Shown: piece by piece, positions 1 through 39,989 of the stretch
How positions within the stretch are numbered: the first letter of the stretch is position 1
Layout: every line of letters starts with the position of its first letter
Assembly: GCA_041559575.1 (NCBI GenBank)
Contig: JBFFDD010000002.1
Coordinates: 1-39,989, forward strand
Reading direction: 5' to 3'
DNA: 39,989 nucleotides
Source of the DNA: a bacterium
GTDB lineage: Bacteria > BMS3Abin14
Position numbers and translations under genes: made by a program
The notes under the pieces: generated by a model
Told to the model about the DNA's origin: nothing
Databases searched by the model: none
Seen by the model: only the letters and a program-made list of their open reading frames with translations

Positions 1-2
1 AG

Positions 3-515
3 TTGATCGGGGTGACCATGGACGAGACCATGACCGTCGGAGGCCAGACGGCCTCCCTGGTGGGAATGGGGATACGCACCAAGACCTTTCTCAAGGTTAA
101 GGTCTACGTGGCCGGCCTATACATGGCCAATCCCTCCACTGACCCGGCAGAGATCATAAGCTCGGATCAGGCCAAAGCCATCGTGATGAGGTTTGTCTAC
201 AAGAAGGTGGACGGGGAAAAGCTTCAGGAGGGCTGGCGGGAGGGATTCGACAGCAACACGCCGGCAGCTTCAGCTGACCTGAAAGAACGCATGAACCAGT
301 TTGTATCCCTGTTCACCGCTTCGGCAATGAAGGGGGATGAGTACATCTTTACTTACGAACCTGGCAGGGGAACGACTGTGGCACTGAAGGGCGAATTGAA
401 GGCCACAATACCCGGGGCTGATTTCGCCAGTGCGCTGATGGCCATCTGGTTCGGTGACAAACTGGGCGATGGCGGACTGAGGGAACTGAAAAAATCGATT
501 CTGAAGGGGATGTGA
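3..515 (+). CDS. chalcone isomerase-like family protein (5-prime partial)
   Basis: ORF is open to the window edge. The motif TFLKVKVYVAGLYM and overall pattern are typical of bacterial chalcone-isomerase-like proteins. Confidence 0.6.
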   Translation: MIGVTMDETMTVGGQTASLVGMGIRTKTFLKVKVYVAGLYMANPSTDPAEIISSDQAKAIVMRFVYKKVDGEKLQEGWREGFDSNTPAASADLKERMNQFVSLFTASAMKGDEYIFTYEPGRGTTVALKGELKATIPGADFASALMAIWFGDKLGDGGLRELKKSILKGM

Positions 516-627
516 TCGAGTATCGGCGTGACGGTGTAACGGGGTTATTCCATTTTCCGATTCTCCGTGACCCTGAAACAGTCCTGTCCTTTTCAATTTT
601 GGCACGGATTACTTACACGAGGGGGTA

Positions 628-1548
628 ATGATGAAAAAATTCCTGTTGTCTCTTCCAGTTACGTTCCTGATTCTGGCACTGATGACGCCGGTCATGGCCG
701 CCGACAGGGTGGTGGTCGCCTCAAAGATCGACACCGAGGGGGCTCTGCTGGGAAATATGATCATCCTCATGCTCGAGGCCAACGGGATAGCTACCGAGGA
801 CAGGACCGAGTTCGGGCCGACTCCCATGGTCCGCAAGGCCATCGCCGCGGGCCAGATCGATATCTACCCGGAATACACCGGTAACGGCGCCTTCTTCTTC
901 TCCATGGCCGACTCGCCGTTGTGGAAGGACGCCGCCAAAGGGTATGAGAAGGTCAAAGAGCTGGACCTGGAGGCGAACAGGGTCGTCTGGCTGACACCGG
1001 CACCGGCCAACAACACCTGGGCCATTGCCGGACGCGAGGACGTCACCAAGGCCAATAGGATAGCTTCCCTGGAGGACTTCGCACGATTCGTCAATGGCGG
1101 GGGTAAGGTCAAACTCGCCGGTTCAGAGGAGTTCGTCAACAGTGCCGCCGCGCTTCCTGCCTTCCAGAAAGCCTACGGTTTCAGCCTGCGCAAGGACCAG
1201 CTCCTCACCCTGTCAGGCGGCAACACAGCCCAGACCGAGAAGGCCGCTGCTACAGGGGTCAACGGGGTGAACTTCGCCATGGCCTATGGTACGGACGGCC
1301 AGCTGGCCGCCCTGGGATTGGTGGTCCTGGAGGACACTTTGGGTGTCCAGCCCGTCTACCAGCCGGCTCCCATCGTGCGAAAAGAGATCCTGGACCAGAA
1401 GCCGGAGATCGGGGGGATCCTCAAACCCGTCTTCCAGTCCATGGACCTGGTCACCCTGCAGACCCTTAATGCCAGGATCGCCGTCCAGGGCATGGATGCT
1501 AGAGCGGTTGCGGGGGAATATCTGAAGAGCAAGGGGTTTTTGAAATAG
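628..1548 (+). CDS. osmoprotectant (glycine betaine/choline-type) ABC transporter substrate-binding protein, OsmF/YehZ-like
   Basis: Signal peptide MMKKFLLSLPVTFLILALMTPVMA. IDIYPEYTGN motif typical of OpuBC/OsmF-type binding proteins. RBS GAGGGGG upstream. First gene of an SBP-permease-ATPase-permease cluster. Confidence 0.85.
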   Translation: MMKKFLLSLPVTFLILALMTPVMAADRVVVASKIDTEGALLGNMIILMLEANGIATEDRTEFGPTPMVRKAIAAGQIDIYPEYTGNGAFFFSMADSPLWKDAAKGYEKVKELDLEANRVVWLTPAPANNTWAIAGREDVTKANRIASLEDFARFVNGGGKVKLAGSEEFVNSAAALPAFQKAYGFSLRKDQLLTLSGGNTAQTEKAAATGVNGVNFAMAYGTDGQLAALGLVVLEDTLGVQPVYQPAPIVRKEILDQKPEIGGILKPVFQSMDLVTLQTLNARIAVQGMDARAVAGEYLKSKGFLK

Positions 1549-1628
1549 AGACTGAAATCCAGATTTCAAGTTCCAAATTCCAGAATTTCGGGATGTAACT
1601 CCTCGCTAACGGGAGAATCATTGGGAAT

Positions 1629-2831
1629 ATGGGGCCTGGAATTAGGAATGAAAGAATAGTGCGTCGGATTTTTTCCGTCGAAAAGGTCTCGCTCACCGCT
1701 TCGATCCTCGGAGCCTTGCCTCTGTTCGGGTTCGGGTTTGTCATCTTTCGTCCCAACCGCCTGGTGAGCGGATCCGCAGTCTCTCTATGGAAGACAGCCG
1801 GCGACTGGATCGGCTGGGTCATTGTTGCCACCTGGCTCGTTCTGATCCTTCTTACCATCATCAAGTCACAGGACCGGATCCGCCACAGCCTGCTCTGCCT
1901 ATTGAGTTGCGCCCTGATCCCGGGTTTGCTATTTCTTGCCGGCCGGCACGCCGCCCTGGTGGCCGAAATTCAGGGACCGGTTGCCAGGGTATCCTTCGGC
2001 CCGGGTTTCTGGATCCCCGTGTTCGCTCTGGGCGTGATCATCACAAACTCCTTTCAGCGCTCCCGGGGTGCCAGGATCATCCTTGGGACCGCGGTGTTTC
2101 TGTCCTTTTCATCCTGCCTCATTTTGCTGGTTTCGGGACGGACCGATTCCCTTTCCCTGATGCGGGAGTTCATCAACCGCAGAGGGAGATTCTTCGGGGA
2201 ACTCCGGATCCACATGGCCCTGGCTGTGTCGAGCGTCGGTATCGCTTTCCTCCTCGGCGTCCCCCTGGGAATGGTGGCTCATCGGGTGAAAAAACTTCGC
2301 ACGCCTACCTTTTTCACCCTCAACACACTTCAGACAGTTCCCAGCCTGGCCCTCTTTGGGATCCTTATCCCCGTCCTGGCCGCTCTTATTGGCAGGTTCC
2401 CGGTGCTGGGAAAGATGGGTATTTCCGGTATTGGCACTGCGCCGGCCATCATCGCTCTGACGGCCTACTCGCTCCTTCCGGTGGCCCGCAACACCTTCAC
2501 CGGATTTTCCACCGTTGACCCAGCGGCCGTGGACGCTGGTCTGGGGATGGGGATGACCCGTGCCCAGCTGCTGTGGAGGGTTGAACTGCCCATCGCCTCA
2601 CCGATCATCCTGAACGGAATCAGAACAGCTCTTGTCCAGGCTGTCGGTTTAACCGCAGTAGCCGCCCTCATCGGGGCCGGCGGGTTCGGGGTTTTTATCT
2701 TCCAGGGTCTGGGCCAGGCGGCCACTGATCTCATTCTCCTTGGAGCCGTGCCAACAATCGTTATCGCGGTGGCCGCCGACGCTGCTATGAGCACGTTGAT
2801 AGTCATCGTCGAACCTAAGGGGCTGAAATGA
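1629..2831 (+). CDS. osmoprotectant ABC transporter permease, long YehY-like form
   Basis: Polytopic 400-aa protein. The C-terminal half carries the ABC permease loop AAVDAGLGMGMTRAQLLWRVELPIASPIILNGIR. The extra N-terminal TM block matches the long permease of the yehZYXW arrangement. The exact start is uncertain. Confidence 0.8.
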   Translation: MGPGIRNERIVRRIFSVEKVSLTASILGALPLFGFGFVIFRPNRLVSGSAVSLWKTAGDWIGWVIVATWLVLILLTIIKSQDRIRHSLLCLLSCALIPGLLFLAGRHAALVAEIQGPVARVSFGPGFWIPVFALGVIITNSFQRSRGARIILGTAVFLSFSSCLILLVSGRTDSLSLMREFINRRGRFFGELRIHMALAVSSVGIAFLLGVPLGMVAHRVKKLRTPTFFTLNTLQTVPSLALFGILIPVLAALIGRFPVLGKMGISGIGTAPAIIALTAYSLLPVARNTFTGFSTVDPAAVDAGLGMGMTRAQLLWRVELPIASPIILNGIRTALVQAVGLTAVAALIGAGGFGVFIFQGLGQAATDLILLGAVPTIVIAVAADAAMSTLIVIVEPKGLK

Positions 2832-3910
2832 TAAGCCTCCGCAATGTGACCAAGGAGTACCCGGGAACCACGGCCGTCGATGATCTGACGTTCAGCATCC
2901 ACAAGGGGGAGTTCACCGTCCTCATCGGACCCTCAGGCTGCGGTAAATCGACCACTCTGCGCCTGATCAACCGGCTCATTGAGACCACTCGCGGGACGAT
3001 CGCCATTGACGACAGGGATATCACCGAATTCAGGCCCGAGGAACTCAGGAGGCAGATCGGCTATGCCATTCAGAGTGTCGGGCTTTTTCCCCATATGACG
3101 GTGGCCCAGAATATCGCCGTTGTCCCGAGACTTCTCAAATGGGACACCGGTCGCATCGACAACCGTACCGAAGGGCTTCTGGAACTGTTCTCCCTTGAAC
3201 CATCCGAATACCGGGACAAGTATCCGAGGCAGCTGTCGGGCGGAGAAGCCCAGAGGGTGGGAGTGGCCAGGGCATTGGCAGCCGATCCTGGCATCCTGCT
3301 CATGGATGAGCCCTTCGGCGCCCTGGATCCCATTACCCGGGAATCACTGCAACTCGAGTTCGCCCGCATTCAGCGGGATCTGAAGAAGACCATCGTCTTC
3401 GTCACCCACGACATCGATGAGGCTATCCGACTGGCAAACCGGATCGTTATTCTGAAGGATGGCAGGCTTGTCCAACACGACACACCTGAGAACATCCTCA
3501 CCTCCCCTGTCGACCGTTTCGTCCTGGAATTCATCGGTACCGACCGTGCCCTCAAACGTCTGTCGCGCCTGTCGGCGACCGATTTCACCGTCGAAGCACC
3601 GTCCATAGCTGCGGACCGGCCTCCATCAGAGGCTGCCAGGATCATTGAGGACCGCAGATATGTCTGGGTCGTGGACGCCGAAAACCGTCCCATAGGCTGG
3701 CTCGATCAGGACGATCTGACACTGGGGTCCCCGACAGCGGCTGAAGCGATGACCCCTATGGATCACCACACGGAAGCCATCGCCGCGGACGCCACTCTTC
3801 GGGAGGCCCTTTCGAGGATGATCCAGAAGGGGATCAGAGGCGCACCGGTGGTGGACGAGAGAGGGAACCTGCTGGGGGAAATACGGCTCTCAGACATCCT
3901 GGATGCTTAA
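2828..3910 (+). CDS. osmoprotectant ABC transporter ATP-binding protein with C-terminal CBS pair
   Basis: Walker A GPSGCGKST, signature LSGGEAQR, Walker B ILLMDEPF, and a CBS-like C-terminal extension. The ATGA start/stop overlap with the upstream permease indicates translational coupling. Confidence 0.9.
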   Translation: MISLRNVTKEYPGTTAVDDLTFSIHKGEFTVLIGPSGCGKSTTLRLINRLIETTRGTIAIDDRDITEFRPEELRRQIGYAIQSVGLFPHMTVAQNIAVVPRLLKWDTGRIDNRTEGLLELFSLEPSEYRDKYPRQLSGGEAQRVGVARALAADPGILLMDEPFGALDPITRESLQLEFARIQRDLKKTIVFVTHDIDEAIRLANRIVILKDGRLVQHDTPENILTSPVDRFVLEFIGTDRALKRLSRLSATDFTVEAPSIAADRPPSEAARIIEDRRYVWVVDAENRPIGWLDQDDLTLGSPTAAEAMTPMDHHTEAIAADATLREALSRMIQKGIRGAPVVDERGNLLGEIRLSDILDA

Positions 3911-3959
3911 GAGAGTGGAAAGTGGAAAGGGAAAAGGGGAAAGAAAGACGAAGGAGCAA
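3911..3959. repeat. purine-rich heptamer array (GGAAAGT family), 7 units, starting on the base after the ATPase stop codon
   Basis: Reads gagagtg gaaagtg gaaaggg aaaaggg gaaagaa agacgaa ggagcaa. The 13-mer gagagtggaaagt recurs as a reverse complement at 34717..34729. Confidence 0.7.
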
Positions 3960-4053
3960 CCCTTCGACTAAGCTCAGGGTAGGGACGAAGACGAAGCAAA
4001 AAGCCGGCATCTGGGCTCTGACTTCACCCTGAATACAGACTGCCACTAAAATT

Positions 4054-4785
4054 ATGTCCAAAAGCAAGCGCCGACAGATCCTCGTTTTACTAGTGCTCAT
4101 GGGAGCATTTATTTTCCTGGTCCTCTCCACCCTGCCCTGGTCCTGGTCAATGACCTTTCTCTTCCCTGACCTGGACACGGTCATCTACGCCATGGCCCCC
4201 TTCCGCCGTCTCGTCATGGAACACATTGCCCTGGTGGGGATCTCCAGCGGTCTGGCCACATTATTAGGTCTGGCCACCGGTATTTTCGCCACCCGAACCT
4301 GGGGCCGTGATTTCCTCCCCGCAGTCAACGCTCTGGCCTCCATGGGGCAGACCTTCCCACCTGTGGCCGTGCTGGCCCTGGCAGTCCCCGTTGTCGGTTT
4401 CGGATTCAAACCGACTATTATCGCCCTGCTGCTCTATGGGTTGCTACCGATCATCCGAAACACCATCGCGGGCATCGAGGCGTTGGATCCAGCCGTCCTG
4501 GAGGCCGCTCAAGGCATGGGGATGACTCCGGGCCAGGTTCTGACCAGAGTGGAACTGCCCCTGGCGGCCCCGGTCATCCTGGCCGGCGTACGGATCTCCA
4601 CGGTGATCAACATCGGGACAGCGACCCTCGGGGCGACCATCGGCGCCGGTGGTCTTGGAAAACCTATTATCGCCGGTCTGATCGGGGAGAACCCGGCTTA
4701 TATCCTGGAAGGGGCCCTCCTGGTCGGCCTCTTTGCCGTCATTATCGATACTGGATTGGGGTTGATGGTAAAAATCCAGAAATGA
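4054..4785 (+). CDS. osmoprotectant ABC transporter permease, YehW-like
   Basis: 243-aa polytopic protein with permease loop EAAQGMGMTPGQVLTRVELPLAAPVILAGVR. Fourth gene of the transporter cluster. Confidence 0.85.
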   Translation: MSKSKRRQILVLLVLMGAFIFLVLSTLPWSWSMTFLFPDLDTVIYAMAPFRRLVMEHIALVGISSGLATLLGLATGIFATRTWGRDFLPAVNALASMGQTFPPVAVLALAVPVVGFGFKPTIIALLLYGLLPIIRNTIAGIEALDPAVLEAAQGMGMTPGQVLTRVELPLAAPVILAGVRISTVINIGTATLGATIGAGGLGKPIIAGLIGENPAYILEGALLVGLFAVIIDTGLGLMVKIQK

Positions 4786-4820
4786 GAACTTTGAACCCTG
4801 AACTGGGGACTGAGCACCGA
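4786..4820. repeat. heptamer array (GAACTGA/GGACTGA family), 5 units, starting on the base after the stop codon
   Basis: Reads gaacttt gaaccct gaactgg ggactga gcaccga. ggactgagc also occurs in the array at 38875..38937. Confidence 0.55.
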
Positions 4821-4875
4821 GACGGGCTGAATGATATATTGGTGTACTGAAAATCCTTCGATGGAGGACCGGATA

Positions 4876-5307
4876 ATGAATCCGAGACACCTCGCCGCAT
4901 TGCTTATTGCAGGCCTTATGTCCGGTTCGCTCATACCGGCTGTGCTTTCGGCTGGCAGCGCTCCTGACGGAAAGGCCCTCTTTCACAACTACTGTGCGCC
5001 CTGTCACGGCAAAGAGGGTGCCGGGAAGGATGCGGACAACCTCAGCGGTGGCTGGCGCGAAGACGGTTCACGCATCGCCCCGGCGCTCAACGGCACCGCG
5101 CACACCTGGCACCACGGCCCCGATCTGCTGTACGAGTACGTGAAGGAGGGTTCCCCGGACCCTGGATCACCCATGCCCTCCTTCGGCGATGAACTGAAGG
5201 ATGATCAGATCTGGTCCATCATCAGATATTTCCAGTCGCTGTGGCCCGAACGCATCCGCAGGATCTACCTGGATCGGTTTCCGGGGGGAATGGGGGAAGG
5301 AAAATGA
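4876..5307 (+). CDS. monohaem c-type cytochrome (class I-like), exported
   Basis: Single haem site CAPCH with a distal Met candidate (GSPMPSF). Signal peptide MNPRHLAALLIAGLMSGSLIPAVLSA. RBS GGAGGA lies 8 nt upstream of the ATG at 4876; the ORF-track start at 4831 is rejected. Confidence 0.8.
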   Translation: MNPRHLAALLIAGLMSGSLIPAVLSAGSAPDGKALFHNYCAPCHGKEGAGKDADNLSGGWREDGSRIAPALNGTAHTWHHGPDLLYEYVKEGSPDPGSPMPSFGDELKDDQIWSIIRYFQSLWPERIRRIYLDRFPGGMGEGK

Positions 5308-5407
5308 CACGTGGAGAGTGAAGGTTAAAAAGGGAAAGGGGGAGGCCTTGATGATTCCTCCTCCATCCTTCATCATTCACCCTCCAGGTCTCTCCTGCAC
5401 GGGTTCC

Positions 5408-5498
5408 AATCTCCAATCTCCAATCTCTAATCTCCAATCTCTAATCTCCAATCTCTAATCTCCAATCTCTAATCTCCAATCTCTAATCTCCAATTTCC
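5408..5498. repeat. perfectly phased heptamer tandem array, 13 x AATCTCY (about 6.5 x AATCTCCAATCTCT)
   Basis: Counted directly: aatctcc/aatctct alternate from 5408 to 5498. The stop codon and last codons of the minus-strand gene 5483..6424 lie inside the array. Confidence 0.95.
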
Positions 5499-6424
5499 AA
5501 TACTATCTTCCCTCTCACATGTTCCGTCTCACTCAACGCGTGGGCACGGCCTGCTTCCGAGAGGGGAAAGACCTCCGTTACGCTGGTCCTCACATGCCCC
5601 TCTTCGATAAGCCCGGCGATGGTGCCAAGCTGGGCCCCGTTGGGCTGAACGAAAACACCAACCCCCCTGACGCCCCTCTCGGCGGCCTTTCCCTCGTCCG
5701 GGGGGCCGAGGATCGAGACCAGGACGCCGCCTTCCTTTAACACCTGCCAGGAGCGGTCCTGGGTTTCCCCGGCCACAGCATCGAGGACCACATCGACATC
5801 GCTGACCGCATCCTCGAAGGGAACTTGGGTGTAATCGACAACCTCGTGGGCCCCGAGATCGATCAGGTAATCCCGGTTGCGGGCCGAAGCCGTCCCGATG
5901 ACCCGGGCGCCTTTCCACCTGGCAAACTGGACGGCAAAACTGCCCACCCCGCCGGCCGCGGCATGGATAAGCACCGTCTGCCCCGCCGTGAGGTCCGCCG
6001 CATCGAACAGGGATTGCCAGGCGGTAAGGGCAGCCAGCGGTATCGACGCCGCCTGGACGTGGTCGATGGATCTGGGTTTCAGGGCTGTGAACCCGGCCTT
6101 AACAGCGACATAATCCGCATAGGCCCCGTCACGGGAGATATCGGTAAAGGCATAGACCTCCTCCCCCACCTCCTTGTCGGTGACCTCAGATCCGGCTTTT
6201 TCCACCACACCGGAAACGTCCCAACCCAGGATGACCGGAAAATGGTAGGACAGCATTCCCTCCAGATATCCGGCCCGGACCTTCCAGTCAACGGGATTGA
6301 CGCCGGCTGCGTGGACACGGATCAGCACGTCGTCCTCCGATATATCCGGTACAGGAGCCTCCTCCAGAGCGAGGACATCGTGGCCGCCGTAGGAATGGAT
6401 ACGTACCGCTTTCATCTTGTCCAT
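5483..6424 (-). CDS. NADPH:quinone reductase / zinc-type alcohol dehydrogenase-like (MDR superfamily) oxidoreductase
   Basis: MKAVRIHSYGG... N-terminus and Rossmann motif AAGGVGSFAVQFAR. Start chosen at ATG 6424 (MDKMKAV) because GAGGAGAA lies just upstream. Confidence 0.85.
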   Translation of the reverse strand: MDKMKAVRIHSYGGHDVLALEEAPVPDISEDDVLIRVHAAGVNPVDWKVRAGYLEGMLSYHFPVILGWDVSGVVEKAGSEVTDKEVGEEVYAFTDISRDGAYADYVAVKAGFTALKPRSIDHVQAASIPLAALTAWQSLFDAADLTAGQTVLIHAAAGGVGSFAVQFARWKGARVIGTASARNRDYLIDLGAHEVVDYTQVPFEDAVSDVDVVLDAVAGETQDRSWQVLKEGGVLVSILGPPDEGKAAERGVRGVGVFVQPNGAQLGTIAGLIEEGHVRTSVTEVFPLSEAGRAHALSETEHVRGKIVLEIGD

Positions 6425-6756
6425 GATCGTTCTCCTCGAAAACATTGGTTCGGAATTCAATGGAACCCCGGGTTTTTATTAACAGGAGAAGCTTACCATA
6501 AAGCTCTTGCTGCAGAGAACCCGGTCAGGTCGGGAAAAATGGAGAATGGGGAACCCTGTCGCGTGGACAGGGCGAACAGGCGACTGTGAGACAGTATGAC
6601 CAAGCAATTTACCATTTGAGCCACTTTTTGGTTGAATCGACAGGTCGATAGGTCGGGGATTGAAACGTCTCAGTTCTCAGCTCTCAGGCCTAAATTATCA
6701 ATCACCTGATATAATTACCCTGTGACCATATTCCAATGATGGGGGGTAACTGAAAC

Positions 6757-7227
6757 ATGGCAGTGAGCGAGAGGTTGAAAAAGATATTCGAGGAACAGAA
6801 CGTACCCTACGATATCATGTACCATTCCGAGTCCTTCACGGCCCAGGAGAAGGCCGCCGGGCTACACGTGCCGGGGGCCCAGATGGTCAAGGTGGTCATG
6901 GCCAAAGCGGATGGGCAACTGGTGATGCTGGTCCTTTCGGCGGACTACAGTATCGACTTCGCTTTGCTCAGGGAAGCCCTGGGAACCAAAAAGGTCGGTC
7001 TCGCCGACGAGGCCGATTTCGGGAAATTCTTCCCCGACTGTGATCTCGGAGCCATGCCGCCCTTCGGGAATCTCTACGATATCCCGGTCTGGGTGGAGGA
7101 ACATCTGGCGGAGCAGGAAAGCATCGTCTTTAACGCCTGCACGCACCACGAGGCCGCCAGGATCGCCTACAGCGATTATGACCGGCTTGTCCATCCGAAG
7201 GTGGCGGAATTCGGGAGGCATGTATAA
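6757..7227 (+). CDS. YbaK/EbsC-type aminoacyl-tRNA deacylase domain protein
   Basis: 156-aa protein whose length and pattern (VKVVMAKADGQLVMLVLSADYSIDF...GAMPPFGNLY) fit the YbaK/ProX trans-editing fold. Confidence 0.7.
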   Translation: MAVSERLKKIFEEQNVPYDIMYHSESFTAQEKAAGLHVPGAQMVKVVMAKADGQLVMLVLSADYSIDFALLREALGTKKVGLADEADFGKFFPDCDLGAMPPFGNLYDIPVWVEEHLAEQESIVFNACTHHEAARIAYSDYDRLVHPKVAEFGRHV

Positions 7228-7234
7228 AGTCGGC

Positions 7235-7311
7235 GGAAAGTGGAAAGTGAAAGGAGAAAGCGTAAACCTCTTCAACCTTTCTCCATTAACCTTTAACCTT
7301 TGCCCTTAACC
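7235..7311. repeat. composite 11-heptamer (77 bp) element: GGAAAGT-type units followed by CTTTAAC-type units
   Basis: Reads ggaaagt ggaaagt gaaagga gaaagcg taaacct cttcaac ctttctc cattaac ctttaac ctttgcc cttaacc in one register. ggagaaag (7253..7260) can pair with ctttctcc (7277..7284). It lies between the convergent genes ybaK-like and cfa. Confidence 0.85.
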
Positions 7312-7324
7312 TCTGGTGAAGCCC

Positions 7325-8443
7325 TCACCTCGGCGCCGGGTAGCCACCCGGCACGCCCCTCCTGGACAGCACGATCTGCCAGAGTTGATCCCTTCTGGCC
7401 CGGAACCCCCCGGCGGAGCTGAGGAGGAAATACCTCCACATCCTGTAGAAACGATCACCATAGCGGGCCCTGAGTCTGGGCCATCCGGCCTCGAAATTTT
7501 CATACCAGGCCATCAAGGTCCGATCGTAGTCCTGGCCGAAACTGTGCCAATCCTCGAGCATGAAGATCCCTTCGAAGGCCTCCGCGATCTGCCTGGCCGA
7601 GGGTATGAGACCATTGGGGAAGATGTAGCGATCCGTCCATGGGTTGATGGTGGTCACCGATCGGTTGCTTCCGATCGTCTGGAGCAGAAACAGACCATCG
7701 TCCTCCATCAGACGGGCTATGGTTTTCATGTAGGTCCGGTAGTTCTTGACCCCGACGTGTTCGAACATTCCCACCGACAGGATTCGATCGAACTTCCCGT
7801 CGATGGCCCTGTAGTCCTTAAAATGGATCTGAACCGGCAGGCTACGGCAGATCTCCCGGGCCCGGGTGGTCTGATCGCGGGAGACGGTCACGCCGACGAC
7901 CTCCACCCCGTAATGCTCGGCAGCGAATTTAGCCGTTCCGCCCCAACCGCACCCCACGTCGAGGACCCTCATGCCCGGTTCCATTGCCAGCTTACGGCAG
8001 ATAAGGTCGAGCTTGTTCGTCTGGGCCTGGTTCAGATCATCAGCGTCCCGCCAGTAGGCTCCGCTGTAGATCATCCGATCATCGAGCATAGTCTCGAAGA
8101 GATCGTTGCCGATATCATAATGGGCTTCCCCGACTTTATAGCACCGTCTGCGGGTCTGAAGGTTGATAAGTCTGGCCTTGAGGCTGATGATTGCCGCCCC
8201 CCTGGAGGCCACTTTCTCGTCGAGCCTGGCCCTCACGGACCGGTGAAAGAACTCGTCCAGCGCGCGGCAATCCCACCATCCATCCATGTAGGATTCCCCG
8301 ACCCCGAGAGCCCCCTGAGCCAGGACCCTTCCGTAAAACCTGTCCTCGTGAACCTGAATATCCCAGGGACGGCCGCCATCGATGCGAATATCTGCCAGTG
8401 AAAGCAGGTCCTGGATCCTGTTCTTCTGAGCTTTGCTCCCCAT
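7325..8443 (-). CDS. cfa: cyclopropane-fatty-acyl-phospholipid synthase
   Basis: 372 aa with a CMAS-family pattern: GESYMDGWWDC, SAM motif VLDVGCGWGG, SVGMFEHVG. Confidence 0.9.
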   Translation of the reverse strand: MGSKAQKNRIQDLLSLADIRIDGGRPWDIQVHEDRFYGRVLAQGALGVGESYMDGWWDCRALDEFFHRSVRARLDEKVASRGAAIISLKARLINLQTRRRCYKVGEAHYDIGNDLFETMLDDRMIYSGAYWRDADDLNQAQTNKLDLICRKLAMEPGMRVLDVGCGWGGTAKFAAEHYGVEVVGVTVSRDQTTRAREICRSLPVQIHFKDYRAIDGKFDRILSVGMFEHVGVKNYRTYMKTIARLMEDDGLFLLQTIGSNRSVTTINPWTDRYIFPNGLIPSARQIAEAFEGIFMLEDWHSFGQDYDRTLMAWYENFEAGWPRLRARYGDRFYRMWRYFLLSSAGGFRARRDQLWQIVLSRRGVPGGYPAPR

Positions 8444-8466
8444 GGCGGCACCCTAAAACACAAGAT

Positions 8467-8499
8467 CCCCGCCTCGAATCTCTGATCGAGGGGGTTTTT
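8467..8499. terminator. GC hairpin plus T-run between guaC and cfa (candidate intrinsic terminator)
   Basis: ccccgcctcga / tcgagggg forms a 9-bp stem with one bulge and an 8-nt loop. TTTTT follows on the plus strand; the minus-strand 3-prime side is atcttgtgtttt. Which strand it serves is unclear. Confidence 0.4.
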
Positions 8500-8509
8500 A
8501 ATTATTATA

Positions 8510-9547
8510 TCAGCTGAATGCGTGGCTCTCCTGCTCCAGGACCCGGATGAAGGTTGTCCTCTTGGTCAGCTCTCTGAGAGCGGAAGCGCCCACGTAGGTG
8601 CAGGCTGAGCGTGTCCCCCCCAGGATGTCCTTTACTCTTTCCTCGATGGGACCCCGATAGGGAACCTCCACCGTTTTACCCTCCGAGGCCCGATAATCGG
8701 CAACGCCGCCGGAGTGCATCTCCATGGCGGTCGAAGAACTCATGCCGTAGAAGAGCTTGTAGTGCTGGCCGTCCCGTTCTACATGTTCACCGCCGCTCTC
8801 GTCATGACCGGCGAACATTCCCCCAAGCATGACGAAATCGGCGCCGGCGCCAAAGGCCTTGGCCACGTCCCCGGCGCTGACACAGCCCCCGTCCGAGATG
8901 ATGCGACCACCCAACCCGTGGGCGGCATCGGCACATTCGATGACCGCTGACAGCTGCGGATAACCCACCCCCGTCTTGACCCGGGTGATGCACACCGATC
9001 CGGAACCGATGCCCACCTTGACGATATCGGCGCCGGACAGGGTCAACTCCTCGACCATCTCACCGGTGACCACGTTTCCGGCTACGATGGTCTTGTCGGG
9101 ATAGGTGTCGCGCACCTTACGGAGGGCCTCAACAAAGATCTCGGCATAACCGTTGGCCACATCCATGCAGATGAACCTGAGGTCGGGATGGGCGGACAGG
9201 GTTTGGTCAAGCCTTTTAAGGTCCTGTTCGGCAATTCCGGTGCTGACCATGATCCGGTCGTAGATCCCCTCCTCCCTGCCTTCCAGAAACCGGGCCCACT
9301 CCTCCTCGCTGTAGTGCTTGTGGATGGCCGTAAGCATGTCGTATCGGGCCAGAACGTTGGCCACCTCAAAAGTTCCAACGGTGTCCATGTTGGAGGCGAT
9401 AACCGGTACGCCGGTCCACTCCCTGCCGCTGTGCAGGAAGGTAAAGTTCCGGTCCAGTGAAACCTGGGCACGGCTCCTGAGGGTGGACCTCTTCGGCCTG
9501 ATCAGCACTTCCTTGAAACCCAGCTTAAGATCTGTCTCCACGCGCAT
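8510..9547 (-). CDS. guaC: GMP reductase
   Basis: [24 protein letters not shown]-terminus and catalytic loop [20 protein letters not shown]. Start placed at ATG 9547, preceded by GGGGAGGTG. Confidence 0.9.
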
Positions 9548-9630
9548 TTCACACCTCCCCAATTCTATGCCCCCACCTCTCTGTGGGAGGAAACGGGTGT
9601 AGTGGTCACCAATTAAATGTTAGCATCGGG

Positions 9631-9735
9631 TATGGAGAATGGAAAATGGCGATTGGAGATCAGAAACTGGATATTCGAGAATGGAGATGGGAAAAAGAGA
9701 GAGGAAAGCAGAAAGAATTAAGGGAAAAGGGCCAA
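9631..9735. repeat. degenerate heptamer array (AATGGAG/ATTGGAG, then GGGAAAA units), about 15 units
   Basis: Reads tatggag aatggaa aatggcg attggag atcagaa actggat attcgag aatggag atgggaa ... in one register. ATTGGAG is a circular permutation of GGAGATT, the complement of the AATCTCC family. Confidence 0.55.
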
Positions 9736-9940
9736 AAGGCGGTACCTATATTGATCCATGATCTCTCTTTACCTGTCCCGAGATGGTTCCGCTCCCTCAC
9801 TGGTGGACAAGATTACAGCAGCCAAGTTCGGGACCCGCAATGATAACTCGTCTTTTTTGGAATTTGAAATCCGGAATATAGAATCAGTTCAGCGATGGAC
9901 ATCGGGTCCTGGACGTGAGGCGCTGGACACCGAAGACTCC

Positions 9941-10861
9941 CTACCCCGCTGGCGAGAGACCCACCTTGATGAGGTCCTTTTCCTCACGCACCCAACCCTC
10001 CTGACCGTTCACACGCAAATGGAGCCAGGGTTTTTGAACCCTTAATTCCAGGGTCTTTTCACCGACAAAGCTCGCCTCAGTCAACGCTTCAATATACTCG
10101 ATGCGGCTGTCACGCTTGACCGGAACGCTGATAGTAGGGGAGTTTTCCAGCGGTTGGACGTACAGCTCCACGGGATCCGGGTCTCTGAAAAACTCCGGCA
10201 TCCGATCCTCGACGGAGAAAGTGCGAAGTCCCTCCGGAATCCTCGTCCGAGCATTCTCCAGGTCCACTGATAGAGGAACAACGACCCCGAAGTATCCCGT
10301 CCACACGGTGAAAGGTATCCGACCATCCTGGAGCCTGATCCTGCCGTTGGCCGAGGGGGAAATGCCGTTGATACCACCGTAAACAGTCAACCACTGAGTA
10401 AACGGTCTTACCTTTTCCCCCTGCCGGGTGAAGATCCGGATGCTTCTTCCCGATGCAGGAGCCGAGGGGATCGCGTCCCTCACAAGCAGGATCCCCCGCC
10501 ATGTCTCACCGACCAGGAGATAGGGGATGACGCTGAAGCTGTACTCGAAACCGGTGCTGAAACGGGGCACGTGAAATGCCTCGGCGAAGTGGACGCTTCC
10601 AGCCCTGTCCAGGATGCGGATCTCCTGAACGGTCCTCCCCCAGAGGGGGACCTGGCCCTTGGGAACCTCCTCCTGGAACTCCTCCTCATGGATCTGGACG
10701 GTGAAAGATCTGTTGCCGATAAACAGACGCTCGGACTCGGTTACTTTCCACCCAGCAGGGGTGGAGACCTCCTCACTCTCCTCCCCGATGGCTGGTCCCG
10801 TTATCATCAGGGCGAAAAGGGAACAAACAATGAGAACGTTGAATCTGTGAAAAGGTCTCAT
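9941..10861 (-). CDS. hypothetical exported protein
   Basis: Signal peptide MRPFHRFNVLIVCSLFALMITGPAIG. No recognised catalytic motif. The C-terminus (WLHLRVNGQEGWV) is faintly SH3b-like. Confidence 0.55.
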   Translation of the reverse strand: MRPFHRFNVLIVCSLFALMITGPAIGEESEEVSTPAGWKVTESERLFIGNRSFTVQIHEEEFQEEVPKGQVPLWGRTVQEIRILDRAGSVHFAEAFHVPRFSTGFEYSFSVIPYLLVGETWRGILLVRDAIPSAPASGRSIRIFTRQGEKVRPFTQWLTVYGGINGISPSANGRIRLQDGRIPFTVWTGYFGVVVPLSVDLENARTRIPEGLRTFSVEDRMPEFFRDPDPVELYVQPLENSPTISVPVKRDSRIEYIEALTEASFVGEKTLELRVQKPWLHLRVNGQEGWVREEKDLIKVGLSPAG

Positions 10862-10922
10862 TCTTCCCCTGTCAGTTTGCGGATCCGGTTATTACAGTAT
10901 TCCAGGCAGGGTTGAATCCGAA

Positions 10923-10999
10923 GTTAAAGGTTAATGGATAAAGGTAAAAGAATAAAGTCAAACTCTTTCCACTTTCATTTTTAATTTACCACTTTACAG
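10923..10999. repeat. composite 11-heptamer (77 bp) element, inverted copy of the 7235..7311 architecture
   Basis: Reads gttaaag gttaatg gataaag gtaaaag aataaag tcaaact ctttcca ctttcat ttttaat ttaccac tttacag. 10923..10943 matches the reverse complement of 7277..7297 at 20 of 21 positions. Confidence 0.85.
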
Positions 11000-11110
11000 T
11001 CGAATTTAATTCTTTCCTAAAAACCCTTGCCGATAAAAAACCGGCTGTTTTTAATGGTTCGATAATTGTTATAATTCGCCAGGTGTTTTAGCCCACTGAG
11101 GGACTCTTTC

Positions 11111-11899
11111 ATGGATCCACTGAATCCGAAAAAGAAAAGACAGCTGAAATACCGAAATCTATTGATGCATTCGGACAGAGACGGAAATGATCAGTTCATG
11201 CCTCCCCTGAAACGGGAAAAATCCTGGATAGACCTGATCGTTCTCAAGCTCACGCCGAAACTGCTGGTTTTCGTTCTCATCGTCGGCCTTTCCCTGTCGA
11301 CCCTGGTTCTTGGGCTCACAGTTTACCGGGGAGGAACCGTCCAGACCTCCCTTTTCAGACTTGACACCGCCGGTTCCCAGAGCGCGGCTATTTTGAACCT
11401 TGAATCGGAGAACGCCCGGTTGACAGAGGAACTCCAATCGAAAAAACCTCCAGGGGGTCCGACCAACAGGGGGCCGTCCATCAGCCTTAATCAGGTCAAC
11501 GAGATCCTGGGAGAAGACCTGGATTCCTACCAGGCACTCGAGCGGCTCCGGGCAATGGTTCAGACCGAGCGTCGCATGATCGATCTCGAATCCAACTTCT
11601 ACTACAGGCTCTTCCTTCTTGAGCGGGAGATCAGGAAATATGGGGATTTCATCGCCACTCACATCGACAGGCCAGAGCGCATCGGAGCCTACATGCTGAT
11701 CCAGTCCGTCCTCGAGGACCTGGAGTTCTACGAAGGAGAGATCGATGGCGACCAGGGCGCGACCGCCCAGGCACTGGTCAGGTTTCAGAGCGACTATAAC
11801 GGGCTGGTTGAGAAGGCTCAACGGCTGACTCCGTTGGGATACCTTGGATACCGGACCCTGGAGGCGCTCAGGAGCCGTTACCGCTCCGGTGAGCCGTGA
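11111..11899 (+). CDS. hypothetical membrane-anchored protein with C-terminal peptidoglycan-binding-like motif
   Basis: One TM segment (LLVFVLIVGLSLSTLVLGLTVY) and a coiled-coil-like middle. The C-terminal YEGEIDGDQGATAQALVRFQSDYNGL resembles the PG_binding_1 pattern (DG..G..T..A...FQ...GL). RBS GAGGGA. Confidence 0.55.
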   Translation: MDPLNPKKKRQLKYRNLLMHSDRDGNDQFMPPLKREKSWIDLIVLKLTPKLLVFVLIVGLSLSTLVLGLTVYRGGTVQTSLFRLDTAGSQSAAILNLESENARLTEELQSKKPPGGPTNRGPSISLNQVNEILGEDLDSYQALERLRAMVQTERRMIDLESNFYYRLFLLEREIRKYGDFIATHIDRPERIGAYMLIQSVLEDLEFYEGEIDGDQGATAQALVRFQSDYNGLVEKAQRLTPLGYLGYRTLEALRSRYRSGEP

Positions 11900-12656
11900 T
11901 ATTTGAATTAATTTCTTTACCCTTCACTCCCCTGATCACCAACACCGTTCCTATGACCAGGAGCACGATGGAGAAGTACTGACCCGGCGTGAGTCCCCAC
12001 CACGTCCGGTCATCCACCCGGAGGCCATCGAAGAAGATCCTCATCGGCGCGTAGAGAAAGATGACAAGGGCGATGTGGAACCCCTCGAAGAGCCTCTGTT
12101 TTCTGAACCCGTAAAGGAACAGGCAGATAAACAGGGTCCAGATCATCTCGTAGAAACCGAGATTGTGTCTCACCACACCCGCTCTGTCGGCCATGCCCAG
12201 TATGAAACCCGTCTTACGGCCGGGATGGTCGAAGACGACCGTGCAGCCCATCCTGGCAACCACCCAGGCCGGAACGAGGCCGAACAAGAGGGACTCGATG
12301 TATCCAAGAACAGGGACTTTTTTCCCCCGGAGGCAGAGGTAAGCACCCAGAGCCCCCCCGAAAAAACCCCCGTAGGAGGAGATGCCCTTCCAGACCAACA
12401 GAAGGATGATCGGTCTCTCGACGATCAGCCCGGGGTTATAGAAAACTGTCCAGAACAGATGGGCACCGATAAATCCCGAAACGACAGCCCAGAAAATAGC
12501 GTCGGCCATGATCTTGTCGTCCATGCCGATCCGTCTTGCCCGACGCACAGACAGCCAGTAGCCGAGGACGATGGAAGTGGCAACAAGCACTCCGAAGGGC
12601 CTGATGGCGAAGGGGCCGAATATCTTCAACTCAGGTATGTTCAGATAGGGCAGCAT
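11868..12656 (-). CDS. lgt: prolipoprotein diacylglyceryl transferase
   Basis: 262-aa polytopic protein with an Lgt-like N-terminus (FGPFAIRPFGVLVATSIVLGYWL) and overall pattern. Confidence 0.8.
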   Translation of the reverse strand: MLPYLNIPELKIFGPFAIRPFGVLVATSIVLGYWLSVRRARRIGMDDKIMADAIFWAVVSGFIGAHLFWTVFYNPGLIVERPIILLLVWKGISSYGGFFGGALGAYLCLRGKKVPVLGYIESLLFGLVPAWVVARMGCTVVFDHPGRKTGFILGMADRAGVVRHNLGFYEMIWTLFICLFLYGFRKQRLFEGFHIALVIFLYAPMRIFFDGLRVDDRTWWGLTPGQYFSIVLLVIGTVLVIRGVKGKEINSNITAHRSGNGS

Positions 12657-12933
12657 TAAGGGGCTTCCGTTGTCAATGGTTGCACCGGGTCCGGTAAATA
12701 CCGGACCAGGTGTCAGGGTACCGTTTGACGGTTAATGCGGCAAGAACGGAAACAGATGAATTTTCCATTGAATCCCCCTTAAACAGCGTCAGGGCAGGCG
12801 GAGCAAAGGAGAAATAGTTGATCTTGGATTTTGGACCCGCCTTCGCCAACCGACTCCGCTAAAGCTTCCGTCTTCGCCCGTTGAGCTATGACGGGACAGG
12901 TCGACGGTCAAGAGGCTACGGCGTGGCAAGCTC

Positions 12934-12968
12934 TGGATTTTGGACTTTGCAATGTGGGATTTTGAATT
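12934..12968. repeat. heptamer array (TGGATTT / TTTTGGA family), 5 units, abutting a stop codon
   Basis: Reads tggattt tggactt tgcaatg tgggatt ttgaatt. ggattttggac also occurs at 12826..12836 and is the complement of gtccaaaatcc at 18733..18743 region and 24208..24218 region. Confidence 0.6.
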
Positions 12969-12974
12969 CGCCTC

Positions 12975-13787
12975 TCATCCTTCCGGAATAGCATCCTCGC
13001 ACGGCACATCCGTCTGGCACAGGCCGCACCCCAACTCGGAAACACCGTACTCCTCCTTGAGAGCCTGGAAACCAGGGCCGGATGTGTACCGCTGGCATAG
13101 GTGCTTGTCGTGCCCATCCAGGGAGATGGCGCCCACCGGGCAGCGCTGTATGCAGACGCCGCATTCCAGGCCCCTGCACGTCAGACAGTTCTCCCGGTAG
13201 TCCCTGTAGGGTCGCGCGCTGGGTTCCATGACAAAGTCCGTTATCACGCTCCCGCACCGGTGGGCGATGCCTCGGGGTGTTATCAGACCGTCGTTGAGGC
13301 TGAAGGTACCCAGGCCGGCGGCGTAAGCCGCGTGCCGCTCGGACCAGGTGGACGCCAATCCGATCCGGGGGTCATCGACCCTGGCCCATCCATCGGCCAG
13401 CATCGGGGCGACCGCGTGACAACCGCGGGAGATGAGGAACCGGACCACCGCTTTTCGCAGCTCATCGTTGAACCTCTCCCCGAAGTTCCGGGTCCTTCCC
13501 CACTCCAAGGACGGGTATCTGTCCTGTTTTCGATTACTCACCCTGGTTCGTTCTGTAATGGGGAGGATCCAGCTGACCACCGTTCCCTCGTCCCGCCCGA
13601 GAATCTCAGTGGGCGCCCAGTGGAAAGGGCCGATTATGTCCTTGTACCCATCAAAGAGGGGATCTGTCGCAGAAGCGAAGCCCACCAACGGCGTGTCGAA
13701 GTAAGCTTGGCCCTCCGAGAAGCGGTTTGCGGGATGCTCCCTGGTGAGCCGCTCGATCTCCTCATGGAGCTCTGTTTTAAGATCCAT
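12975..13787 (-). CDS. 4Fe-4S dicluster protein, epoxyqueuosine reductase (QueG)/reductive dehalogenase-like
   Basis: Cys clusters CLTCRGLECGVCIQRCP and CGLCQTDVPC. Start placed at ATG 13787 (MDLKTELHEEI) with AAGAGG upstream. Confidence 0.6.
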   Translation of the reverse strand: MDLKTELHEEIERLTREHPANRFSEGQAYFDTPLVGFASATDPLFDGYKDIIGPFHWAPTEILGRDEGTVVSWILPITERTRVSNRKQDRYPSLEWGRTRNFGERFNDELRKAVVRFLISRGCHAVAPMLADGWARVDDPRIGLASTWSERHAAYAAGLGTFSLNDGLITPRGIAHRCGSVITDFVMEPSARPYRDYRENCLTCRGLECGVCIQRCPVGAISLDGHDKHLCQRYTSGPGFQALKEEYGVSELGCGLCQTDVPCEDAIPEG

Positions 13788-14064
13788 GGTTTGCCTCTTG
13801 TCCGGTTGGGAGGTATGAATGATTCTAAAATTGTAAAGATTATGGGGGAAAGGTAAAAGGAGAAAGGTCAATGGAGCCTCCGCTGACTTTTTGCCTCTAC
13901 ACTTTCCTCGACATTACCCCTTCTGTGCCCCCTGTGGAGTAGACCCTGAACTCTTTCTCGGCGAACCTTGGCTCCCGCGGCGAGGCTGAAAGCCAAGCCG
14001 GTCGGCTTTGCGAGAGACAGCCTTCCGGTGCGAATTATGGAGATGAACCTGGTTTTTCCGAGGA

Positions 14065-15204
14065 TCAGAACCGGTTCAGGACCTCCAGGAGCCGGTCCAT
14101 CTCCTCGGCCGTATTGAACAGATGGGCGGAGACTCGCAATTTTCCCTTGCGCAAGCCGACATCGATCCCTTCCACCCGAAGCTTCTCGAAAATCTCCCTG
14201 TTCCGTGCCGGTTCGCGGTGGGTCAGGATCACCAGGGTGGAGCGGCCGGGCCCCCTCTCGGGGCTGACCAGGCTGTAAAGGCCCCGGTCCACCCCGGCGA
14301 TCAGGCGGTCCACCAGCCCCTGGTTGTGGGATGCGATCCTGTCGATACCGGTCTCCAGGAGATATTCCACCGCGGCCGTCCAGGGGTAAAAGTTGAGGAA
14401 ATTTGCCGTACCGAAGACATCATACCTGCTGGCGCCCGGATCCTCTCTGAAGGTCAGATCAGCATTTTCCTTCAGGAGATAATCCTTTTTCAACTCCGTT
14501 GCCCAGTAGGCGTGGTTGTAATGAAGGGTGTCCAGGAGTTTCGGGCGGACCCAGGCGAAACCTGTCCCGTAGGGTCCGCAGAGCCACTTGTAGCCCACGC
14601 AGGTCATGGCGTCCACGGGAACAGCGGTCAGATCCAGCGACCGGGCGCCCAGGGCGTGTGAGCCGTTGAGGACGAACACGACCCCCTGTGTGGCGCAGAC
14701 CTCCCCCAGGGACAGGGGATCGGCCGTAAACCCCGAAAAGGAGTGCACCCAGCTGGTACAGAACAGCCTGGTAGACGGCGTCAGGCATGCCCTCAGCTCG
14801 TCGGCGTCGGGCAGGGTATTCTTCGGCTCCATGTACCGGATCCGGACACCTTTTTGCTCCAGTGCCAGCCAGGGGAGGATATCGGTGGGGAAATCCCCTT
14901 TGACCAGGAGGATCTCGTCTCCCTCCCGCCACGGGATGCCGTTGGCCAGCAGGTGGATCCCGTAGGTAGCGCTGTTGCCGAGGATCACCTGTTCGGCCGC
15001 TACGCCGATGAGCCTTCCCAGGGCCTGCCGCAGCCGGCGGGGTACCCGGCGGAACAGGTCGAGGGTCATCAGATGAGGCGAGACCTTCCAGGCGATGGCC
15101 TCCGTCGCCCGCTCGGCGGCCACCCTGGGAAGGGGCCCCTGTTGAGCGCTGTTCAACCACACCCTCCCCTGAAAGGGCCCGAAGTCCTTCGAGTAATCGG
15201 CCAT
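14065..15204 (-). CDS. aminotransferase class V-fold PLP-dependent enzyme (cysteine desulfurase/kynureninase-like)
   Basis: About 379 aa with a candidate PLP-lysine region CVGYKWLCGPYGTG. Start at ATG 15204 (MADYSKDF) is preceded by GGAGAC. Confidence 0.75.
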   Translation of the reverse strand: MADYSKDFGPFQGRVWLNSAQQGPLPRVAAERATEAIAWKVSPHLMTLDLFRRVPRRLRQALGRLIGVAAEQVILGNSATYGIHLLANGIPWREGDEILLVKGDFPTDILPWLALEQKGVRIRYMEPKNTLPDADELRACLTPSTRLFCTSWVHSFSGFTADPLSLGEVCATQGVVFVLNGSHALGARSLDLTAVPVDAMTCVGYKWLCGPYGTGFAWVRPKLLDTLHYNHAYWATELKKDYLLKENADLTFREDPGASRYDVFGTANFLNFYPWTAAVEYLLETGIDRIASHNQGLVDRLIAGVDRGLYSLVSPERGPGRSTLVILTHREPARNREIFEKLRVEGIDVGLRKGKLRVSAHLFNTAEEMDRLLEVLNRF

Positions 15205-15442
15205 GGGGACGTCTCCAATTTCGCGCAAAGGTCAGGGCTGGGGATAGGTGCAGAAATATATGCGTTTCCCCTTTGACCTTCGCAAAAATGTTTGGTCGAA
15301 TATACCACGCCTGATCGCCACCACCTACTCAACTTCCCTGGGCATCGGTCGGTAAATGTTTGGTGATGGATAAAGAATTATTACCAGGCAAAGACTATTT
15401 TGTATCGTTTTGGATTCCTCTCGCCAGGGAGGGGCACGGGGC

Positions 15443-15475
15443 CAAAAAAAAACGGCCCACCGTTGTGGGCCGTTT
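15443..15475 (-). terminator. rho-independent terminator of the three-gene membrane operon
   Basis: On the minus strand, acggcccac / gtgggccgt forms a 9-bp stem with a 4-nt loop, followed directly by a run of nine T. Confidence 0.85.
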
Positions 15476-15499
15476 GGGGATCGAATTTCCAGCAGGTGC

Positions 15500-15682
15500 C
15501 TACCGCTGCGCCTGTTTCTCCTTGTCGAACATGGAGCCGACCATCACGATCGCTCCGATCCCAATGGCGATGTACCCGTAGTCGATGTTCGTCCCGCGCA
15601 GGACCAGCATACTGCCTGCGGATACATGGTTATAGACGATGACTCCGATTCCAATCACGATCCAGATCAGTCCTTTTTTCAT
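15500..15682 (-). CDS. small (60 aa) two-TM membrane protein
   Basis: MKKGLIWIVIGIGVIVYNH...YIAIGIGAIVMVGSMFDKEKQAQR. A strong RBS AAGGGAGGG lies 5 nt upstream of ATG 15682. The longer 124-aa ORF in the track has no support. Confidence 0.7.
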   Translation of the reverse strand: MKKGLIWIVIGIGVIVYNHVSAGSMLVLRGTNIDYGYIAIGIGAIVMVGSMFDKEKQAQR

Positions 15683-15804
15683 GAGACCCTCCCTTATCGA
15701 TGAACCTGTTCTCAGAGCTTCGTTAACTCCGACTTTATATTCCCAAGGGCGGTCCCCCTCATTCACGGGCCGACCGTCCATGTGGACACGGTTAATCGCT
15801 CCCT

Positions 15805-16908
15805 TCAGATCGGCTTCAGGGCAACCTGACAATCGGAGCACATTACCAAACCCTCCCTGTACTGAGCCCCGCACAGGGGGCAGTACCCGGCAGCATGTTC
15901 ATCAGCCCGATCACGCACAAAGTCACCGTCACTGATCTCGACACCGGAGATCCCGGCCAGGTTCCTCATGAACCCTTGCCTGTTCTGCCAGTAACCCACC
16001 AGGTCCCCCGGACCTCCAAGCCGGGCTGAAAAGGAGGCTCTTTGCAGCTCGTCCCGAAGAACGGTTCCCAACCTGTCCGGCACCAGAAGCGCGGCCAGGG
16101 TGAGATGGTCGAAACCGGACAGAACGTCCCTGGTCAGCTTGCTGACCGCGTGGGCAGCACCAACGGGCAGCAGGAGAAGCCCGGCCACAGCCTCGACCCT
16201 CTCCCACTTCCCCTGCGGGAAAAATTTCGCGTGGGTCCTGGCGAACAGGATCAGGATCAGGATGTAGACGGATAGTAGCGTGGCCGCCAGGGGTACGGTC
16301 ATGGGTAACAGAACCCGCCCAGACAGGGTCAGAGGAAGAAGAAGGAAAAGACCGGCAAAGAAAAAAGTGGACCAGAATTCCAGAGGGGCAAGGTCCTGGC
16401 GGATACCGTCCAATTCCTCTCGAGCCCGGCCCAGTTCAGCTGGAGCCGATACCATTGCCCCAATCCTTTCCTCCCGGGACTGCGCGGGGAGTTCCCTGAT
16501 CTCATCGACCGCTGAAAAAATCCGGCGGGCCGCATTGGCAGAGGGCATGGAAATGGACCATTTGCCGTTCACACGTAAGGTCCTCCCCTCAACGGATACG
16601 GTCTCGATGTCCTCATAGGACACGAAGACAAAATCCTCCTCGGACCAGGGTCTGGGATGGTGACTGCCGCTGTATCTCGGAAGGTAGATCCCCGACTCGG
16701 TCAGGGGCACCGGGACATTGTGGGATATGACCTTCCAGGAAACGGGCAGGATTGCCGTGAGGGTCAGGCCAGAATTTTTAAGGACCGTTTTACCGGTGAT
16801 CCTGGATGTGAACAGCGGATGCCCGGGGCGCACGACGGTCAGACAATCGGCGACATAGAGAATGACGAGGTACGGGAACAGCAATTTGAGAAGATGTTGG
16901 ATGTCCAT
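15805..16908 (-). CDS. hypothetical polytopic membrane protein with C-terminal zinc-ribbon
   Basis: Several TM segments and a terminal CPLCGAQYREGLVMCSDCQ (CxxC...CxxC). No family recognised. Confidence 0.55.
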   Translation of the reverse strand: MDIQHLLKLLFPYLVILYVADCLTVVRPGHPLFTSRITGKTVLKNSGLTLTAILPVSWKVISHNVPVPLTESGIYLPRYSGSHHPRPWSEEDFVFVSYEDIETVSVEGRTLRVNGKWSISMPSANAARRIFSAVDEIRELPAQSREERIGAMVSAPAELGRAREELDGIRQDLAPLEFWSTFFFAGLFLLLPLTLSGRVLLPMTVPLAATLLSVYILILILFARTHAKFFPQGKWERVEAVAGLLLLPVGAAHAVSKLTRDVLSGFDHLTLAALLVPDRLGTVLRDELQRASFSARLGGPGDLVGYWQNRQGFMRNLAGISGVEISDGDFVRDRADEHAAGYCPLCGAQYREGLVMCSDCQVALKPI

Positions 16909-16983
16909 AGATAATCAGTGTCCTTGTCGCCTCACAGGAGAGCGAACTCCGCTCGTCAACGGAATTGATCAGCCCGTTCGGGT

Positions 16984-17883
16984 CTACGAATCGGGTGTCG
17001 TCCTCATGGTCGTTCGGTCCTCGGAGACGAATATTCCCTTGATAAATCTCCAGATGGCGGTGAAAAACGCCGCGATACCGACAAAGATGGCCTTCCAGGC
17101 CTTGGCCAGGGCCTGGAACAGCCCCAGCTTGGCCGCCGCGGCGCCCGCTCCCCCCGCGACCAGGGCTGTCAGGCCTATCTGGGCGACCTTGTCCCCCTGA
17201 ACATATTCGAGGTAACTGTTGCCGGTCTTGTAGTTGAAGTTGGCGATCATGGAATCCACCATTGGCTTGTACGCGGAGAGGGTGTCCGGATCGGTCACCA
17301 GGATCGCTGAGGAGTATCCGCCCCGTCCGAGGAGACGGACGTTGTAATTGACCACCTGACGGCCCTCACTCTCGGCCAGCATGGCCCAGGTGAGGTTGTG
17401 AGTGGCTTCGTCGTAATGGGGTTCCTCATACCAGCCGGTTATGTGCAAGGGAGGCGCTCCCAGTTTCTCCCTCTGCTTGTTCCCCTCTGCCGTGCCCTTG
17501 CGGTAGCTTTCCAGGATCGCGTCGCCATCGATCTCATCCCGGTCATCATCCCGGACATAGCCTACCGGGAAGTACTCCAGGACCATAAACCAGTTCTGGT
17601 TCTCATCCTTGGGGACAACAATACCCATCTCGGCTTCGGTTGGCGGATTGCCGTAATACTCCATGATCAGCCTGGTATCCTCCGGCCCGGCGAAAAGATA
17701 GTCCTCACCTATGTTCATCTCGGCCAATTTTTCCCCCAGATCGACCCGAGCCGGTCCATCTACCCACTGGATCTGACGCTGCTCCTCACCGCTACTTTCC
17801 GAAGCGATGGCCGGACCGGCCGGCCCTGTTGTCAGTCCAGCGACAATCCACAGGACCTTGACCACATTCATCAGCCCTTTCAT
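16984..17883 (-). CDS. DUF2167-like membrane-anchored protein
   Basis: Signal peptide, a globular domain (QWVDGPARVDLGEKLAEMNIGEDYLF...NWFMVLEYFPVGYV) resembling DUF2167 as I recall it, and a C-terminal TM anchor. Strong RBS GAAGGAGGG. Confidence 0.6.
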   Translation of the reverse strand: MKGLMNVVKVLWIVAGLTTGPAGPAIASESSGEEQRQIQWVDGPARVDLGEKLAEMNIGEDYLFAGPEDTRLIMEYYGNPPTEAEMGIVVPKDENQNWFMVLEYFPVGYVRDDDRDEIDGDAILESYRKGTAEGNKQREKLGAPPLHITGWYEEPHYDEATHNLTWAMLAESEGRQVVNYNVRLLGRGGYSSAILVTDPDTLSAYKPMVDSMIANFNYKTGNSYLEYVQGDKVAQIGLTALVAGGAGAAAAKLGLFQALAKAWKAIFVGIAAFFTAIWRFIKGIFVSEDRTTMRTTPDS

Positions 17884-18387
17884 TTCAGCCCTCCTTCACA
17901 GGCTTGTTCACCCACAATCAAATACCCTTTCGAGCCTTTAGGTCTGCAATGAGGATGCCATGGAGGGGGAAAATATTGAGAATGCAAGTCACTGAATTTT
18001 AATAAGTTTTACACAGAACTGACGGACAGGGTTATCGGGACGGGGAGGCCTGAAGCGGAAAATCCAGGGTTAACGACAAAAATTGTCAACCGGGATGCGT
18101 GGTAAGAATGTCACCCGAGGTGTTGCTGAATTGCCACACAATGGACACAATGGAGCCGAGAAGGCGTACGGAACCTCGGCCCTCATGGCGACTTCCGGCT
18201 GGATCAACCGACAACCGGTCAGAATCTTCTATCCGAAAAAAAACATTAATAATGAACTGTTTACCGGCCTTAATCGGATCGCTGTCCCTTCGTCATGGAG
18301 GTTCTATCTCCCGGAGCTGGGAGTTCGCAAGGGCATTTCACGTCCCGACCAGCCGCGGCACGTTTGTTGCTAGATGGACCAACAGAT

Positions 18388-18663
18388 ATGATTCATAATT
18401 CACGCGAGAGCAAGACAGAGCAGACCCGATCCTGCGAAACACTGGAAAGGGTCGTTGAGATCTCCGCCAGAGACCAGGAGAGGGCCGCCAGACTGGTTGC
18501 GCGCTCCTTCTTCAAGATCCTGCGCGGCAACGGTTTTACCCGAAACCAGATCATCAACGTGGCCGAACATCTTCTCGACGGGCTGATCGATGAGATGAGA
18601 GAGCCCGTGGGCGGGGAGGACGGGATTCGGGAGAGACCGGAGCTAAGGGTAGCGGGGAAATAA
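18388..18663 (+). CDS. small hypothetical helical protein (91 aa)
   Basis: Protein-like composition (ERAARLVARSFFKILRGNGFTRNQIINVAEHLLDGLIDEM). No clear RBS. Start uncertain (18295 or 18388). Confidence 0.4.
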   Translation: MIHNSRESKTEQTRSCETLERVVEISARDQERAARLVARSFFKILRGNGFTRNQIINVAEHLLDGLIDEMREPVGGEDGIRERPELRVAGK

Positions 18664-18672
18664 TTCTTCCGG

Positions 18673-18749
18673 GAAATTATGGATTGGAAATTGAAGATTC
18701 CGGGTTGATGGTCATTTCGATCCAAAATCCAAAGTCCAAAATGTTAAAT
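18673..18749. repeat. heptamer array (GGATTGR then TCCAAAA families), 11 units
   Basis: Reads gaaatta tggattg gaaattg aagattc ... ccaaaat ccaaagt ccaaaat gttaaat. 18721..18742 (tccaaaatccaaagtccaaaat) matches 24195..24216 at 21 of 22 positions. Confidence 0.7.
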
Positions 18750-18890
18750 TCAGATCACTCGCCGGACGGGGTGGTTTAAAACCCGGTTACTGGACCCGAG
18801 ATTCCAGACGCCGGACCCAGGGGTTGCCCTCTGCGTTACTCCGCGTACTCTGTGGTTAAACCTTTTCCCATTTTCAGATAGAATTATCCT

Positions 18891-19988
18891 ATGGCCCGAT
18901 GTGAACTCTGCCATTTGTCGGATCGGACAATTTCCCGGGAATTGGGGGTCTGTCTCCGGTGTATCAGGGAAGATCCCGACCAGGCTCTCCCGTTGGCGGG
19001 CGAGGCCCACCGCCGGAGCCGGAGGGAATTTGGCCTGCCGGAAAAGGTCCCCAAGCATGCTGACGGACTTGCCTGTATCGTCTGCGTCAACGAATGCCTG
19101 ATCCCCGAGGGAGAGCGGGGGTACTGCGGCCTGAGGATTAACGAGGGAGGAAAGCTGACCGGCGTCTCCTCAGACCGGGGAAAACTGTCCTGGTACCGCG
19201 ATCCCCTGCCCACCAACTGTGTCTCCGACTGGGTGTGTCCCGCCGGGACCGGATGCGGATATCCGGAGTACTCCCTCACCAGCGGCCCGGAGGTCGGTTA
19301 TAGCAACCTGGCGGTCTTCTTCCACGCCTGCTCCCTGGAGTGCCTTTCCTGCCAGAACTGGCAATTCCGGAACGCCACCATGGAACCTGAGGTCAAGTCG
19401 CCGGAAGACCTCGCTGAGGCGGTGGACGACCGGACAGCCTGCATCTGTTATTTCGGCGGCGACCCGGCGCCCCAGGCTCCGTTTGCCATCCAGGCGTCCC
19501 AAGCCGCCATGAAAAGGAGGAAAAAAGGCATCCTGAGGATATGCTGGGAGACCAACGGCACAGCCGCGACCCACCTCATGGACGATATGCTCGAGCTTTC
19601 CCTGACCTCCGGCGGCTGTGTCAAGTTCGATCTGAAAGCACACGATGAGAAGCTGGCCCTCGCCCTGACAGGGGTCACCAATCGACGCACCCTGGAAAAC
19701 TTCCAGAGGACAGTGGAGGCGTCAAGGGATCGCCCCATCCCTCCCCCGGTGGTAGCCAGTACCTTGATGGTCCCCGGCTACATCGACGAAAGTGAGATCC
19801 GCTCCATCGCCCGGTTCATCGCCTCGGCCGATCCCGGCATCCCCTACAGCCTCCTGGCCTTCTATCCCCATTTCCGCATGCGGGACCTCCCGCTTATGAC
19901 CAGAGATGAGGCTGAGGCGATGAGGGATAGCGCGCTGGCAGAGGGACTGACCCGGGTGAAGTTGGGGAATGAGCATTTATTGAGATAG
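18891..19988 (+). CDS. radical SAM enzyme, PflA/AmmeMemoRadiSam-like activase family, with Cys-rich N-terminal extension
   Basis: CX3CX2C motif CSLECLSCQNW. N-terminal CELCH...CLRC and CIVCVNEC clusters. GERGYCGLR motif typical of this rSAM subgroup. Confidence 0.75.
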   Translation: MARCELCHLSDRTISRELGVCLRCIREDPDQALPLAGEAHRRSRREFGLPEKVPKHADGLACIVCVNECLIPEGERGYCGLRINEGGKLTGVSSDRGKLSWYRDPLPTNCVSDWVCPAGTGCGYPEYSLTSGPEVGYSNLAVFFHACSLECLSCQNWQFRNATMEPEVKSPEDLAEAVDDRTACICYFGGDPAPQAPFAIQASQAAMKRRKKGILRICWETNGTAATHLMDDMLELSLTSGGCVKFDLKAHDEKLALALTGVTNRRTLENFQRTVEASRDRPIPPPVVASTLMVPGYIDESEIRSIARFIASADPGIPYSLLAFYPHFRMRDLPLMTRDEAEAMRDSALAEGLTRVKLGNEHLLR

Positions 19989-20023
19989 GGATTAGAGATT
20001 GGAGATTGGAGATTGAAGATTGA
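19989..20023. repeat. heptamer array 5 x AGATTGR (complement of the AATCTCY family), starting on the base after the stop codon
   Basis: Reads ggattag agattgg agattgg agattga agattga. This is the same family as 5408..5498 in the opposite orientation. Confidence 0.85.
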
Positions 20024-20073
20024 AAACCAGAATAATATATCATTAGAGCATTAGAAAGATCCTTTAAACCATT

Positions 20074-20108
20074 AATGTCCAATATCTAATTTCTAATTTC
20101 CAATGGTC
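20074..20108. repeat. heptamer array 5 x AATNTCY, inverted partner of 19989..20023
   Basis: Reads aatgtcc aatatct aatttct aatttcc aatggtc. With 19989..20023 it forms an imperfect inverted repeat around an AT-rich 50-nt spacer. Confidence 0.7.
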
Positions 20109-20151
20109 AAAATATCTAGACACCAGACCCTGAAACCTGGACACCGCTCCC

Positions 20152-20727
20152 ATGGATTGGCACTCCCCATCACTCTTCGCTATCCTTGACGGTCGCGACG
20201 GAAAAGCCCTTCTTGGGCAATGCCTCAAAGGGGATTTCACCCCCGTGTTCCGGGCCCTCGCATTCCATAAGGTTCGATATCTCATTGTCGGCGGCGCGGC
20301 CATGAACCTGCACGGGATCCCCCGGTTGACGGATGATCTGGACCTGTTCGTAGATCTCCGTGAGGACAACCTGGTCCGGTTGCAGGCTGCCATGGAGGAT
20401 CTGGGATGTACGCCCCCTCCTTCGGTGGACCCTGACCACATCCTGCAGGAGGAGTCCCGGAAAATACTTTCCCGGGAAAGCTGCAGATCCACCATCTCAT
20501 TCATCAACCCTGAGGAACCCGGCCTCAAGGTCGAAATCCTGCTTCTGGCCCCAGCATCCTTCAATGAGGTCTACCCGAGGCGGCAGTGGACCCCCTTCGG
20601 CGAAATGGAACTCCCGGTCCTGTGCCTCGATGACATGATAAGGTTCCTTAACCTATACGGCCGGGACCAGGACCCAAGGGATATTCAGATATTGGAAAAA
20701 GTGCGGGAGATCAGAGGGAAGAGATAG
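20152..20727 (+). CDS. nucleotidyltransferase-fold (MNT-like) protein, uncharacterised
   Basis: The G-x(n)-DxD pattern VGGAAMNLHGIPRLTDDLDLFVD is typical of minimal nucleotidyltransferases. No adjacent HEPN-like partner is seen. Confidence 0.55.
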   Translation: MDWHSPSLFAILDGRDGKALLGQCLKGDFTPVFRALAFHKVRYLIVGGAAMNLHGIPRLTDDLDLFVDLREDNLVRLQAAMEDLGCTPPPSVDPDHILQEESRKILSRESCRSTISFINPEEPGLKVEILLLAPASFNEVYPRRQWTPFGEMELPVLCLDDMIRFLNLYGRDQDPRDIQILEKVREIRGKR

Positions 20728-20844
20728 TTTCCAGTTTCTAGTTTCCAGTTTTCAGTTTCCAGTTTCCAGTTTTCAGTTTCCAGCTTCCAGTTTCCAGTTC
20801 TCAGTACTTAGCTCTTAGTTCTTGGCTCTCAGTTCTCAGCTCCT
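20726..20844. repeat. 17 consecutive in-register heptamers drifting from AGTTTCC to AGTTCTC/AGCTCTT
   Basis: Counted directly: agtttcc agtttct agtttcc agttttc agtttcc agtttcc agttttc agtttcc agcttcc agtttcc agttctc agtactt agctctt agttctt ggctctc agttctc agctcct. The array starts inside the TAG stop of the upstream gene. Confidence 0.95.
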
Positions 20845-20859
20845 AAGAGATGTCCCTAC

Positions 20860-21843
20860 CTACCAGCGGACGATGGCGCCCGCCCAGGTCAGTCCGGCTC
20901 CAAACCCGATAAGGGCTACAATGTCGCCGTCCTTGATCCTGCCGTCCCGGTTTGCCTCGTCCAGGGCGATCGGTATGGTCCCGGCCGAGGTATTGCCGTA
21001 CCTGTCGAGGTTGATGACGAATTTCTCCTTGGCGATATCCAGGGACTTGGCGGCCGCCTCGATGATCCTGATGTTGGCCTGGTGGGGGATGATCCAGTCC
21101 ACATCAGCAAGGGTCAACCCGTCGGTCAGGGCGAGAGCCCCGTGTACGGCATCGGGCAGAGCCCTGACCCCGAACTTGAAAACCTCCTTACCCTCCATGC
21201 GGATGGCAAAGTCCTTGCTGCCGTATTCACCTAAGGGATTAAGATCTGCCACACCCGGTTCAACAGCCAACCAGGGCGGCGGGGCGGAACCGTCGGCTTT
21301 CAGGTAGGTGGAGAGGATGCCGCGGTCATCACCCTCATGGCGAAGGATGGCCGCTCCCCCTCCATCAGCGAACAGGACACAGGTGTTTCTGTCACTCCAG
21401 TCAAGGACCCTCGAAAGAGTCTCGGCTCCTATAACAAGGGCTGTTTTAACACCGTGATCCGGCATCATGCTGTCGGCCACCGCCAGGCCGTAGACAAATC
21501 CGGAACAGGCAGCCTCAAGGTCGAAGCAGGCGGCGTTGACGGCGCCGATCTTGCCCTGGACGAGACAGGCCGTAGATGGAAGAAGCCTGTCAGGTGACAG
21601 GGTGGCAACGATGATCAGATCGATCTCCTCCGCTCCGATGCCCGCCATCTCAATGGCATTCATCGCTGCGGCGGCACTGAAGTCCGAGGTGGTCTCGTGA
21701 TCCTCGGCGAGGCGCCGCTCCTTGATCCCGGTCCGGGACTGAATCCACTCATCCGATGTATCGACGATCTTGGCAAGATCCTGGTTGGTCACCACCCTGG
21801 CGGGAACCCCCGTCCCGGTTCCAATGATCCGGTTGCCCTTCAT
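20860..21843 (-). CDS. fabH: 3-oxoacyl-ACP synthase III (KAS III)
   Basis: Catalytic triad contexts ACSGFVYGL (Cys), IPHQANIRII (His) and GNTSAGTIPIAL (Asn); 327 aa. Confidence 0.9.
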   Translation of the reverse strand: MKGNRIIGTGTGVPARVVTNQDLAKIVDTSDEWIQSRTGIKERRLAEDHETTSDFSAAAAMNAIEMAGIGAEEIDLIIVATLSPDRLLPSTACLVQGKIGAVNAACFDLEAACSGFVYGLAVADSMMPDHGVKTALVIGAETLSRVLDWSDRNTCVLFADGGGAAILRHEGDDRGILSTYLKADGSAPPPWLAVEPGVADLNPLGEYGSKDFAIRMEGKEVFKFGVRALPDAVHGALALTDGLTLADVDWIIPHQANIRIIEAAAKSLDIAKEKFVINLDRYGNTSAGTIPIALDEANRDGRIKDGDIVALIGFGAGLTWAGAIVRW

Positions 21844-21973
21844 GAATCACCCTCCGAAACAGCTCCAGTTAAAAAAAACGGGAAACCGGGATCTCAGTTG
21901 CCGGCTTCCCCCCCGGGAGACCTCCTCAACGGCGGAAATCCCCCTCTCATATTCTATAACAGCAAATTCCCAA

Positions 21974-22762
21974 TTAATCAAAAGTACTCTTGACACCAAC
22001 AGCAAGCATCCGCCGATTCATGAAGCCAAAGTCTCCCCGGCGATCATGGGGGGAGAAATCCTTCCTCACCTCGATCTCGCAAAAACCAGTTTTCTCCATG
22101 AGACCGGCGAGATCAGCCGATTCGAAAAGACGGATCCGGTATGCCTGATCCCGCAGTAATCCCTTCTCCTTGCACATGACCAGTTCACGGGCTTTTACCG
22201 CGTTGCCGTTCAACACCCGTTCACGACAGACCACCACCGTCCCGTCCGTCTCATGCCATGCTATGGGGGATATATCCTCCTTGACCTTTCCCCCATCGGC
22301 CACATCCACCAGAAGGATACCGCCGGGTTTCAACAGGCGATGGGCCTCCCTGATGATCTTCCGGTCATCCTTCGCCTCAGGCAGATATCCGAGGGAATTC
22401 CCCATGATCAGGATGTGGTCAAAGGTTGAATCCGGCAACCCGGTATCCCGAGCATCTCCCTGGAGGAAGCGCACAGGGCACTCGCGCTCTTTGGCTATAT
22501 CTTTGCCTCGATCGATGAGGAACTGAGAATAATCCAGGACCGTGCAACCGGTGTATCCCCTTGATGCCAGTTCCAGGCTGTGCCTTCCCTGGCCGCCGCA
22601 CAGATCCAATATGAGATGATCCCGATCAAGGGGCAGGAGATCACAGATCAGGTCCACCTCACGGGCCGACAGCTCGTCATCACACACCGATCGTGCATCG
22701 GTGAGCAGGTAGACGTCATCGAAAAGTGTTTTCCACCAGTCCGGTGCAACTTCAATCGTCAT
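21974..22762 (-). CDS. class I SAM-dependent methyltransferase
   Basis: Motif I ILDLCGGQGRHS and post-I/II LKPGGILLVDV. Start at ATG 22762 has RBS GGAGGA and an ATGA overlap with the upstream gene's stop. Confidence 0.8.
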   Translation of the reverse strand: MTIEVAPDWWKTLFDDVYLLTDARSVCDDELSAREVDLICDLLPLDRDHLILDLCGGQGRHSLELASRGYTGCTVLDYSQFLIDRGKDIAKERECPVRFLQGDARDTGLPDSTFDHILIMGNSLGYLPEAKDDRKIIREAHRLLKPGGILLVDVADGGKVKEDISPIAWHETDGTVVVCRERVLNGNAVKARELVMCKEKGLLRDQAYRIRLFESADLAGLMEKTGFCEIEVRKDFSPHDRRGDFGFMNRRMLAVGVKSTFD

Positions 22763-24150
22763 GAATCCTCCGGATGGGCCCCGAAACTGAACAAACCATC
22801 CGAGGCAAAGACCGCAGGGCCGCCGCCCCACTTCTGGCTGCGGGAGATGGCCAGTTCCTCCTCCTCCATATCCACATATTCGTCCAGTTCACCGGCAAGC
22901 CACATCTTCTCGAGGGTCAGACAGTCTCCCCACATGGCTTCGCCGTAGTGTTCCAGGGCATCCAGATGCCCGGGGGCTATGATGCGGGGCCTCAGAGCGA
23001 TCCGAATGGGGCCGAGGAGGTAGGTAAACCGGTGCTCCAGAGCCAGTTCCTCCTGCAGATCGACCACTTGCCGAACATCCGCATATCCCATGGATACGAT
23101 AGCATCGTTGATCCTGTTCACCGCCTCCCGGACAGACATCCGGGAACGGAGTACGGCCATGGGCTGGACACCTCCTCCACTGCCGACGTTGGTGGGCACC
23201 CCGCCGAATCTGACAAGGAAACCGAACAGCCCATCAGGCCCCATAAGACAGCGGAAATCGGTCTGGTAGCGCTCGATGTCGATCCTTTCGTCCTCGACAT
23301 TGAGGGCGGGGTTGTCCTCCGCCCAGAGGTTCAGGGGTATCTTTTCCTGGACTATATAATCGCCCTTCCTCAGAGCGAGATCAATCGCGTCATCCGGGTC
23401 GGGATTGACCCCGCCGACACGGACCCCGATCCCTGAGTATCCTCTTTCAGGCTTGAGAACCAGGTTATCCCAGTTCTCACGGGTCCACTGCACCAGGTCG
23501 CCGATTTTTTCACCATCCGGCCCGGCAGCTTTCCTGGGGGAAAAGCGAGCTGTCCACGGAGTCCTCTTGACCGTCTCCGGGTGGAACCGGTCACGGTATT
23601 TTCCGTACATCACCTCGAACATGCTCTTGACGTTGATGGGTTCAGTCCCGCGGGGATTGATCACCCTTCCCTCCCGGACCGCCTGCAGGAGGGGGTCGAG
23701 ACCTTTTTTACGATGCAGCGACAGGAGGACATCGGTGTTGAAGTCCATGAAGATGGTTCCCACTGTCTCACCGCGCCATGAGACCCGGCCCGACTGAACC
23801 TCCAACTCATGGGGAGCTATCAGGGCACTGCTGATGCCGTCACACTCGTTGAGGCGCTTGGCAAGGTTGATGTTCTCCGTGACGTCCTCGAGGGTCTCCT
23901 CCTCAGCCACCACGGCGATAAACCCCGCATCGGACCCTTCCCGGTCCCTCTGGGCCTTGATCAGCATGTCGACAAACCCGTATACCGGATAGAGAAGTGG
24001 GTGGTCAAAATCAAGGTCTACGCCCATATTCCTGACCCGGTTCAGCCTCTCCCACACCGCCTTGCCGATGACCTGGGTAACCCTCTGGTAATCCCAACCG
24101 CCCGGGCTTCCCAGGTTCCATTCCGAATGATATCCGAGGAATTCTTCCAT
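22759..24150 (-). CDS. ATP-grasp-like putative amide-bond ligase (family not resolved)
   Basis: LVLKPERGYSGIGVRVGG ... YIVQEKIPL ... TDFRCLMGPDGLFGFLVRFGGVPTNVGSGGG matches the general ATP-grasp core (KP..G.gG.G; IvQe; R...N...GG). Long N- and C-terminal extensions. Confidence 0.5.
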   Translation of the reverse strand: MEEFLGYHSEWNLGSPGGWDYQRVTQVIGKAVWERLNRVRNMGVDLDFDHPLLYPVYGFVDMLIKAQRDREGSDAGFIAVVAEEETLEDVTENINLAKRLNECDGISSALIAPHELEVQSGRVSWRGETVGTIFMDFNTDVLLSLHRKKGLDPLLQAVREGRVINPRGTEPINVKSMFEVMYGKYRDRFHPETVKRTPWTARFSPRKAAGPDGEKIGDLVQWTRENWDNLVLKPERGYSGIGVRVGGVNPDPDDAIDLALRKGDYIVQEKIPLNLWAEDNPALNVEDERIDIERYQTDFRCLMGPDGLFGFLVRFGGVPTNVGSGGGVQPMAVLRSRMSVREAVNRINDAIVSMGYADVRQVVDLQEELALEHRFTYLLGPIRIALRPRIIAPGHLDALEHYGEAMWGDCLTLEKMWLAGELDEYVDMEEEELAISRSQKWGGGPAVFASDGLFSFGAHPEDS

Positions 24151-24159
24151 GATTCGTTC

Positions 24160-24257
24160 GTTCCAGGTTTCAGGTTTCAGGTTTCAGAAAATGTTCCAAA
24201 ATCCAAGGTCCAAAATCAACAATAAGAACCTTTAACCACAGAGGACACAGAGAGGGG
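24160..24257. repeat. 14 in-register heptamers spanning four motif families (GTTTCAG, TCCAAAA, CTTTAAC, CACAGAG)
   Basis: Reads gttccag gtttcag gtttcag gtttcag aaaatgt tccaaaa tccaagg tccaaaa tcaacaa taagaac ctttaac cacagag gacacag agagggg. Confidence 0.85.
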
Positions 24258-24328
24258 AGTCTTAGGGTCTAGGTTCTAGAATCCATTCTAGATCCCGCGC
24301 AAAGGCCTTGATTCTTTGTTTTACAACC

Positions 24329-25966
24329 TTAATCCTGATTCTTCTCTGTGGCCTCTGTGATCCCTGTGGTTCGATCTTCCCCTTTTTTCAGTATCTCCTC
24401 CAGATGATCAAAGCCGATCTCGCCGCTGGCCAGAATCCGTCTGACGAAAGTAGCCGTTTCGCTCACACCATAGCGGTCGAACAGTCGCCTGAACGTCCTC
24501 GACCCCAGAGTGTAACACATCTGGTAACCGGGGCGCAGGGCGTATTTTTCCACCGTCATTTTCGCTCTTTCCGGCGGGAACCCCTCTGCAGTCAGGACCC
24601 TGGCAGCCCTGACAGGATCCAGCCGTCCCTGATGGAGAAGGAGGTCCACCGCCCCTCTGACCGCATGCCGATAACGCCGCCGGGCCAGGAGGAGTCGATC
24701 ATAGGGGCGGTTAAAATAGCCCGTATCGCGGACCAGCTCTTCGGCAAAACAGGCCCAACCCTCGTAGAAAAGGGGATATTCCAAAGGACGTCGAAGGGCC
24801 CTGGCCTGGCTCCAACGGGAAAGGTCCAGAAGATGGTGCCCTGGCCAGGCCTCGTGGGCCACTGTCATGCGATAAACAGGGTGGATCTGATTGACCGCAG
24901 CACCCAGACTGCCGCCAGCGAAAATATAGAAGGTGCCGCCGGGATACGGATGGCCCGGCCGGGCATTGTAGGAATCGGCCGCCCGCACAGCGCTGAGGGA
25001 TTCAGGCAGGACAGCAACCTCGAGGGTGCTCTGACGTGCGATGTGGCTGTTCACGAACCCCTGTTCCAGACAGTGTCGTCTGAGGGATTGTATCTCCTGC
25101 CCGAGGAGCTCCAGCTTTCCACCCTCGGGCACCCTATCGTGGGGCACCATCATCCAGGCATCCCGCCATGATTGACAGTGGCCGACTCGAAAAGCCTCCT
25201 CCTGCACCATGGCCCTCATAAAGGCTCTTTCATGGCTCAACTCGTCAAGGATCTGCGAAAGGGAGAGTCCGGAGCCGAAATGGTCTGAAAGCAGCCTCTC
25301 CAGGAGATCCTGGGGCAGCCGGAAATCCTCGACGGTGGGTGCCGAGTGGAGGCCTTCGGAAAATCCCTCAAGAGCATGGCAGGCAGTCTCGACTCCCTCC
25401 AGTCCCCGGAGAGTCCGGAGCCATTTGATGATGGCCTCCGTCATCTCGATCCCCATCCTGAGGAAGAGTTCCGGGACATCCTCCAGGTAGAGTCCGCACC
25501 TGTCAACAAATGCGGAAAGTCCGGCGATCCTTTTTCTAAAGGCATTTTCCCCGGCTTCCAGGGCCTGAATAAGGCCGGCCGTGACAACGGTGAGAGCAAA
25601 GGTGGGCTGATTCCGCTGGGATTTGACCTCCCGGAGCTGTTCCCGCAGGGTCCGGGACATCCGGACCAGGATCTCGGCGTCGATCAGGGTATCCATATCC
25701 CCATCTTCCCGCCGAAGGGACCTCGCCAGACCCTCCAGACCGGATTCCCATCCGGACAGTCTGCGGCAGACGTCTTCCACCCGATCTGGTGAAAGATCGT
25801 CCCAAACCGACCAGTCAGGCTCCATCCTGGTGGCCTGGGGGAAGAAGATGAACTCATCACTGGCACAGCAGATGGGAAAGGCCTCCGCCAGGGTTGCGTA
25901 CATCTCGCTGGCGATGGAGTCGATCCGGGACTGGATGGATGTCTTTTCTCCTCTGTCGCTTACCAT
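24329..25966 (-). CDS. DUF885 family protein (metallopeptidase-like HExxPGHH motif)
   Basis: 545 aa. The motif VAHEAWPGHHLL matches the DUF885 hallmark HE..PGHH. The C-terminal codons run into CTCTGTG-type repeats. Confidence 0.7.
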   Translation of the reverse strand: MVSDRGEKTSIQSRIDSIASEMYATLAEAFPICCASDEFIFFPQATRMEPDWSVWDDLSPDRVEDVCRRLSGWESGLEGLARSLRREDGDMDTLIDAEILVRMSRTLREQLREVKSQRNQPTFALTVVTAGLIQALEAGENAFRKRIAGLSAFVDRCGLYLEDVPELFLRMGIEMTEAIIKWLRTLRGLEGVETACHALEGFSEGLHSAPTVEDFRLPQDLLERLLSDHFGSGLSLSQILDELSHERAFMRAMVQEEAFRVGHCQSWRDAWMMVPHDRVPEGGKLELLGQEIQSLRRHCLEQGFVNSHIARQSTLEVAVLPESLSAVRAADSYNARPGHPYPGGTFYIFAGGSLGAAVNQIHPVYRMTVAHEAWPGHHLLDLSRWSQARALRRPLEYPLFYEGWACFAEELVRDTGYFNRPYDRLLLARRRYRHAVRGAVDLLLHQGRLDPVRAARVLTAEGFPPERAKMTVEKYALRPGYQMCYTLGSRTFRRLFDRYGVSETATFVRRILASGEIGFDHLEEILKKGEDRTTGITEATEKNQD

Positions 25967-25980
25967 GGGAGAATATTACA

Positions 25981-26024
25981 GGGGAAAGGAAAAAGGGAAA
26001 AGGGGAAGGTGGAAAAGTGAAAGC
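25981..26024. repeat. purine-rich heptamer array (GGGAAAA/GGAAAGT family)
   Basis: Reads ggggaaa ggaaaaa gggaaaa ggggaag gtggaaa agtgaaa. Confidence 0.6.
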
Positions 26025-26121
26025 AATTTCCAGGATCTGGTGTCTGGAATCTTGAGTATGGAACCCAGATCTTAGAACCCGCAGCCAGGACCTGGATTTC
26101 CCCTCTGCAGTTTATGTCTTG

Positions 26122-26156
26122 ACTTAGCACTTAGCACTTTGTGCTTAGCACTGCTT
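26122..26156. repeat. heptamer array 5 x ACTTAGC-type, ending 1 nt before a minus-strand stop codon
   Basis: Reads acttagc acttagc actttgt gcttagc actgctt. Confidence 0.7.
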
Positions 26157-26157
26157 T

Positions 26158-26502
26158 TCAGCACGTTAAATGCAGCGCCGCGGCGACCCTCTCCCCTTTC
26201 TTCATCAGCTCGTTGAACCGCTCGCAGGCCCGATCCGTCGTCAGGACTTCGACCTGTATCCCGGCCGATTCCATATCCTTCACTGTCTCCTCCGGAACGC
26301 ACATATGTCCGGAGGATCCCTTGCCTACGACGAGGATAACCGGACGGTATGCCAGAACCTCAGCCAGGTCTGCGGTGAACAGCCTGTGCCCCTCGTTGCG
26401 CCACCAGTTCTCCTTGACATCCGGAGGCAGGAGGACGACATCGCTGCCGTAATCCTTTCCATCGACCCTGATGGTCCCGAACCTGAATCCCTCGATCCTC
26501 AT
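26158..26502 (-). CDS. Mth938-like domain protein (DUF498/NDUFAF3-like)
   Basis: 114 aa. IEGFRFGTIRVDGKDYGSDVVLLP...ILVVGKGSSGHM pattern typical of the Mth938 fold family. Confidence 0.65.
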   Translation of the reverse strand: MRIEGFRFGTIRVDGKDYGSDVVLLPPDVKENWWRNEGHRLFTADLAEVLAYRPVILVVGKGSSGHMCVPEETVKDMESAGIQVEVLTTDRACERFNELMKKGERVAAALHLTC

Positions 26503-26694
26503 GCCTTTTTTAACCTCGATATCCGTAATAATTATTAGACGACAGGCTTAACCGGCTCAGTACGCAAAGAGGAGGAATGAGATTTTCCCAGCTTTTCGGT
26601 TTTCCTGGTTTAGGCTGTATTTTTTCCCTAACCCTTCCCCTGTCCTTCTCCGTGTGCTCTGTGGGTCCGTGTGGAACCCTCTGTTCTCTGTGGT

Positions 26695-27249
26695 TTAAGG
26701 CTCTGCTTCATCTTCCTTCTTCGTCTCCGGATTCAGGATTTTCACCAGCTCCCCCACCAGACGATCCCTGTTCTCGCCGGTCACCTCAACGAGCTGGACA
26801 TCCCCCCGGCCCCTGATCTCCCTGATAAACGGGGCACCGCCCAGGGCGACAGTTCCCAGGATCGGATTAGGACCGTCCAGGACCTCCCTTACTCTGTCGC
26901 AGAACAGCTGCGACAGACATTCCATCTTCCCGACCTCATCTACAACGATCAGCTGGTTATTGTGCGCTGGATCCAGGGAGGGAACCACTAACCGGTCCAC
27001 ACACTCCAGATCCACCCCGTAACGCCCAACCCGGTGGGGGCCTTTGATACTCACGTCCGAGAGCCCGCCCCTCTGCCCGTCGAGGGTGACCACGGCGAAT
27101 CCGCGCCGCCTGCCGTCGGTCCCTCGAATCTCCTCAGTGTAAAATCCGGTTGCTGACAGTGCCAGGGAACTGACGACCCTTCGGATGACCGTTGTCTTGC
27201 CGCACCCGGGTGCACCGGTGAGAAAGAGGTTCTGGCCGTGTCGCTCCAT
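26695..27249 (-). CDS. nucleoside-triphosphatase, THEP1/NTPase_1 family
   Basis: Walker A LTGAPGCGKTT, Walker B LIVVDEVGKME, about 180 aa, COG1618-like layout. Confidence 0.75.
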   Translation of the reverse strand: MERHGQNLFLTGAPGCGKTTVIRRVVSSLALSATGFYTEEIRGTDGRRRGFAVVTLDGQRGGLSDVSIKGPHRVGRYGVDLECVDRLVVPSLDPAHNNQLIVVDEVGKMECLSQLFCDRVREVLDGPNPILGTVALGGAPFIREIRGRGDVQLVEVTGENRDRLVGELVKILNPETKKEDEAEP

Positions 27250-27459
27250 ACGGTCATTAAAACGGAGTTGAGAGGGTTGTTCAAGGAGGAAGGGTAAAGA
27301 AAAGTGGAAGGTGGAAAGGGAGGAACATTCGTCCTATGGGATGAGATGTCGGAGTATCGGGGTGCCGGGGTAATGGCGCAAAAACATAAGCGTTGAAAGA
27401 ATCGAGCGAAGCCATTAACAGGAATCACGCCTCTGACGAGATGACGAATCAATCCCTTA

Positions 27460-27522
27460 AATTTTGAATTTTGAATATGGAATTTTTTTCTGTTACTAAT
27501 CACAAATCACGAATCACGGACT
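27460..27522. repeat. heptamer array (AATTTTG then ACNAATC units), 9 units
   Basis: Reads aattttg aattttg aatatgg aattttt ttctgtt actaatc acaaatc acgaatc acggact. Confidence 0.65.
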
Positions 27523-27551
27523 AAATATTTTGGACGGTATCCCGATTCCGC

Positions 27552-27580
27552 AAAAAAAAAGCCGGCAGCAGCCGGCTTTT
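27552..27580 (-). terminator. rho-independent terminator downstream of lpxC
   Basis: On the minus strand, aaaagccggc tgct gccggc is followed by nine T. The palindrome gccggc-agca-gccggc has A/T runs on both sides, so it may work in both directions. Confidence 0.8.
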
Positions 27581-27603
27581 CACTTCTTTCATTGAATCAA
27601 CTA

Positions 27604-28542
27604 CTACAGAGTGGCGGAGATCCCTTCCGCACCGCCCTCCCAGACGGGATGCAGGGTGATCCGGTCACCGCCGTCCTCCTCGAGGCAAACCAGTTCCCAG
27701 CGGTCCGGGTGCTTTAGCACCTCCTGCATGAGCAGTCGGTTAATGGCGTGGCCGGCTTTGTAACCCTCGTAGTGGCCGAGGATGGGGATTCCCAGAAGGG
27801 CCAGATCGCCGATCGTATCCAGGATCTTGTGCCGAACGAACTCGTCGGGGGCCCTCAGGCCACCCTCGTTCATCACGCCCTCGTCTCCGACGACGACAGC
27901 GTTATCAAGGGACCCGCCCATGGCCAGGCCCTGCTCCCTGAGTTTTTCGACATCCCGGTAGAACCCGAAGGTCCGGGCGTATGAGATATCTTTCCGGTAG
28001 GCCTCGGGGGAATAGCGGAAATCGAGCTCCTGCACTCCCACGGCCGGATGATCGAATTCTATGGCGAAGGAGATCCTGAAGGTGTCCGATGGGCTCAGGG
28101 AGGCTCTGGCGTCTCCATTGCCGGCGCCGATCTCCTCCTTGATGCGAAGCATCCTCTTGGGAAGGCCCTGATCAACCAGCCCGACGATCTCGATCCCCCG
28201 CACGAAGGGAGCGGCGCTGCCGTCCATTATAGGTATCTCATCACCCTCGACCTCAATGATCGCGTTGTCCACACCGGACCCTGCCATGGCGGACAGGAGG
28301 TGTTCCACCGTCTTGACCGCGGCACCGTTCAAACCGAGGCTGGTGGCCAGAAGGGTATCGCTGATGTTGTGAACACTGGCCTCAACTTCGGGAGCGCCGG
28401 GCACATCGAGGCGCCGGAAACGGTAACCCGAATCGGGTGTTCCGGGCATGATCCGCACGGAGGTCTCGGCACCTGTGTGCAGTGCCGTGCCGGCGAATTC
28501 CATGCTGCCCCTCAGGGTCTTCTGTTGGACAAAATCGTTCAT
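27604..28542 (-). CDS. lpxC: UDP-3-O-acyl-N-acetylglucosamine deacetylase
   Basis: QKTL...GTALHTG N-terminus, KTVEHLLSAMAG, and FVRHKILDTIGDLAL (zinc/active-site His-Asp context). Start placed at ATG 28542 by analogy with the E. coli N-terminus; no SD is visible. Confidence 0.9.
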   Translation of the reverse strand: MNDFVQQKTLRGSMEFAGTALHTGAETSVRIMPGTPDSGYRFRRLDVPGAPEVEASVHNISDTLLATSLGLNGAAVKTVEHLLSAMAGSGVDNAIIEVEGDEIPIMDGSAAPFVRGIEIVGLVDQGLPKRMLRIKEEIGAGNGDARASLSPSDTFRISFAIEFDHPAVGVQELDFRYSPEAYRKDISYARTFGFYRDVEKLREQGLAMGGSLDNAVVVGDEGVMNEGGLRAPDEFVRHKILDTIGDLALLGIPILGHYEGYKAGHAINRLLMQEVLKHPDRWELVCLEEDGGDRITLHPVWEGGAEGISATL

Positions 28543-28558
28543 ATCGAGGTTGGATATG

Positions 28559-28574
28559 GCAACATTTGTGCCAA
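28559..28574 (-). promoter_or_regulatory. sigma-54 (-24/-12) consensus match TGGCAC-N5-TTGC
   Basis: The minus strand reads TTTGGCACAAATGTTGCCAT. TTGC ends 16 nt before the lpxC ATG. Single-site pattern match only. Confidence 0.3.
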
Positions 28575-28725
28575 ATCGGACAGAAAGGTACAAATAATAA
28601 TTTTTACTTAATTTACAGTGATTTACATTGCATTACGGGCGGAATTGGAGGGAAGGCAGCGGCGGTGCAGCGGCAAGTGTGCCATAATTGCAACACAGGG
28701 TGTGTCAAATATGCGACAACTCTTG

Positions 28726-29322
28726 CTAGGAACGGGCGCGGTCGATGGCGTTGAACAGTCCCAGCAGTACGCCCATGGCCAGGAAGGCCCCGGGGGGAAG
28801 GATCATGACCAGCATGTCTGTGTAACCCTCAGCCATGACAGGGTAGCCGAGCACCGTTCCGCTTCCCAGAATCTCACGCACGGCCCCGATCACACCAAGA
28901 GCCAGGGTAAATCCGACACCCATACCGAAGCCGTCCACGATGGACCGGAAGATGGGGTGCCTGGACGCGAAGGCCTCGGACCGTCCGAGGATCAGGCAGT
29001 TGACAACGATGAGGGGGATGAAGAGGCCCAGTGTCTTGTGCATCTGATGGGCCCACGCGTTCATGGTCAGATCCACTATGGTAACGAAGGACGCGATGAC
29101 GATGATGAAGGAAGGGATCCGGACCTTGCTGGGGATCACGTTCCGGAGGCTCGAAACAACCGTGTTGGAACATACCAGCACGAAGGTGCTGGCCAGCCCC
29201 ATGGCAAAGCCGTTGATCACGCTGTTGGTGACCGCCAGCGCCGGGCAGAGCCCGAGAACCATCCGGAAAACCGGATTTTCAAGCCATAACCCTTTGTTGA
29301 ATTCACGTCCGTACCCGCTCAT
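28726..29322 (-). CDS. rnfE: Rnf electron transport complex subunit E
   Basis: GLWLENPVFRMVLGLCPALAVT, VRIPSFIIVIAS, GRSEAFA, VREILGSGT and LPPGAF parallel E. coli RsxE rather than RsxA. Its start overlaps the rnfG stop (TGATG). Confidence 0.85.
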   Translation of the reverse strand: MSGYGREFNKGLWLENPVFRMVLGLCPALAVTNSVINGFAMGLASTFVLVCSNTVVSSLRNVIPSKVRIPSFIIVIASFVTIVDLTMNAWAHQMHKTLGLFIPLIVVNCLILGRSEAFASRHPIFRSIVDGFGMGVGFTLALGVIGAVREILGSGTVLGYPVMAEGYTDMLVMILPPGAFLAMGVLLGLFNAIDRARS

Positions 29323-29909
29323 CAGACTCCCTCTCCAGCAGCCAGAACTGTTTCCCGGTTCGTCTCGAACCACTTCAGGCCTCGCTCAACAGCTGCTGAC
29401 ACGGCACGAGGTGAGATGGTGGCACCGGTTATCTGGTCGATATCACCGCCGTCCTTCTTCACCTTGAAGTTCGTGTTGTCCAGGGAACGGCCCTTGAAGA
29501 TCGATTTCCATTCCTCGTCGGCAATCAGCGACCCCAGGCCGGGCGTCTCCGCGTGACTGAGGATCTCGATCCCGCCCAGGGTCCCGTCGGGCAAAACACC
29601 CATCATGACGTAGATGTTGCCGCTGTACCCATCCGGGGCTATGACCTGAAAAGCCACGCCCACGACACCCTCCTCACCCGTGGACCGGAAAACCCGATAA
29701 TCCTGATCTTTCTCGCCGGGCAGATCGATAAAGTCGTTGTCCGGATCGATGGGCATCCCGGGGAGGACCGCATCCAGGGACCGGATCACCTCCAGTTTTT
29801 TCTGGTAGGCGATGGGCTCCTTGGTGACCTCGTAGACCATGGCCAGGGCAAAGGCCGCTCCGGCACAGATGACGGCCAAAACAACAATGAGACGTCCCAT
29901 TCCCTTCAT
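29322..29909 (-). CDS. rnfG: Rnf electron transport complex subunit G (FMN-binding)
   Basis: N-terminal TM anchor and FMN-attachment context DQITGATISPRAV. ATGA overlap with rnfD. Confidence 0.85.
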   Translation of the reverse strand: MKGMGRLIVVLAVICAGAAFALAMVYEVTKEPIAYQKKLEVIRSLDAVLPGMPIDPDNDFIDLPGEKDQDYRVFRSTGEEGVVGVAFQVIAPDGYSGNIYVMMGVLPDGTLGGIEILSHAETPGLGSLIADEEWKSIFKGRSLDNTNFKVKKDGGDIDQITGATISPRAVSAAVERGLKWFETNRETVLAAGEGV

Positions 29910-30910
29910 TGTGTCCTGGCCTCCTTCCCCTTCAACGTCCCAAACACACGGGGCCGGGTGTATCGATCGATAATGGGTGTCGCCGCGTTCATGAGCAGGA
30001 TGGCGAAGGAAACCCCTTCAGGATATCCGCCGAAAAGACGTATGAAGACCGTTATCAGTCCACAACCGACCCCGAAAAGGATCATGCCCTTATTGGTCAC
30101 CGGAGTGGTGACGTAGTCCGTGGCCATGAAAAACGCCCCTAACATCAACCCACCGGTCACCAGGTGGAACACCGGGGAGGCATATTTCTGGGGATTGATC
30201 AACCAGTAGGCCCCCGTCATGGCAAATACGGTAGCGATATAGGTGACGGGAATGTGCCAGGTGATGATCCCCCTCCAGATGAGGAAACCGCCCCCGGCGA
30301 CCAGGGCGAGGGCCGAGATCTCGCCGAGACAGCCGCCCATCATCCTGCCGAGGAGAGGGTCCATGAGGTTGTAGTTGGCGATATCCCCGATGGTCCCGGT
30401 GAGGAGAAGATTGGTCTTCATCTCCCCTAACGGTGTGGCCTTCGTCACGGTGTCCAGAGCCAGGGGAAAGACCTTGGGTTCCGGCCAGCTGGTCATGGCC
30501 ACCGGAAAACTTATCAGGAGGAACACCCTCGCCACCAGGGCCGGGTTGAAGGGGTTGTATCCCAGCCCACCGTAGACCTGTTTGCTCAGCAGGATGGCCA
30601 CCACCGCTCCGATCAAAATCATCCACCCGGGAGACGAGGAAGGCAGGTTCATGGCCAGGAGAAGTCCGGTGAGAACCGCGCTACCGTCCTTCAGGGCCTC
30701 AAAATCCCTTCCCCTCATCTTCAGAGCCAGCGCCTCGAAAACCAGACAGCCGATGACCGAGATGGCGATGACCCGGATAGCGTTGAGGCCGAAGAAATAG
30801 ACACCTACCGCCGTTCCCGGCAGAAGGGCAAGGAGAACCGTGTACATGGCCGTTTCGATGGTCTGCGATGACCGCAGGTGAGGCGATGGGGTCAGGACTG
30901 GTGATGTCAT
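29906..30910 (-). CDS. rnfD: Rnf electron transport complex subunit D
   Basis: Polytopic NqrB/RnfD-like protein. Start set at ATG 30910 (MTSPVLTPSPHLRS), overlapping the rnfC stop (TGATG). Confidence 0.85.
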   Translation of the reverse strand: MTSPVLTPSPHLRSSQTIETAMYTVLLALLPGTAVGVYFFGLNAIRVIAISVIGCLVFEALALKMRGRDFEALKDGSAVLTGLLLAMNLPSSSPGWMILIGAVVAILLSKQVYGGLGYNPFNPALVARVFLLISFPVAMTSWPEPKVFPLALDTVTKATPLGEMKTNLLLTGTIGDIANYNLMDPLLGRMMGGCLGEISALALVAGGGFLIWRGIITWHIPVTYIATVFAMTGAYWLINPQKYASPVFHLVTGGLMLGAFFMATDYVTTPVTNKGMILFGVGCGLITVFIRLFGGYPEGVSFAILLMNAATPIIDRYTRPRVFGTLKGKEARTQ

Positions 30911-32220
30911 CAGCTTCGGTTCCTCGCGACCAATTCGGCCTTGCCCTGCCTGATCCATTGAACCAGGTTCCGGTCAGCGGGACAGACGTAAGTGCAGCAG
31001 CCGCATTCGATGCAATCGTTGATGTGAAACTCAGGCAGGCCGTCGAAAAGATCCCACTCCACCATTGCGCCGAGGGTATGGGGCATCAGGGAGGCCGGGC
31101 AGCCGCGGACACAGGCCCCGCATCGGATACAGGCCCTCGATTTGAGCTCCCGGAAATCCCCCGGTCCGAAAAGGAGCAGCCCGCTGGTCCCCTTGGTCAC
31201 CGTGCTCTCGAGGCTCGCCAGGGCCGTCCCCATCATCGGGCCGCCATTGATGATCCGGGCAGCCGGACCTGTCATCCCACCCGTGTTTTCCACAATATGG
31301 GACAGGGGGGTACCGACAGCCACCCGGTAGTTTCCCGGACCCTTGGAAAGGGTTCCTCCCAGGGTCATCACCCGCTCGACAAAGGGCCGGCCGAGGGTTA
31401 TCGCTTCGTGGATGGCCGCCAGCGTACCCACGTTCTGCACCACCACCCCTACATCCATGGGAAGTCCTCCCGAGGGGACTTCCCTGCCGGTAAGGGCGTA
31501 GATCAGCTGTTTTTCTGCTCCCTGAGGGTACATGACCGGCAGGACGGAGACCTCGAAACCCTCAGGCAGGTCCATGGACCGCATCCTGTCCACCGCGTCG
31601 GGCTTATTGGCCTCAATACCCACAACGGCCTTTTCCGCCCCCACCATCCGCAGGGCAAGGCGCAGACCGCTCAGGATGGACTCCGGATCCTCCAGCATGA
31701 GGCGGTGGTCCGCTGTCAGGAAGGGTTCGCACTCCACTCCGTTGGCAACCACCATGTCTATGGGTTTGTCCTCGGGGGGGTTGAGTTTGACATGGGTGGG
31801 GAAGGCAGCGCCACCCATCCCGACGATTCCCGCCTCACCGACCATCTTCTTCCATGCTTCCGGTCCTTTGGTCAGTTCCGGATCAGCGTTCGAGAGGGTG
31901 TCGAGGGCCTCATCCTCCCCATCGGGCTCGATCACCACCGCAGGGATGAACCGGCCCGTGGTGTGAATGGAAGGTTCGATGGCCTTGACGGTTCCGGAGG
32001 TCGGTGAGTGGATCGGCGCAGAGACATAACCGGAGGCCTCGGCTACCACCTGGTACTTCAGGACCCGGTCCCCTGCCGAAACGATCGGCTTGGCCGGCGC
32101 GCCGATATGCTGCGATAAGCTCAGCCGAATTTCACCGGGGAGGGGAAGCTCCTGGATGCCGGCTTCCCTGGTGTCCTTGTGATCATGGGGGTGCACCCCC
32201 CCGACAAACATTCTCTTCAC
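30910..32220 (-). CDS. rnfC: Rnf electron transport complex subunit C
   Basis: GGVHP N-terminal motif. Two ferredoxin motifs, CIRCGACVRGCP and CIECGCCTYVCP. GTG start with GAGGA 6 nt upstream. Confidence 0.9.
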   Translation of the reverse strand: MKRMFVGGVHPHDHKDTREAGIQELPLPGEIRLSLSQHIGAPAKPIVSAGDRVLKYQVVAEASGYVSAPIHSPTSGTVKAIEPSIHTTGRFIPAVVIEPDGEDEALDTLSNADPELTKGPEAWKKMVGEAGIVGMGGAAFPTHVKLNPPEDKPIDMVVANGVECEPFLTADHRLMLEDPESILSGLRLALRMVGAEKAVVGIEANKPDAVDRMRSMDLPEGFEVSVLPVMYPQGAEKQLIYALTGREVPSGGLPMDVGVVVQNVGTLAAIHEAITLGRPFVERVMTLGGTLSKGPGNYRVAVGTPLSHIVENTGGMTGPAARIINGGPMMGTALASLESTVTKGTSGLLLFGPGDFRELKSRACIRCGACVRGCPASLMPHTLGAMVEWDLFDGLPEFHINDCIECGCCTYVCPADRNLVQWIRQGKAELVARNRS

Positions 32221-32372
32221 AGCGCATCCTCACAGAAAACAGGGAGGGACAGGTTTTGACGGATCCCTTTCCAGGTTGTGCCAGAGCATCGCGCAAACAA
32301 GCTTTTATACAATATTCCGTTCAAAGGTTCCACTTTTGTGTTTCCCTGCGCCCATGATGCTGAATCTGGACG

Positions 32373-32861
32373 TCAGCTTTTCTTCTTGCCTTTGATCATC
32401 TGGGTTTCCTCCCCGTTGAGGAGATCTTTCAATTCATTCATGAATTCGTTGATATCCTTGAAGCTTCTGTAGACCGATGCGAATCTCACATAGGCGATCT
32501 CATCCAGGTTATGAAGTTCCTGCATCACCGTCTCGCCGATGGTGCTGCTTTTGATCTCCTTTTCTCCATCCTCCTGGACCTTCTTCTCAACGTTGTCCAC
32601 GATCTCATCGAGGGCCTCAACGCTCACGGGACGCTTCTGGCAGGCGGTCTTGATGCCGGTGAGGATCTTGTTTCGATCGAACGGTTCCCTGCGGCCGTCC
32701 TTTTTGATCACCATCGGCAGGATATCCTCCACCCTCTCGTAGGTGGTGAACCTTCTGCCGCAGTCCAGGCATTCCCGGCGGCGGCGGATCACATCGCTTT
32801 CCCCGCTCAACCTGGAATCGACGACCTTGTTGTCGAAATCTCCACAAAAGGGACACTTCAT
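32373..32861 (-). CDS. nrdR: transcriptional repressor NrdR
   Basis: MKCPFCG...[12 protein letters not shown] zinc ribbon followed by an ATP-cone. ATGA overlap with the upstream deaminase gene. Confidence 0.95.
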
Positions 32862-33328
32862 TGATCCTCTCCCTTCAAGTACTCCAGCTCCAGGCCCGCC
32901 TGGGACAACATCTCAGCGGCGAGCTGGTCAGGGTAGCCCTGGGCGCAAACGATCCTTTTGACGCCCACATTGATGAGCATCTTGGCACAGATAATACAGG
33001 GGCTGGCCGTGGTGTAGACGGTGGATCCCGAGAGATTGATGTCGTGCCGGGCGGCCTGGATGATTCCATTCTGCTCGGCGTGCAGCCCGCGGCAGATCTC
33101 GTGCCTCTCCCCCGACGGTATGCCCAGCTTTTCCCTCAGGCATCCAACCTCTGAACAATGGGGTATACCTGACGGGGCACCGTTGTAGCCGGTCGCCAGG
33201 ATATTCTTTTCCTTGACAAAAGCGGCCCCCACCTGCCGTCTCATGCAGGTGGATCTGGTAGCCACCAGTTGGACGATCTGCATGAAGTAATCGTCCCAGG
33301 ACGGCCTGGCGTTCTTCTTACCGGCCAC
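32858..33328 (-). CDS. dCMP (deoxycytidylate) deaminase, ComEB-like
   Basis: Zinc motifs HAEQN and [16 protein letters not shown]-terminus. GTG start. Confidence 0.9.
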
Positions 33329-33335
33329 CCGTTAC

Positions 33336-34583
33336 CTAGTCCCGAAGCCTGTGGGCATAGAAAGGAAACCGCTCGCACAGTCCCCTGACCTGGGCCCGGA
33401 CATCGCCCAGATAACTCTCGTCTTCCCGGCGATCCAGGCAGTCGGCGATCCAACCGGCGATCTGAACCATCTCGGGCTCTTTCATTCCCCTGGTGGTCAG
33501 TGCGGGGGTTCCGATGCGGATCCCACTGGTGATGAACGGGCTGCGTGTCTCGAAGGGAACCGTGTTCTTGTTGACGGTAATGCCGGCCCTGTCCAATGTC
33601 TCCTCGGCATCCTTGCCCGTGTAATCGGCCTCCCTGAGGTCGACCAGCATGAGATGATTATCCGTACCTCCGGAGACGAGTTTGAACCCCCGGGAGGTCA
33701 GTTCGCCGGCCATCGCCTTGGCGTTGGCCACGATCTGCCTCTGATAGGCTTTGAAATCGGGCTTCAGAGCCTCCTTGAACGCCACGGCCTTGGCGGCGAT
33801 GGTGTGCATGAGGGGTCCACCCTGGGATCCGGGGAAGACACGGCTGCCGAGCCTCTTGGCAAACTCCTCCGTGGCCAGGATCATGCCCCCCCTCGGCCCC
33901 CGCAGGGTCTTGTGTGTGGTCGTGGTCACGATGTGGGCATCGGGGACGGGGTTGGGGTGGATACCTGCCGCAACCAGGCCTGCGATGTGGGCCATATCGA
34001 CAAAAAGGACCGCGCCGACCTCGTCGCAGATCTCCCGGAACCGCTTAAAGTCGATAGTCCTCGGGTAGGCCGAGGCCCCGGCGATAATCATCTTCGGCCG
34101 GTGTTCCTGAGCCAGGCCCCTGACCTGGTCAAAATCGATCCTCTGGTCATCCTCGGTGACGCCGTAGGATACGACGTTGTACAGGAATCCGGAGAAGTTC
34201 ACCGGGCTGCCGTGGGTCAGATGGCCGCCGTGGGAGAGGTCCATCCCCAGGATGGTGTCACCTGGTTCCAGGACGGCGAAGTAAACGGCCATATTGGCCT
34301 GGGAGCCCGAGTGGGGCTGCACGTTGACGTACTCGGCCCCGAAAAGTTCCTTGCCCCTCCTTATGGCAAGGTCCTCGGCTATGTCAACGTACTCGCATCC
34401 GCCGTAATACCTCTTGAAAGGATAACCCTCGGCGTACTTGTTGGTCATCACAGAGCCCTGCGCCTCCAGAACGTCCTCACTGACGAGGTTCTCCGAGGCG
34501 ATGAGCTCAAGCTGGTATTCCTCCCTCTCCGTCTCCTGGCGAATGGCCTGGTAGATCTCAGGGTCGAACTCTTTTAGTGACAA
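33336..34583 (-). CDS. glyA: serine hydroxymethyltransferase
   Basis: PLP-lysine motif [14 protein letters not shown]; 415 aa. TTG start with GGAG 9 nt upstream. Confidence 0.95.
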
Positions 34584-34609
34584 TGTTTTGCTCCTATAAA
34601 TTAGCGCGG

Positions 34610-34727
34610 GTTAAGGATTAAAGGGTAAATGTTAAAGGTTAAAGAAAAAGAGATAGAGTTAAAGGAAGTTTCAATAACGCTTTAACCCCTATTCTGATTT
34701 TCCCTTTCCACTTTCTACTTTCCACTC
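34610..34727. repeat. composite heptamer element: GTTAAAG-type array then ACTTTCC-type array (same architecture as 10923..10999, inverse of 7235..7311)
   Basis: Reads gttaagg attaaag ggtaaat gttaaag gttaaag ... tccactt tctactt tccactc. 34717..34729 is the reverse complement of 3911..3923. Confidence 0.8.
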
Positions 34728-34733
34728 TCTAAT

Positions 34734-35156
34734 TCACTCATCGATCTTCTCTACGCGCCTTTCGTGTCTTCCGCCCTCGAAGGATGAATCAAGCCATGCG
34801 TCAACGATCTCCCTGGCCAGATCCGGTCCCAGGACTCTCCCCCCGAGGACCAGGACGTTGGCGTTGTTGTGGCGCCGAGAGGCCGAGGCGGTAAAGTGGT
34901 CGTGACATAAAGCCGCCCTCACTCCCCGATACCGGTTCGCCACCATGGACATACCCAGCCCGGTCCCGCAGACCAGGATACCCAATTCCATCTCCCCATC
35001 GGCGATTGCCACAGCGACTTTTCTGGCGAAGTCGGTGTAATCCACCGAATCGGTAGAGTCGGTGCCAAGGTCGACCGTTCTGATTCCTCTTCCCGAGAGG
35101 TGCTCTTTGACCATCTCCTTGAGGGGAAAACCGGCGTGGTCCGAGGCCAGGGCCAC
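34734..35156 (-). CDS. rpiB: ribose-5-phosphate isomerase B
   Basis: [10 protein letters not shown]-terminal motif and [13 protein letters not shown]. There is no ATG near the conserved N-terminus, so GTG at 35156 is proposed. The start is uncertain. Confidence 0.8.
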
Positions 35157-35175
35157 CCGGAATCTGGTTTGTCGG

Positions 35176-35646
35176 CTAGAGTTCACTCTTGTCAACCATT
35201 GCCTCGTGGCAGTAGGCGCAGAACCTCCCCAGGACCTTGCCGCCATCGGTGGCGATCCGCAGGTATTTTGCGTTGGTGTTGGAGGGATGGGGATCGTGGC
35301 AGCTGGTACAGGTCAAAAGACCCCCGTCACTGAGAACCTCGGCCGGAACGTTGGCTTTGACCGGCTTCAATCCCACCGGATGGCTTTTCATGAAGTGGAT
35401 GGGGGCGATCCCTTCATCCTCGTTGTGGCAGCCGAGACAGAGGGAATCCACACCTGCCGCCGGGGCACCTGAGTGCTTGTACTTTTCGGAGGTGTTCGGC
35501 ATGATTCCAAAAGCCGGATCGGCCTTCGTGTCATGAAGGCTGTGGCATTCGGTACAGTTATTGTCGTGGGGGCCGGCCGCCTGGGAAACGAACGGCAGAC
35601 CGATGAACACTACAGCGCAGATCACGATACAGGCTTTTTTCATCAC
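35176..35646 (-). CDS. tetrahaem c-type cytochrome, exported
   Basis: Four CxxCH sites (CTECH, CLGCH, CTSCH, CAYCH) in 156 aa. Signal peptide [25 protein letters not shown]. Confidence 0.85.
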
Positions 35647-35889
35647 ATCCCTCCCCGAAATTTACAATGAATTCAATCAGTTATAAACCGGATTCCTTTG
35701 TGAACCTATAAACCCTTCATCCCCTTCGGATAAACTAGTTGAAACTATACTTTCAGCCCGATTTTTGTCAAGGGAAGAGGGGAAAAATGCCGTAATCAGA
35801 GGAATTTTTCCCGGTGTTTAGTGTCCGGTTTCTGGAAAAGGATGAATCGAGCCGCTTCTGAGGATCCGGAAAGTCGCTATGAATTCTGA

Positions 35890-35945
35890 TGGATAGTGGA
35901 AACTGGAAACTGAAAACTGGAAACTGAAAACTCGAAACTGCGGAA
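35890..35945. repeat. heptamer array 8 x TGRAAAC (complement of the AGTTTCC family)
   Basis: Reads tggatag tggaaac tggaaac tgaaaac tggaaac tgaaaac tcgaaac tgcggaa. This is the same family as 20726..20844 in the opposite orientation. Confidence 0.85.
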
Positions 35946-35975
35946 AAATATCACGGAAAATGGTATTTTCCCGCC

Positions 35976-37622
35976 ATGGACTATCTCTCCCTGAAAGCCG
36001 CCGCCAATGCCGTGAAGGACTCCATGCTGGGGTCCAGGCTTGCTGATGTCCGTCCGTTGGATCACTACGAGATCCTCCTGCGGTTTCAGAGAGGACGGGA
36101 GCTTGTCCTGTCCATAGACCCGGGTCGCCCCGGTATCTACCTGTTCACAGCTGACGGGATCCTCCCCTCGATCCAGCCAGGGCCCTTCCCGGCAGCCCTG
36201 AAGAGCCATCTGGCCGGCACGGTCCTGACCGGTTTGAGTTTTCCCTTCCCCGGGGATCGCGTCCTGAGAATGGTCTTTCAGAGCGGATGGCCCAGGAAAC
36301 AGGGCACTGAGAACATCCTGATCCTCGAGGTTATGGGCCGGTACAGCAATCTGATCCTTCTCGACCACCAGGAACGCATCATAGCCCCCATGAAGCCGGT
36401 TCCCCCCTCGAAGAGCAGGGTCAGGCCCCTGATCCCCGGGAAGAAATGGTCGCCGCCCCCTCAGAGAGAGGGGACCCCTATCGACACTACCCGTCCAGAG
36501 GACCTCTCCGGCCTTCCCGATCAGCTTACCGAGGGGGCCCTCGTGGGAATGGTCCGAGGACTATCGCCCGCAACAGCCAGGATCGCCCTGAAAATGGCCC
36601 GCCGGGATCGGAGGCCGGTGGCCGAGATCCTGTCGGACCTCGTGCGGTCCAGCGACGGATCACGGGGAGCTATTATTGTGGAGGACGGCCGCAGGATCCT
36701 TATCCCCTTCGACATGGGACCCCTCGACGGGATCGTCTCCGAAAACTTTTCCGACTTCCCGTCCGCGGCGCTGTCCTGGAGGGGCTCTAAAGGTCACGAA
36801 GGATCCGGTGGGGTGAGGGATGACGATCTCGAGTCTGGCCTGGCCCGGGAGGTGGGCCGGATTCAGCGGGAACTGTCGGCTGTGGACCGGGAGGTGGAAA
36901 GATGTCTGGATCACAAAACCGTTCGTCTGAAGGCCGAAACCCTTCTGGCCCACCTCAGCCGGGTCAAACGCGGTGACCGCCGCATCGAACTCCCTCACCC
37001 CTACCGTTCCGGTGAGACCCTGATCATAGAGATGAACCCGGCAGTCTCCGGTTCCGTCAACGCCCAGGCTCTTTTCGCGGAGGCCAAACGCATGAGGAGG
37101 GGCCTCGAGGAACTCCGGGACCGGCGCGATTCCCTCCTGAGAACAATCCGGAACCTGGGGGAAGCCCTGTCGGCCCTCCGGGCAGGCGATCCTGAACCGG
37201 CACGAGAGGCCCTGCTCCGGAATATCGGAAACGGGAAGGCCAAAGGGTCTCGAACTGGTGGCCCGAAAAGAGGCCCCGGCAGGAGGTACGAAAAGGACGG
37301 CTTCATCATCCTGGTGGGAAAAAGCGCCGTTGACAACGAGAGGGTGACCTTCAAGGCCGCCGGCCCCCATGATCTGTGGATTCACACAAGGGACTACGCC
37401 GGCAGCCATGTGGTGATCCTCACAGAGAAGCGGGATGTGCCGGAGGATGTGGTCCGGTACGCAGCCTCCCTGGCCTCACAGAGCAGTCAGGCCAAGGGCG
37501 ATCCGGCGGTGGAAGTGATGGTGACAGAGAGAAAGTGGGTCAGGAAACTCAAGGGCGGGCGTCCGGGACAGGTGAGGGTGGAACGCTACCGGTCGGTGAT
37601 CGCAAAACCGGACAAGAGATAG
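35976..37622 (+). CDS. rqcH: NFACT-family ribosome quality control protein (RqcH / FbpA-like)
   Basis: NFACT-N-like N-terminus, coiled-coil middle, and NFACT-R/DUF814 motif GFIILVGKSAVDNERVTFKAAGPHDLWIHTRDYAGSHVVI. Confidence 0.8.
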   Translation: MDYLSLKAAANAVKDSMLGSRLADVRPLDHYEILLRFQRGRELVLSIDPGRPGIYLFTADGILPSIQPGPFPAALKSHLAGTVLTGLSFPFPGDRVLRMVFQSGWPRKQGTENILILEVMGRYSNLILLDHQERIIAPMKPVPPSKSRVRPLIPGKKWSPPPQREGTPIDTTRPEDLSGLPDQLTEGALVGMVRGLSPATARIALKMARRDRRPVAEILSDLVRSSDGSRGAIIVEDGRRILIPFDMGPLDGIVSENFSDFPSAALSWRGSKGHEGSGGVRDDDLESGLAREVGRIQRELSAVDREVERCLDHKTVRLKAETLLAHLSRVKRGDRRIELPHPYRSGETLIIEMNPAVSGSVNAQALFAEAKRMRRGLEELRDRRDSLLRTIRNLGEALSALRAGDPEPAREALLRNIGNGKAKGSRTGGPKRGPGRRYEKDGFIILVGKSAVDNERVTFKAAGPHDLWIHTRDYAGSHVVILTEKRDVPEDVVRYAASLASQSSQAKGDPAVEVMVTERKWVRKLKGGRPGQVRVERYRSVIAKPDKR

Positions 37623-37627
37623 CGCCA

Positions 37628-37700
37628 AGTTTGGAGTTTGAAGTTTGTGGTTTGAAATGTTAATGCGACAGGTATTCAGGTGTCAGGATTCAGTATTCAG
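37628..37700. repeat. two adjacent heptamer arrays (AGTTTGR x4, then NNTTCAG x4)
   Basis: Reads agtttgg agtttga agtttgt ggtttga ... tattcag gtgtcag gattcag tattcag. The rest of the 313-bp spacer also looks 7-periodic. Confidence 0.7.
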
Positions 37701-37935
37701 GAAAACCCGGTCAAAATCTCTCTGAGCTCTTCGCAAAGAGCCCTTAGCCCTTAATTCTTTCCTCCCGGTTGTTAAGTTCTCAGCCCTCGGTTCTTGGTAC
37801 TTCGTCCCGTTTTTTTAACTTTTTCGTAACAATTTCGAACCCTTCTGGCCTCCCGGACGGCATGGGTTATAATTGTGAATAGGATGAGGGCCTTAAAGGA
37901 CCGGAGAGGAGACATTACCGGAAGGCGGTGAAAGC

Positions 37936-38856
37936 GTGAGAACCTTTGTGATCGTTCTGCTGATCTTGGCCTGGTTAACTCCGGCCCAGGCAGCCTGGGA
38001 TTTTTCCAGACACAGCATCCCCATTGAGGATATTCTTTCTGGCGGCCCGCCGAAGGACGGGATACCCGCCCTGGTCAAACCGGCCTTCATCACTGCCGGG
38101 GCTGCCGGCAGACTTCTGTCGGCCGACGACAGGGTCATCGGGGTCCGCCTCGGAGACACGGTCAAGGCCTACCCCATTCGGATCCTCAACCACCACGAAC
38201 TGGTCAACGACAGAGCTGGGGAACGTTCCATTCTGGTGAGCTGGTGACCCCTGTCCGGAGCGGGCGTCGTGTACGCCCGGCAAGCGGGTGGCAGAACTCT
38301 TACCTTCGGGGTGTCTGGCCTCCTCTACAGGGCCAACGTGCTGATGTACGATCACCAGACGGAATCCCTTTGGTCCCAGGTCAAAAGGTCAGCGGTCACC
38401 GGATCTTTTACCGGGACGAAACTGGAGGTGCTCCCCTCCGTTCTGACGACCTGGGGCAAGTGGCGCAAACGTTATCCTCAGACCCTCGTCCTGTCCTTTG
38501 ACACCGGATACAGGAGGAATTACGACCGGGATCCCTATGAATCCTACCGACGAAACCGCGGCACTTGGAGCGGTTTTCTGTCCTCTTTCATCGGACACCG
38601 CCTCAGTGAGGGAGATGTTGCGCTCGTGGCCGGTATCGAACTGGGAGGAAAAAGCCGGGGCTACCGCCTTACGGACCTCCGTGAGAAGGGCAGCATCGTC
38701 GACAGACTCGGAAGTGAGGAGATAAGAGTGTCCTTCGACCCGGCCACCGACAGCGTTTCGGTGACATCATTAACGGGCGAGAAAATTCCCCATGTGCTAA
38801 TATACTGGTTCGTATGGAAGGAGACGCATCCTGAGGCTGATCTGTATCAGCCCTAG
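37936..38856 (+). CDS. DUF3179 domain protein, exported; single in-frame TGA (38245..38247) at the CPLC-motif position - candidate selenoprotein (alternatively a pseudogene)
   Basis: The track ORFs 37936..38247 and 38269..38856 share one reading frame and are separated only by the TGA. The joined translation ...GERSILVSW-U-PLSGAGVVYARQAGGRTLTFGVSGLLYRANVLMYDHQTESLWSQ follows the DUF3179 pattern (KDGIPA..., AYP..., HE.VND, (T)YCPLC, FGVSG, MYD..T.S.W.Q). Signal peptide MRTFVIVLLILAWLTPAQA. GTG start. Confidence 0.6.
38261..38279 (+). promoter_or_regulatory. candidate bacterial SECIS-like hairpin downstream of the in-frame TGA
   Basis: cgggcg (38261..38266) pairs with cgcccg (38274..38279). 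The 7-nt loop ucgugua contains GU. The stem starts 13 nt after the TGA, putting the loop about 20-26 nt downstream. Confidence 0.35.
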
Positions 38857-38874
38857 ACCCGAACGGTGCCCAAA

Positions 38875-38937
38875 GAACTGATAACTGAGGACTGAGCCCT
38901 AGGAGCTAAGTTCTTAGTTCTCAGCTCTCAGACCCAG
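38875..38937. repeat. 9 in-register heptamers with internal inverted symmetry (NNACTGA x3 ... GTTCTCA/GCTCTCA)
   Basis: Reads gaactga taactga ggactga gccctag gagctaa gttctta gttctca gctctca gacccag. The 16-mer agttctcagctctcag (38916..38931) is identical to 6672..6687. Confidence 0.8.
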
Positions 38938-38960
38938 CCTCAAATCCGCGGGAGCGCTTC

Positions 38961-39746
38961 ATGAAGCTCAAGGACAAAGTTGCCATCATCACGGGCGCGG
39001 GAAGGGGTCTGGGACGGGCCGCGGCCGTCGCCATGGCTGAACAGGGGGCGTTAACCGTAATCCTGAGCAGAACACCGTCCGAGCTAACTGATACAGCTGC
39101 GATCATCGAATCTAACGGCAGTAAAACCCTGATGTTTAGGGCTGACGTCTCCCGCCCGGGGGACATCGACGAGGTGGTCAGCGAGACCCTTTCCGTCTTC
39201 GGCAGAATCGACATCCCGATGAACAACGCCGCCATCGTCGGACCGGCGGAACTCATCACCGACATCAATTGGGAGGATTGGGACGAGACCATGGACATCA
39301 ATGTCAAGGGCCCCTATATGTTCAGCGGAGCTGTGGTGCCCCATATGTCCCGTTCCGGAGGAGGGAAGATCATCAACGTGACCTCCGGCCTCGCCGATAT
39401 CATCATGCCCCCTTTCGGCGCCTACTCCATCAGCAAGGCGGCCCTGAACCATATGACCAGGATCCTGGCTGAGGAACTGCAGGCCCACAGCATCCAGGTC
39501 AACGCCATGGATCCGGGGATCATGGACACAGGCATGCAGGACACCATCCGGAGTCTGGGACCGGAGATCCTCGGCGAACATCTCTACGAACAGTTCGTCT
39601 CCTTCAAGGAAGAGGGACACCTGAAGGCACCCGAGGAGATCGCCCAGCTGGCAGTTTTCCTCGCCTCCGGGGATTCGGACTCCATCACCGGGGAGATCGG
39701 TTCCGAGCTGGACTACGGGGGATATGGGTATGGGATGGAGGAATGA
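38961..39746 (+). CDS. SDR family oxidoreductase
   Basis: Cofactor motif TGAGRGLG, NNAA, and catalytic YSISK (YxxxK); 261 aa. Confidence 0.9.
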   Translation: MKLKDKVAIITGAGRGLGRAAAVAMAEQGALTVILSRTPSELTDTAAIIESNGSKTLMFRADVSRPGDIDEVVSETLSVFGRIDIPMNNAAIVGPAELITDINWEDWDETMDINVKGPYMFSGAVVPHMSRSGGGKIINVTSGLADIIMPPFGAYSISKAALNHMTRILAEELQAHSIQVNAMDPGIMDTGMQDTIRSLGPEILGEHLYEQFVSFKEEGHLKAPEEIAQLAVFLASGDSDSITGEIGSELDYGGYGYGMEE

Positions 39747-39775
39747 TCATCAACCTCAATGGCTGACGATCATTC

Positions 39776-39989
39776 CGAACCGGCGAACCGGCGATGGCGC
39801 GCGGCACCGCTTCTTCGTTGAACGGTGCGAGGTCTTCGGCGGAACCGCCGCCACTGGCGACGATGATGACATCGGGGCGGTGCTCCCGAGCGAGCGTGCG
39901 CAGCGCCTCGGCGGTCAGTGATCCGGCGCCGACGCCCTGCACCACTGTGGGTTGCATCAGCACGGTCGCGAGCGGCCAGCGTCGCGCCA
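39776..39989 (-). pseudogene. xseA: internal fragment of exodeoxyribonuclease VII large subunit (xseA-like), truncated
   Basis: The minus-strand translation RRWPLATVLMQPTVVQGVGAGSLTAEALRTLAREHRPDVIIVASGGGSAEDLAPFNEEAVPRAIAGSP parallels the XseA core (PV.VQGEGAA...DV.I..RGGGS.EDL..FN.E.VARAI). Similarity stops near 39776, only 30 nt from the intact convergent SDR gene, so about 250 aa of XseA C-terminus has no room. Confidence 0.55.

Follow-up and report, generated by a model that had tools for sequence, protein, structure and literature searches.

Intergenic period-7 arrays of an uncultured Proteobacteria-like bacterium as probable heptanucleotide satellites

An excess of intergenic heptanucleotide repeats has been reported for phylogenetically scattered bacteria and ascribed to polymerase slippage (Mrazek 2007, as cited in PMC4679880 and PMC4692102). 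Described cases include the GGGAATC repeats of Xanthomonas (PMC4692102), the TAACTGA repeats of marine Beggiatoaceae, some Cyanobacteria and Bacteroidetes (MacGregor 2015, PMC4679880) and the heptanucleotide elements of Geobacter metallireducens (PMC2700814). For the stretch of 39,989 nucleotides studied here (GCA_041559575.1 JBFFDD010000002.1:1-39989, hereafter the window), the original prediction named the STRR (short tandemly repeated repetitive) heptanucleotides of heterocystous cyanobacteria as the closest precedent, and we agree. It also raised an independent or undescribed repeat system; the host is indeed not a cyanobacterium, but repeats of this kind have already been described in scattered bacteria. 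The phenomenon is therefore already known, while the host is new and the density of arrays unusually high.

Over the 30 intergenic segments of the window (6,204 nt), identity at a lag of 7 nt was 0.352 against 0.2565 ± 0.006 in 200 dinucleotide shuffles (z = 15.4), with lags 14 and 21 likewise elevated (z = 12.9 and 10.3); the lag-7 identity of coding DNA was 0.2496, without such enrichment. A maximal-segment detector called 20 lag-7 arrays in the window, all 20 of them in intergenic DNA, which makes up 15.5% of its length, and gave just 0–2 calls each at lags 5, 6, 8, 9, 10 and 11. Tandem Repeats Finder (TRF) returned about 25 arrays of period 7, 14, 21 or 28 at the places expected. Seven was the best lag in all 21 of the intervals listed among some 25 sites read by eye, and 20 of these were individually significant (shuffle p ≤ 0.002), the exception being 27285-27326 (p = 0.11). 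The arrays keep out of gene interiors and are AT-richer than coding DNA (39% versus 59% GC), as had been predicted, and amount to about 0.5–0.6 per kb, taking up 3.4% of the total DNA and 22% of its intergenic part. Of the 29 spacers measuring 30 nt or more, 18 (62%) carry arrays, so that the claim that nearly every spacer is filled by them was too strong. The small set of recurring motif families held up in full: each of the nine formed tandem dimers on either strand in several unlinked spacers, and only 3 of about 60 family matches listed fell in coding DNA.

Spacers between convergent, divergent and tandem genes all carry arrays, and so do spacers inside operons; of 21 arrays, 11 come within 10 nt of a stop codon and one comes equally close to a start. 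The GGAAAGT-type array at 3911..3959, with its G-rich strand on +, begins 1 nt past the stop of the ABC ATPase gene 2828-3910, and a degenerate GAACTGA-type array (4786..4820; lag-7 identity 0.68, p < 0.001) occupies the 45-nt spacer behind the permease gene 4054-4785; both spacers (3911-4053 and 4786-4830) belong to a probable operon. A long TCCAATC/TCTAATC array of 13.9 units with a 14-nt super-unit, whose unit number varies between strains, spans 5405..5501 and reaches into the end of the ADH-like gene 5483-6460(-), covering its final codons and its stop. TCTCAGT units of the AGTTCTC family (6668..6690) stand 67 nt upstream of gene 6757-7227. Between convergent genes at 7235..7311, a GGAAAGT array is followed by a CTTTAAC array, constant in unit number in 10 strain contigs save for a 1-nt G indel, and degenerate TGGAGAA/GGAGATT-type units with a 21-nt super-period cover 9631..9735. 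The divergent spacer at 10923..10999 holds a GTTAAAG array and then a CTTTCCA array. Further along, a GGATTTT array of the TTTTGGA family (12934..12968) lies 7 nt off the stop of gene 12975-13871(-), and GGAAATT/GGATTGG units followed by a TCCAAAA array (18673..18749) lie behind gene 18295-18663. At 19986..20024 the radical-SAM gene 18891-19988 ends, with its TAG stop, inside the first unit of a GGAGATT array; the orthologous array in the sister species L001 counts about 18 units of this family.

TCTAATT/TCCAATA units at 20074..20108 are placed 44 nt upstream of gene 20152-20727, past which a long AGTTTCC array (GGAAACT on the - strand, 11 units) leads into AGTTCTC/AGCTCTT units between convergent genes (20726..20844), with the AGTTTCC part varying by whole units between strains. 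GGTTTCA, TCCAAAA and CACAGAG arrays share 24160..24257, upstream of gene 22759-24150(-). The GGAAAAG/GGGGAAA array at 25981..26024 lies 15 nt from the DUF885 gene start, in the sole spacer clearly conserved with L001, and an ACTTAGC array (26122..26156) is 2 nt off the stop of the DUF498 gene 26158-26502(-). After the weak GGAAGGT/GGAAAGG stretch at 27285..27326, AATTTTG and AATCACG arrays (27460..27522) are located downstream of the lpxC intrinsic terminator. The rpiB/glyA spacer is filled by a GGTTAAA array and then a CTTTCCA array (34610..34731), in which strain contigs differ by point substitutions only. Seven GGAAACT/GAAAACT units with a 14-nt super-unit (35890..35945), constant in number between strains, precede the NFACT gene by 31 nt, and an AGTTTGG array followed by a TTCAGGA array (37628..37700) lies past its stop. 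Lastly, GAACTGA/TAACTGA/GGACTGA units at 38875..38937 are followed by an AGTTCTC array, which is the same family inverted. In the host species a G-rich array preceded a C-rich one in all six adjacent pairs scored by the detector, and GC skew fell from left to right in 22 of 29 spacers. This order was not reproduced in relatives, with 5 G-then-C against 7 C-then-G pairs (11 against 7 when all genomes were pooled). An extra spacer of L081, outside the window, also had the G-rich-then-C-rich order as judged by eye.

The host's closest genomes are MAGs classified no further than "bacterium" or "Proteobacteria bacterium", and identity of the host LpxC to that of any other Gammaproteobacteria is at most about 50%. 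The host is an unclassified, uncultured Proteobacteria-like anaerobe from sediment; a cyanobacterium is excluded, in line with the very different lineage originally predicted. Against L001 (76% amino-acid identity, 4-fold identity 0.49), one of 13 orthologous spacers was clearly conserved above the non-orthologous background, namely 25967-26157 (0.80 identity, non-orthologous maximum 0.71), and the MT/fabH spacer was only marginally above it (0.68 versus 0.66). Orthologous spacers often kept the unit family with a changed copy number (11 GGAAACT units versus none; 5 TCCAATC units versus about 18), and some carried arrays where the other genome has none. Deeper relatives (L002, L004, L111, L113-L115) showed equal array density with other unit families, although the TCCAAAG/AAGTCCA family recurred in five related genomes. 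Arrays were absent from 130 of 160 unrelated loci, and on this reading the propensity to form heptamer arrays is a property of the lineage, present in relatives and lacking in most other bacteria.

Separate JGI, SRA/Logan and NCBI assemblies yielded contigs of 99.5-99.9% identity in which the arrays recur. That they are assembly or sequencing artefacts, which the original prediction had named as a way in which it could fail, is close to inconceivable: short-read contigs frequently end within the two longest arrays, but base-for-base identical arrays are carried by more than 20 independently assembled contigs (JGI, SRA/Logan and NCBI MAG projects), dozens of assemblies made independently for this species reproduce them, and homologous arrays are present in related complete genomes. 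For the short arrays, on which independent assemblies agree, an artefact was rejected. Unit number differed between strains in two long homogeneous arrays. The fabH/AbiEii spacer measures 132 nt in the window, 160 in L093 and L097, 167 in L091 and 174 in L092, thus stepping by 7, with the GGAAACT, GAAAACT and GGAAGCT variants in different orders and haplotypes that recur between assemblies. The cytochrome c/ADH spacer with its TCCAATC array is 175 nt long in the window and 140 nt (five units fewer) in L101 and L110, with a third arrangement in L102. Such differences in arrays of at least 100 nt come from short-read assemblies and may be mis-assembled in part. No unit-number change was seen in short or degenerate arrays at about 6-fold coverage of 28 kb by strain contigs. 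The slippage-driven variation originally suggested is therefore seen in the two long arrays only, the others being fixed in unit number. Segregating-site density in arrays was 0.0088, which compares with 0.0119 at 4-fold sites, 0.0121 in the rest of the intergenic DNA and 0.0033 at the remaining coding sites; substitution in arrays within the species thus runs close to the neutral rate.

We consider it probable, on balance, that the arrays are satellite-like heptanucleotide microsatellites of the STRR or long simple sequence repeat type, arising mainly as a mutational by-product. A 7-nt unit in an unconstrained spacer would be amplified head-to-tail, whether by slippage during replication or by unequal recombination, and arrays that are long and homogeneous would go on gaining and losing whole units, until point mutations interrupted them, stopped the slippage and left them to drift at about the neutral rate. 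The whole-unit polymorphism between strains fits polymerase slippage, the mixture of near-perfect and degenerate arrays is what slippage followed by interruption would leave, and the super-periods of 14, 21 and 28 nt found by TRF are typical of satellite evolution. Arrays would fill those parts of spacers that selection can spare, reaching up to and sometimes into stop codons while leaving ribosome-binding sites and promoters clear. They would have no dedicated cellular function, yet would alter the spacer length and UTR composition of neighbouring genes. Satellites account for neither the period of 7 nor the recurrence of families at unlinked sites. We count against them this recurrence and the shared irregular units, the TCCAAAG/AAGTCCA family in five relatives, the 80%-conserved spacer 25967-26157, the G-then-C order in the host species and the possible mis-assembly of arrays of at least 100 nt.

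The recurrence is pronounced, with a mean nearest-neighbour unit distance of 0.66 against 1.38 ± 0.13 in the null. Composites of a GTTAAAG array and then a CTTTCCA array at three spacers (7228-7324, reversed; 10915-11005; 34600-34733) align down to their deviant units, 7269-7297 being complementary to 10923-10951 at 90% over 29 nt with the same deviant units included. Array 35890..35945 is complementary at 88% (51 nt) to the array at 20746-20796, and 19986..20024 matches part of 5405-5501 in 26 nt of perfect complementarity. The leading edge of array 3911..3959, GAGAGTGGAAAG, is matched exactly at 34718-34729(-) and directly follows two different stop codons. Pure, independent local slippage fails to account for such shared irregularities of unit order and flank, and copying between loci, or else constraint or selection acting on the unit sequence, is needed. 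Dispersal of small mobile or recombining composite elements (MITE/REPIN-like, or by gene conversion), with slippage growth secondary, would explain these matches and the common flank, but long chance matches are expected between low-complexity arrays of one family, the arrays lack terminal inverted repeats, target-site duplications and stable hairpin arms, the window lacks a transposase or RAYT-like gene, and the strains compared showed no insertion polymorphism; we regard it as improbable. Still less credible are inverted arrays pairing into long hairpins that act as terminators or 3-prime mRNA stabilisers (REP-like, as proposed for cyanobacterial STRRs; PMC2670836). G-rich and C-rich arrays do often adjoin, and a few spacers folded better than shuffles (3911-4053, z = -2.4; 19989-20151 and 38857-38960, both z = -2.1), but the adjacent arms are mostly of different, non-complementary families, the mean folding z over 20 spacers was -0.15 against +0.12 for coding controls, and several array spacers folded worse than shuffles (34584-34733, z = +1.6; 20728-20859, z = +1.5). 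Divergent spacers carry arrays as well, terminator-like sites were no commoner than in shuffles, and the few convincing ones lay outside arrays. The suggested role in 3-prime UTR structure or termination is thus not borne out.

The same lack of structure (only -8.3 kcal/mol across the 132 nt of 20728-20859) would be expected if the arrays were functional cis-elements read as single-stranded RNA (or DNA), that is, multivalent platforms for a general RNA-binding protein or heptad-reading factor. Candidates would be ribosomal protein S1 (C/U-rich unstructured leaders), CsrA (GGA units) and Rho (C-rich, G-poor tracts), whose binding would adjust translation, the fate of transcripts or how well transcription units are insulated. 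Similar ideas have been put forward for TAACTGA repeats (PMC4679880) and Nostoc heptamers (bioRxiv 10.1101/2022.06.06.494920). The non-random recurrence of few unit families, the presence of one family at orthologous sites in the window and L001, the recurrence of a family in five related genomes, the one conserved array spacer, the G-rich-then-C-rich spacers of the host species and the scarcity of convincing intrinsic terminators all point this way, as does the lack of a Shine-Dalgarno-like motif in five of seven genes with an array at most 45 nt upstream (25 of 40 genes overall have one), a link based on those 7 genes. Most array spacers, however, are unalignable with L001 beyond background, relatives use differing families with arrays coming and going between spacers, the G-then-C order fails there, and drift within the species is roughly neutral; arrays inside a probable operon speak against a general terminator or Rho-loading role. 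We therefore hold such cis-elements to be possible but rather unlikely. The whole-unit differences between near-identical strains might instead mark contingency loci, where slippage would switch or tune an adjacent gene for bet-hedging, and the variable array encoding the last codons and stop of the ADH-like gene would change its C-terminal tail too. This phase variation is improbable, because all 20 arrays lie outside ORF interiors, both variable ones sit between convergent 3-prime ends rather than at promoters or 5-prime coding regions, the remainder are constant in unit number across many strains, and the neighbours are housekeeping genes (fabH, lpxC, glyA, rnf) rather than surface or restriction-modification genes.

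Among known systems, the four- and five-fold heptanucleotide elements of Geobacter metallireducens (GGACCGG and MTYCTGA; PMC2700814) likewise consist of heptamers in short tandem sets, repeated at dozens of places, and an MTYCTGA-like array occurs here (ATCCTGA, - strand, 37676-37700); those with GGACCGG have a high GC content and a fixed number of four copies, and some lie within genes, unlike the AT-rich, length-variable and strictly intergenic arrays of the window. The GGGAATC/GGGGAYT repeats of Xanthomonas and Nostoc (Rehm 2015, PMC4692102) share an intergenic position, occasional inverted pairs between convergent genes, and the same gene neighbours in related species with varying length and sequence. 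The units here lack the G-runs required for quadruplexes, and GGGAATC and GGGGATT tandems were not found in the window. TAACTGA repeats (PMC4679880) are also intergenic direct heptamer repeats, hosts including a gammaproteobacterial group; their unit has close relatives here in the AGTTCTC family and in the GAACTGA/TAACTGA/GGACTGA units at 38875-38897, and a canonical ribosome-binding site is often missing from genes that follow the repeats there and, weakly, here. That system has a single unit in 2–6 copies, mostly a few nt upstream of start codons, in contrast to the many families here, mostly beside stop codons. Long simple sequence repeats (Mrazek, Guo & Shah 2007, PNAS), as summarised in PMC4679880 and PMC4692102, have units of 5-11 nt, with heptamers commonest and over-represented, and are mostly intergenic and phylogenetically sporadic, with polymerase slippage invoked; the density here looks very high beside theirs, in a comparison that is not quantitative. 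The STRRs of Calothrix, Nostoc and Anabaena differ in their cyanobacterial host and in the hairpin ability proposed for some of them, which was not seen here, and their units CCCCAGT, TTGGTCA and CAACAGT form no tandem repeats in the window. Neither they nor the present arrays have a known function (PMC2670836, PMC4692102, bioRxiv 10.1101/2022.06.06.494920). In both, tandem 7-nt units are restricted to non-coding DNA, with several families per genome at many loci, in both orientations and often near gene ends or starts.

Intergenic DNA of the window was found to have a pronounced period of 7 nt. A gene map built from Pfam-supported open reading frames (ORFs) and codon-usage scoring delimited 30 intergenic segments (6,204 nt), in which identity of each base with the base 7 nt downstream (lag-7 identity) was 0.352 versus 0.2565 ± 0.006 in 200 dinucleotide-preserving shuffles of the same segments (z = 15.4), with harmonics at lags 14 and 21 (z = 12.9 and 10.3). 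The lag-7 identity of coding DNA was 0.2496, and its only period was the usual one of 3. The excess expected for intergenic DNA in the original prediction was borne out. Tandem Repeats Finder returned about 25 arrays of period 7, 14, 21 or 28 in the window, coinciding with those read by eye. The best lag was 7 for all 21 intervals listed by eye, 20 of which reached p ≤ 0.002 against shuffles, the interval 27285–27326 being the only one without significance on its own. A maximal-scoring-segment detector called 20 lag-7 arrays, every one of them intergenic although intergenic DNA makes up 15.5% of the window, and gave 0–2 calls at lags 5, 6, 8, 9, 10 and 11. The arrays are thus absent from gene interiors, and their GC content (39%, versus 59% for coding DNA) agrees with the predicted AT-richness. 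The claim that nearly every spacer is filled with them was an overstatement, since 18 of the 29 spacers measuring 30 nt or more carried an array. Overall, the observation was confirmed and its interpretation is partly supported.

The arrays comprise 3–14 units and vary from almost perfect to strongly degenerate, with several of them organised in super-units of 14, 21 or 28 nt, and in 20726–20844 one family grades into another in place (AGTTTCC to AGTTCTC to AGCTCTT). All nine motif families named in the prediction were recovered as tandem dimers on both strands, as had been claimed, in several unlinked spacers and almost never in coding DNA. Across unlinked spacers the mean nearest-neighbour distance between units was 0.66 (1.38 ± 0.13 under a base-composition null), 9.6% of unit pairs lay within one substitution (null 3.3 ± 1.0%), and irregular unit orders or a flank were common to some unlinked arrays.

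With respect to gene orientation, arrays were present in all three convergent spacers, in three of four divergent spacers and in 12 of 22 tandem spacers, and they also occur within a probable ABC-transporter operon. Eleven of 21 arrays are no more than 10 nt away from a stop codon, and one is equally close to a start; the stop codon itself is included in three arrays (19986, 20726 and 5405–5501). Specifically, the stops of an ADH-like gene (5483–5501), a radical SAM gene (19986–19988) and an AbiEii-like gene (20725–20727) lie within the adjoining array. The last six or so codons of the ADH-like gene are units of the array 5405–5501, and its C-terminal tail differs between strains because these units change. 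The arrays were also considered as stop-codon pads, a period of 7 bringing a stop into all three frames within 21 nt, and this was rejected on inspection of the sequence because several common units (GGAAAGT, GGAGATT) contain no stop triplet. A Shine-Dalgarno-like motif precedes about 60% of the genes in the window and is missing from five of the seven genes that have an array 45 nt or less upstream, a weak hint of an association. A 463-aa protein without Pfam match (22759–24150, minus strand), 72–85% conserved in the sister species locus L001 and the relatives L003 and L111, lacks such a motif, and 9 nt separate its start codon from a GGTTTCA array.

The arrays recurred in about 30 contigs of the same species, retrieved by exact protein matches from JGI, SRA/Logan and NCBI assemblies and 99.5–99.9% identical to the window. 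Being reproduced in independent assemblies, they are no assembly artefacts, and we give that explanation practically no weight. The unit-number variation of slippage type proposed in the prediction was seen in two long homogeneous arrays, but short or degenerate arrays never differed in unit number among these contigs, the sole indel in any of them being a single G at 7249. Besides the two long arrays, the strain contigs cover about 15, all of them invariant. The fabH/AbiEii spacer measures 132 nt in the window and 160, 167 or 174 nt in other strains, as judged from short-read assemblies, many of which have contigs ending within one of the two long arrays. The order of its GGAAACT, GAAAACT and GGAAGCT variants also differs between strains, in haplotypes common to several assemblies, while the adjoining degenerate GAGAACT units are invariant. 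The cytochrome c/ADH spacer, with its TCCAATC array, is 5 units shorter in the strain contigs L101 and L110 (140 nt) than in the window (175 nt), and strain contig L102 has a third unit arrangement. The density of segregating sites was 0.0088 for the arrays, compared with 0.0119 for 4-fold degenerate sites, 0.0121 for the remaining intergenic DNA and 0.0033 for the remaining coding sites, so that on this measure array drift is close to neutral. Separately, the strain contig L081 is missing 57 nt where rnfC meets rnfD (window 30920–30976); its RnfC and RnfD are called at 413 and 313 aa, those of other strains at 436 and 334 aa.

Between species the arrays turn over. The sister species locus L001 is collinear with the window (76% amino-acid identity, 4-fold identity 0.49), and its orthologous spacers often hold the same unit family in the same place at another copy number: 11 GGAAACT units in the window face none in L001, 5 TCCAATC units face about 18, and the nrdR/rnfC spacer has an array in L001 and none in the window. 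The syntenic comparison thus yielded the differences in unit number that had been looked for. Only one of 13 spacers (25967–26157) was clearly conserved with L001 beyond the non-orthologous background, which the MT/fabH spacer exceeded marginally. Among further relatives, array density was equal or higher in L002 (about 0.5 per kb), L004, L111 and L113–L115, reaching 2–3 arrays per kb in L115, and L003 was poor (about 0.1 per kb). These deeper relatives use partly different families, with TCCAAAG/AAGTCCA recurring in five genomes. Of 160 unrelated loci, 130 had no array, a distribution that matches the sporadic pattern of the literature. Dense arrays were seen in a few unrelated contigs (L122, L129, L131, L133 and the uncultured Chromatiaceae contig L010), often as adjacent inverted pairs of one family such as four AGTTTCG followed by four CGAAACT.

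A polarity was also apparent in the window, where a G-rich array precedes a C-rich one in all six adjacent pairs scored and GC skew, read left to right, declines along 22 of 29 spacers regardless of gene orientation; an extra same-species spacer (L081 1827–2041) has the same order by eye. As a general rule this was rejected, the pairs of relatives splitting 5 versus 7 and those of all genomes 11 versus 7, and the succession of G/purine-rich and C/pyrimidine-rich DNA, on either strand, stands as a species-level oddity. The spacers hold other elements as well. The cytochrome c7-like gene is preceded by a near-consensus sigma-70 promoter (TTGACA-16-TATAGT; 35744–35771, minus strand) that L001 and the relative L004 also have, so the lineage uses ordinary promoters, and arrays sit outside promoters. 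The array-free spacer upstream of lpxC (28594–28725) contains a conserved inverted motif, TGTTGCAA ... TTGCAACA / GTGT, also present in L001 (9855–10000), L002 (9792–10000), L003 (9745–10000), L004 (9777–10000) and L005 (2749–2960). This motif may be an operator or other regulatory site of lpxC. Spacer 15229–15804, likewise without heptamer array, includes an uncalled small hydrophobic ORF of about 60 aa within 15450–15700 (minus strand), with a strong intrinsic terminator behind it (15475–15450). Lastly, DUF3179 is encoded by two ORFs 21 nt apart (37936–38247 and 38269–38856; 103 and 195 aa), identically in all strain contigs and L001, which reflects either a true pair of genes or a gene split long ago.

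The best-supported reading, which we consider probable, is that the arrays are slippage-driven heptanucleotide satellites. They would be born in unconstrained spacer DNA, grow and shrink by whole units while long and pure, become frozen by mutational interruptions and then decay, occupying space up to stop codons but sparing promoters and ribosome-binding sites. The data show the periodicity and its confinement to intergenic DNA, polymorphism by whole units, near-neutral drift, turnover among species and a lack of structure; that slippage is the molecular mechanism, and that the arrays have no function, is what we infer. This reading does not cover the reason for a period of 7, nor does it account for the small unit vocabulary that recurs at unlinked sites and across genomes and is the main support for its rivals. 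One rival is that the arrays are functional RNA- or DNA-binding platforms, an explanation we regard as rather unlikely. More speculative, and doubtful in our view, is a lineage-wide, strand-specific cis-regulatory layer in which a multivalent binder would recognise a limited set of heptads in unstructured single-stranded RNA, with G-rich arrays after stops and C-rich ones before starts in this species. Such a binder might resemble S1, CsrA or Rho, or be a protein dedicated to reading heptads, and the layer would partly replace Shine-Dalgarno-dependent initiation and insulate transcription units, with slippage tuning the dosage of binding sites. Spread by copying or mobility we hold to be improbable; no RAYT, transposase, terminal inverted repeats or target-site duplications were found in the 40-kb window. 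Contingency loci have a similarly small chance, given that arrays lie outside ORF interiors and the variable ones between convergent 3′ ends.

A role in 3′ UTR structure or termination, as had been suggested, gained no support, and hairpin terminators are a very remote prospect. When 20 spacers were folded against dinucleotide shuffles, and also against shuffles of each half separately, no excess stability was found (mean MFE z = −0.15; coding controls +0.12), several array spacers being less structured than random; a hairpin function was rejected accordingly, and the stable stem-loop of inverted arms that marks REP/REPIN/MITE-type extragenic palindromes was not seen in these spacers. A promoter/terminator scan of the window gave about as many terminator-like sites as shuffles. 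Arrays were absent from the convincing matches to an intrinsic terminator (GC-rich hairpin plus U-tract), which lie outside them. One of these, a GC stem with a run of 9 T at 27550–27580 (minus strand), directly follows lpxC and has an equivalent in L001–L005, the heptamer arrays of that spacer lying beyond it. The window had no match to an Rfam family or tRNA.

Intergenic heptanucleotide repeats have been known since 1990, and to our knowledge neither their origin nor their function has so far been explained. With small genomes (2–2.8 Mb), very high density, array-rich and array-poor sisters and many near-identical strains already in public metagenomes, the present lineage is a compact natural experiment in which one can follow directly how arrays are born, expand, come to a halt and decay. 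Correlates of a 7-nt slippage bias, such as replication or repair gene content, could be searched for by genome comparison. In practical terms, the arrays break short-read assemblies, and the two long ones are ready VNTR markers for strain typing.

The nearest LpxC matches of the host are complete "bacterium" MAGs (CP070719.1, 82%; CP070698.1, 74%; CP070682.1, 67%), together with a "Proteobacteria bacterium" MAG from Zodletone spring, and nearly all others belong to Gammaproteobacteria or unclassified Proteobacteria at no more than 50% identity (next-best about 49%). Its gene content (Rnf complex, cytochrome c7-like protein, NrdR, LpxC, NFACT protein) fits an anaerobic diderm. The predicted distance from the lineages carrying STRRs, the heptanucleotide repeats of heterocystous cyanobacteria, holds, as the host does not belong to the cyanobacteria. 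The canonical STRR units are CCCCAGT (STRR1), TTGGTCA (STRR2) and CAACAGT (STRR3), and no tandem dimer of these was found in the window on either strand with up to one mismatch; for both reasons the arrays, strictly speaking, fall outside the STRR family. STRRs nevertheless stand as the closest precedent, sharing head-to-tail 7-nt units, restriction to non-coding DNA and the presence of several unit families, each scattered over many sites and found in either orientation. In Beggiatoaceae, TAACTGA forms exact direct repeats of 2–6 copies, the majority a few nt upstream of a start (PMC4679880), whereas the window has one near-dimer (38873–38890) and 4 single copies in 40 kb, and its arrays favour stops. 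G-quadruplex heptamers of the GGGAATC type have a run of at least 3 G per unit in at least 4 consecutive units; here, unit consensuses have 1–2 adjacent G in all arrays but one (AAAGGGG, 25981–26024), and neither GGGAATC or GGGGATT tandems nor the unit GGACCGG was found in the window. The suggestion of an undescribed repeat system does not hold, given the non-cyanobacterial precedents in Xanthomonas (GGGAATC; PMC4692102), Beggiatoaceae and Geobacter metallireducens (PMC2700814) and the known class of long simple sequence repeats (SSRs). Heptanucleotide long SSRs are over-represented in scattered prokaryotes and ascribed to polymerase slippage (Mrazek 2007, as cited in PMC4679880 and PMC4692102). 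The present arrays share with that class a unit of 5–11 nt and an intergenic excess beyond chance, and the two long ones, in short-read assemblies, its gain and loss of whole units, the short ones being stable. By this comparison they behave like cyanobacterial STRRs and belong to the long-SSR class, as an unusually dense new example in an uncharacterised lineage rather than a new kind of system.

Follow-up and report, generated by a model that had tools for sequence, protein, structure and literature searches.

The three composite heptamer repeats that we followed up in this window (by which we mean the whole stretch of 39,989 nt that was analysed) are, with a probability that we put at roughly 60%, unremarkable examples of the intergenic heptanucleotide SSRs that populate this genome as a whole, and not discrete copies of a mobile element. 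The repeat is of a known kind, found here in a new, uncultured lineage. All three loci have one layout, a GGAAAGT-type array (A) followed by a CTTTAAC-type array (B', called B where it is read on the other strand; alignment A1), and two further A arrays lie in the window without a B partner:

7235..7262, plus strand, locus 1 A array, GGAAAGT GGAAAGT G-AAAGG AGAAAGC, beginning 7 nt past the stop of a YbaK-like gene (6757-7227)
7263..7312, plus strand, locus 1 B' array, CTTCAAC CTTTCTC CATTAAC CTTTAAC CTTTGCC CTTAACC, ending 12 nt short of the stop codon of CMAS, a convergent gene (7325-8443, minus strand)
10923..10960, plus strand, locus 2 B array, GTTAAAG GTTAATG GATAAAG GTAAAAG ..., in a divergent promoter spacer
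10961..10999, minus strand, locus 2 degenerate A array, reading ...GAAAGTGGAAAGAG on that strand, with a GGAAAGT-type 14-mer at 10964 that carries 2 mismatches
34606..34666, plus strand, locus 3 B array, GGTTAAG GATTAAA GGGTAAA TGTTAAA GGTTAAA ..., upstream of glyA (33336-34583, minus strand)
34696..34733, minus strand, locus 3 A array, reading ATT AGAGAGT GGAAAGT AGAAAGT GGAAAGG GAAAA on that strand, the repeat beginning 3 nt past the rpiB stop
3911..3950, plus strand, A array without a B partner, GAGAGTG GAAAGTG GAAAGGG AAAAGGG GAAAG, beginning at the first base past the stop of an ABC ATPase gene (2828-3910)
27285..27325, plus strand, A-like array without a B partner, GGAAGGT GGAAAGG ...

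The heptamer periodicity that a first-pass annotation of this DNA had reported at the three loci is real. TRF returned period 7 (also 14 or 21) at each of them, with periods 7 and 21, and a 21-nt superperiod, in the locus 1 B' array; lag-7 self-match reached 0.63 (7235-7311), 0.57 (10923-10999) and 0.50 (34610-34727), values attained by 0 of 2000 dinucleotide shuffles. The same annotation had matched 10923-10943 to the reverse complement of 7277-7297, which holds at 20/21 positions (0.00 matches expected by chance) and lengthens to 26/29, and 34717-34729 to that of 3911-3923, which is exact (13/13) and runs on as GAGAGTGGAAAGT[AGAAAGT]GGAAAGGGAAAA, with one 7-nt indel. The A/B' architecture that it described as common to the loci stands, whereas its figure of exactly 11 heptamers, or 77 bp, proved arbitrary, given that locus 1 loses its register through a 1-nt deletion at 7248 (an extra G in most conspecific assemblies restores it), that the half at 10961-10999 is degenerate, and that the third copy is longer and interrupted (118+ nt, with ~40 nt of non-repeat sequence between its two halves). 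In length the loci come to 77-78 nt (locus 1), about 77 nt (locus 2) and about 128 nt (locus 3); alignment A1 averages 49% identity per column.

The pairing of the two families is not random. Three spacers hold the GGTTAAA-type 14-mer, and all of them are among the five with the GGAAAGT-type 14-mer, in constant order and orientation. By hand, the hypergeometric probability of this co-occurrence is 10/4060 = 0.0025, multiplied by ~1/16 for orientation, and adjacency of A then B' in one orientation in 3/3 B spacers comes to ~1e-4. The variant order common to loci 1 and 2 (25/28; P = 0.07 under a PWM null, P = 0.011 with permuted unit order) exceeds only modestly what two independent heptamer arrays of the same family would give. 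In a metagenome scan with a 21-mer, six matches were returned, none of them from this organism; one lay in an unrelated contig of GC 0.42 (L109), where an A-like array then B' follows a stop codon with 80% identity over 61 nt. Chance adjacency fails to explain either the 3/3 B spacers or this contig. For the A/B' adjacency, and for the unit order that 7263-7297 shares with 10923-10957 at a distance of 3.6 kb, the best explanation is ectopic copying now and then, with no need for transposition or a hairpin.

The focal loci have abundant company. The window holds 24 non-overlapping arrays (period 7, 14, 21 or 28) built from ~15 different units, and 23/24 lie in its non-coding 15.6% (P = 5.6e-18). 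Over lags 1-15, strong local self-match (windows >= 0.7) was found only at 7 and 14. The same unit is dispersed (GGAAAGT in 5 spacers, GGTTAAA in 3), and some families form opposite-strand pairs (TCCAATC/GAGATTG and AGTTTCC/TGGAAAC). Further arrays include:

5405..5501, plus strand, the longest array, (TCCAATC/TCTAATC) x14, whose end doubles as the final 5 codons and TAG stop codon of an ADH gene on the minus strand (5483-6460); differs between strains by indels of 7 nt and about 28 nt, and is kept in the relative L091
19982..20022, plus strand, GAGATTG x6, family of 5405-5501 in opposite orientation; the orthologous spacer of L091 holds a related array
20726..20842, plus strand, AGTTTCC x10, then TCTCAGT/TCTTAGC units, filling the convergent AbiEii-like/FabH spacer; FabH-side units kept in L091
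35897..35940, plus strand, TGGAAAC x6, family of 20726-20799 in opposite orientation
1549..1596, plus strand, imperfect heptamer run after the opuAC stop, with ~87% of bases (41/47) identical in L091
9633..9685, plus strand, TGGAGAA-type array with a 21-nt superperiod
24160..24217, plus strand, GTTTCAG x4, then TCCAAAA x3
37627..37702, plus strand, AAGTTTG x4, then CAGGATT x4-5

Other spacer pairs outscore the focal loci in shared arrays (73 and 56, versus 43-44), the best spacer-to-spacer score, 73, joining 35897..35940 to the 20726-20799 family. Such sharing is the behaviour of all heptamer families here and not of one composite element. For annotation, arrays of this type should not be labelled MITEs, and they can supply stop codons and C-terminal residues, as for the ADH gene. 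Two general rules were tried and rejected: a purine-rich half followed by a pyrimidine-rich half was obeyed by only 45/81 spacers, and a common TGGA/GGA core (a CsrA-like sponge) found TCCA/TGGA in 13/62 units, barely over other 4-mers, with the motif antisense about half of the time.

We compared this 40 kb with 20 conspecific assemblies and with ~100 kb of relatives, which were reached through CMAS and RpiB homologues; a contig search with SHMT (exact 8-mer peptide seeds) returned distant taxa only (<=71% identity) and missed the true relatives. Array density is 6.0 per 10 kb in the window and 1.9-7.8 in the relatives L091, L092, L094 and L095, against 0.61 per 10 kb over 1.35 Mb from 80 diverse bacterial loci, so that the window stands ~10-fold higher; L097 and L098 (the latter BMS3Abin14) have <2 such arrays each. 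Variation between strains peaks in the arrays (96.8 variable positions per kb, compared with 13.3 in other spacer and 3.5 in coding sequence), figures drawn from metagenome assemblies, which are prone to misassembly of repeats. Strain differences at the focal loci are confined to the 1-nt indel at 7248 and point changes.

Among genera, turnover and conservation occur side by side. Relatives at ~70% amino-acid identity carry arrays in the same rpiB-glyA spacer with unrelated units (GTGAACA and CACCGAT in L094; TCAGTAG, TCGAAGT and AGTACCT in L095), alignment scores of these orthologous spacers equal the non-orthologous null, and the spacer is just 12 nt long in bacterium BMS3Abin14. Four arrays, in contrast, keep their unit, their orientation and even the number of units at ~72% AAI (opuAC>BPD, cyt c><ADH, AbiEii><FabH and rSAM>AbiEii), none of them scoring below the 99th percentile of the non-orthologous null. 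Units cluster by genome, being more alike within than between related genomes: the nearest-neighbour unit lies in the same genome in 62% of cases versus 25% expected (permutation P < 2e-4). CCTTTAA-type arrays were also found in L093 and L109-L111. The first-pass view that the arrays are not only products of local slippage is thus weakly borne out (by co-occurrence, shared unit order and within-genome unit likeness), while the discrete copied element that it derived from them is not.

We infer that a preference of slippage for 7 nt is the cause of the arrays. Replication or repair slippage favouring a 7-nt register would amplify short seeds into head-to-tail arrays. Since seven is not a multiple of three, arrays inside genes would shift the reading frame and be purged by selection, leaving arrays to build up only in spacers, often as far as the stop codon. 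They would grow, shrink and decay fast, and between genera the units of one spacer would usually be replaced. A limited, genome-specific repertoire of units would turn up in many spacers and in either orientation; the probable reason is that identical seeds arise repeatedly, with occasional templating or conversion between arrays of one family. What looks composite would then be a GGAAAGT-family array beside a GGTTAAA-family array on the opposite strand. Pure neutral slippage predicts otherwise than four arrays conserved at ~72% AAI, which argues against it in that form; some arrays appear to be under constraint, and for a subset a cis-regulatory or UTR role is therefore probable. This account leaves room for arrays to be copied from one locus to another now and then and for a degree of functional constraint.

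Heptanucleotide over-representation in some bacteria has reportedly been recognised since the cyanobacterial STRR of 1990 and a 2007 genome survey by Mrazek, Guo and Shah, and to our knowledge neither a function nor a reason for the 7-nt unit has been established. STRR heptamers of Calothrix, Nostoc and Anabaena comprise several families, each, as in this window, scattered over numerous spacers in either orientation. According to the overviews given in two later papers (PMC4679880, PMC4692102), heptanucleotide repeats are the commonest class of long SSR in many prokaryotes, and a polymerase footprint of 7 nt has been put forward as favouring slippage. The same papers describe heptamer families scattered over the genomes of Xanthomonas, Nostoc, Calothrix and Beggiatoaceae, among them inverted pairs between convergent genes (PMC4679880, PMC4692102). 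The long heptanucleotide SSRs of Mrazek, Guo & Shah (2007), as relayed in those papers, resemble ours in having head-to-tail 7-nt units, heptamers as the dominant class, a strongly intergenic location, a sporadic phylogenetic distribution and slippage with a 7-nt footprint as the proposed cause. Ours differ in their density (~6 arrays per 10 kb, in most spacers >100 nt), in the number of units (~15 in 40 kb, not one or few) and in their uncultured lineage, previously undescribed in this respect.

Compared with the cyanobacterial STRR (ref. 39 of PMC4692102), the arrays here consist of unrelated units in a different phylum, are shorter and more degenerate (mostly 3-6 units) and are in some cases conserved at orthologous positions between genera. 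GGGAATC in Xanthomonas and GGGGA(T/C)T in Nostoc are repeated 2-26 times in intergenic heptamer arrays (Rehm et al. 2015, PMC4692102), with some inverted pairs in convergent spacers, as at locus 1; they are, however, G-rich and G-quadruplex-capable, while our GGAAAGT and GGTTAAA units have no G3 tracts, and one family dominates each of those genomes, unlike here. TAACTGA direct repeats of marine Beggiatoaceae, cyanobacteria and Bacteroidetes (MacGregor 2015, PMC4679880) are also intergenic heptamers near coding-sequence boundaries and, like our CCTTTAA-type arrays, occur in distant taxa, but they represent a single unit just upstream of starts, whereas here many units lie on both strands and many abut stops. 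A literature search for the unit sequences returned nothing relevant. For comparative work the lineage is at once extreme and tractable, with many unit families and a density of ~6 arrays per 10 kb, and the closed relatives CP070719.1, CP070698.1 and CP070682.1 and many conspecific assemblies are available; with some arrays conserved and others turning over at fixed positions, the contrast could separate mutational bias from selection.

That the arrays as a class are functional cis-elements seems to us rather unlikely, although several observations favour it. Tandem heptads would be bound by a putative DNA-binding protein, or unstructured repeats of 5' and 3' UTRs by an RNA-binding protein, A past the stop and B' ahead of the start acting as a functional pair. 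The omega protein of pSM19035, a ribbon-helix-helix repressor, binds arrays of WATCACW heptads. At the RNA level, ribosomal protein S1, Csp and CsrA have been proposed as candidate readers of the TAACTGA repeats (PMC4679880). Besides the four arrays conserved over ~72% AAI and the non-random A/B co-occurrence, this reading can draw on the frequency with which arrays abut stop codons (3911, 7235, 34733, 20728, 37627, rpiB in L094/L095, L110 and L111); on the purine enrichment of the sense strand in the 50 nt past stop codons (0.568, p = 1.7e-4), the only significant result among our spacer purine/pyrimidine tests; and on B' arrays that lie in sense 20-60 nt upstream of the start codons of glyA, a 306-aa gene and a gene of L093, with B' RNA predicted to be unstructured. 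Yet ~15 unrelated units in 40 kb would need many readers, the families occur in both orientations relative to transcription, relatives carry wholly different units in the focal rpiB-glyA spacer, and within the species the arrays vary more than any other sites. Known RNA families gave no match either, with Rfam 15 at the gathering score over the whole window; at an E-value threshold the three loci gave sub-threshold miRNA-hairpin matches only, and no tRNAs were found.

Quite unlikely, in our estimate, is a more specific proposal, by which tandem 7-bp arrays would be selected as such in the lineage near bacterium BMS3Abin14, through a dedicated family of heptad-reading DNA- or RNA-binding proteins or through an activity that templates or copies arrays and so carries units from locus to locus. 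In this reading, almost all of the longer spacers retain arrays at matching positions (post-stop, pre-start) over ~70% AAI, the units there being either conserved (four spacers) or exchanged for genome-specific ones. If true, the GGAAAGT/GGTTAAA pair would be one recurrent functional module, present also past a stop codon in the unrelated metagenome contig.

The first-pass annotation had instead taken the loci for copies of a composite, non-autonomous MITE/REP-like element, ~77 bp of heptamers that would fold into a hairpin and be mobilised in trans (e.g. by a RAYT). This reading is very improbable, and within the window it is largely refuted. It has in its favour the identical A-then-B' layout at three loci, the variant order common to loci 1 and 2 (P = 0.011-0.07), the similar arrangement in L109 and the 24-nt arms of locus 1, which are 75% complementary. 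Against these, the copies have no terminal inverted repeat in common (only internal, partial A/B' complementarity), no fixed length and no common boundaries, their likeness being confined to the array cores (alignment A1). Target-site duplications, for which the annotation had suggested looking, were absent by direct reading of the flanks: loci 1 and 3 have no flanking direct repeat, and locus 2 has only a 4-nt CGAA, lying no more than a few nt from either end, which is within chance. A Pfam scan of the 40 window ORFs found no transposase, RAYT or Y1 transposase domain. All 20 conspecific assemblies carry the loci, giving no presence/absence polymorphism and 0 empty sites, and the orthologous position in relatives holds different arrays, not an empty site. 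Moreover, A arrays occur without B at 3911 and 27299, and B' arrays without A in L093, L110 and L111. With MITEs and REP/BIME the arrays have in common a small size, a non-coding nature, an intergenic location, multiple copies and occurrence in both orientations; unlike them, they lack TIR, TSD, a stable palindrome and a fixed length, consist of tandem heptamers inside, and are accompanied by no transposase or RAYT in the window. In sum, what the annotation observed is partly confirmed and how it was interpreted is partly supported, the latter only weakly, in that the arrays are more than isolated products of local events.

The hairpin assigned to each copy, for which the complementarity of GGAGAAAG (7253-7260) with CTTTCTCC (7277-7284) had been cited, reflects composition only, although that complementarity itself is correct. 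RNA folds of the focal loci had z-scores of -1.8 to +0.8 versus shuffles, and in the arm-to-arm duplex comparison 251, 370 and 443 of 500 shuffled arms reached an energy at least as good. Applied to the three copies, RNAalifold gave -5.2 kcal/mol with no covariation support (covariation term +0.23), and arm complementarity was not significant at loci 2 and 3. With single folds, arm duplexes and RNAalifold all at background, a hairpin or cruciform was rejected. Least probable of all is that purine-rich A and pyrimidine-rich B' form a long imperfect stem serving as a bidirectional transcription terminator or RNase III processing site: the MFE structures do pair the A arm with the B' arm at all three loci, the minus-strand fold of locus 1 has -29.9 kcal/mol (z = -1.8), and locus 1 lies between convergent genes without a canonical intrinsic terminator, but loci 2 and 3 fold no better than their shuffles, a terminator would make no sense in the divergent promoter region of locus 2, and, whereas no canonical promoters or terminators were found within the three loci, the window has canonical GC-rich terminators elsewhere, at 8472-8491 and 27551-27585.

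The heptamer repeats at the three focal loci are best supported as heptanucleotide simple-sequence repeat arrays. When aligned in one orientation, all three share the layout of an A array (GGAAAGT-type) followed by B', the CTTTAAC-type opposite-strand reading of the GGTTAAA-type array B. By direct reading, they comprise:

7235-7311 (locus 1): GGAAAGT GGAAAGT GAAAGGA GAAAGCG TAAACCT CTTCAAC CTTTCTC CATTAAC CTTTAAC CTTTGCC CTTAACC
10923-10999 (locus 2): GTTAAAG GTTAATG GATAAAG GTAAAAG AATAAAG TCAAACT CTTTCCA CTTTCAT TTTTAAT TTACCAC TTTACAG
34606-34733 (locus 3): GGTTAAA-type units, about 40 nt of non-repeat sequence, then CTTTCCA-type units

The heptamer periodicity reported in the first-pass annotation is borne out, with lag-7 self-matches of 0.63, 0.57, and 0.50 at loci 1, 2, and 3, respectively, reached by 0 of 2000 dinucleotide shuffles. 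So are its two sequence matches: the 21-mer CTTTCTCCATTAACCTTTAAC occurs only twice at ≤3 mismatches, at 7277 (plus strand) and 10923 (minus strand, 1 mismatch; chance expectation 0.00), and the reverse complement of 34717-34729 is found without mismatch at 3911-3923 (GAGAGTGGAAAGT), beyond which the two arrays differ only by one extra heptamer. The proposed 77-bp, 11-heptamer unit does not hold up as a true feature of the loci: at 7248 the window lacks one nt that most conspecific assemblies have, locus 2 has a degenerate A half, and locus 3 is far longer than 77 bp.

Among periods 1-15, strong local self-match in the window was confined to 7 and its multiple 14, and TRF recovered 24 arrays (period 7/14/21/28, none overlapping) that draw on about 15 different units (e.g., TCCAATC x14, AGTTTCC x10, GAGATTG, TGGAAAC, GTTTCAG, TCCAAAA, AAGTTTG, CAGGATT, ACTTAGC, AATTTTG, and AATCACG). 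Non-coding DNA occupies 15.6% of the window and contains 23 of the 24 arrays (P = 5.6 × 10−18), with 12.7% of spacer bases covered by heptamer arrays. Printed in 7-nt blocks, spacers of >100 nt mostly hold one to three arrays each, which often start a few bases from a stop codon. The arrays are specific to period 7, confined to non-coding DNA, and dispersed as families in both orientations. Such heptanucleotide arrays are a known class, described in the survey of Mrazek et al. 2007 and in the cyanobacterial STRR, with further heptamer repeats in Xanthomonas (GGGAATC), Nostoc (GGGGAYT), and Beggiatoaceae (TAACTGA) (PMC4679880, PMC4692102). The genes of the window are ordinary chromosomal ones (an opu-type ABC operon, cytochromes c, ADH, a YbaK-like editing protein, CMAS methyltransferase, Lgt, FabH, LpxC, RnfCDGE, NrdR, GlyA, RpiB, and NFACT), and no transposase was found among them.

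The sole period-14 array lying mostly within a called ORF (GAAAGGTAAAAGGA, 13848-13876) falls in 12975-13871 (minus strand), which has no Pfam match and whose start was probably called too far upstream. At 5483-5501, TCCAATC/TCTAATC units supply the TAG stop of a zinc-type alcohol dehydrogenase gene (ADH; 5483-6460, minus strand) as well as its five final codons (LEIGD), so that changes in array length among strains could alter the C-terminus. Three tandem heptads, AATCACA AATCACG AATCACG, stand at 27498-27518; the first fits the WATCACW heptad bound by the omega repressor of pSM19035, and the other two have AATCAC in common with it but carry a final G; the resemblance is possibly coincidental. 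Tandem CAGGA-type heptamers in the 3' region of NFACT (CAGGTAT TCAGGTG TCAGGAT TCAGTAT TCAGGAA, 37669-37702) resemble the CAGGA(U/A/C)G motif repeated in CsrB-type sponge RNAs.

The arrays are hypervariable among strains and turn over at fixed spacers. Across 20 conspecific contigs obtained by exact-protein look-ups (NCBI MAGs and Logan assemblies, 97.6-100% identical to the window), variable sites per kb numbered 96.8 in heptamer arrays, 13.3 in other spacer sequence, and 3.5 in coding sequence, with the caveat that repeats may be misassembled in metagenome assemblies. The long TCCAATC array differs by 7-nt and about 28-nt indels. Locus 1 varies by T>C substitutions at 7282 and 7287 and by gain or loss of a G at 7248, whereas variation at locus 3 is limited to point changes in a spacer that stays at 150 nt.

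A SHMT-based search found no close species representative, and syntenic loci in uncultured bacteria were reached through CMAS and RpiB homologues (mean amino-acid identity 68-72%). These include L091 (CP070719.1), L092 (CP070698.1), L094 (GCA_975970825.1), L095 and L096 (JGI 3300041075 and 3300041080), L097 (CP070682.1), and L098 ('bacterium BMS3Abin14', listed by NCBI under unclassified Bacteria). Heptamer arrays are unusually dense in this poorly known lineage: period-7 arrays per 10 kb reached 7.8 in L095, 6.0 in the window, 5.2 in L092, 5.1 in L094, and 1.9 in L091, with <2 arrays each in L097 and L098, against 0.61 per 10 kb in 80 diverse bacterial loci. The orthologous rpiB>glyA spacer is decisive for the focal element:

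Window, 150 nt: AGTGGAA x4 ... CTTTAAC x6
L094, 168 nt: GTGAACA x3 ... CACCGAT/AACGGAT x13
L095, 167 nt: TCAGTAG x4, TCGAAGT x5, AGTACCT x5
L097, 75 nt: weak repeats
L098, 12 nt: no arrays

Alignment scores of 13 and 16 equal the non-orthologous null; arrays at the same position with unrelated units therefore indicate in-place turnover rather than insertion of an element. Two other dispersed repeats were observed in these relatives. One, related to CTCTGCG..GCGTTAAAGC and partly palindromic (L094 2560-2625; L095 3925-3975 and 17540-17570), looks more REP-like than the heptamer arrays; nothing like it stood out on direct reading of the spacers in the window. The other is a short-repeat family of L095, with the 9-nt unit CCTGTAAAT in tandem in three spacers (about 3826-3868, 5784-5817, and 17865-17881) and ending in GTCAAAAAAA.

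The earlier proposal of a composite copied to several loci is partly supported: some copying between loci is likely, given the shared unit order and the A-B' linkage, but a mobile hairpin element is not supported. Over four units, the B' arrays of loci 1 and 2 agree at up to 25/28 positions, a level reached by 6.8% of arrays drawn from the family position weight matrix and 1.1% of arrays with permuted unit order. The A 14-mer (≤2 mismatches) occurs in five spacers (3911, 7235, 10964, 27299, and 34703) and the B 14-mer in three (7285, 10922, and 34609), all three also A spacers with the same order and orientation (hypergeometric 10/4060 = 0.0025, times about 1/16 for orientation, by hand); A stands without B at 3911 and 27299. 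By these counts, A and B are linked beyond chance, and the likeness of the three loci in part exceeds membership of one heptamer family. Array sharing is general in the window (spacer-to-spacer local alignments, median score 19), the best pair being 20728-20859 and 35647-35975 (73), then 5308-5482 and 19989-20151 (56), with focal-locus pairs at 43-44. Furthermore, the nearest-neighbour unit lay in the same genome in 62% of cases versus 25% expected (permutation P < 2 × 10−4); units more alike within than between genomes point to genome-specific seeding or within-genome copying. We infer that slippage with a 7-nt register is the generator, that selection against frameshifts keeps arrays out of genes, and that occasional ectopic templating or conversion accounts for the shared unit order and A-B' adjacency.

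In one metagenome scan, CTTTNTCCATTAACCTTTAAC gave six matches, none from this organism (GC 0.27-0.50). In three such contigs (L109, L110, and L111), the match continues as a 21-nt superperiod, CTTTNTC CATTAAC CTTTAAC CTTTNTC. B' stands alone in L110, L111, and L093 (the closest other species by CMAS, 74% identity), the array lying 1-2 nt past a stop codon in a convergent spacer in L110 and L111. In L109, the stop codon is followed by a non-coding purine-rich GAGAAGT-like stretch and then B', together 80% identical to window 7242-7301 over 61 nt. L110 also carries a 22-nt unit, GGTTGCTTAGGCGTCACCCCCC x5.9, at 10712-10840, at the end of a 10.8-kb stretch from a 38.8-kb contig.

Some of the evidence runs against a purely neutral account. 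Four arrays of the window are conserved at the orthologous spacers of L091 (AAI about 72%), each scoring no lower than the null's 99th percentile:

Imperfect heptamer run 3' of opuAC: 41/47 bases identical
TCCAATC/AGATTGG adjoining the ADH stop: 46/55 identical
Six CTGAGAA-type units 3' of FabH
GAGATTG array 3' of the radical-SAM gene

The sense strand is rich in purines over the 50 nt downstream of stop codons (0.568, P = 1.7 × 10−4). B' RNA is predicted to be unstructured. That a subset of arrays functions through a DNA- or RNA-binding reader or through UTR composition is plausible, though of low probability, in view of this conservation and of placement beside stop and start codons; a single reader is disfavored by the variety of units and the absence of a preferred strand. 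The intercistronic run after opuAC (window 1549-1596; L091 18105-18152, reverse strand) carries the palindrome TGAAATCCAGATTTCA and resembles a conserved regulatory site more than a simple repeat.

On the tests that define them, the MITE/REP and hairpin readings fail: the three loci have no terminal inverted repeats, target-site duplications, or common ends, and all are present in 20/20 conspecific contigs, hence no empty site. Their only inverted repeats are the partial A/B' complementarity (24 nt at 75% at locus 1). RNA folds of both strands gave z-scores of −1.8 to +0.8, mononucleotide shuffling of the B' arm gave an A-arm/B'-arm duplex energy at least as good as the real one in 251, 370, and 443 of 500 cases, and RNAalifold returned −5.2 kcal/mol with a covariation term of +0.23. 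Rfam gave no match at the gathering score, relaxed thresholds adding only sub-threshold miRNA hairpins, and no canonical promoter or terminator was found inside loci 1 or 3.

Elsewhere, a predicted near-consensus sigma-70 promoter (TTGACA, 16 nt, TATAGT; 35744-35771, minus strand) lies upstream of the cytochrome c7/rpiB genes and is conserved in L094 at about 4516-4548 as CTTGACAAAAA..GGGCTGAAAGTATAGTTTC. The mechanical RpiB ORF (34734-35246) spans 170 aa, compared with 150-153 aa for the database entry and for homologues; translation probably begins instead at the ATG at 35195 (34734-35195), overlapping the cytochrome c7 gene end by 20 nt. Finally, DUF3179 is split into two adjacent ORFs (37936-38247 and 38269-38856; profile positions 1-64 and 74-234), and since L095 has an identical split (7371-7679 and 6768-7349), the two genes may be real and not the result of a frameshift or a pseudogene.

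Follow-up and report, generated by a model that had tools for sequence, protein, structure and literature searches.

According to PMC4679880 and PMC4692102, which summarise the survey of Mrazek, Guo and Shah (2007), heptanucleotides are the most over-represented class of long SSRs in many bacteria, and their length varies between close relatives. In the same summaries these repeats are put down to polymerase slippage, and the number seven is tentatively explained by the 7-nt length of DNA inside the polymerase, a match that would make slippage easier. Several lineages have been described in more detail. In Xanthomonas, GGGAATC heptamers form intergenic arrays of 2-26 units that differ widely in length and in sequence from one related species to the next (Rehm et al. 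2015, PMC4692102); most of these lie between the same gene pairs in related species, and some form inverted pairs between convergent genes (PMC4692102). Three heptanucleotides are found in Calothrix PCC7601 and one, GGGGAYT, in Nostoc (PMC4692102). Direct repeats of TAACTGA occur in marine Beggiatoaceae, cyanobacteria and Bacteroidetes (MacGregor 2015, PMC4679880), mostly as 2-6 copies just upstream of start codons, and a role in translation has been proposed for them (PMC4679880). GATAGRA-derived satellites are present in Chloroflexus (PMC6749651), and elements of four heptamers in Geobacter metallireducens (PMC2700814).

The array described here lies in a window of 39,989 nt (the whole stretch of DNA that was analysed), in the gap between two convergent genes. 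On the forward strand, the ORF at 20152-20727 encodes an AbiEii/DUF6036-like nucleotidyltransferase of 191 aa, with a weak Pfam match to AbiEii (23 bits); on the reverse strand, 20860-21843 is fabH (3-oxoacyl-ACP synthase III), recognised by the Pfam domains ACP_syn_III and ACP_syn_III_C. Read in 7-nt steps, positions 20726-20844 consist of 17 heptamers in a single register, 16 of which begin with AG, and our re-reading returned the same list as the sequence-only reading of this DNA that first pointed to the array. Both ORF limits also agree with the borders it gave: the array begins inside the TAG stop of the nucleotidyltransferase gene (20725-20727), the AG of which overlaps the first unit, and 15 nt separate its end from the stop of the convergent fabH. 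Units 1-10 (AGTTTCC, AGTTTCT, AGTTTCC, AGTTTTC, AGTTTCC, AGTTTCC, AGTTTTC, AGTTTCC, AGCTTCC and AGTTTCC) form a head at 20726-20795, made of AGTTTCC and the variants AGTTTTC, AGCTTCC and AGTTTCT, while units 11-17 (AGTTCTC, AGTACTT, AGCTCTT, AGTTCTT, GGCTCTC, AGTTCTC and AGCTCCT) form a degenerate tail at 20796-20844. The spacer AAGAGATGTCCCTAC (20845-20859) separates the tail from the fabH stop. An AAGAGAT heptamer in the register of the array can be read on the forward strand directly before it (20719-20725), and an identical second copy follows the array at 20845-20851, 126 nt (18 x 7) from the first.

TRF assigns a period of 7 to 20726-20799 (10.6 copies, 88% matches, score 120), and overlapping rows of period 7, 14 and 28 reach 20842. 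Over the 132-nt gap, self-identity at lag 7 is 0.71 compared with about 0.20 at other lags, a value matched by none of 20000 shuffles (shuffle maximum 0.46); the tail alone has a lag-7 identity of 0.69, and again none of 20000 shuffles is as high. An insertion of the array that created the stop codon or truncated the nucleotidyltransferase was considered and rejected, because the C-terminus of the protein aligns with its homologues to its very end. Simple sequence repeats consist of head-to-tail units of 1-11 nt in longer runs than expected by chance. Such a run, variation by whole units and, as expected for a unit length that is no multiple of 3, near-exclusion from coding DNA are all found here, as is characteristic of SSR/VNTR loci. 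We therefore think it likely that the array is a heptanucleotide SSR/VNTR between convergent stops, made by replication slippage and probably near-neutral.

Variation among strains bears most directly on this explanation. Strain contigs were identified by exact-protein look-up of both flanking genes in JGI metagenomes, NCBI MAGs and Logan assemblies, and complete alleles were taken from contigs that span or wholly contain the array (n = 7, window included). The heads of these alleles hold 10 (window), 14, 14, 15, 15, 16 and 19 units, as read off mostly short-read assemblies in which single allele lengths could be wrong. No two of the seven arrange the variant units AGTTTTC, AGCTTCC, AGTTTCT and AGTAGCC-TGTTTCC alike, and their length differences are multiples of 7 in every case. 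The copy-number polymorphism for which the sequence-only reading had recommended a search is thus strongly evident, with 10-19 head units in seven distinct alleles. The surrounding DNA is nearly constant: fabH, only 15 nt from the array, is identical at 984 of 984 nt across eleven sequences, both flanking proteins are unaltered by the unit changes, and a 13-kb comparison of the window with the JGI contigs L001 and L002 gave 19-21 substitutions and a single site of heptamer indels, namely this array, which is longer by 35 and 42 nt in the two contigs. The head, as defined by its units, by TRF and by the strain alleles, is the hypervariable part. The tail is the stable part, being the same, together with the 15-nt spacer, in all contigs that extend to it. 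The gradual, stepwise drift from one motif to the other that had been described earlier does not fit this picture; instead, an apparently young, homogeneous and unstable block abuts an old, degenerate and stable one.

Some of the variation might be suspected to come from collapsed or mis-joined repeats in the assemblies, or the array itself might have such an origin. Many short-read contigs stop inside the array head, and alleles above about 150 nt exceed the typical read length. Moreover, the ten-unit head of the window is the shortest allele and differs from that of L001 only in lacking one 35-nt block with identical units on either side; this short head could represent either a real deletion or an assembly collapse. 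However, the JGI, NCBI-MAG and Logan assemblies recovered the array independently with identical flanks and tail, the alleles differ in the order of variant units as well as in their number, and period-7 arrays are also present in the related records CP070698.1 and CP070719.1, which were deposited as whole chromosomes. We consider an artefact highly improbable. Hypermutability is also a property of known phase-variable SSRs, and the array might in principle be a contingency locus at which copy number switches a gene on or off. To this we attach hardly any probability, as the array is confined to the space between two convergent stop codons, its length matters to no promoter, 5'UTR or ORF, and both proteins are unchanged.

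A sister species provides a view of the same gap at greater distance. Only four homologues of the nucleotidyltransferase were found in a large protein collection, and one of them, 54% identical, is encoded on CP070719.1 (L181). Gene order around it is as in the window, with radical SAM, nucleotidyltransferase, convergent fabH, methyltransferase, a 463-aa protein and DUF885. FabH of the two species shares 88% amino acid identity, and the third codon positions of the flanking genes 52-60%. The gap in L181 measures 65 nt and is made up of seven tail-family units in degenerate form (AGTTCCC, GGTTCTC, AGCTCTT, GGTCCTT, AGCTCTT, TGTTCCC and GGTATTC) followed by AGGAGATGTCCCTCC. This orthologous gap holds no AGTTTCC block, and the AAGAGAT pair is not present in L181; its first unit, AGTTCCC, is one base off AGTTTCC. 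The spacer AAGAGATGTCCCTAC matches its L181 counterpart AGGAGATGTCCCTCC at 13 of 15 positions, better than the third codon positions do. A unit-by-unit homology of the two tails could not be demonstrated, diagonal comparisons giving 4.71 of 7 matches and off-diagonal ones 4.57; between these species, conservation of the tail would seem to extend to motif family, unit count and position only.

We infer slippage as the mechanism because the changes are whole-unit: units would be gained and lost through slipped-strand mispairing in replication, or through unequal recombination between units. An old RGYTCYY-type array may have gathered point changes and become the seven-unit tail, the neighbouring units of which would now be too mismatched to slip, leaving it frozen. 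An edge unit at the stop-codon side, comparable to AGTTCCC in the sister species, may have given rise to AGTTTCC, which would then have been amplified recently to 10-19 copies in the species of the window, with turnover continuing. The shared register is most simply seen as inherited and not selected, because the length changes by 7n bases at each such event. Neutrality or near-neutrality is probable for the array as such.

The same period recurs throughout the window. Apart from period 7, no short period is enriched: 132 sliding windows reach a self-match of 80% or more at lag 7, compared with none at lags 5, 6, 8 and 9, and TRF finds some two dozen arrays with a period of 7, 14 or 21 in the 40 kb. 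When coding and intergenic DNA are separated by a gene map based on codon usage and checked with Pfam, these arrays cover 888 of 6327 intergenic nt (14%) versus 52 of 33662 coding nt (0.15%), and of the 31 intergenic gaps with 25 nt or more, 17 have their highest self-identity at lag 7. They often adjoin stop or start codons. The gene content between them is that of an ordinary chromosome and consists of housekeeping genes (glyA, nrdR, lpxC, rnf, lgt, fabH, a betaine ABC transporter and multihaem cytochromes); searches of the whole window gave 0 matches to Rfam 15 at gathering score and no tRNA or tmRNA. The motif families of the array were said to occur elsewhere in the window, and we located such copies: AGTTTCC as its reverse complement TGGAAAC at 35897-35940, where six units of the head motif lie in opposite orientation in a divergent gap (TRF and motif catalogue), AGCTCTC as TCTCAGC at 6668-6687, and AGCACTT as ACTTAGC at 26122-26152.

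Some of the other arrays are also polymorphic. The second long array, 14 units of TCCAATC/TCTAATC at 5405-5501 (TRF), provides the stop and last codons of an ADH gene on the reverse strand (5483-6460). Contigs for it were found via the permease gene neighbouring the cytochrome c gene at 4831-5307; in L187 the array has 12 units in a different order, and here, too, contigs end inside the array. Six units of GAGATTG at 19982-20022, detected by TRF and belonging to the same genome-wide class, start in the stop codon of the radical-SAM gene. One unit fewer is present in L018 and L020, two of the 13 other contigs that span this gap, and L181 has the motif (ATTGGAG / GGAGATT) in its orthologous gap as well. 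Over the compared 13 kb no change is seen in the arrays at 24160-24217, 25980-26152 and 27460-27518, which are short or degenerate. In this small sample, instability hence rises with array length and purity, and degenerate arrays are stable.

Beyond the species of the window, the arrays are restricted to one lineage. Period-7 structure, which the sequence-only reading allowed might be lacking at homologous loci in relatives, is carried by nine loci, namely the window, L021, L056, L101, L103, L104, L105, L181 and L182. The fabH identities to the window are 83% (L021, a 2.03-Mb chromosome record, CP070698.1), 70% (L056), 83% (L101), 81% (L103), 72% (L104) and 85% (L105), and in L182 the 463-aa protein is 77% identical. 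In all nine loci a heptamer array follows the fabH stop, at a distance of a few to 15 nt where this can be read and of no more than a few tens of nt otherwise. Arrays are absent from the sampled loci of L183 (a contig of ERZ1742237) and L184 (21 kb of CP070682.1), with a 463-aa protein of 74% identity, from L185 and L186 (MAGs labelled Syntrophobacteraceae and Thermodesulfobacteriota), and, with trivial exceptions only, from about 155 unrelated fabH loci. The nearest named homologues (~70%) belong to Thermodesulfobacteriota/Deltaproteobacteria MAGs. More than 50 different canonical heptamers form arrays across the nine loci, indicating that it is the period and not the motif that characterises the lineage.

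These distributions separate two possibilities that had been offered together for the constancy of the 7-nt phase. A generating process tied to the period gains support at the level of the lineage, where lag 7 alone is enriched, more than 50 motifs are involved and differences come in whole heptamers, and it agrees with the view of long heptanucleotide SSRs given in the summaries of the Mrazek survey. Selection on the period within the array does not, as phase conservation follows automatically from gain and loss of whole units. The preference for seven would then be a trait of the mutational machinery of the lineage, filling intergenic DNA with many unrelated motifs, and selection against frameshifts would keep the arrays out of genes.

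A function of the array at the RNA level was also considered. Shuffled sequences fold better than the array region: for the 132-nt gap the folding energy is -8.3 kcal/mol on the forward strand (z +1.2) and -15.3 kcal/mol on the reverse strand (z +1.0), and a 221-nt context gives z-scores of +1.16 and +1.54, respectively. No intrinsic-terminator-like site, with neither hairpin nor U-tract, was found between 19800 and 21100. With positive fold z-scores on both strands, these results do not support the earlier suggestion that the array terminates the two convergent transcripts. RNA from the forward strand is unstructured, with much C and little G (29% and 14%, respectively, in the head, similar in the tail). 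Rut sites, on which Rho loads, have about 70 nt or more of RNA with C > G and no structure, and this combination holds for the forward strand only. More than 100 nt of such pyrimidine-rich RNA, (AGUUUCC)n plus tail, could conceivably act as a functional 3'-end element, a rut-like insulator on which Rho would load and stop read-through from the accessory gene antisense into the essential fabH. The composition, the unstructured forward-strand RNA (z +1.2), the lack of an intrinsic terminator for either convergent gene and the persistence of array and conserved spacer in the sister species are consistent with such an element. On the other hand, only about half of the arrays in same-direction gaps have their C-rich strand in sense orientation, contrary to what a general role in Rho loading would predict, the fabH-sense RNA is G-rich, and copy number spans a two-fold range without evidence of constraint, so that a Rho-loading role seems quite unlikely. 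An orientation rule of the Rho or CsrA type was rejected more generally, since tallies of C > G and of GGA across same-direction gaps have no sense-strand bias.

The fabH-sense strand reads (GGAAACU)n, and three units correspond to two helical turns. The arrays might accordingly be imagined as platforms for a putative lineage-specific nucleic-acid-binding protein, either CsrA-like and recognising GGA, or a nucleoid protein reading the 7-bp spacing. GGA/TCC is contained in 13 of the 26 period-7 motifs of the window, motif families recur at orthologous gaps of different species, and protein binding was proposed for the TAACTGA heptamers (MacGregor 2015, PMC4679880). However, the more than 50 unrelated motifs speak against one sequence-specific binder, GGA is sense in five and antisense in three same-direction gaps and thus follows no strand rule, and the GGA motifs are non-independent, falling into GGAAA and TTGGA families. 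We regard such a platform as very unlikely.

Structured arrangements do occur in the relatives. Where fabH has another downstream neighbour, its 3' gap contains an inverted pair of heptamer arrays, for instance (AGTCCAA)n ... (TTTGGAC)n, and the resulting hairpins have z-scores of -3.3 in L021, -5.5 in L056, -7.8 in L105 and -2.4 in L101, more stable on the fabH-sense strand. This architecture is absent after fabH in the window and in L181. As a general account of the window, hairpins between complementary arrays, with G.U pairs marking the sense strand, were rejected, the z-scores of 26 gaps of 60-400 nt being unremarkable on both strands; the idea fits only 19989-20151 (forward strand, z -2.1) and the inverted pair at 7237-7300. 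The folded pairs of the relatives indicate that arrays can be parts of structured, perhaps functional elements in this lineage. In addition, the retention of the tail family and of GGAGATT at orthologous gaps, despite near-saturated synonymous sites, could reflect selection instead of self-perpetuating turnover. A broader scenario would start from a process that generates or uses repeats of exactly 7 nt, for example a replisome or repair peculiarity making 7-nt slippage the dominant intergenic mutation, with arrays recruited as modular, fast-evolving 3'-end parts, as hairpins after fabH in the relatives and here as a one-directional, C-rich, unstructured insulator that would load Rho. We view this as unlikely. 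A functional reading nevertheless keeps a low probability because of the persistence of motifs at orthologous gaps, the conserved spacer and the array hairpins of the relatives.

On the slippage explanation, the locus displays the life cycle of a bacterial microsatellite, from birth at an edge unit through expansion to decay into a frozen tail. The arrays account for the breaks of short-read assemblies in the intergenic gaps of this lineage; 13 of the 15 fabH-bearing contigs are shorter than 5 kb, several of those shown terminating within the array. With seven of seven alleles distinct, they offer highly discriminating strain markers for tracking populations in metagenomes. The excess of 7-nt repeats in bacteria has long been noted without being explained, and this lineage is an extreme example of it with sharp limits. 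As array-rich and array-free sister loci are both available, the question of why seven is preferred becomes approachable by comparing replisome and repair genes between them.

Compared with the systems described so far, the array is a heptanucleotide microsatellite that is ordinary in kind, in a lineage where such repeats are unusually dense and diverse in motif. With VNTR/MLVA loci and the contingency SSRs of pathogens it shares whole-unit hypervariability among near-identical strains; unlike the latter, it affects no reading frame or promoter, and no switch is expected. The TAACTGA network likewise consists of abundant intergenic direct repeats of heptamers in restricted lineages, but the array of the window lies between two stop codons and has another motif, TAACTGA being absent from the motif catalogue of the nine loci. 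Cyanobacterial STRR sequences (short tandemly repeated repetitive heptanucleotides of Calothrix and Nostoc) are based on motifs such as CCCCAGT, TTGGTCA and CAACAGT. They resemble the present arrays in comprising several heptamer families, in their tandem intergenic arrangement and in occupying many loci per genome. None of these three motifs is in the nine-locus catalogue, and the host is not cyanobacterial, as seen from Rnf, multihaem cytochromes, LpxC and the Thermodesulfobacteriota as nearest named homologues. The inverted pairs between convergent genes in Xanthomonas are similar to those in the relatives of the window; in Xanthomonas and Nostoc, however, one G-rich, quadruplex-prone motif dominates, whereas the array of the window has neither G-runs nor predicted structure, and motifs are diverse. 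In general properties, the arrays resemble the long heptanucleotide SSRs, as far as the later summaries of the Mrazek survey describe these; shared are the tandem 7-nt units, the dominance of this unit length, the intergenic enrichment, the scatter across certain lineages and the variation in length between close relatives. Relative to the long SSRs covered in those summaries, the present arrays come from a new lineage of uncultured MAGs, and in the sample analysed they are packed very closely (about 24 arrays in 40 kb, or 14% of the intergenic bases) and built from very many motifs.

The heptamer AAGAGAT is found at both edges of the 17-unit array that separates the convergent nucleotidyltransferase and fabH genes, at 20719-20725 and 20845-20851, respectively. 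The two copies lie in the register of the array, 126 nt (18 x 7) apart, and the left one makes up the final two codons and the T of the stop codon of the nucleotidyltransferase gene. This flanking heptamer was not seen in the sister species L181 (CP070719.1); the pair could be due to chance or be a relic of the array's origin. The nucleotidyltransferase itself (20152-20727), which is AbiEii/DUF6036-like, has only four homologues among 5.8 billion proteins. An adjoining gene for an AbiEi-type antitoxin is not evident. Most relatives lack the nucleotidyltransferase gene near fabH, which suggests that it is accessory.

The preceding radical-SAM gene (18891-19988) appears either to vary between strains or to be in decay. 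For instance, one JGI contig carries a 55-nt deletion at about 19712, within the gene, and the called product is therefore cut to 300 aa, while a 331-aa form is found in two further contigs. The first array of the gap that follows (19989-20151), GAGATTG, begins within the radical-SAM stop codon and has one unit fewer in two contigs; the orthologous gap of L181 possesses the same motif, arranged as a 15-nt super-repeat. Moreover, pairing of (GAGAUUG)n with (UAAUUUC)n is possible via G.U wobbles, on the + (sense) strand only, and the gap folds with z = -2.1 against shuffled sequence on this strand but +0.15 on the - strand.

Other arrays of the window also touch coding sequence or break assemblies. 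The 14-unit TCCAATC/TCTAATC array at 5405-5501 extends into the 3' end of a gene for a zinc alcohol dehydrogenase (5483-6460, - strand), whose stop codon and last few codons come from the array. In another sample it has 12 units in a changed order, and short-read contigs terminate within it. Short-read assemblies of this organism are broken up even by short arrays; six independent Logan contigs (L191-L196) share an identical start point inside a short GGAAAGG-type array (3917-3943) located after the ABC ATPase gene. The divergent gap that lies upstream of the NFACT-family gene holds a TGGAAAC x6 array flanked by the arms (35781-35811 and 35942-35972) of an imperfect inverted repeat of 31 nt, with 71% complementarity; on the + strand this gap folds with z = -2.1.

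The - strand gene at 22759-24150 encodes a 463-aa protein in which no Pfam domain was found. It has about 2000 homologues, and the matches listed are at least 67% identical; those named among them carry the label Thermodesulfobacteriota, Deltaproteobacteria, Syntrophobacteraceae, Pseudomonadota or simply 'bacterium'. In all eight loci examined the gene lies between a DUF885 gene and a SAM-methyltransferase gene, often with fabH coming next, as part of a conserved cluster.

Where relatives have another gene downstream of fabH, the gap between the two consists of heptamer arrays paired in inverted orientation, which close a long hairpin (L021, 10985-11150; L056, 624-735; L105, 1602-1815; L101, 4982-5175; folding z = -2.4 to -7.8). 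The predicted hairpin is more stable on the strand sense to fabH, and it may be a terminator or stabiliser made of heptamer repeats.

Follow-up and report, generated by a model that had tools for sequence, protein, structure and literature searches.

A DUF3179 gene interrupted by an in-frame UGA very probably encodes an exported selenoprotein of an already catalogued family

Proteins with the DUF3179 domain (PF11376) are already listed as a bacterial selenoprotein family with the motif UxxC/T (PMC9312934, 2022; PMC13188914, 2026), and both reviews attribute the entry to the study by Zhang and Gladyshev of the Olavius algarvensis delta-1 symbiont (Zhang and Gladyshev, 2007; PMC1976440). Neither review gives the family a signal peptide, a SECIS model, a clade structure or a fold, and in the literature that I searched on DUF3179 and its accession numbers there was no paper addressing what the family does, nor any 75Se labelling or mass spectrometry data on a DUF3179 protein. 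In this article I describe a DUF3179 gene on a 39,989-nt contig, analysed as a whole and called the window from here on, in which a TGA takes the place of the first cysteine of the family's C-P-L-C motif. An earlier note on this DNA had proposed it as a candidate new selenoprotein and had left open whether DUF3179 already counted as a selenoprotein family; it does, and the gene is an added member of a catalogued family, with no novelty at the family level. It shares with the catalogued members the Pfam family, the selenocysteine (Sec) at the first Cys of Cxx(C) and an origin in deltaproteobacterial-type anaerobes, and like them it is a computational prediction built on Cys/Sec pairs and a downstream stem-loop. 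Its motif is UxxS and not the catalogued UxxC/T, but the position of Sec is identical, so this is a variant of the motif and not a different family.

Three further groups of known systems invite comparison. The SECIS element of Escherichia coli fdhF also follows an in-frame UGA with a C next to it, lies in the coding region just 3' of that codon, places a G-U in its apical loop about 20 nt from the UGA and constrains the codons that it overlaps; the minimal fdhF element begins 11 nt after the UGA and the stem described here 13 nt after it. However, the hairpin in the window has no evident bulged U, is unrelated in sequence and has no Rfam match, and it is a putative SelB site. The periplasmic selenoenzymes, formate dehydrogenase (FdnG/FdhA) and [NiFeSe] hydrogenase, are likewise Sec proteins that work outside the cytoplasm of anaerobes, but they are cofactor-loaded and exported in folded form through Tat, with Sec ligating Mo/W or Ni, whereas the signal peptide of the window protein is of the plain Sec-pathway type and lacks a twin arginine, and no cofactor motif was recognised in the protein. 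Finally, UxxS/CxxS arrangements are found in an arsenate reductase, a form of rhodanese and peroxiredoxin-like AhpC/TSA proteins (PMC13188914), and these resemble the window protein in having a single Sec with a Ser three residues on in place of a resolving Cys, which suggests single-selenol chemistry. The earlier note had drawn this analogy with thiol oxidoreductases, and the likeness is one of motif only: those proteins have thioredoxin-like, rhodanese or ArsC folds, while the DUF3179 model is mostly beta, has no solved relative and carries the motif in a loop between strands.

Table 1. Features of the DUF3179 locus in the window (positions counted from the first nucleotide of the contig).
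Feature	Position	Strand	Details
Selenoprotein gene (complete)	37936..38856	+	GTG start; 306 sense codons including UGA-Sec codon 104; TAG stop 38854-38856; encodes DUF3179 preprotein
Sec-pathway signal peptide MRTFVIVLLILAWLTPAQA	37936..37992	+	Predicted cleavage after A-Q-A (residue 19); window junction MRTFVIVLLILAWLTPAQA then AWDF
DUF3179 domain	38053..38766	+	Pfam hmmscan, protein residues 40-277
UGA = selenocysteine (predicted), residue 104	38245..38247	+	First Cys of CPLC; local motif W-U-P-L-S
SECIS-like hairpin	38261..38279	+	7-bp stem 38261-38267 (CGGGCGU) : 38273-38279 (ACGCCCG); loop 38268-38272 (CGUGU)
SDR-family oxidoreductase gene	38961..39746	+	104 nt after the selenoprotein gene, same strand; SDR downstream in 16 Sec-clade loci

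The gene (Table 1) is one frame of 307 codons when the terminal TAG is counted, and the TGA is its sole internal stop. In the list of open reading frames it appears as two same-frame pieces, 37936..38247 (103 aa) and 38269..38856 (195 aa), each with a GTG start, and the claim that only the TGA parts them, leaving a single 306-codon frame, was confirmed; around the TGA the translation reads ERSILVSW, the stop, and then PLSGAGVVYARQA. The read-through product had been described as a full-length DUF3179-like protein conserved on both sides of the break, and this is what the Pfam search returned, with a match to PF11376 (E=4.1e-76) that scores 256.7 bits against a gathering cut-off of 27 bits, runs over profile positions 1-234 of 292 and covers both sides of the TGA. 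An alignment of 111 sequences shows that residues invariant in DUF3179 are kept in the window protein on either side, among others H87, E88, N91, D92, P105, L106, the FGVSG block (F124-G128), the SLWSQ block (S144-Q148), W176, T190 and G191. The TGA itself falls, as the earlier note had proposed, on the near-invariant first Cys of C-P-L-C, both in an alignment of 20 sequences (the window and 19 homologues) and in that of 111 (the window and 110), with Cys in at least 90% of members and the following Pro and Leu invariant in both. One side observation within the coding region is a terminator-like hairpin (CCCAGGCAGCCTGGG then ATTTTT) at 37985..37999 on the plus strand, at the predicted signal-peptide cleavage site; the region holds 2 such sites against 2.2 expected by chance, and this one is probably fortuitous. 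Furthermore, DUF3179 Sec genes are called as two "DUF3179" fragments in every public assembly, including those of about 40 relatives (103 and 195 aa in the window; 100 and 197 aa at L001:301-603 and L001:625-1218 in the metagenome orthologue L001), and for want of a family model in NCBIfam, annotation pipelines divide them and cannot flag the Sec codon.

Could the organism simply read TGA as an amino acid throughout? TGA ends 15 of the 30 other confidently annotated genes in the window, where it is a normal stop; an altered genetic code was therefore rejected in favour of the standard one, under which the TGA at codon 104 needs site-specific recoding.

The TGA is also far from private to this contig. 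It is present in three further metagenome assemblies of the same population (L002, L003 and L005), and since L002 differs from the window by a synonymous SNP two codons upstream of the TGA, the assemblies that carry it are not mere copies of one sequence or of one assembly error; in an unrelated ENA metagenome, the 71%-identical orthologue L001 has a TGA at the same codon, followed by 35 nt that are almost identical. When 160 related loci were collected from species-representative genomes and metagenomes and the codon at the TGA column was read in each, the 163 readable loci gave 52 TGA, 69 TGC and 42 TGT, that is, 111 Cys codons, and the 52 TGA loci held 43 distinct 66-nt downstream segments. 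This bears out the expectation that close relatives would keep the TGA, although "close" is hardly the word for what was found: the roughly 40 distinct TGA orthologues share 49-71% amino acid identity with the window protein at saturated synonymous sites, and the best match to the window gene among GTDB species representatives is 65% identical. By the labels of their metagenome-assembled genomes the carriers include Desulfuromonadaceae, Desulfobulbaceae, Deferrisomatales, Desulfovibrionales, Desulfonatronospira, Thermodesulfobacteriota and unclassified "Proteobacteria", with proteins 49-65% identical to that of the window. A neighbour-joining tree places the TGA forms in a single clade with 41 distinct leaves, of which 40 have TGA, and two loci on either side of its boundary deserve mention. 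The only Cys form nested in this otherwise all-TGA clade (L166:17-931, also L167; protein P0009) has TGC in the motif W-C-P-L-A and keeps six of the seven base pairs of the SECIS-like hairpin. It has the look of a recent reversion from Sec to Cys that left a fossil SECIS behind; such an event is described as rare in bacteria (PMC13188914). Outside the main clade, L157:966 (metagenome contig Ga0233431_1070749) is a TGA form with F-U-P-L-T whose neighbours in the tree are Cys forms with CPLT or CPLC; Cys may have changed to Sec independently in this locus, and its UPLT corresponds to the UxxT of the published DUF3179 motif.

Selection on the two halves of the gene tells the same story as its distribution. 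Compared with seven TGA orthologues, the window gene has a dN/dS of 0.15-0.43 before the TGA and 0.14-0.24 after it, at dS values from 0.8 to more than 2 (saturated), and both halves are thus under purifying selection; the relaxed, pseudogene-like evolution that had been looked for downstream of the TGA is absent. This leaves little of the simplest objection, that a TGC or TGT cysteine codon was mutated or misread as TGA and the gene is dead: a single base change would indeed do this, and gene callers do break the gene into pieces of 103 and 195 aa in every public assembly, but the TGA recurs in four independent assemblies of the population, some 40 other distinct orthologues have it too, the most remote at about 50% identity, the downstream frame is intact in all of them at the dN/dS just given, and a conserved, covarying hairpin follows the TGA in TGA forms only, so that the conservation of the codon effectively refutes a pseudogene or a sequencing error.

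The hairpin itself was examined in 43 distinct segments comprising the TGA and the next 54 nt, which align without gaps, columns 17-23 pairing with columns 29-35; in the window the loop G lies 21 nt after the UGA. In this register 93% of cells across the 43 sequences are in standard pairs, four of the seven stem pairs being forced by conserved amino acids, compared with 23-58% when the 3' arm is shifted by 1-3 columns, and none of 500 column shuffles matched either the observed pairing or the covariation score. The most informative pairs are 21-31 (C-G 25, A-U 9, G-U 5, U-A 2) and 22-30 (G-C 38, G-U 3, A-U 2): double changes at these two hairpin pairs account for 18 cells, and their states arise several times on the tree. 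Column 21 falls on the synonymous third position of a Gly codon, and column 31 is the first base of an Ala, Ser or Thr codon four codons on; as the one is silent and the other determines the amino acid, pairing at the RNA level ties a silent site to an amino acid choice. Synonymous sites are frozen as well: all 30 Ala codons at position +5 end in G (0 bits) and 17 of 18 codons at position +10 end in C, where the average over 46 further four-fold codons conserved in these genes is 1.61 +/- 0.32 bits. The loop G and U, and the C-C directly after the UGA (TGA-CC), are invariant across the TGA segments. Cys-form homologues (96 distinct sequences) are only 37% paired in the hairpin register, and their local minimum free energy is -5.5 kcal/mol versus -10.6 kcal/mol for TGA forms (Mann-Whitney p=8e-14) at equal GC. 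When the window sequence after the TGA was folded by itself it did no better than shuffled sequences (z = -0.08 and -0.25), and the support for the hairpin therefore comes from comparison across sequences and not from thermodynamics. Rfam has no match to the hairpin: with gathering thresholds the whole window returned nothing, and with E<=10 the stretch 38150-38400 returned a chance HCV match only; bacterial SECIS elements are gene-specific.

Taken together, the gene is very probably a single one for an exported DUF3179 selenoprotein in which UGA is read as Sec by means of a SECIS-like hairpin, and the earlier proposal of selenocysteine is upheld by the Cys/TGA column, the conservation in orthologues, the covarying hairpin, the purifying selection downstream and the signal peptides found throughout the clade. 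Following the bacterial SECIS/SelB mechanism as summarised in PMC9312934, which the position and form of the hairpin fit, the hairpin would act as a bacterial SECIS during translation and recruit SelB-GTP-Sec-tRNA(Sec) to a ribosome stalled at the weak UGA-C stop, Sec would be inserted as residue 104, and translation would continue to the TAG. The resulting 306-residue preprotein would leave the cytoplasm by the Sec translocon and be cut after Ala19, giving a periplasmic protein of about 287 residues with Sec104 as its only redox- or ligand-active chalcogen.

The best surviving alternative accepts the read-through and dispenses with selenium, residue 104 being an ordinary one that is supplied by a near-cognate or suppressor tRNA (Trp, Cys, Arg), or by SelB delivering Cys when selenium is short. 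UGA-C is the leakiest stop context in bacteria, the apparently reverted L166 indicates that Cys is tolerated at this position, and the Sec machinery is absent from the window and from the flanks that were fetched: the tRNA search found none in the 39,989 nt, no tRNA-Sec turned up in the flanks of 53 related loci, and about 35 ORFs of the window, scanned with Pfam and NCBIfam, included no selA, selB or selD and no other known selenoprotein interrupted by TGA. A class-V aminotransferase at 14065..15228 on the minus strand, weakly like cysteine desulfurases and the selenocysteine lyase SclA (E ~1e-9 to 1e-22), falls below every NCBIfam cut-off and was set aside, as it offers no evidence for selenium metabolism. 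However, with leakage at a few percent, two-thirds of a protein would not have stayed under strong purifying selection through dozens of lineages, and a conserved hairpin at SECIS distance with an invariant loop GU is required for SelB-dependent recoding but not for simple read-through. The clade also sits in Thermodesulfobacteriota-type lineages, which are among the most selenoprotein-rich bacteria (PMC13188914), and it is from the gene itself and from this taxonomy that I infer the Sec-decoding trait of the source organism. I therefore regard read-through without selenium as improbable.

Even less probable is that the TGA is the true stop of a 103-residue secreted protein and that the C-terminal two-thirds is translated separately from the GTG at 38269. 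The window does have an in-frame GTG 8 codons past the TGA, as do 27 of 43 distinct relatives, and public gene calls start there; but what this GTG encodes is just the conserved Val of G-V-V-Y, it is missing from the other 16 of the 43, and no alternative in-frame start after the TGA is conserved. Only the N-terminal half would have a signal peptide and the C-terminal product would lack one, the Pfam domain and a single-chain model (pLDDT 91) are continuous across the break, every Cys-form homologue is one polypeptide, and a split would have to coincide exactly with the most conserved Cys of the family.

Returning to a single exported selenoprotein, the Sec-type signal peptide noted in the window was found in 29 of 29 distinct N-termini of the Sec clade. 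By a rule-based check, with the -3/-1 rule applied by inspection for cleavage sites, each starts with a basic n-region, continues with a hydrophobic core (10-aa Kyte-Doolittle maximum 2.3-3.5) and closes with an AxA-like site just before the conserved mature N-terminus W-D/N-x-x-x-H-S/A-I/V; none of the 29 has a twin arginine or a lipobox, the window peptide likewise lacking a twin arginine and a lipobox Cys, and in the structural models its residues 2-19 form one helix. The DUF3179 proteins of the Sec clade are thus predicted to be secreted through the Sec pathway. The UxxS arrangement that had been pointed out is correct for the window (W-U-P-L-S), in a clade that is otherwise mostly UxxA: among 41 distinct Sec forms the fourth motif residue is Ala in 31, Ser in 9 and Thr in 1, and never Cys, while 98 of 100 distinct Cys-form sequences have CPLC. 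This pattern suggests that the first position of CPLC would be the essential one, and because the second Cys is always replaced in Sec forms, by Ala or Ser and once by Thr, the selenol of the Sec clade most likely works on its own, either as nucleophile or as the one soft ligand, instead of making up one half of a CxxC dithiol pair. One might go further and propose that the W-U-P-L-[S/A] clade is a functionally distinct periplasmic branch of DUF3179 with a single selenol, in which the gain of Sec was coupled to the loss of the second Cys and a dithiol or metal-knuckle site became a lone selenolate nucleophile or ligand; I consider this a tentative idea that is rather more likely to be wrong than right, and if it did hold, L166 would be a rare bacterial Sec-to-Cys reversion caught with its fossil SECIS.

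The AlphaFold model built from 111 sequences is confident (pLDDT 91.2, pTM 0.88), mostly beta and a single chain across the TGA junction, with residue 104 in a loop between strands 97-102 and 111-114. A Foldseek comparison of this model with the PDB gave no match at E<=0.001, the best being Rtt106 PH domains at E=7e-3 and TM<=0.2, with no thioredoxin-fold protein among the top 50, and a sequence-profile search of the PDB with DUF3179 gave no match either. A Rieske-like fold was considered and dropped: the weak matches to Rieske oxygenases (E=0.02, TM<0.2) came from a model made with a shallow alignment (pLDDT 76) and were not strengthened with the pLDDT 91 model. The predicted fold is thus not thioredoxin-like, and the model offers no function that could be transferred from a solved structure.

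Neighbouring genes differ between the two forms in what looks like lineage synteny. Sec-clade loci share, besides the SDR gene of Table 1, a CDF cation-efflux gene (12 loci), NFACT (12) and a 4HBT thioesterase (10), the CDF and 4HBT genes lying on the opposite strand (downstream features at L002 11614-12552 and 12768-13181). Cys-form loci, which are mostly from Nitrospira, have instead a 207-aa ORF (50), Pyr_redox_2 (23), PagL (24) and Crp (21). The conserved ORF of about 207 aa has no Pfam match; in its 50 loci (e.g., L128:1794-2414) it immediately precedes the Cys-form DUF3179 gene and shares its strand, and the pyridine-nucleotide disulfide oxidoreductase lies downstream in its 23; the two may be a functional context for the Cys forms. 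Elsewhere in the window (27604..32220 and 34734..35646, both on the minus strand) there are lpxC and, in a stretch common to the window and L002, RnfC with three Rnf/Nqr-family subunits, and the same common stretch carries nrdR, SHMT, rpiB and a c7-type multihaem cytochrome. The nearest named relatives of the window SHMT are in a Deltaproteobacteria MAG (82%) and "bacterium BMS3Abin14" (80%), with Thermodesulfobacteriota/Geobacteraceae within 72-82%, and the gene set as a whole fits an anaerobic organism of deltaproteobacterial type.

What does one more member mean for a family that is already in the catalogues? What is known of selenocysteine decoding is unchanged by it. It does correct an annotation error, as the Sec genes of DUF3179 are split in every public assembly, and it adds to the catalogued family a clade-wide UxxS/UxxA motif, a SECIS hairpin with covariation and clade-wide predicted signal peptides, together with a confident AlphaFold model that has no solved relative and a nested Cys form, L166, with a remnant of the hairpin. 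A conserved Sec at the key Cys marks residue 104 as the functional centre of the widespread DUF3179 protein, and thereby provides a lead for biochemistry.
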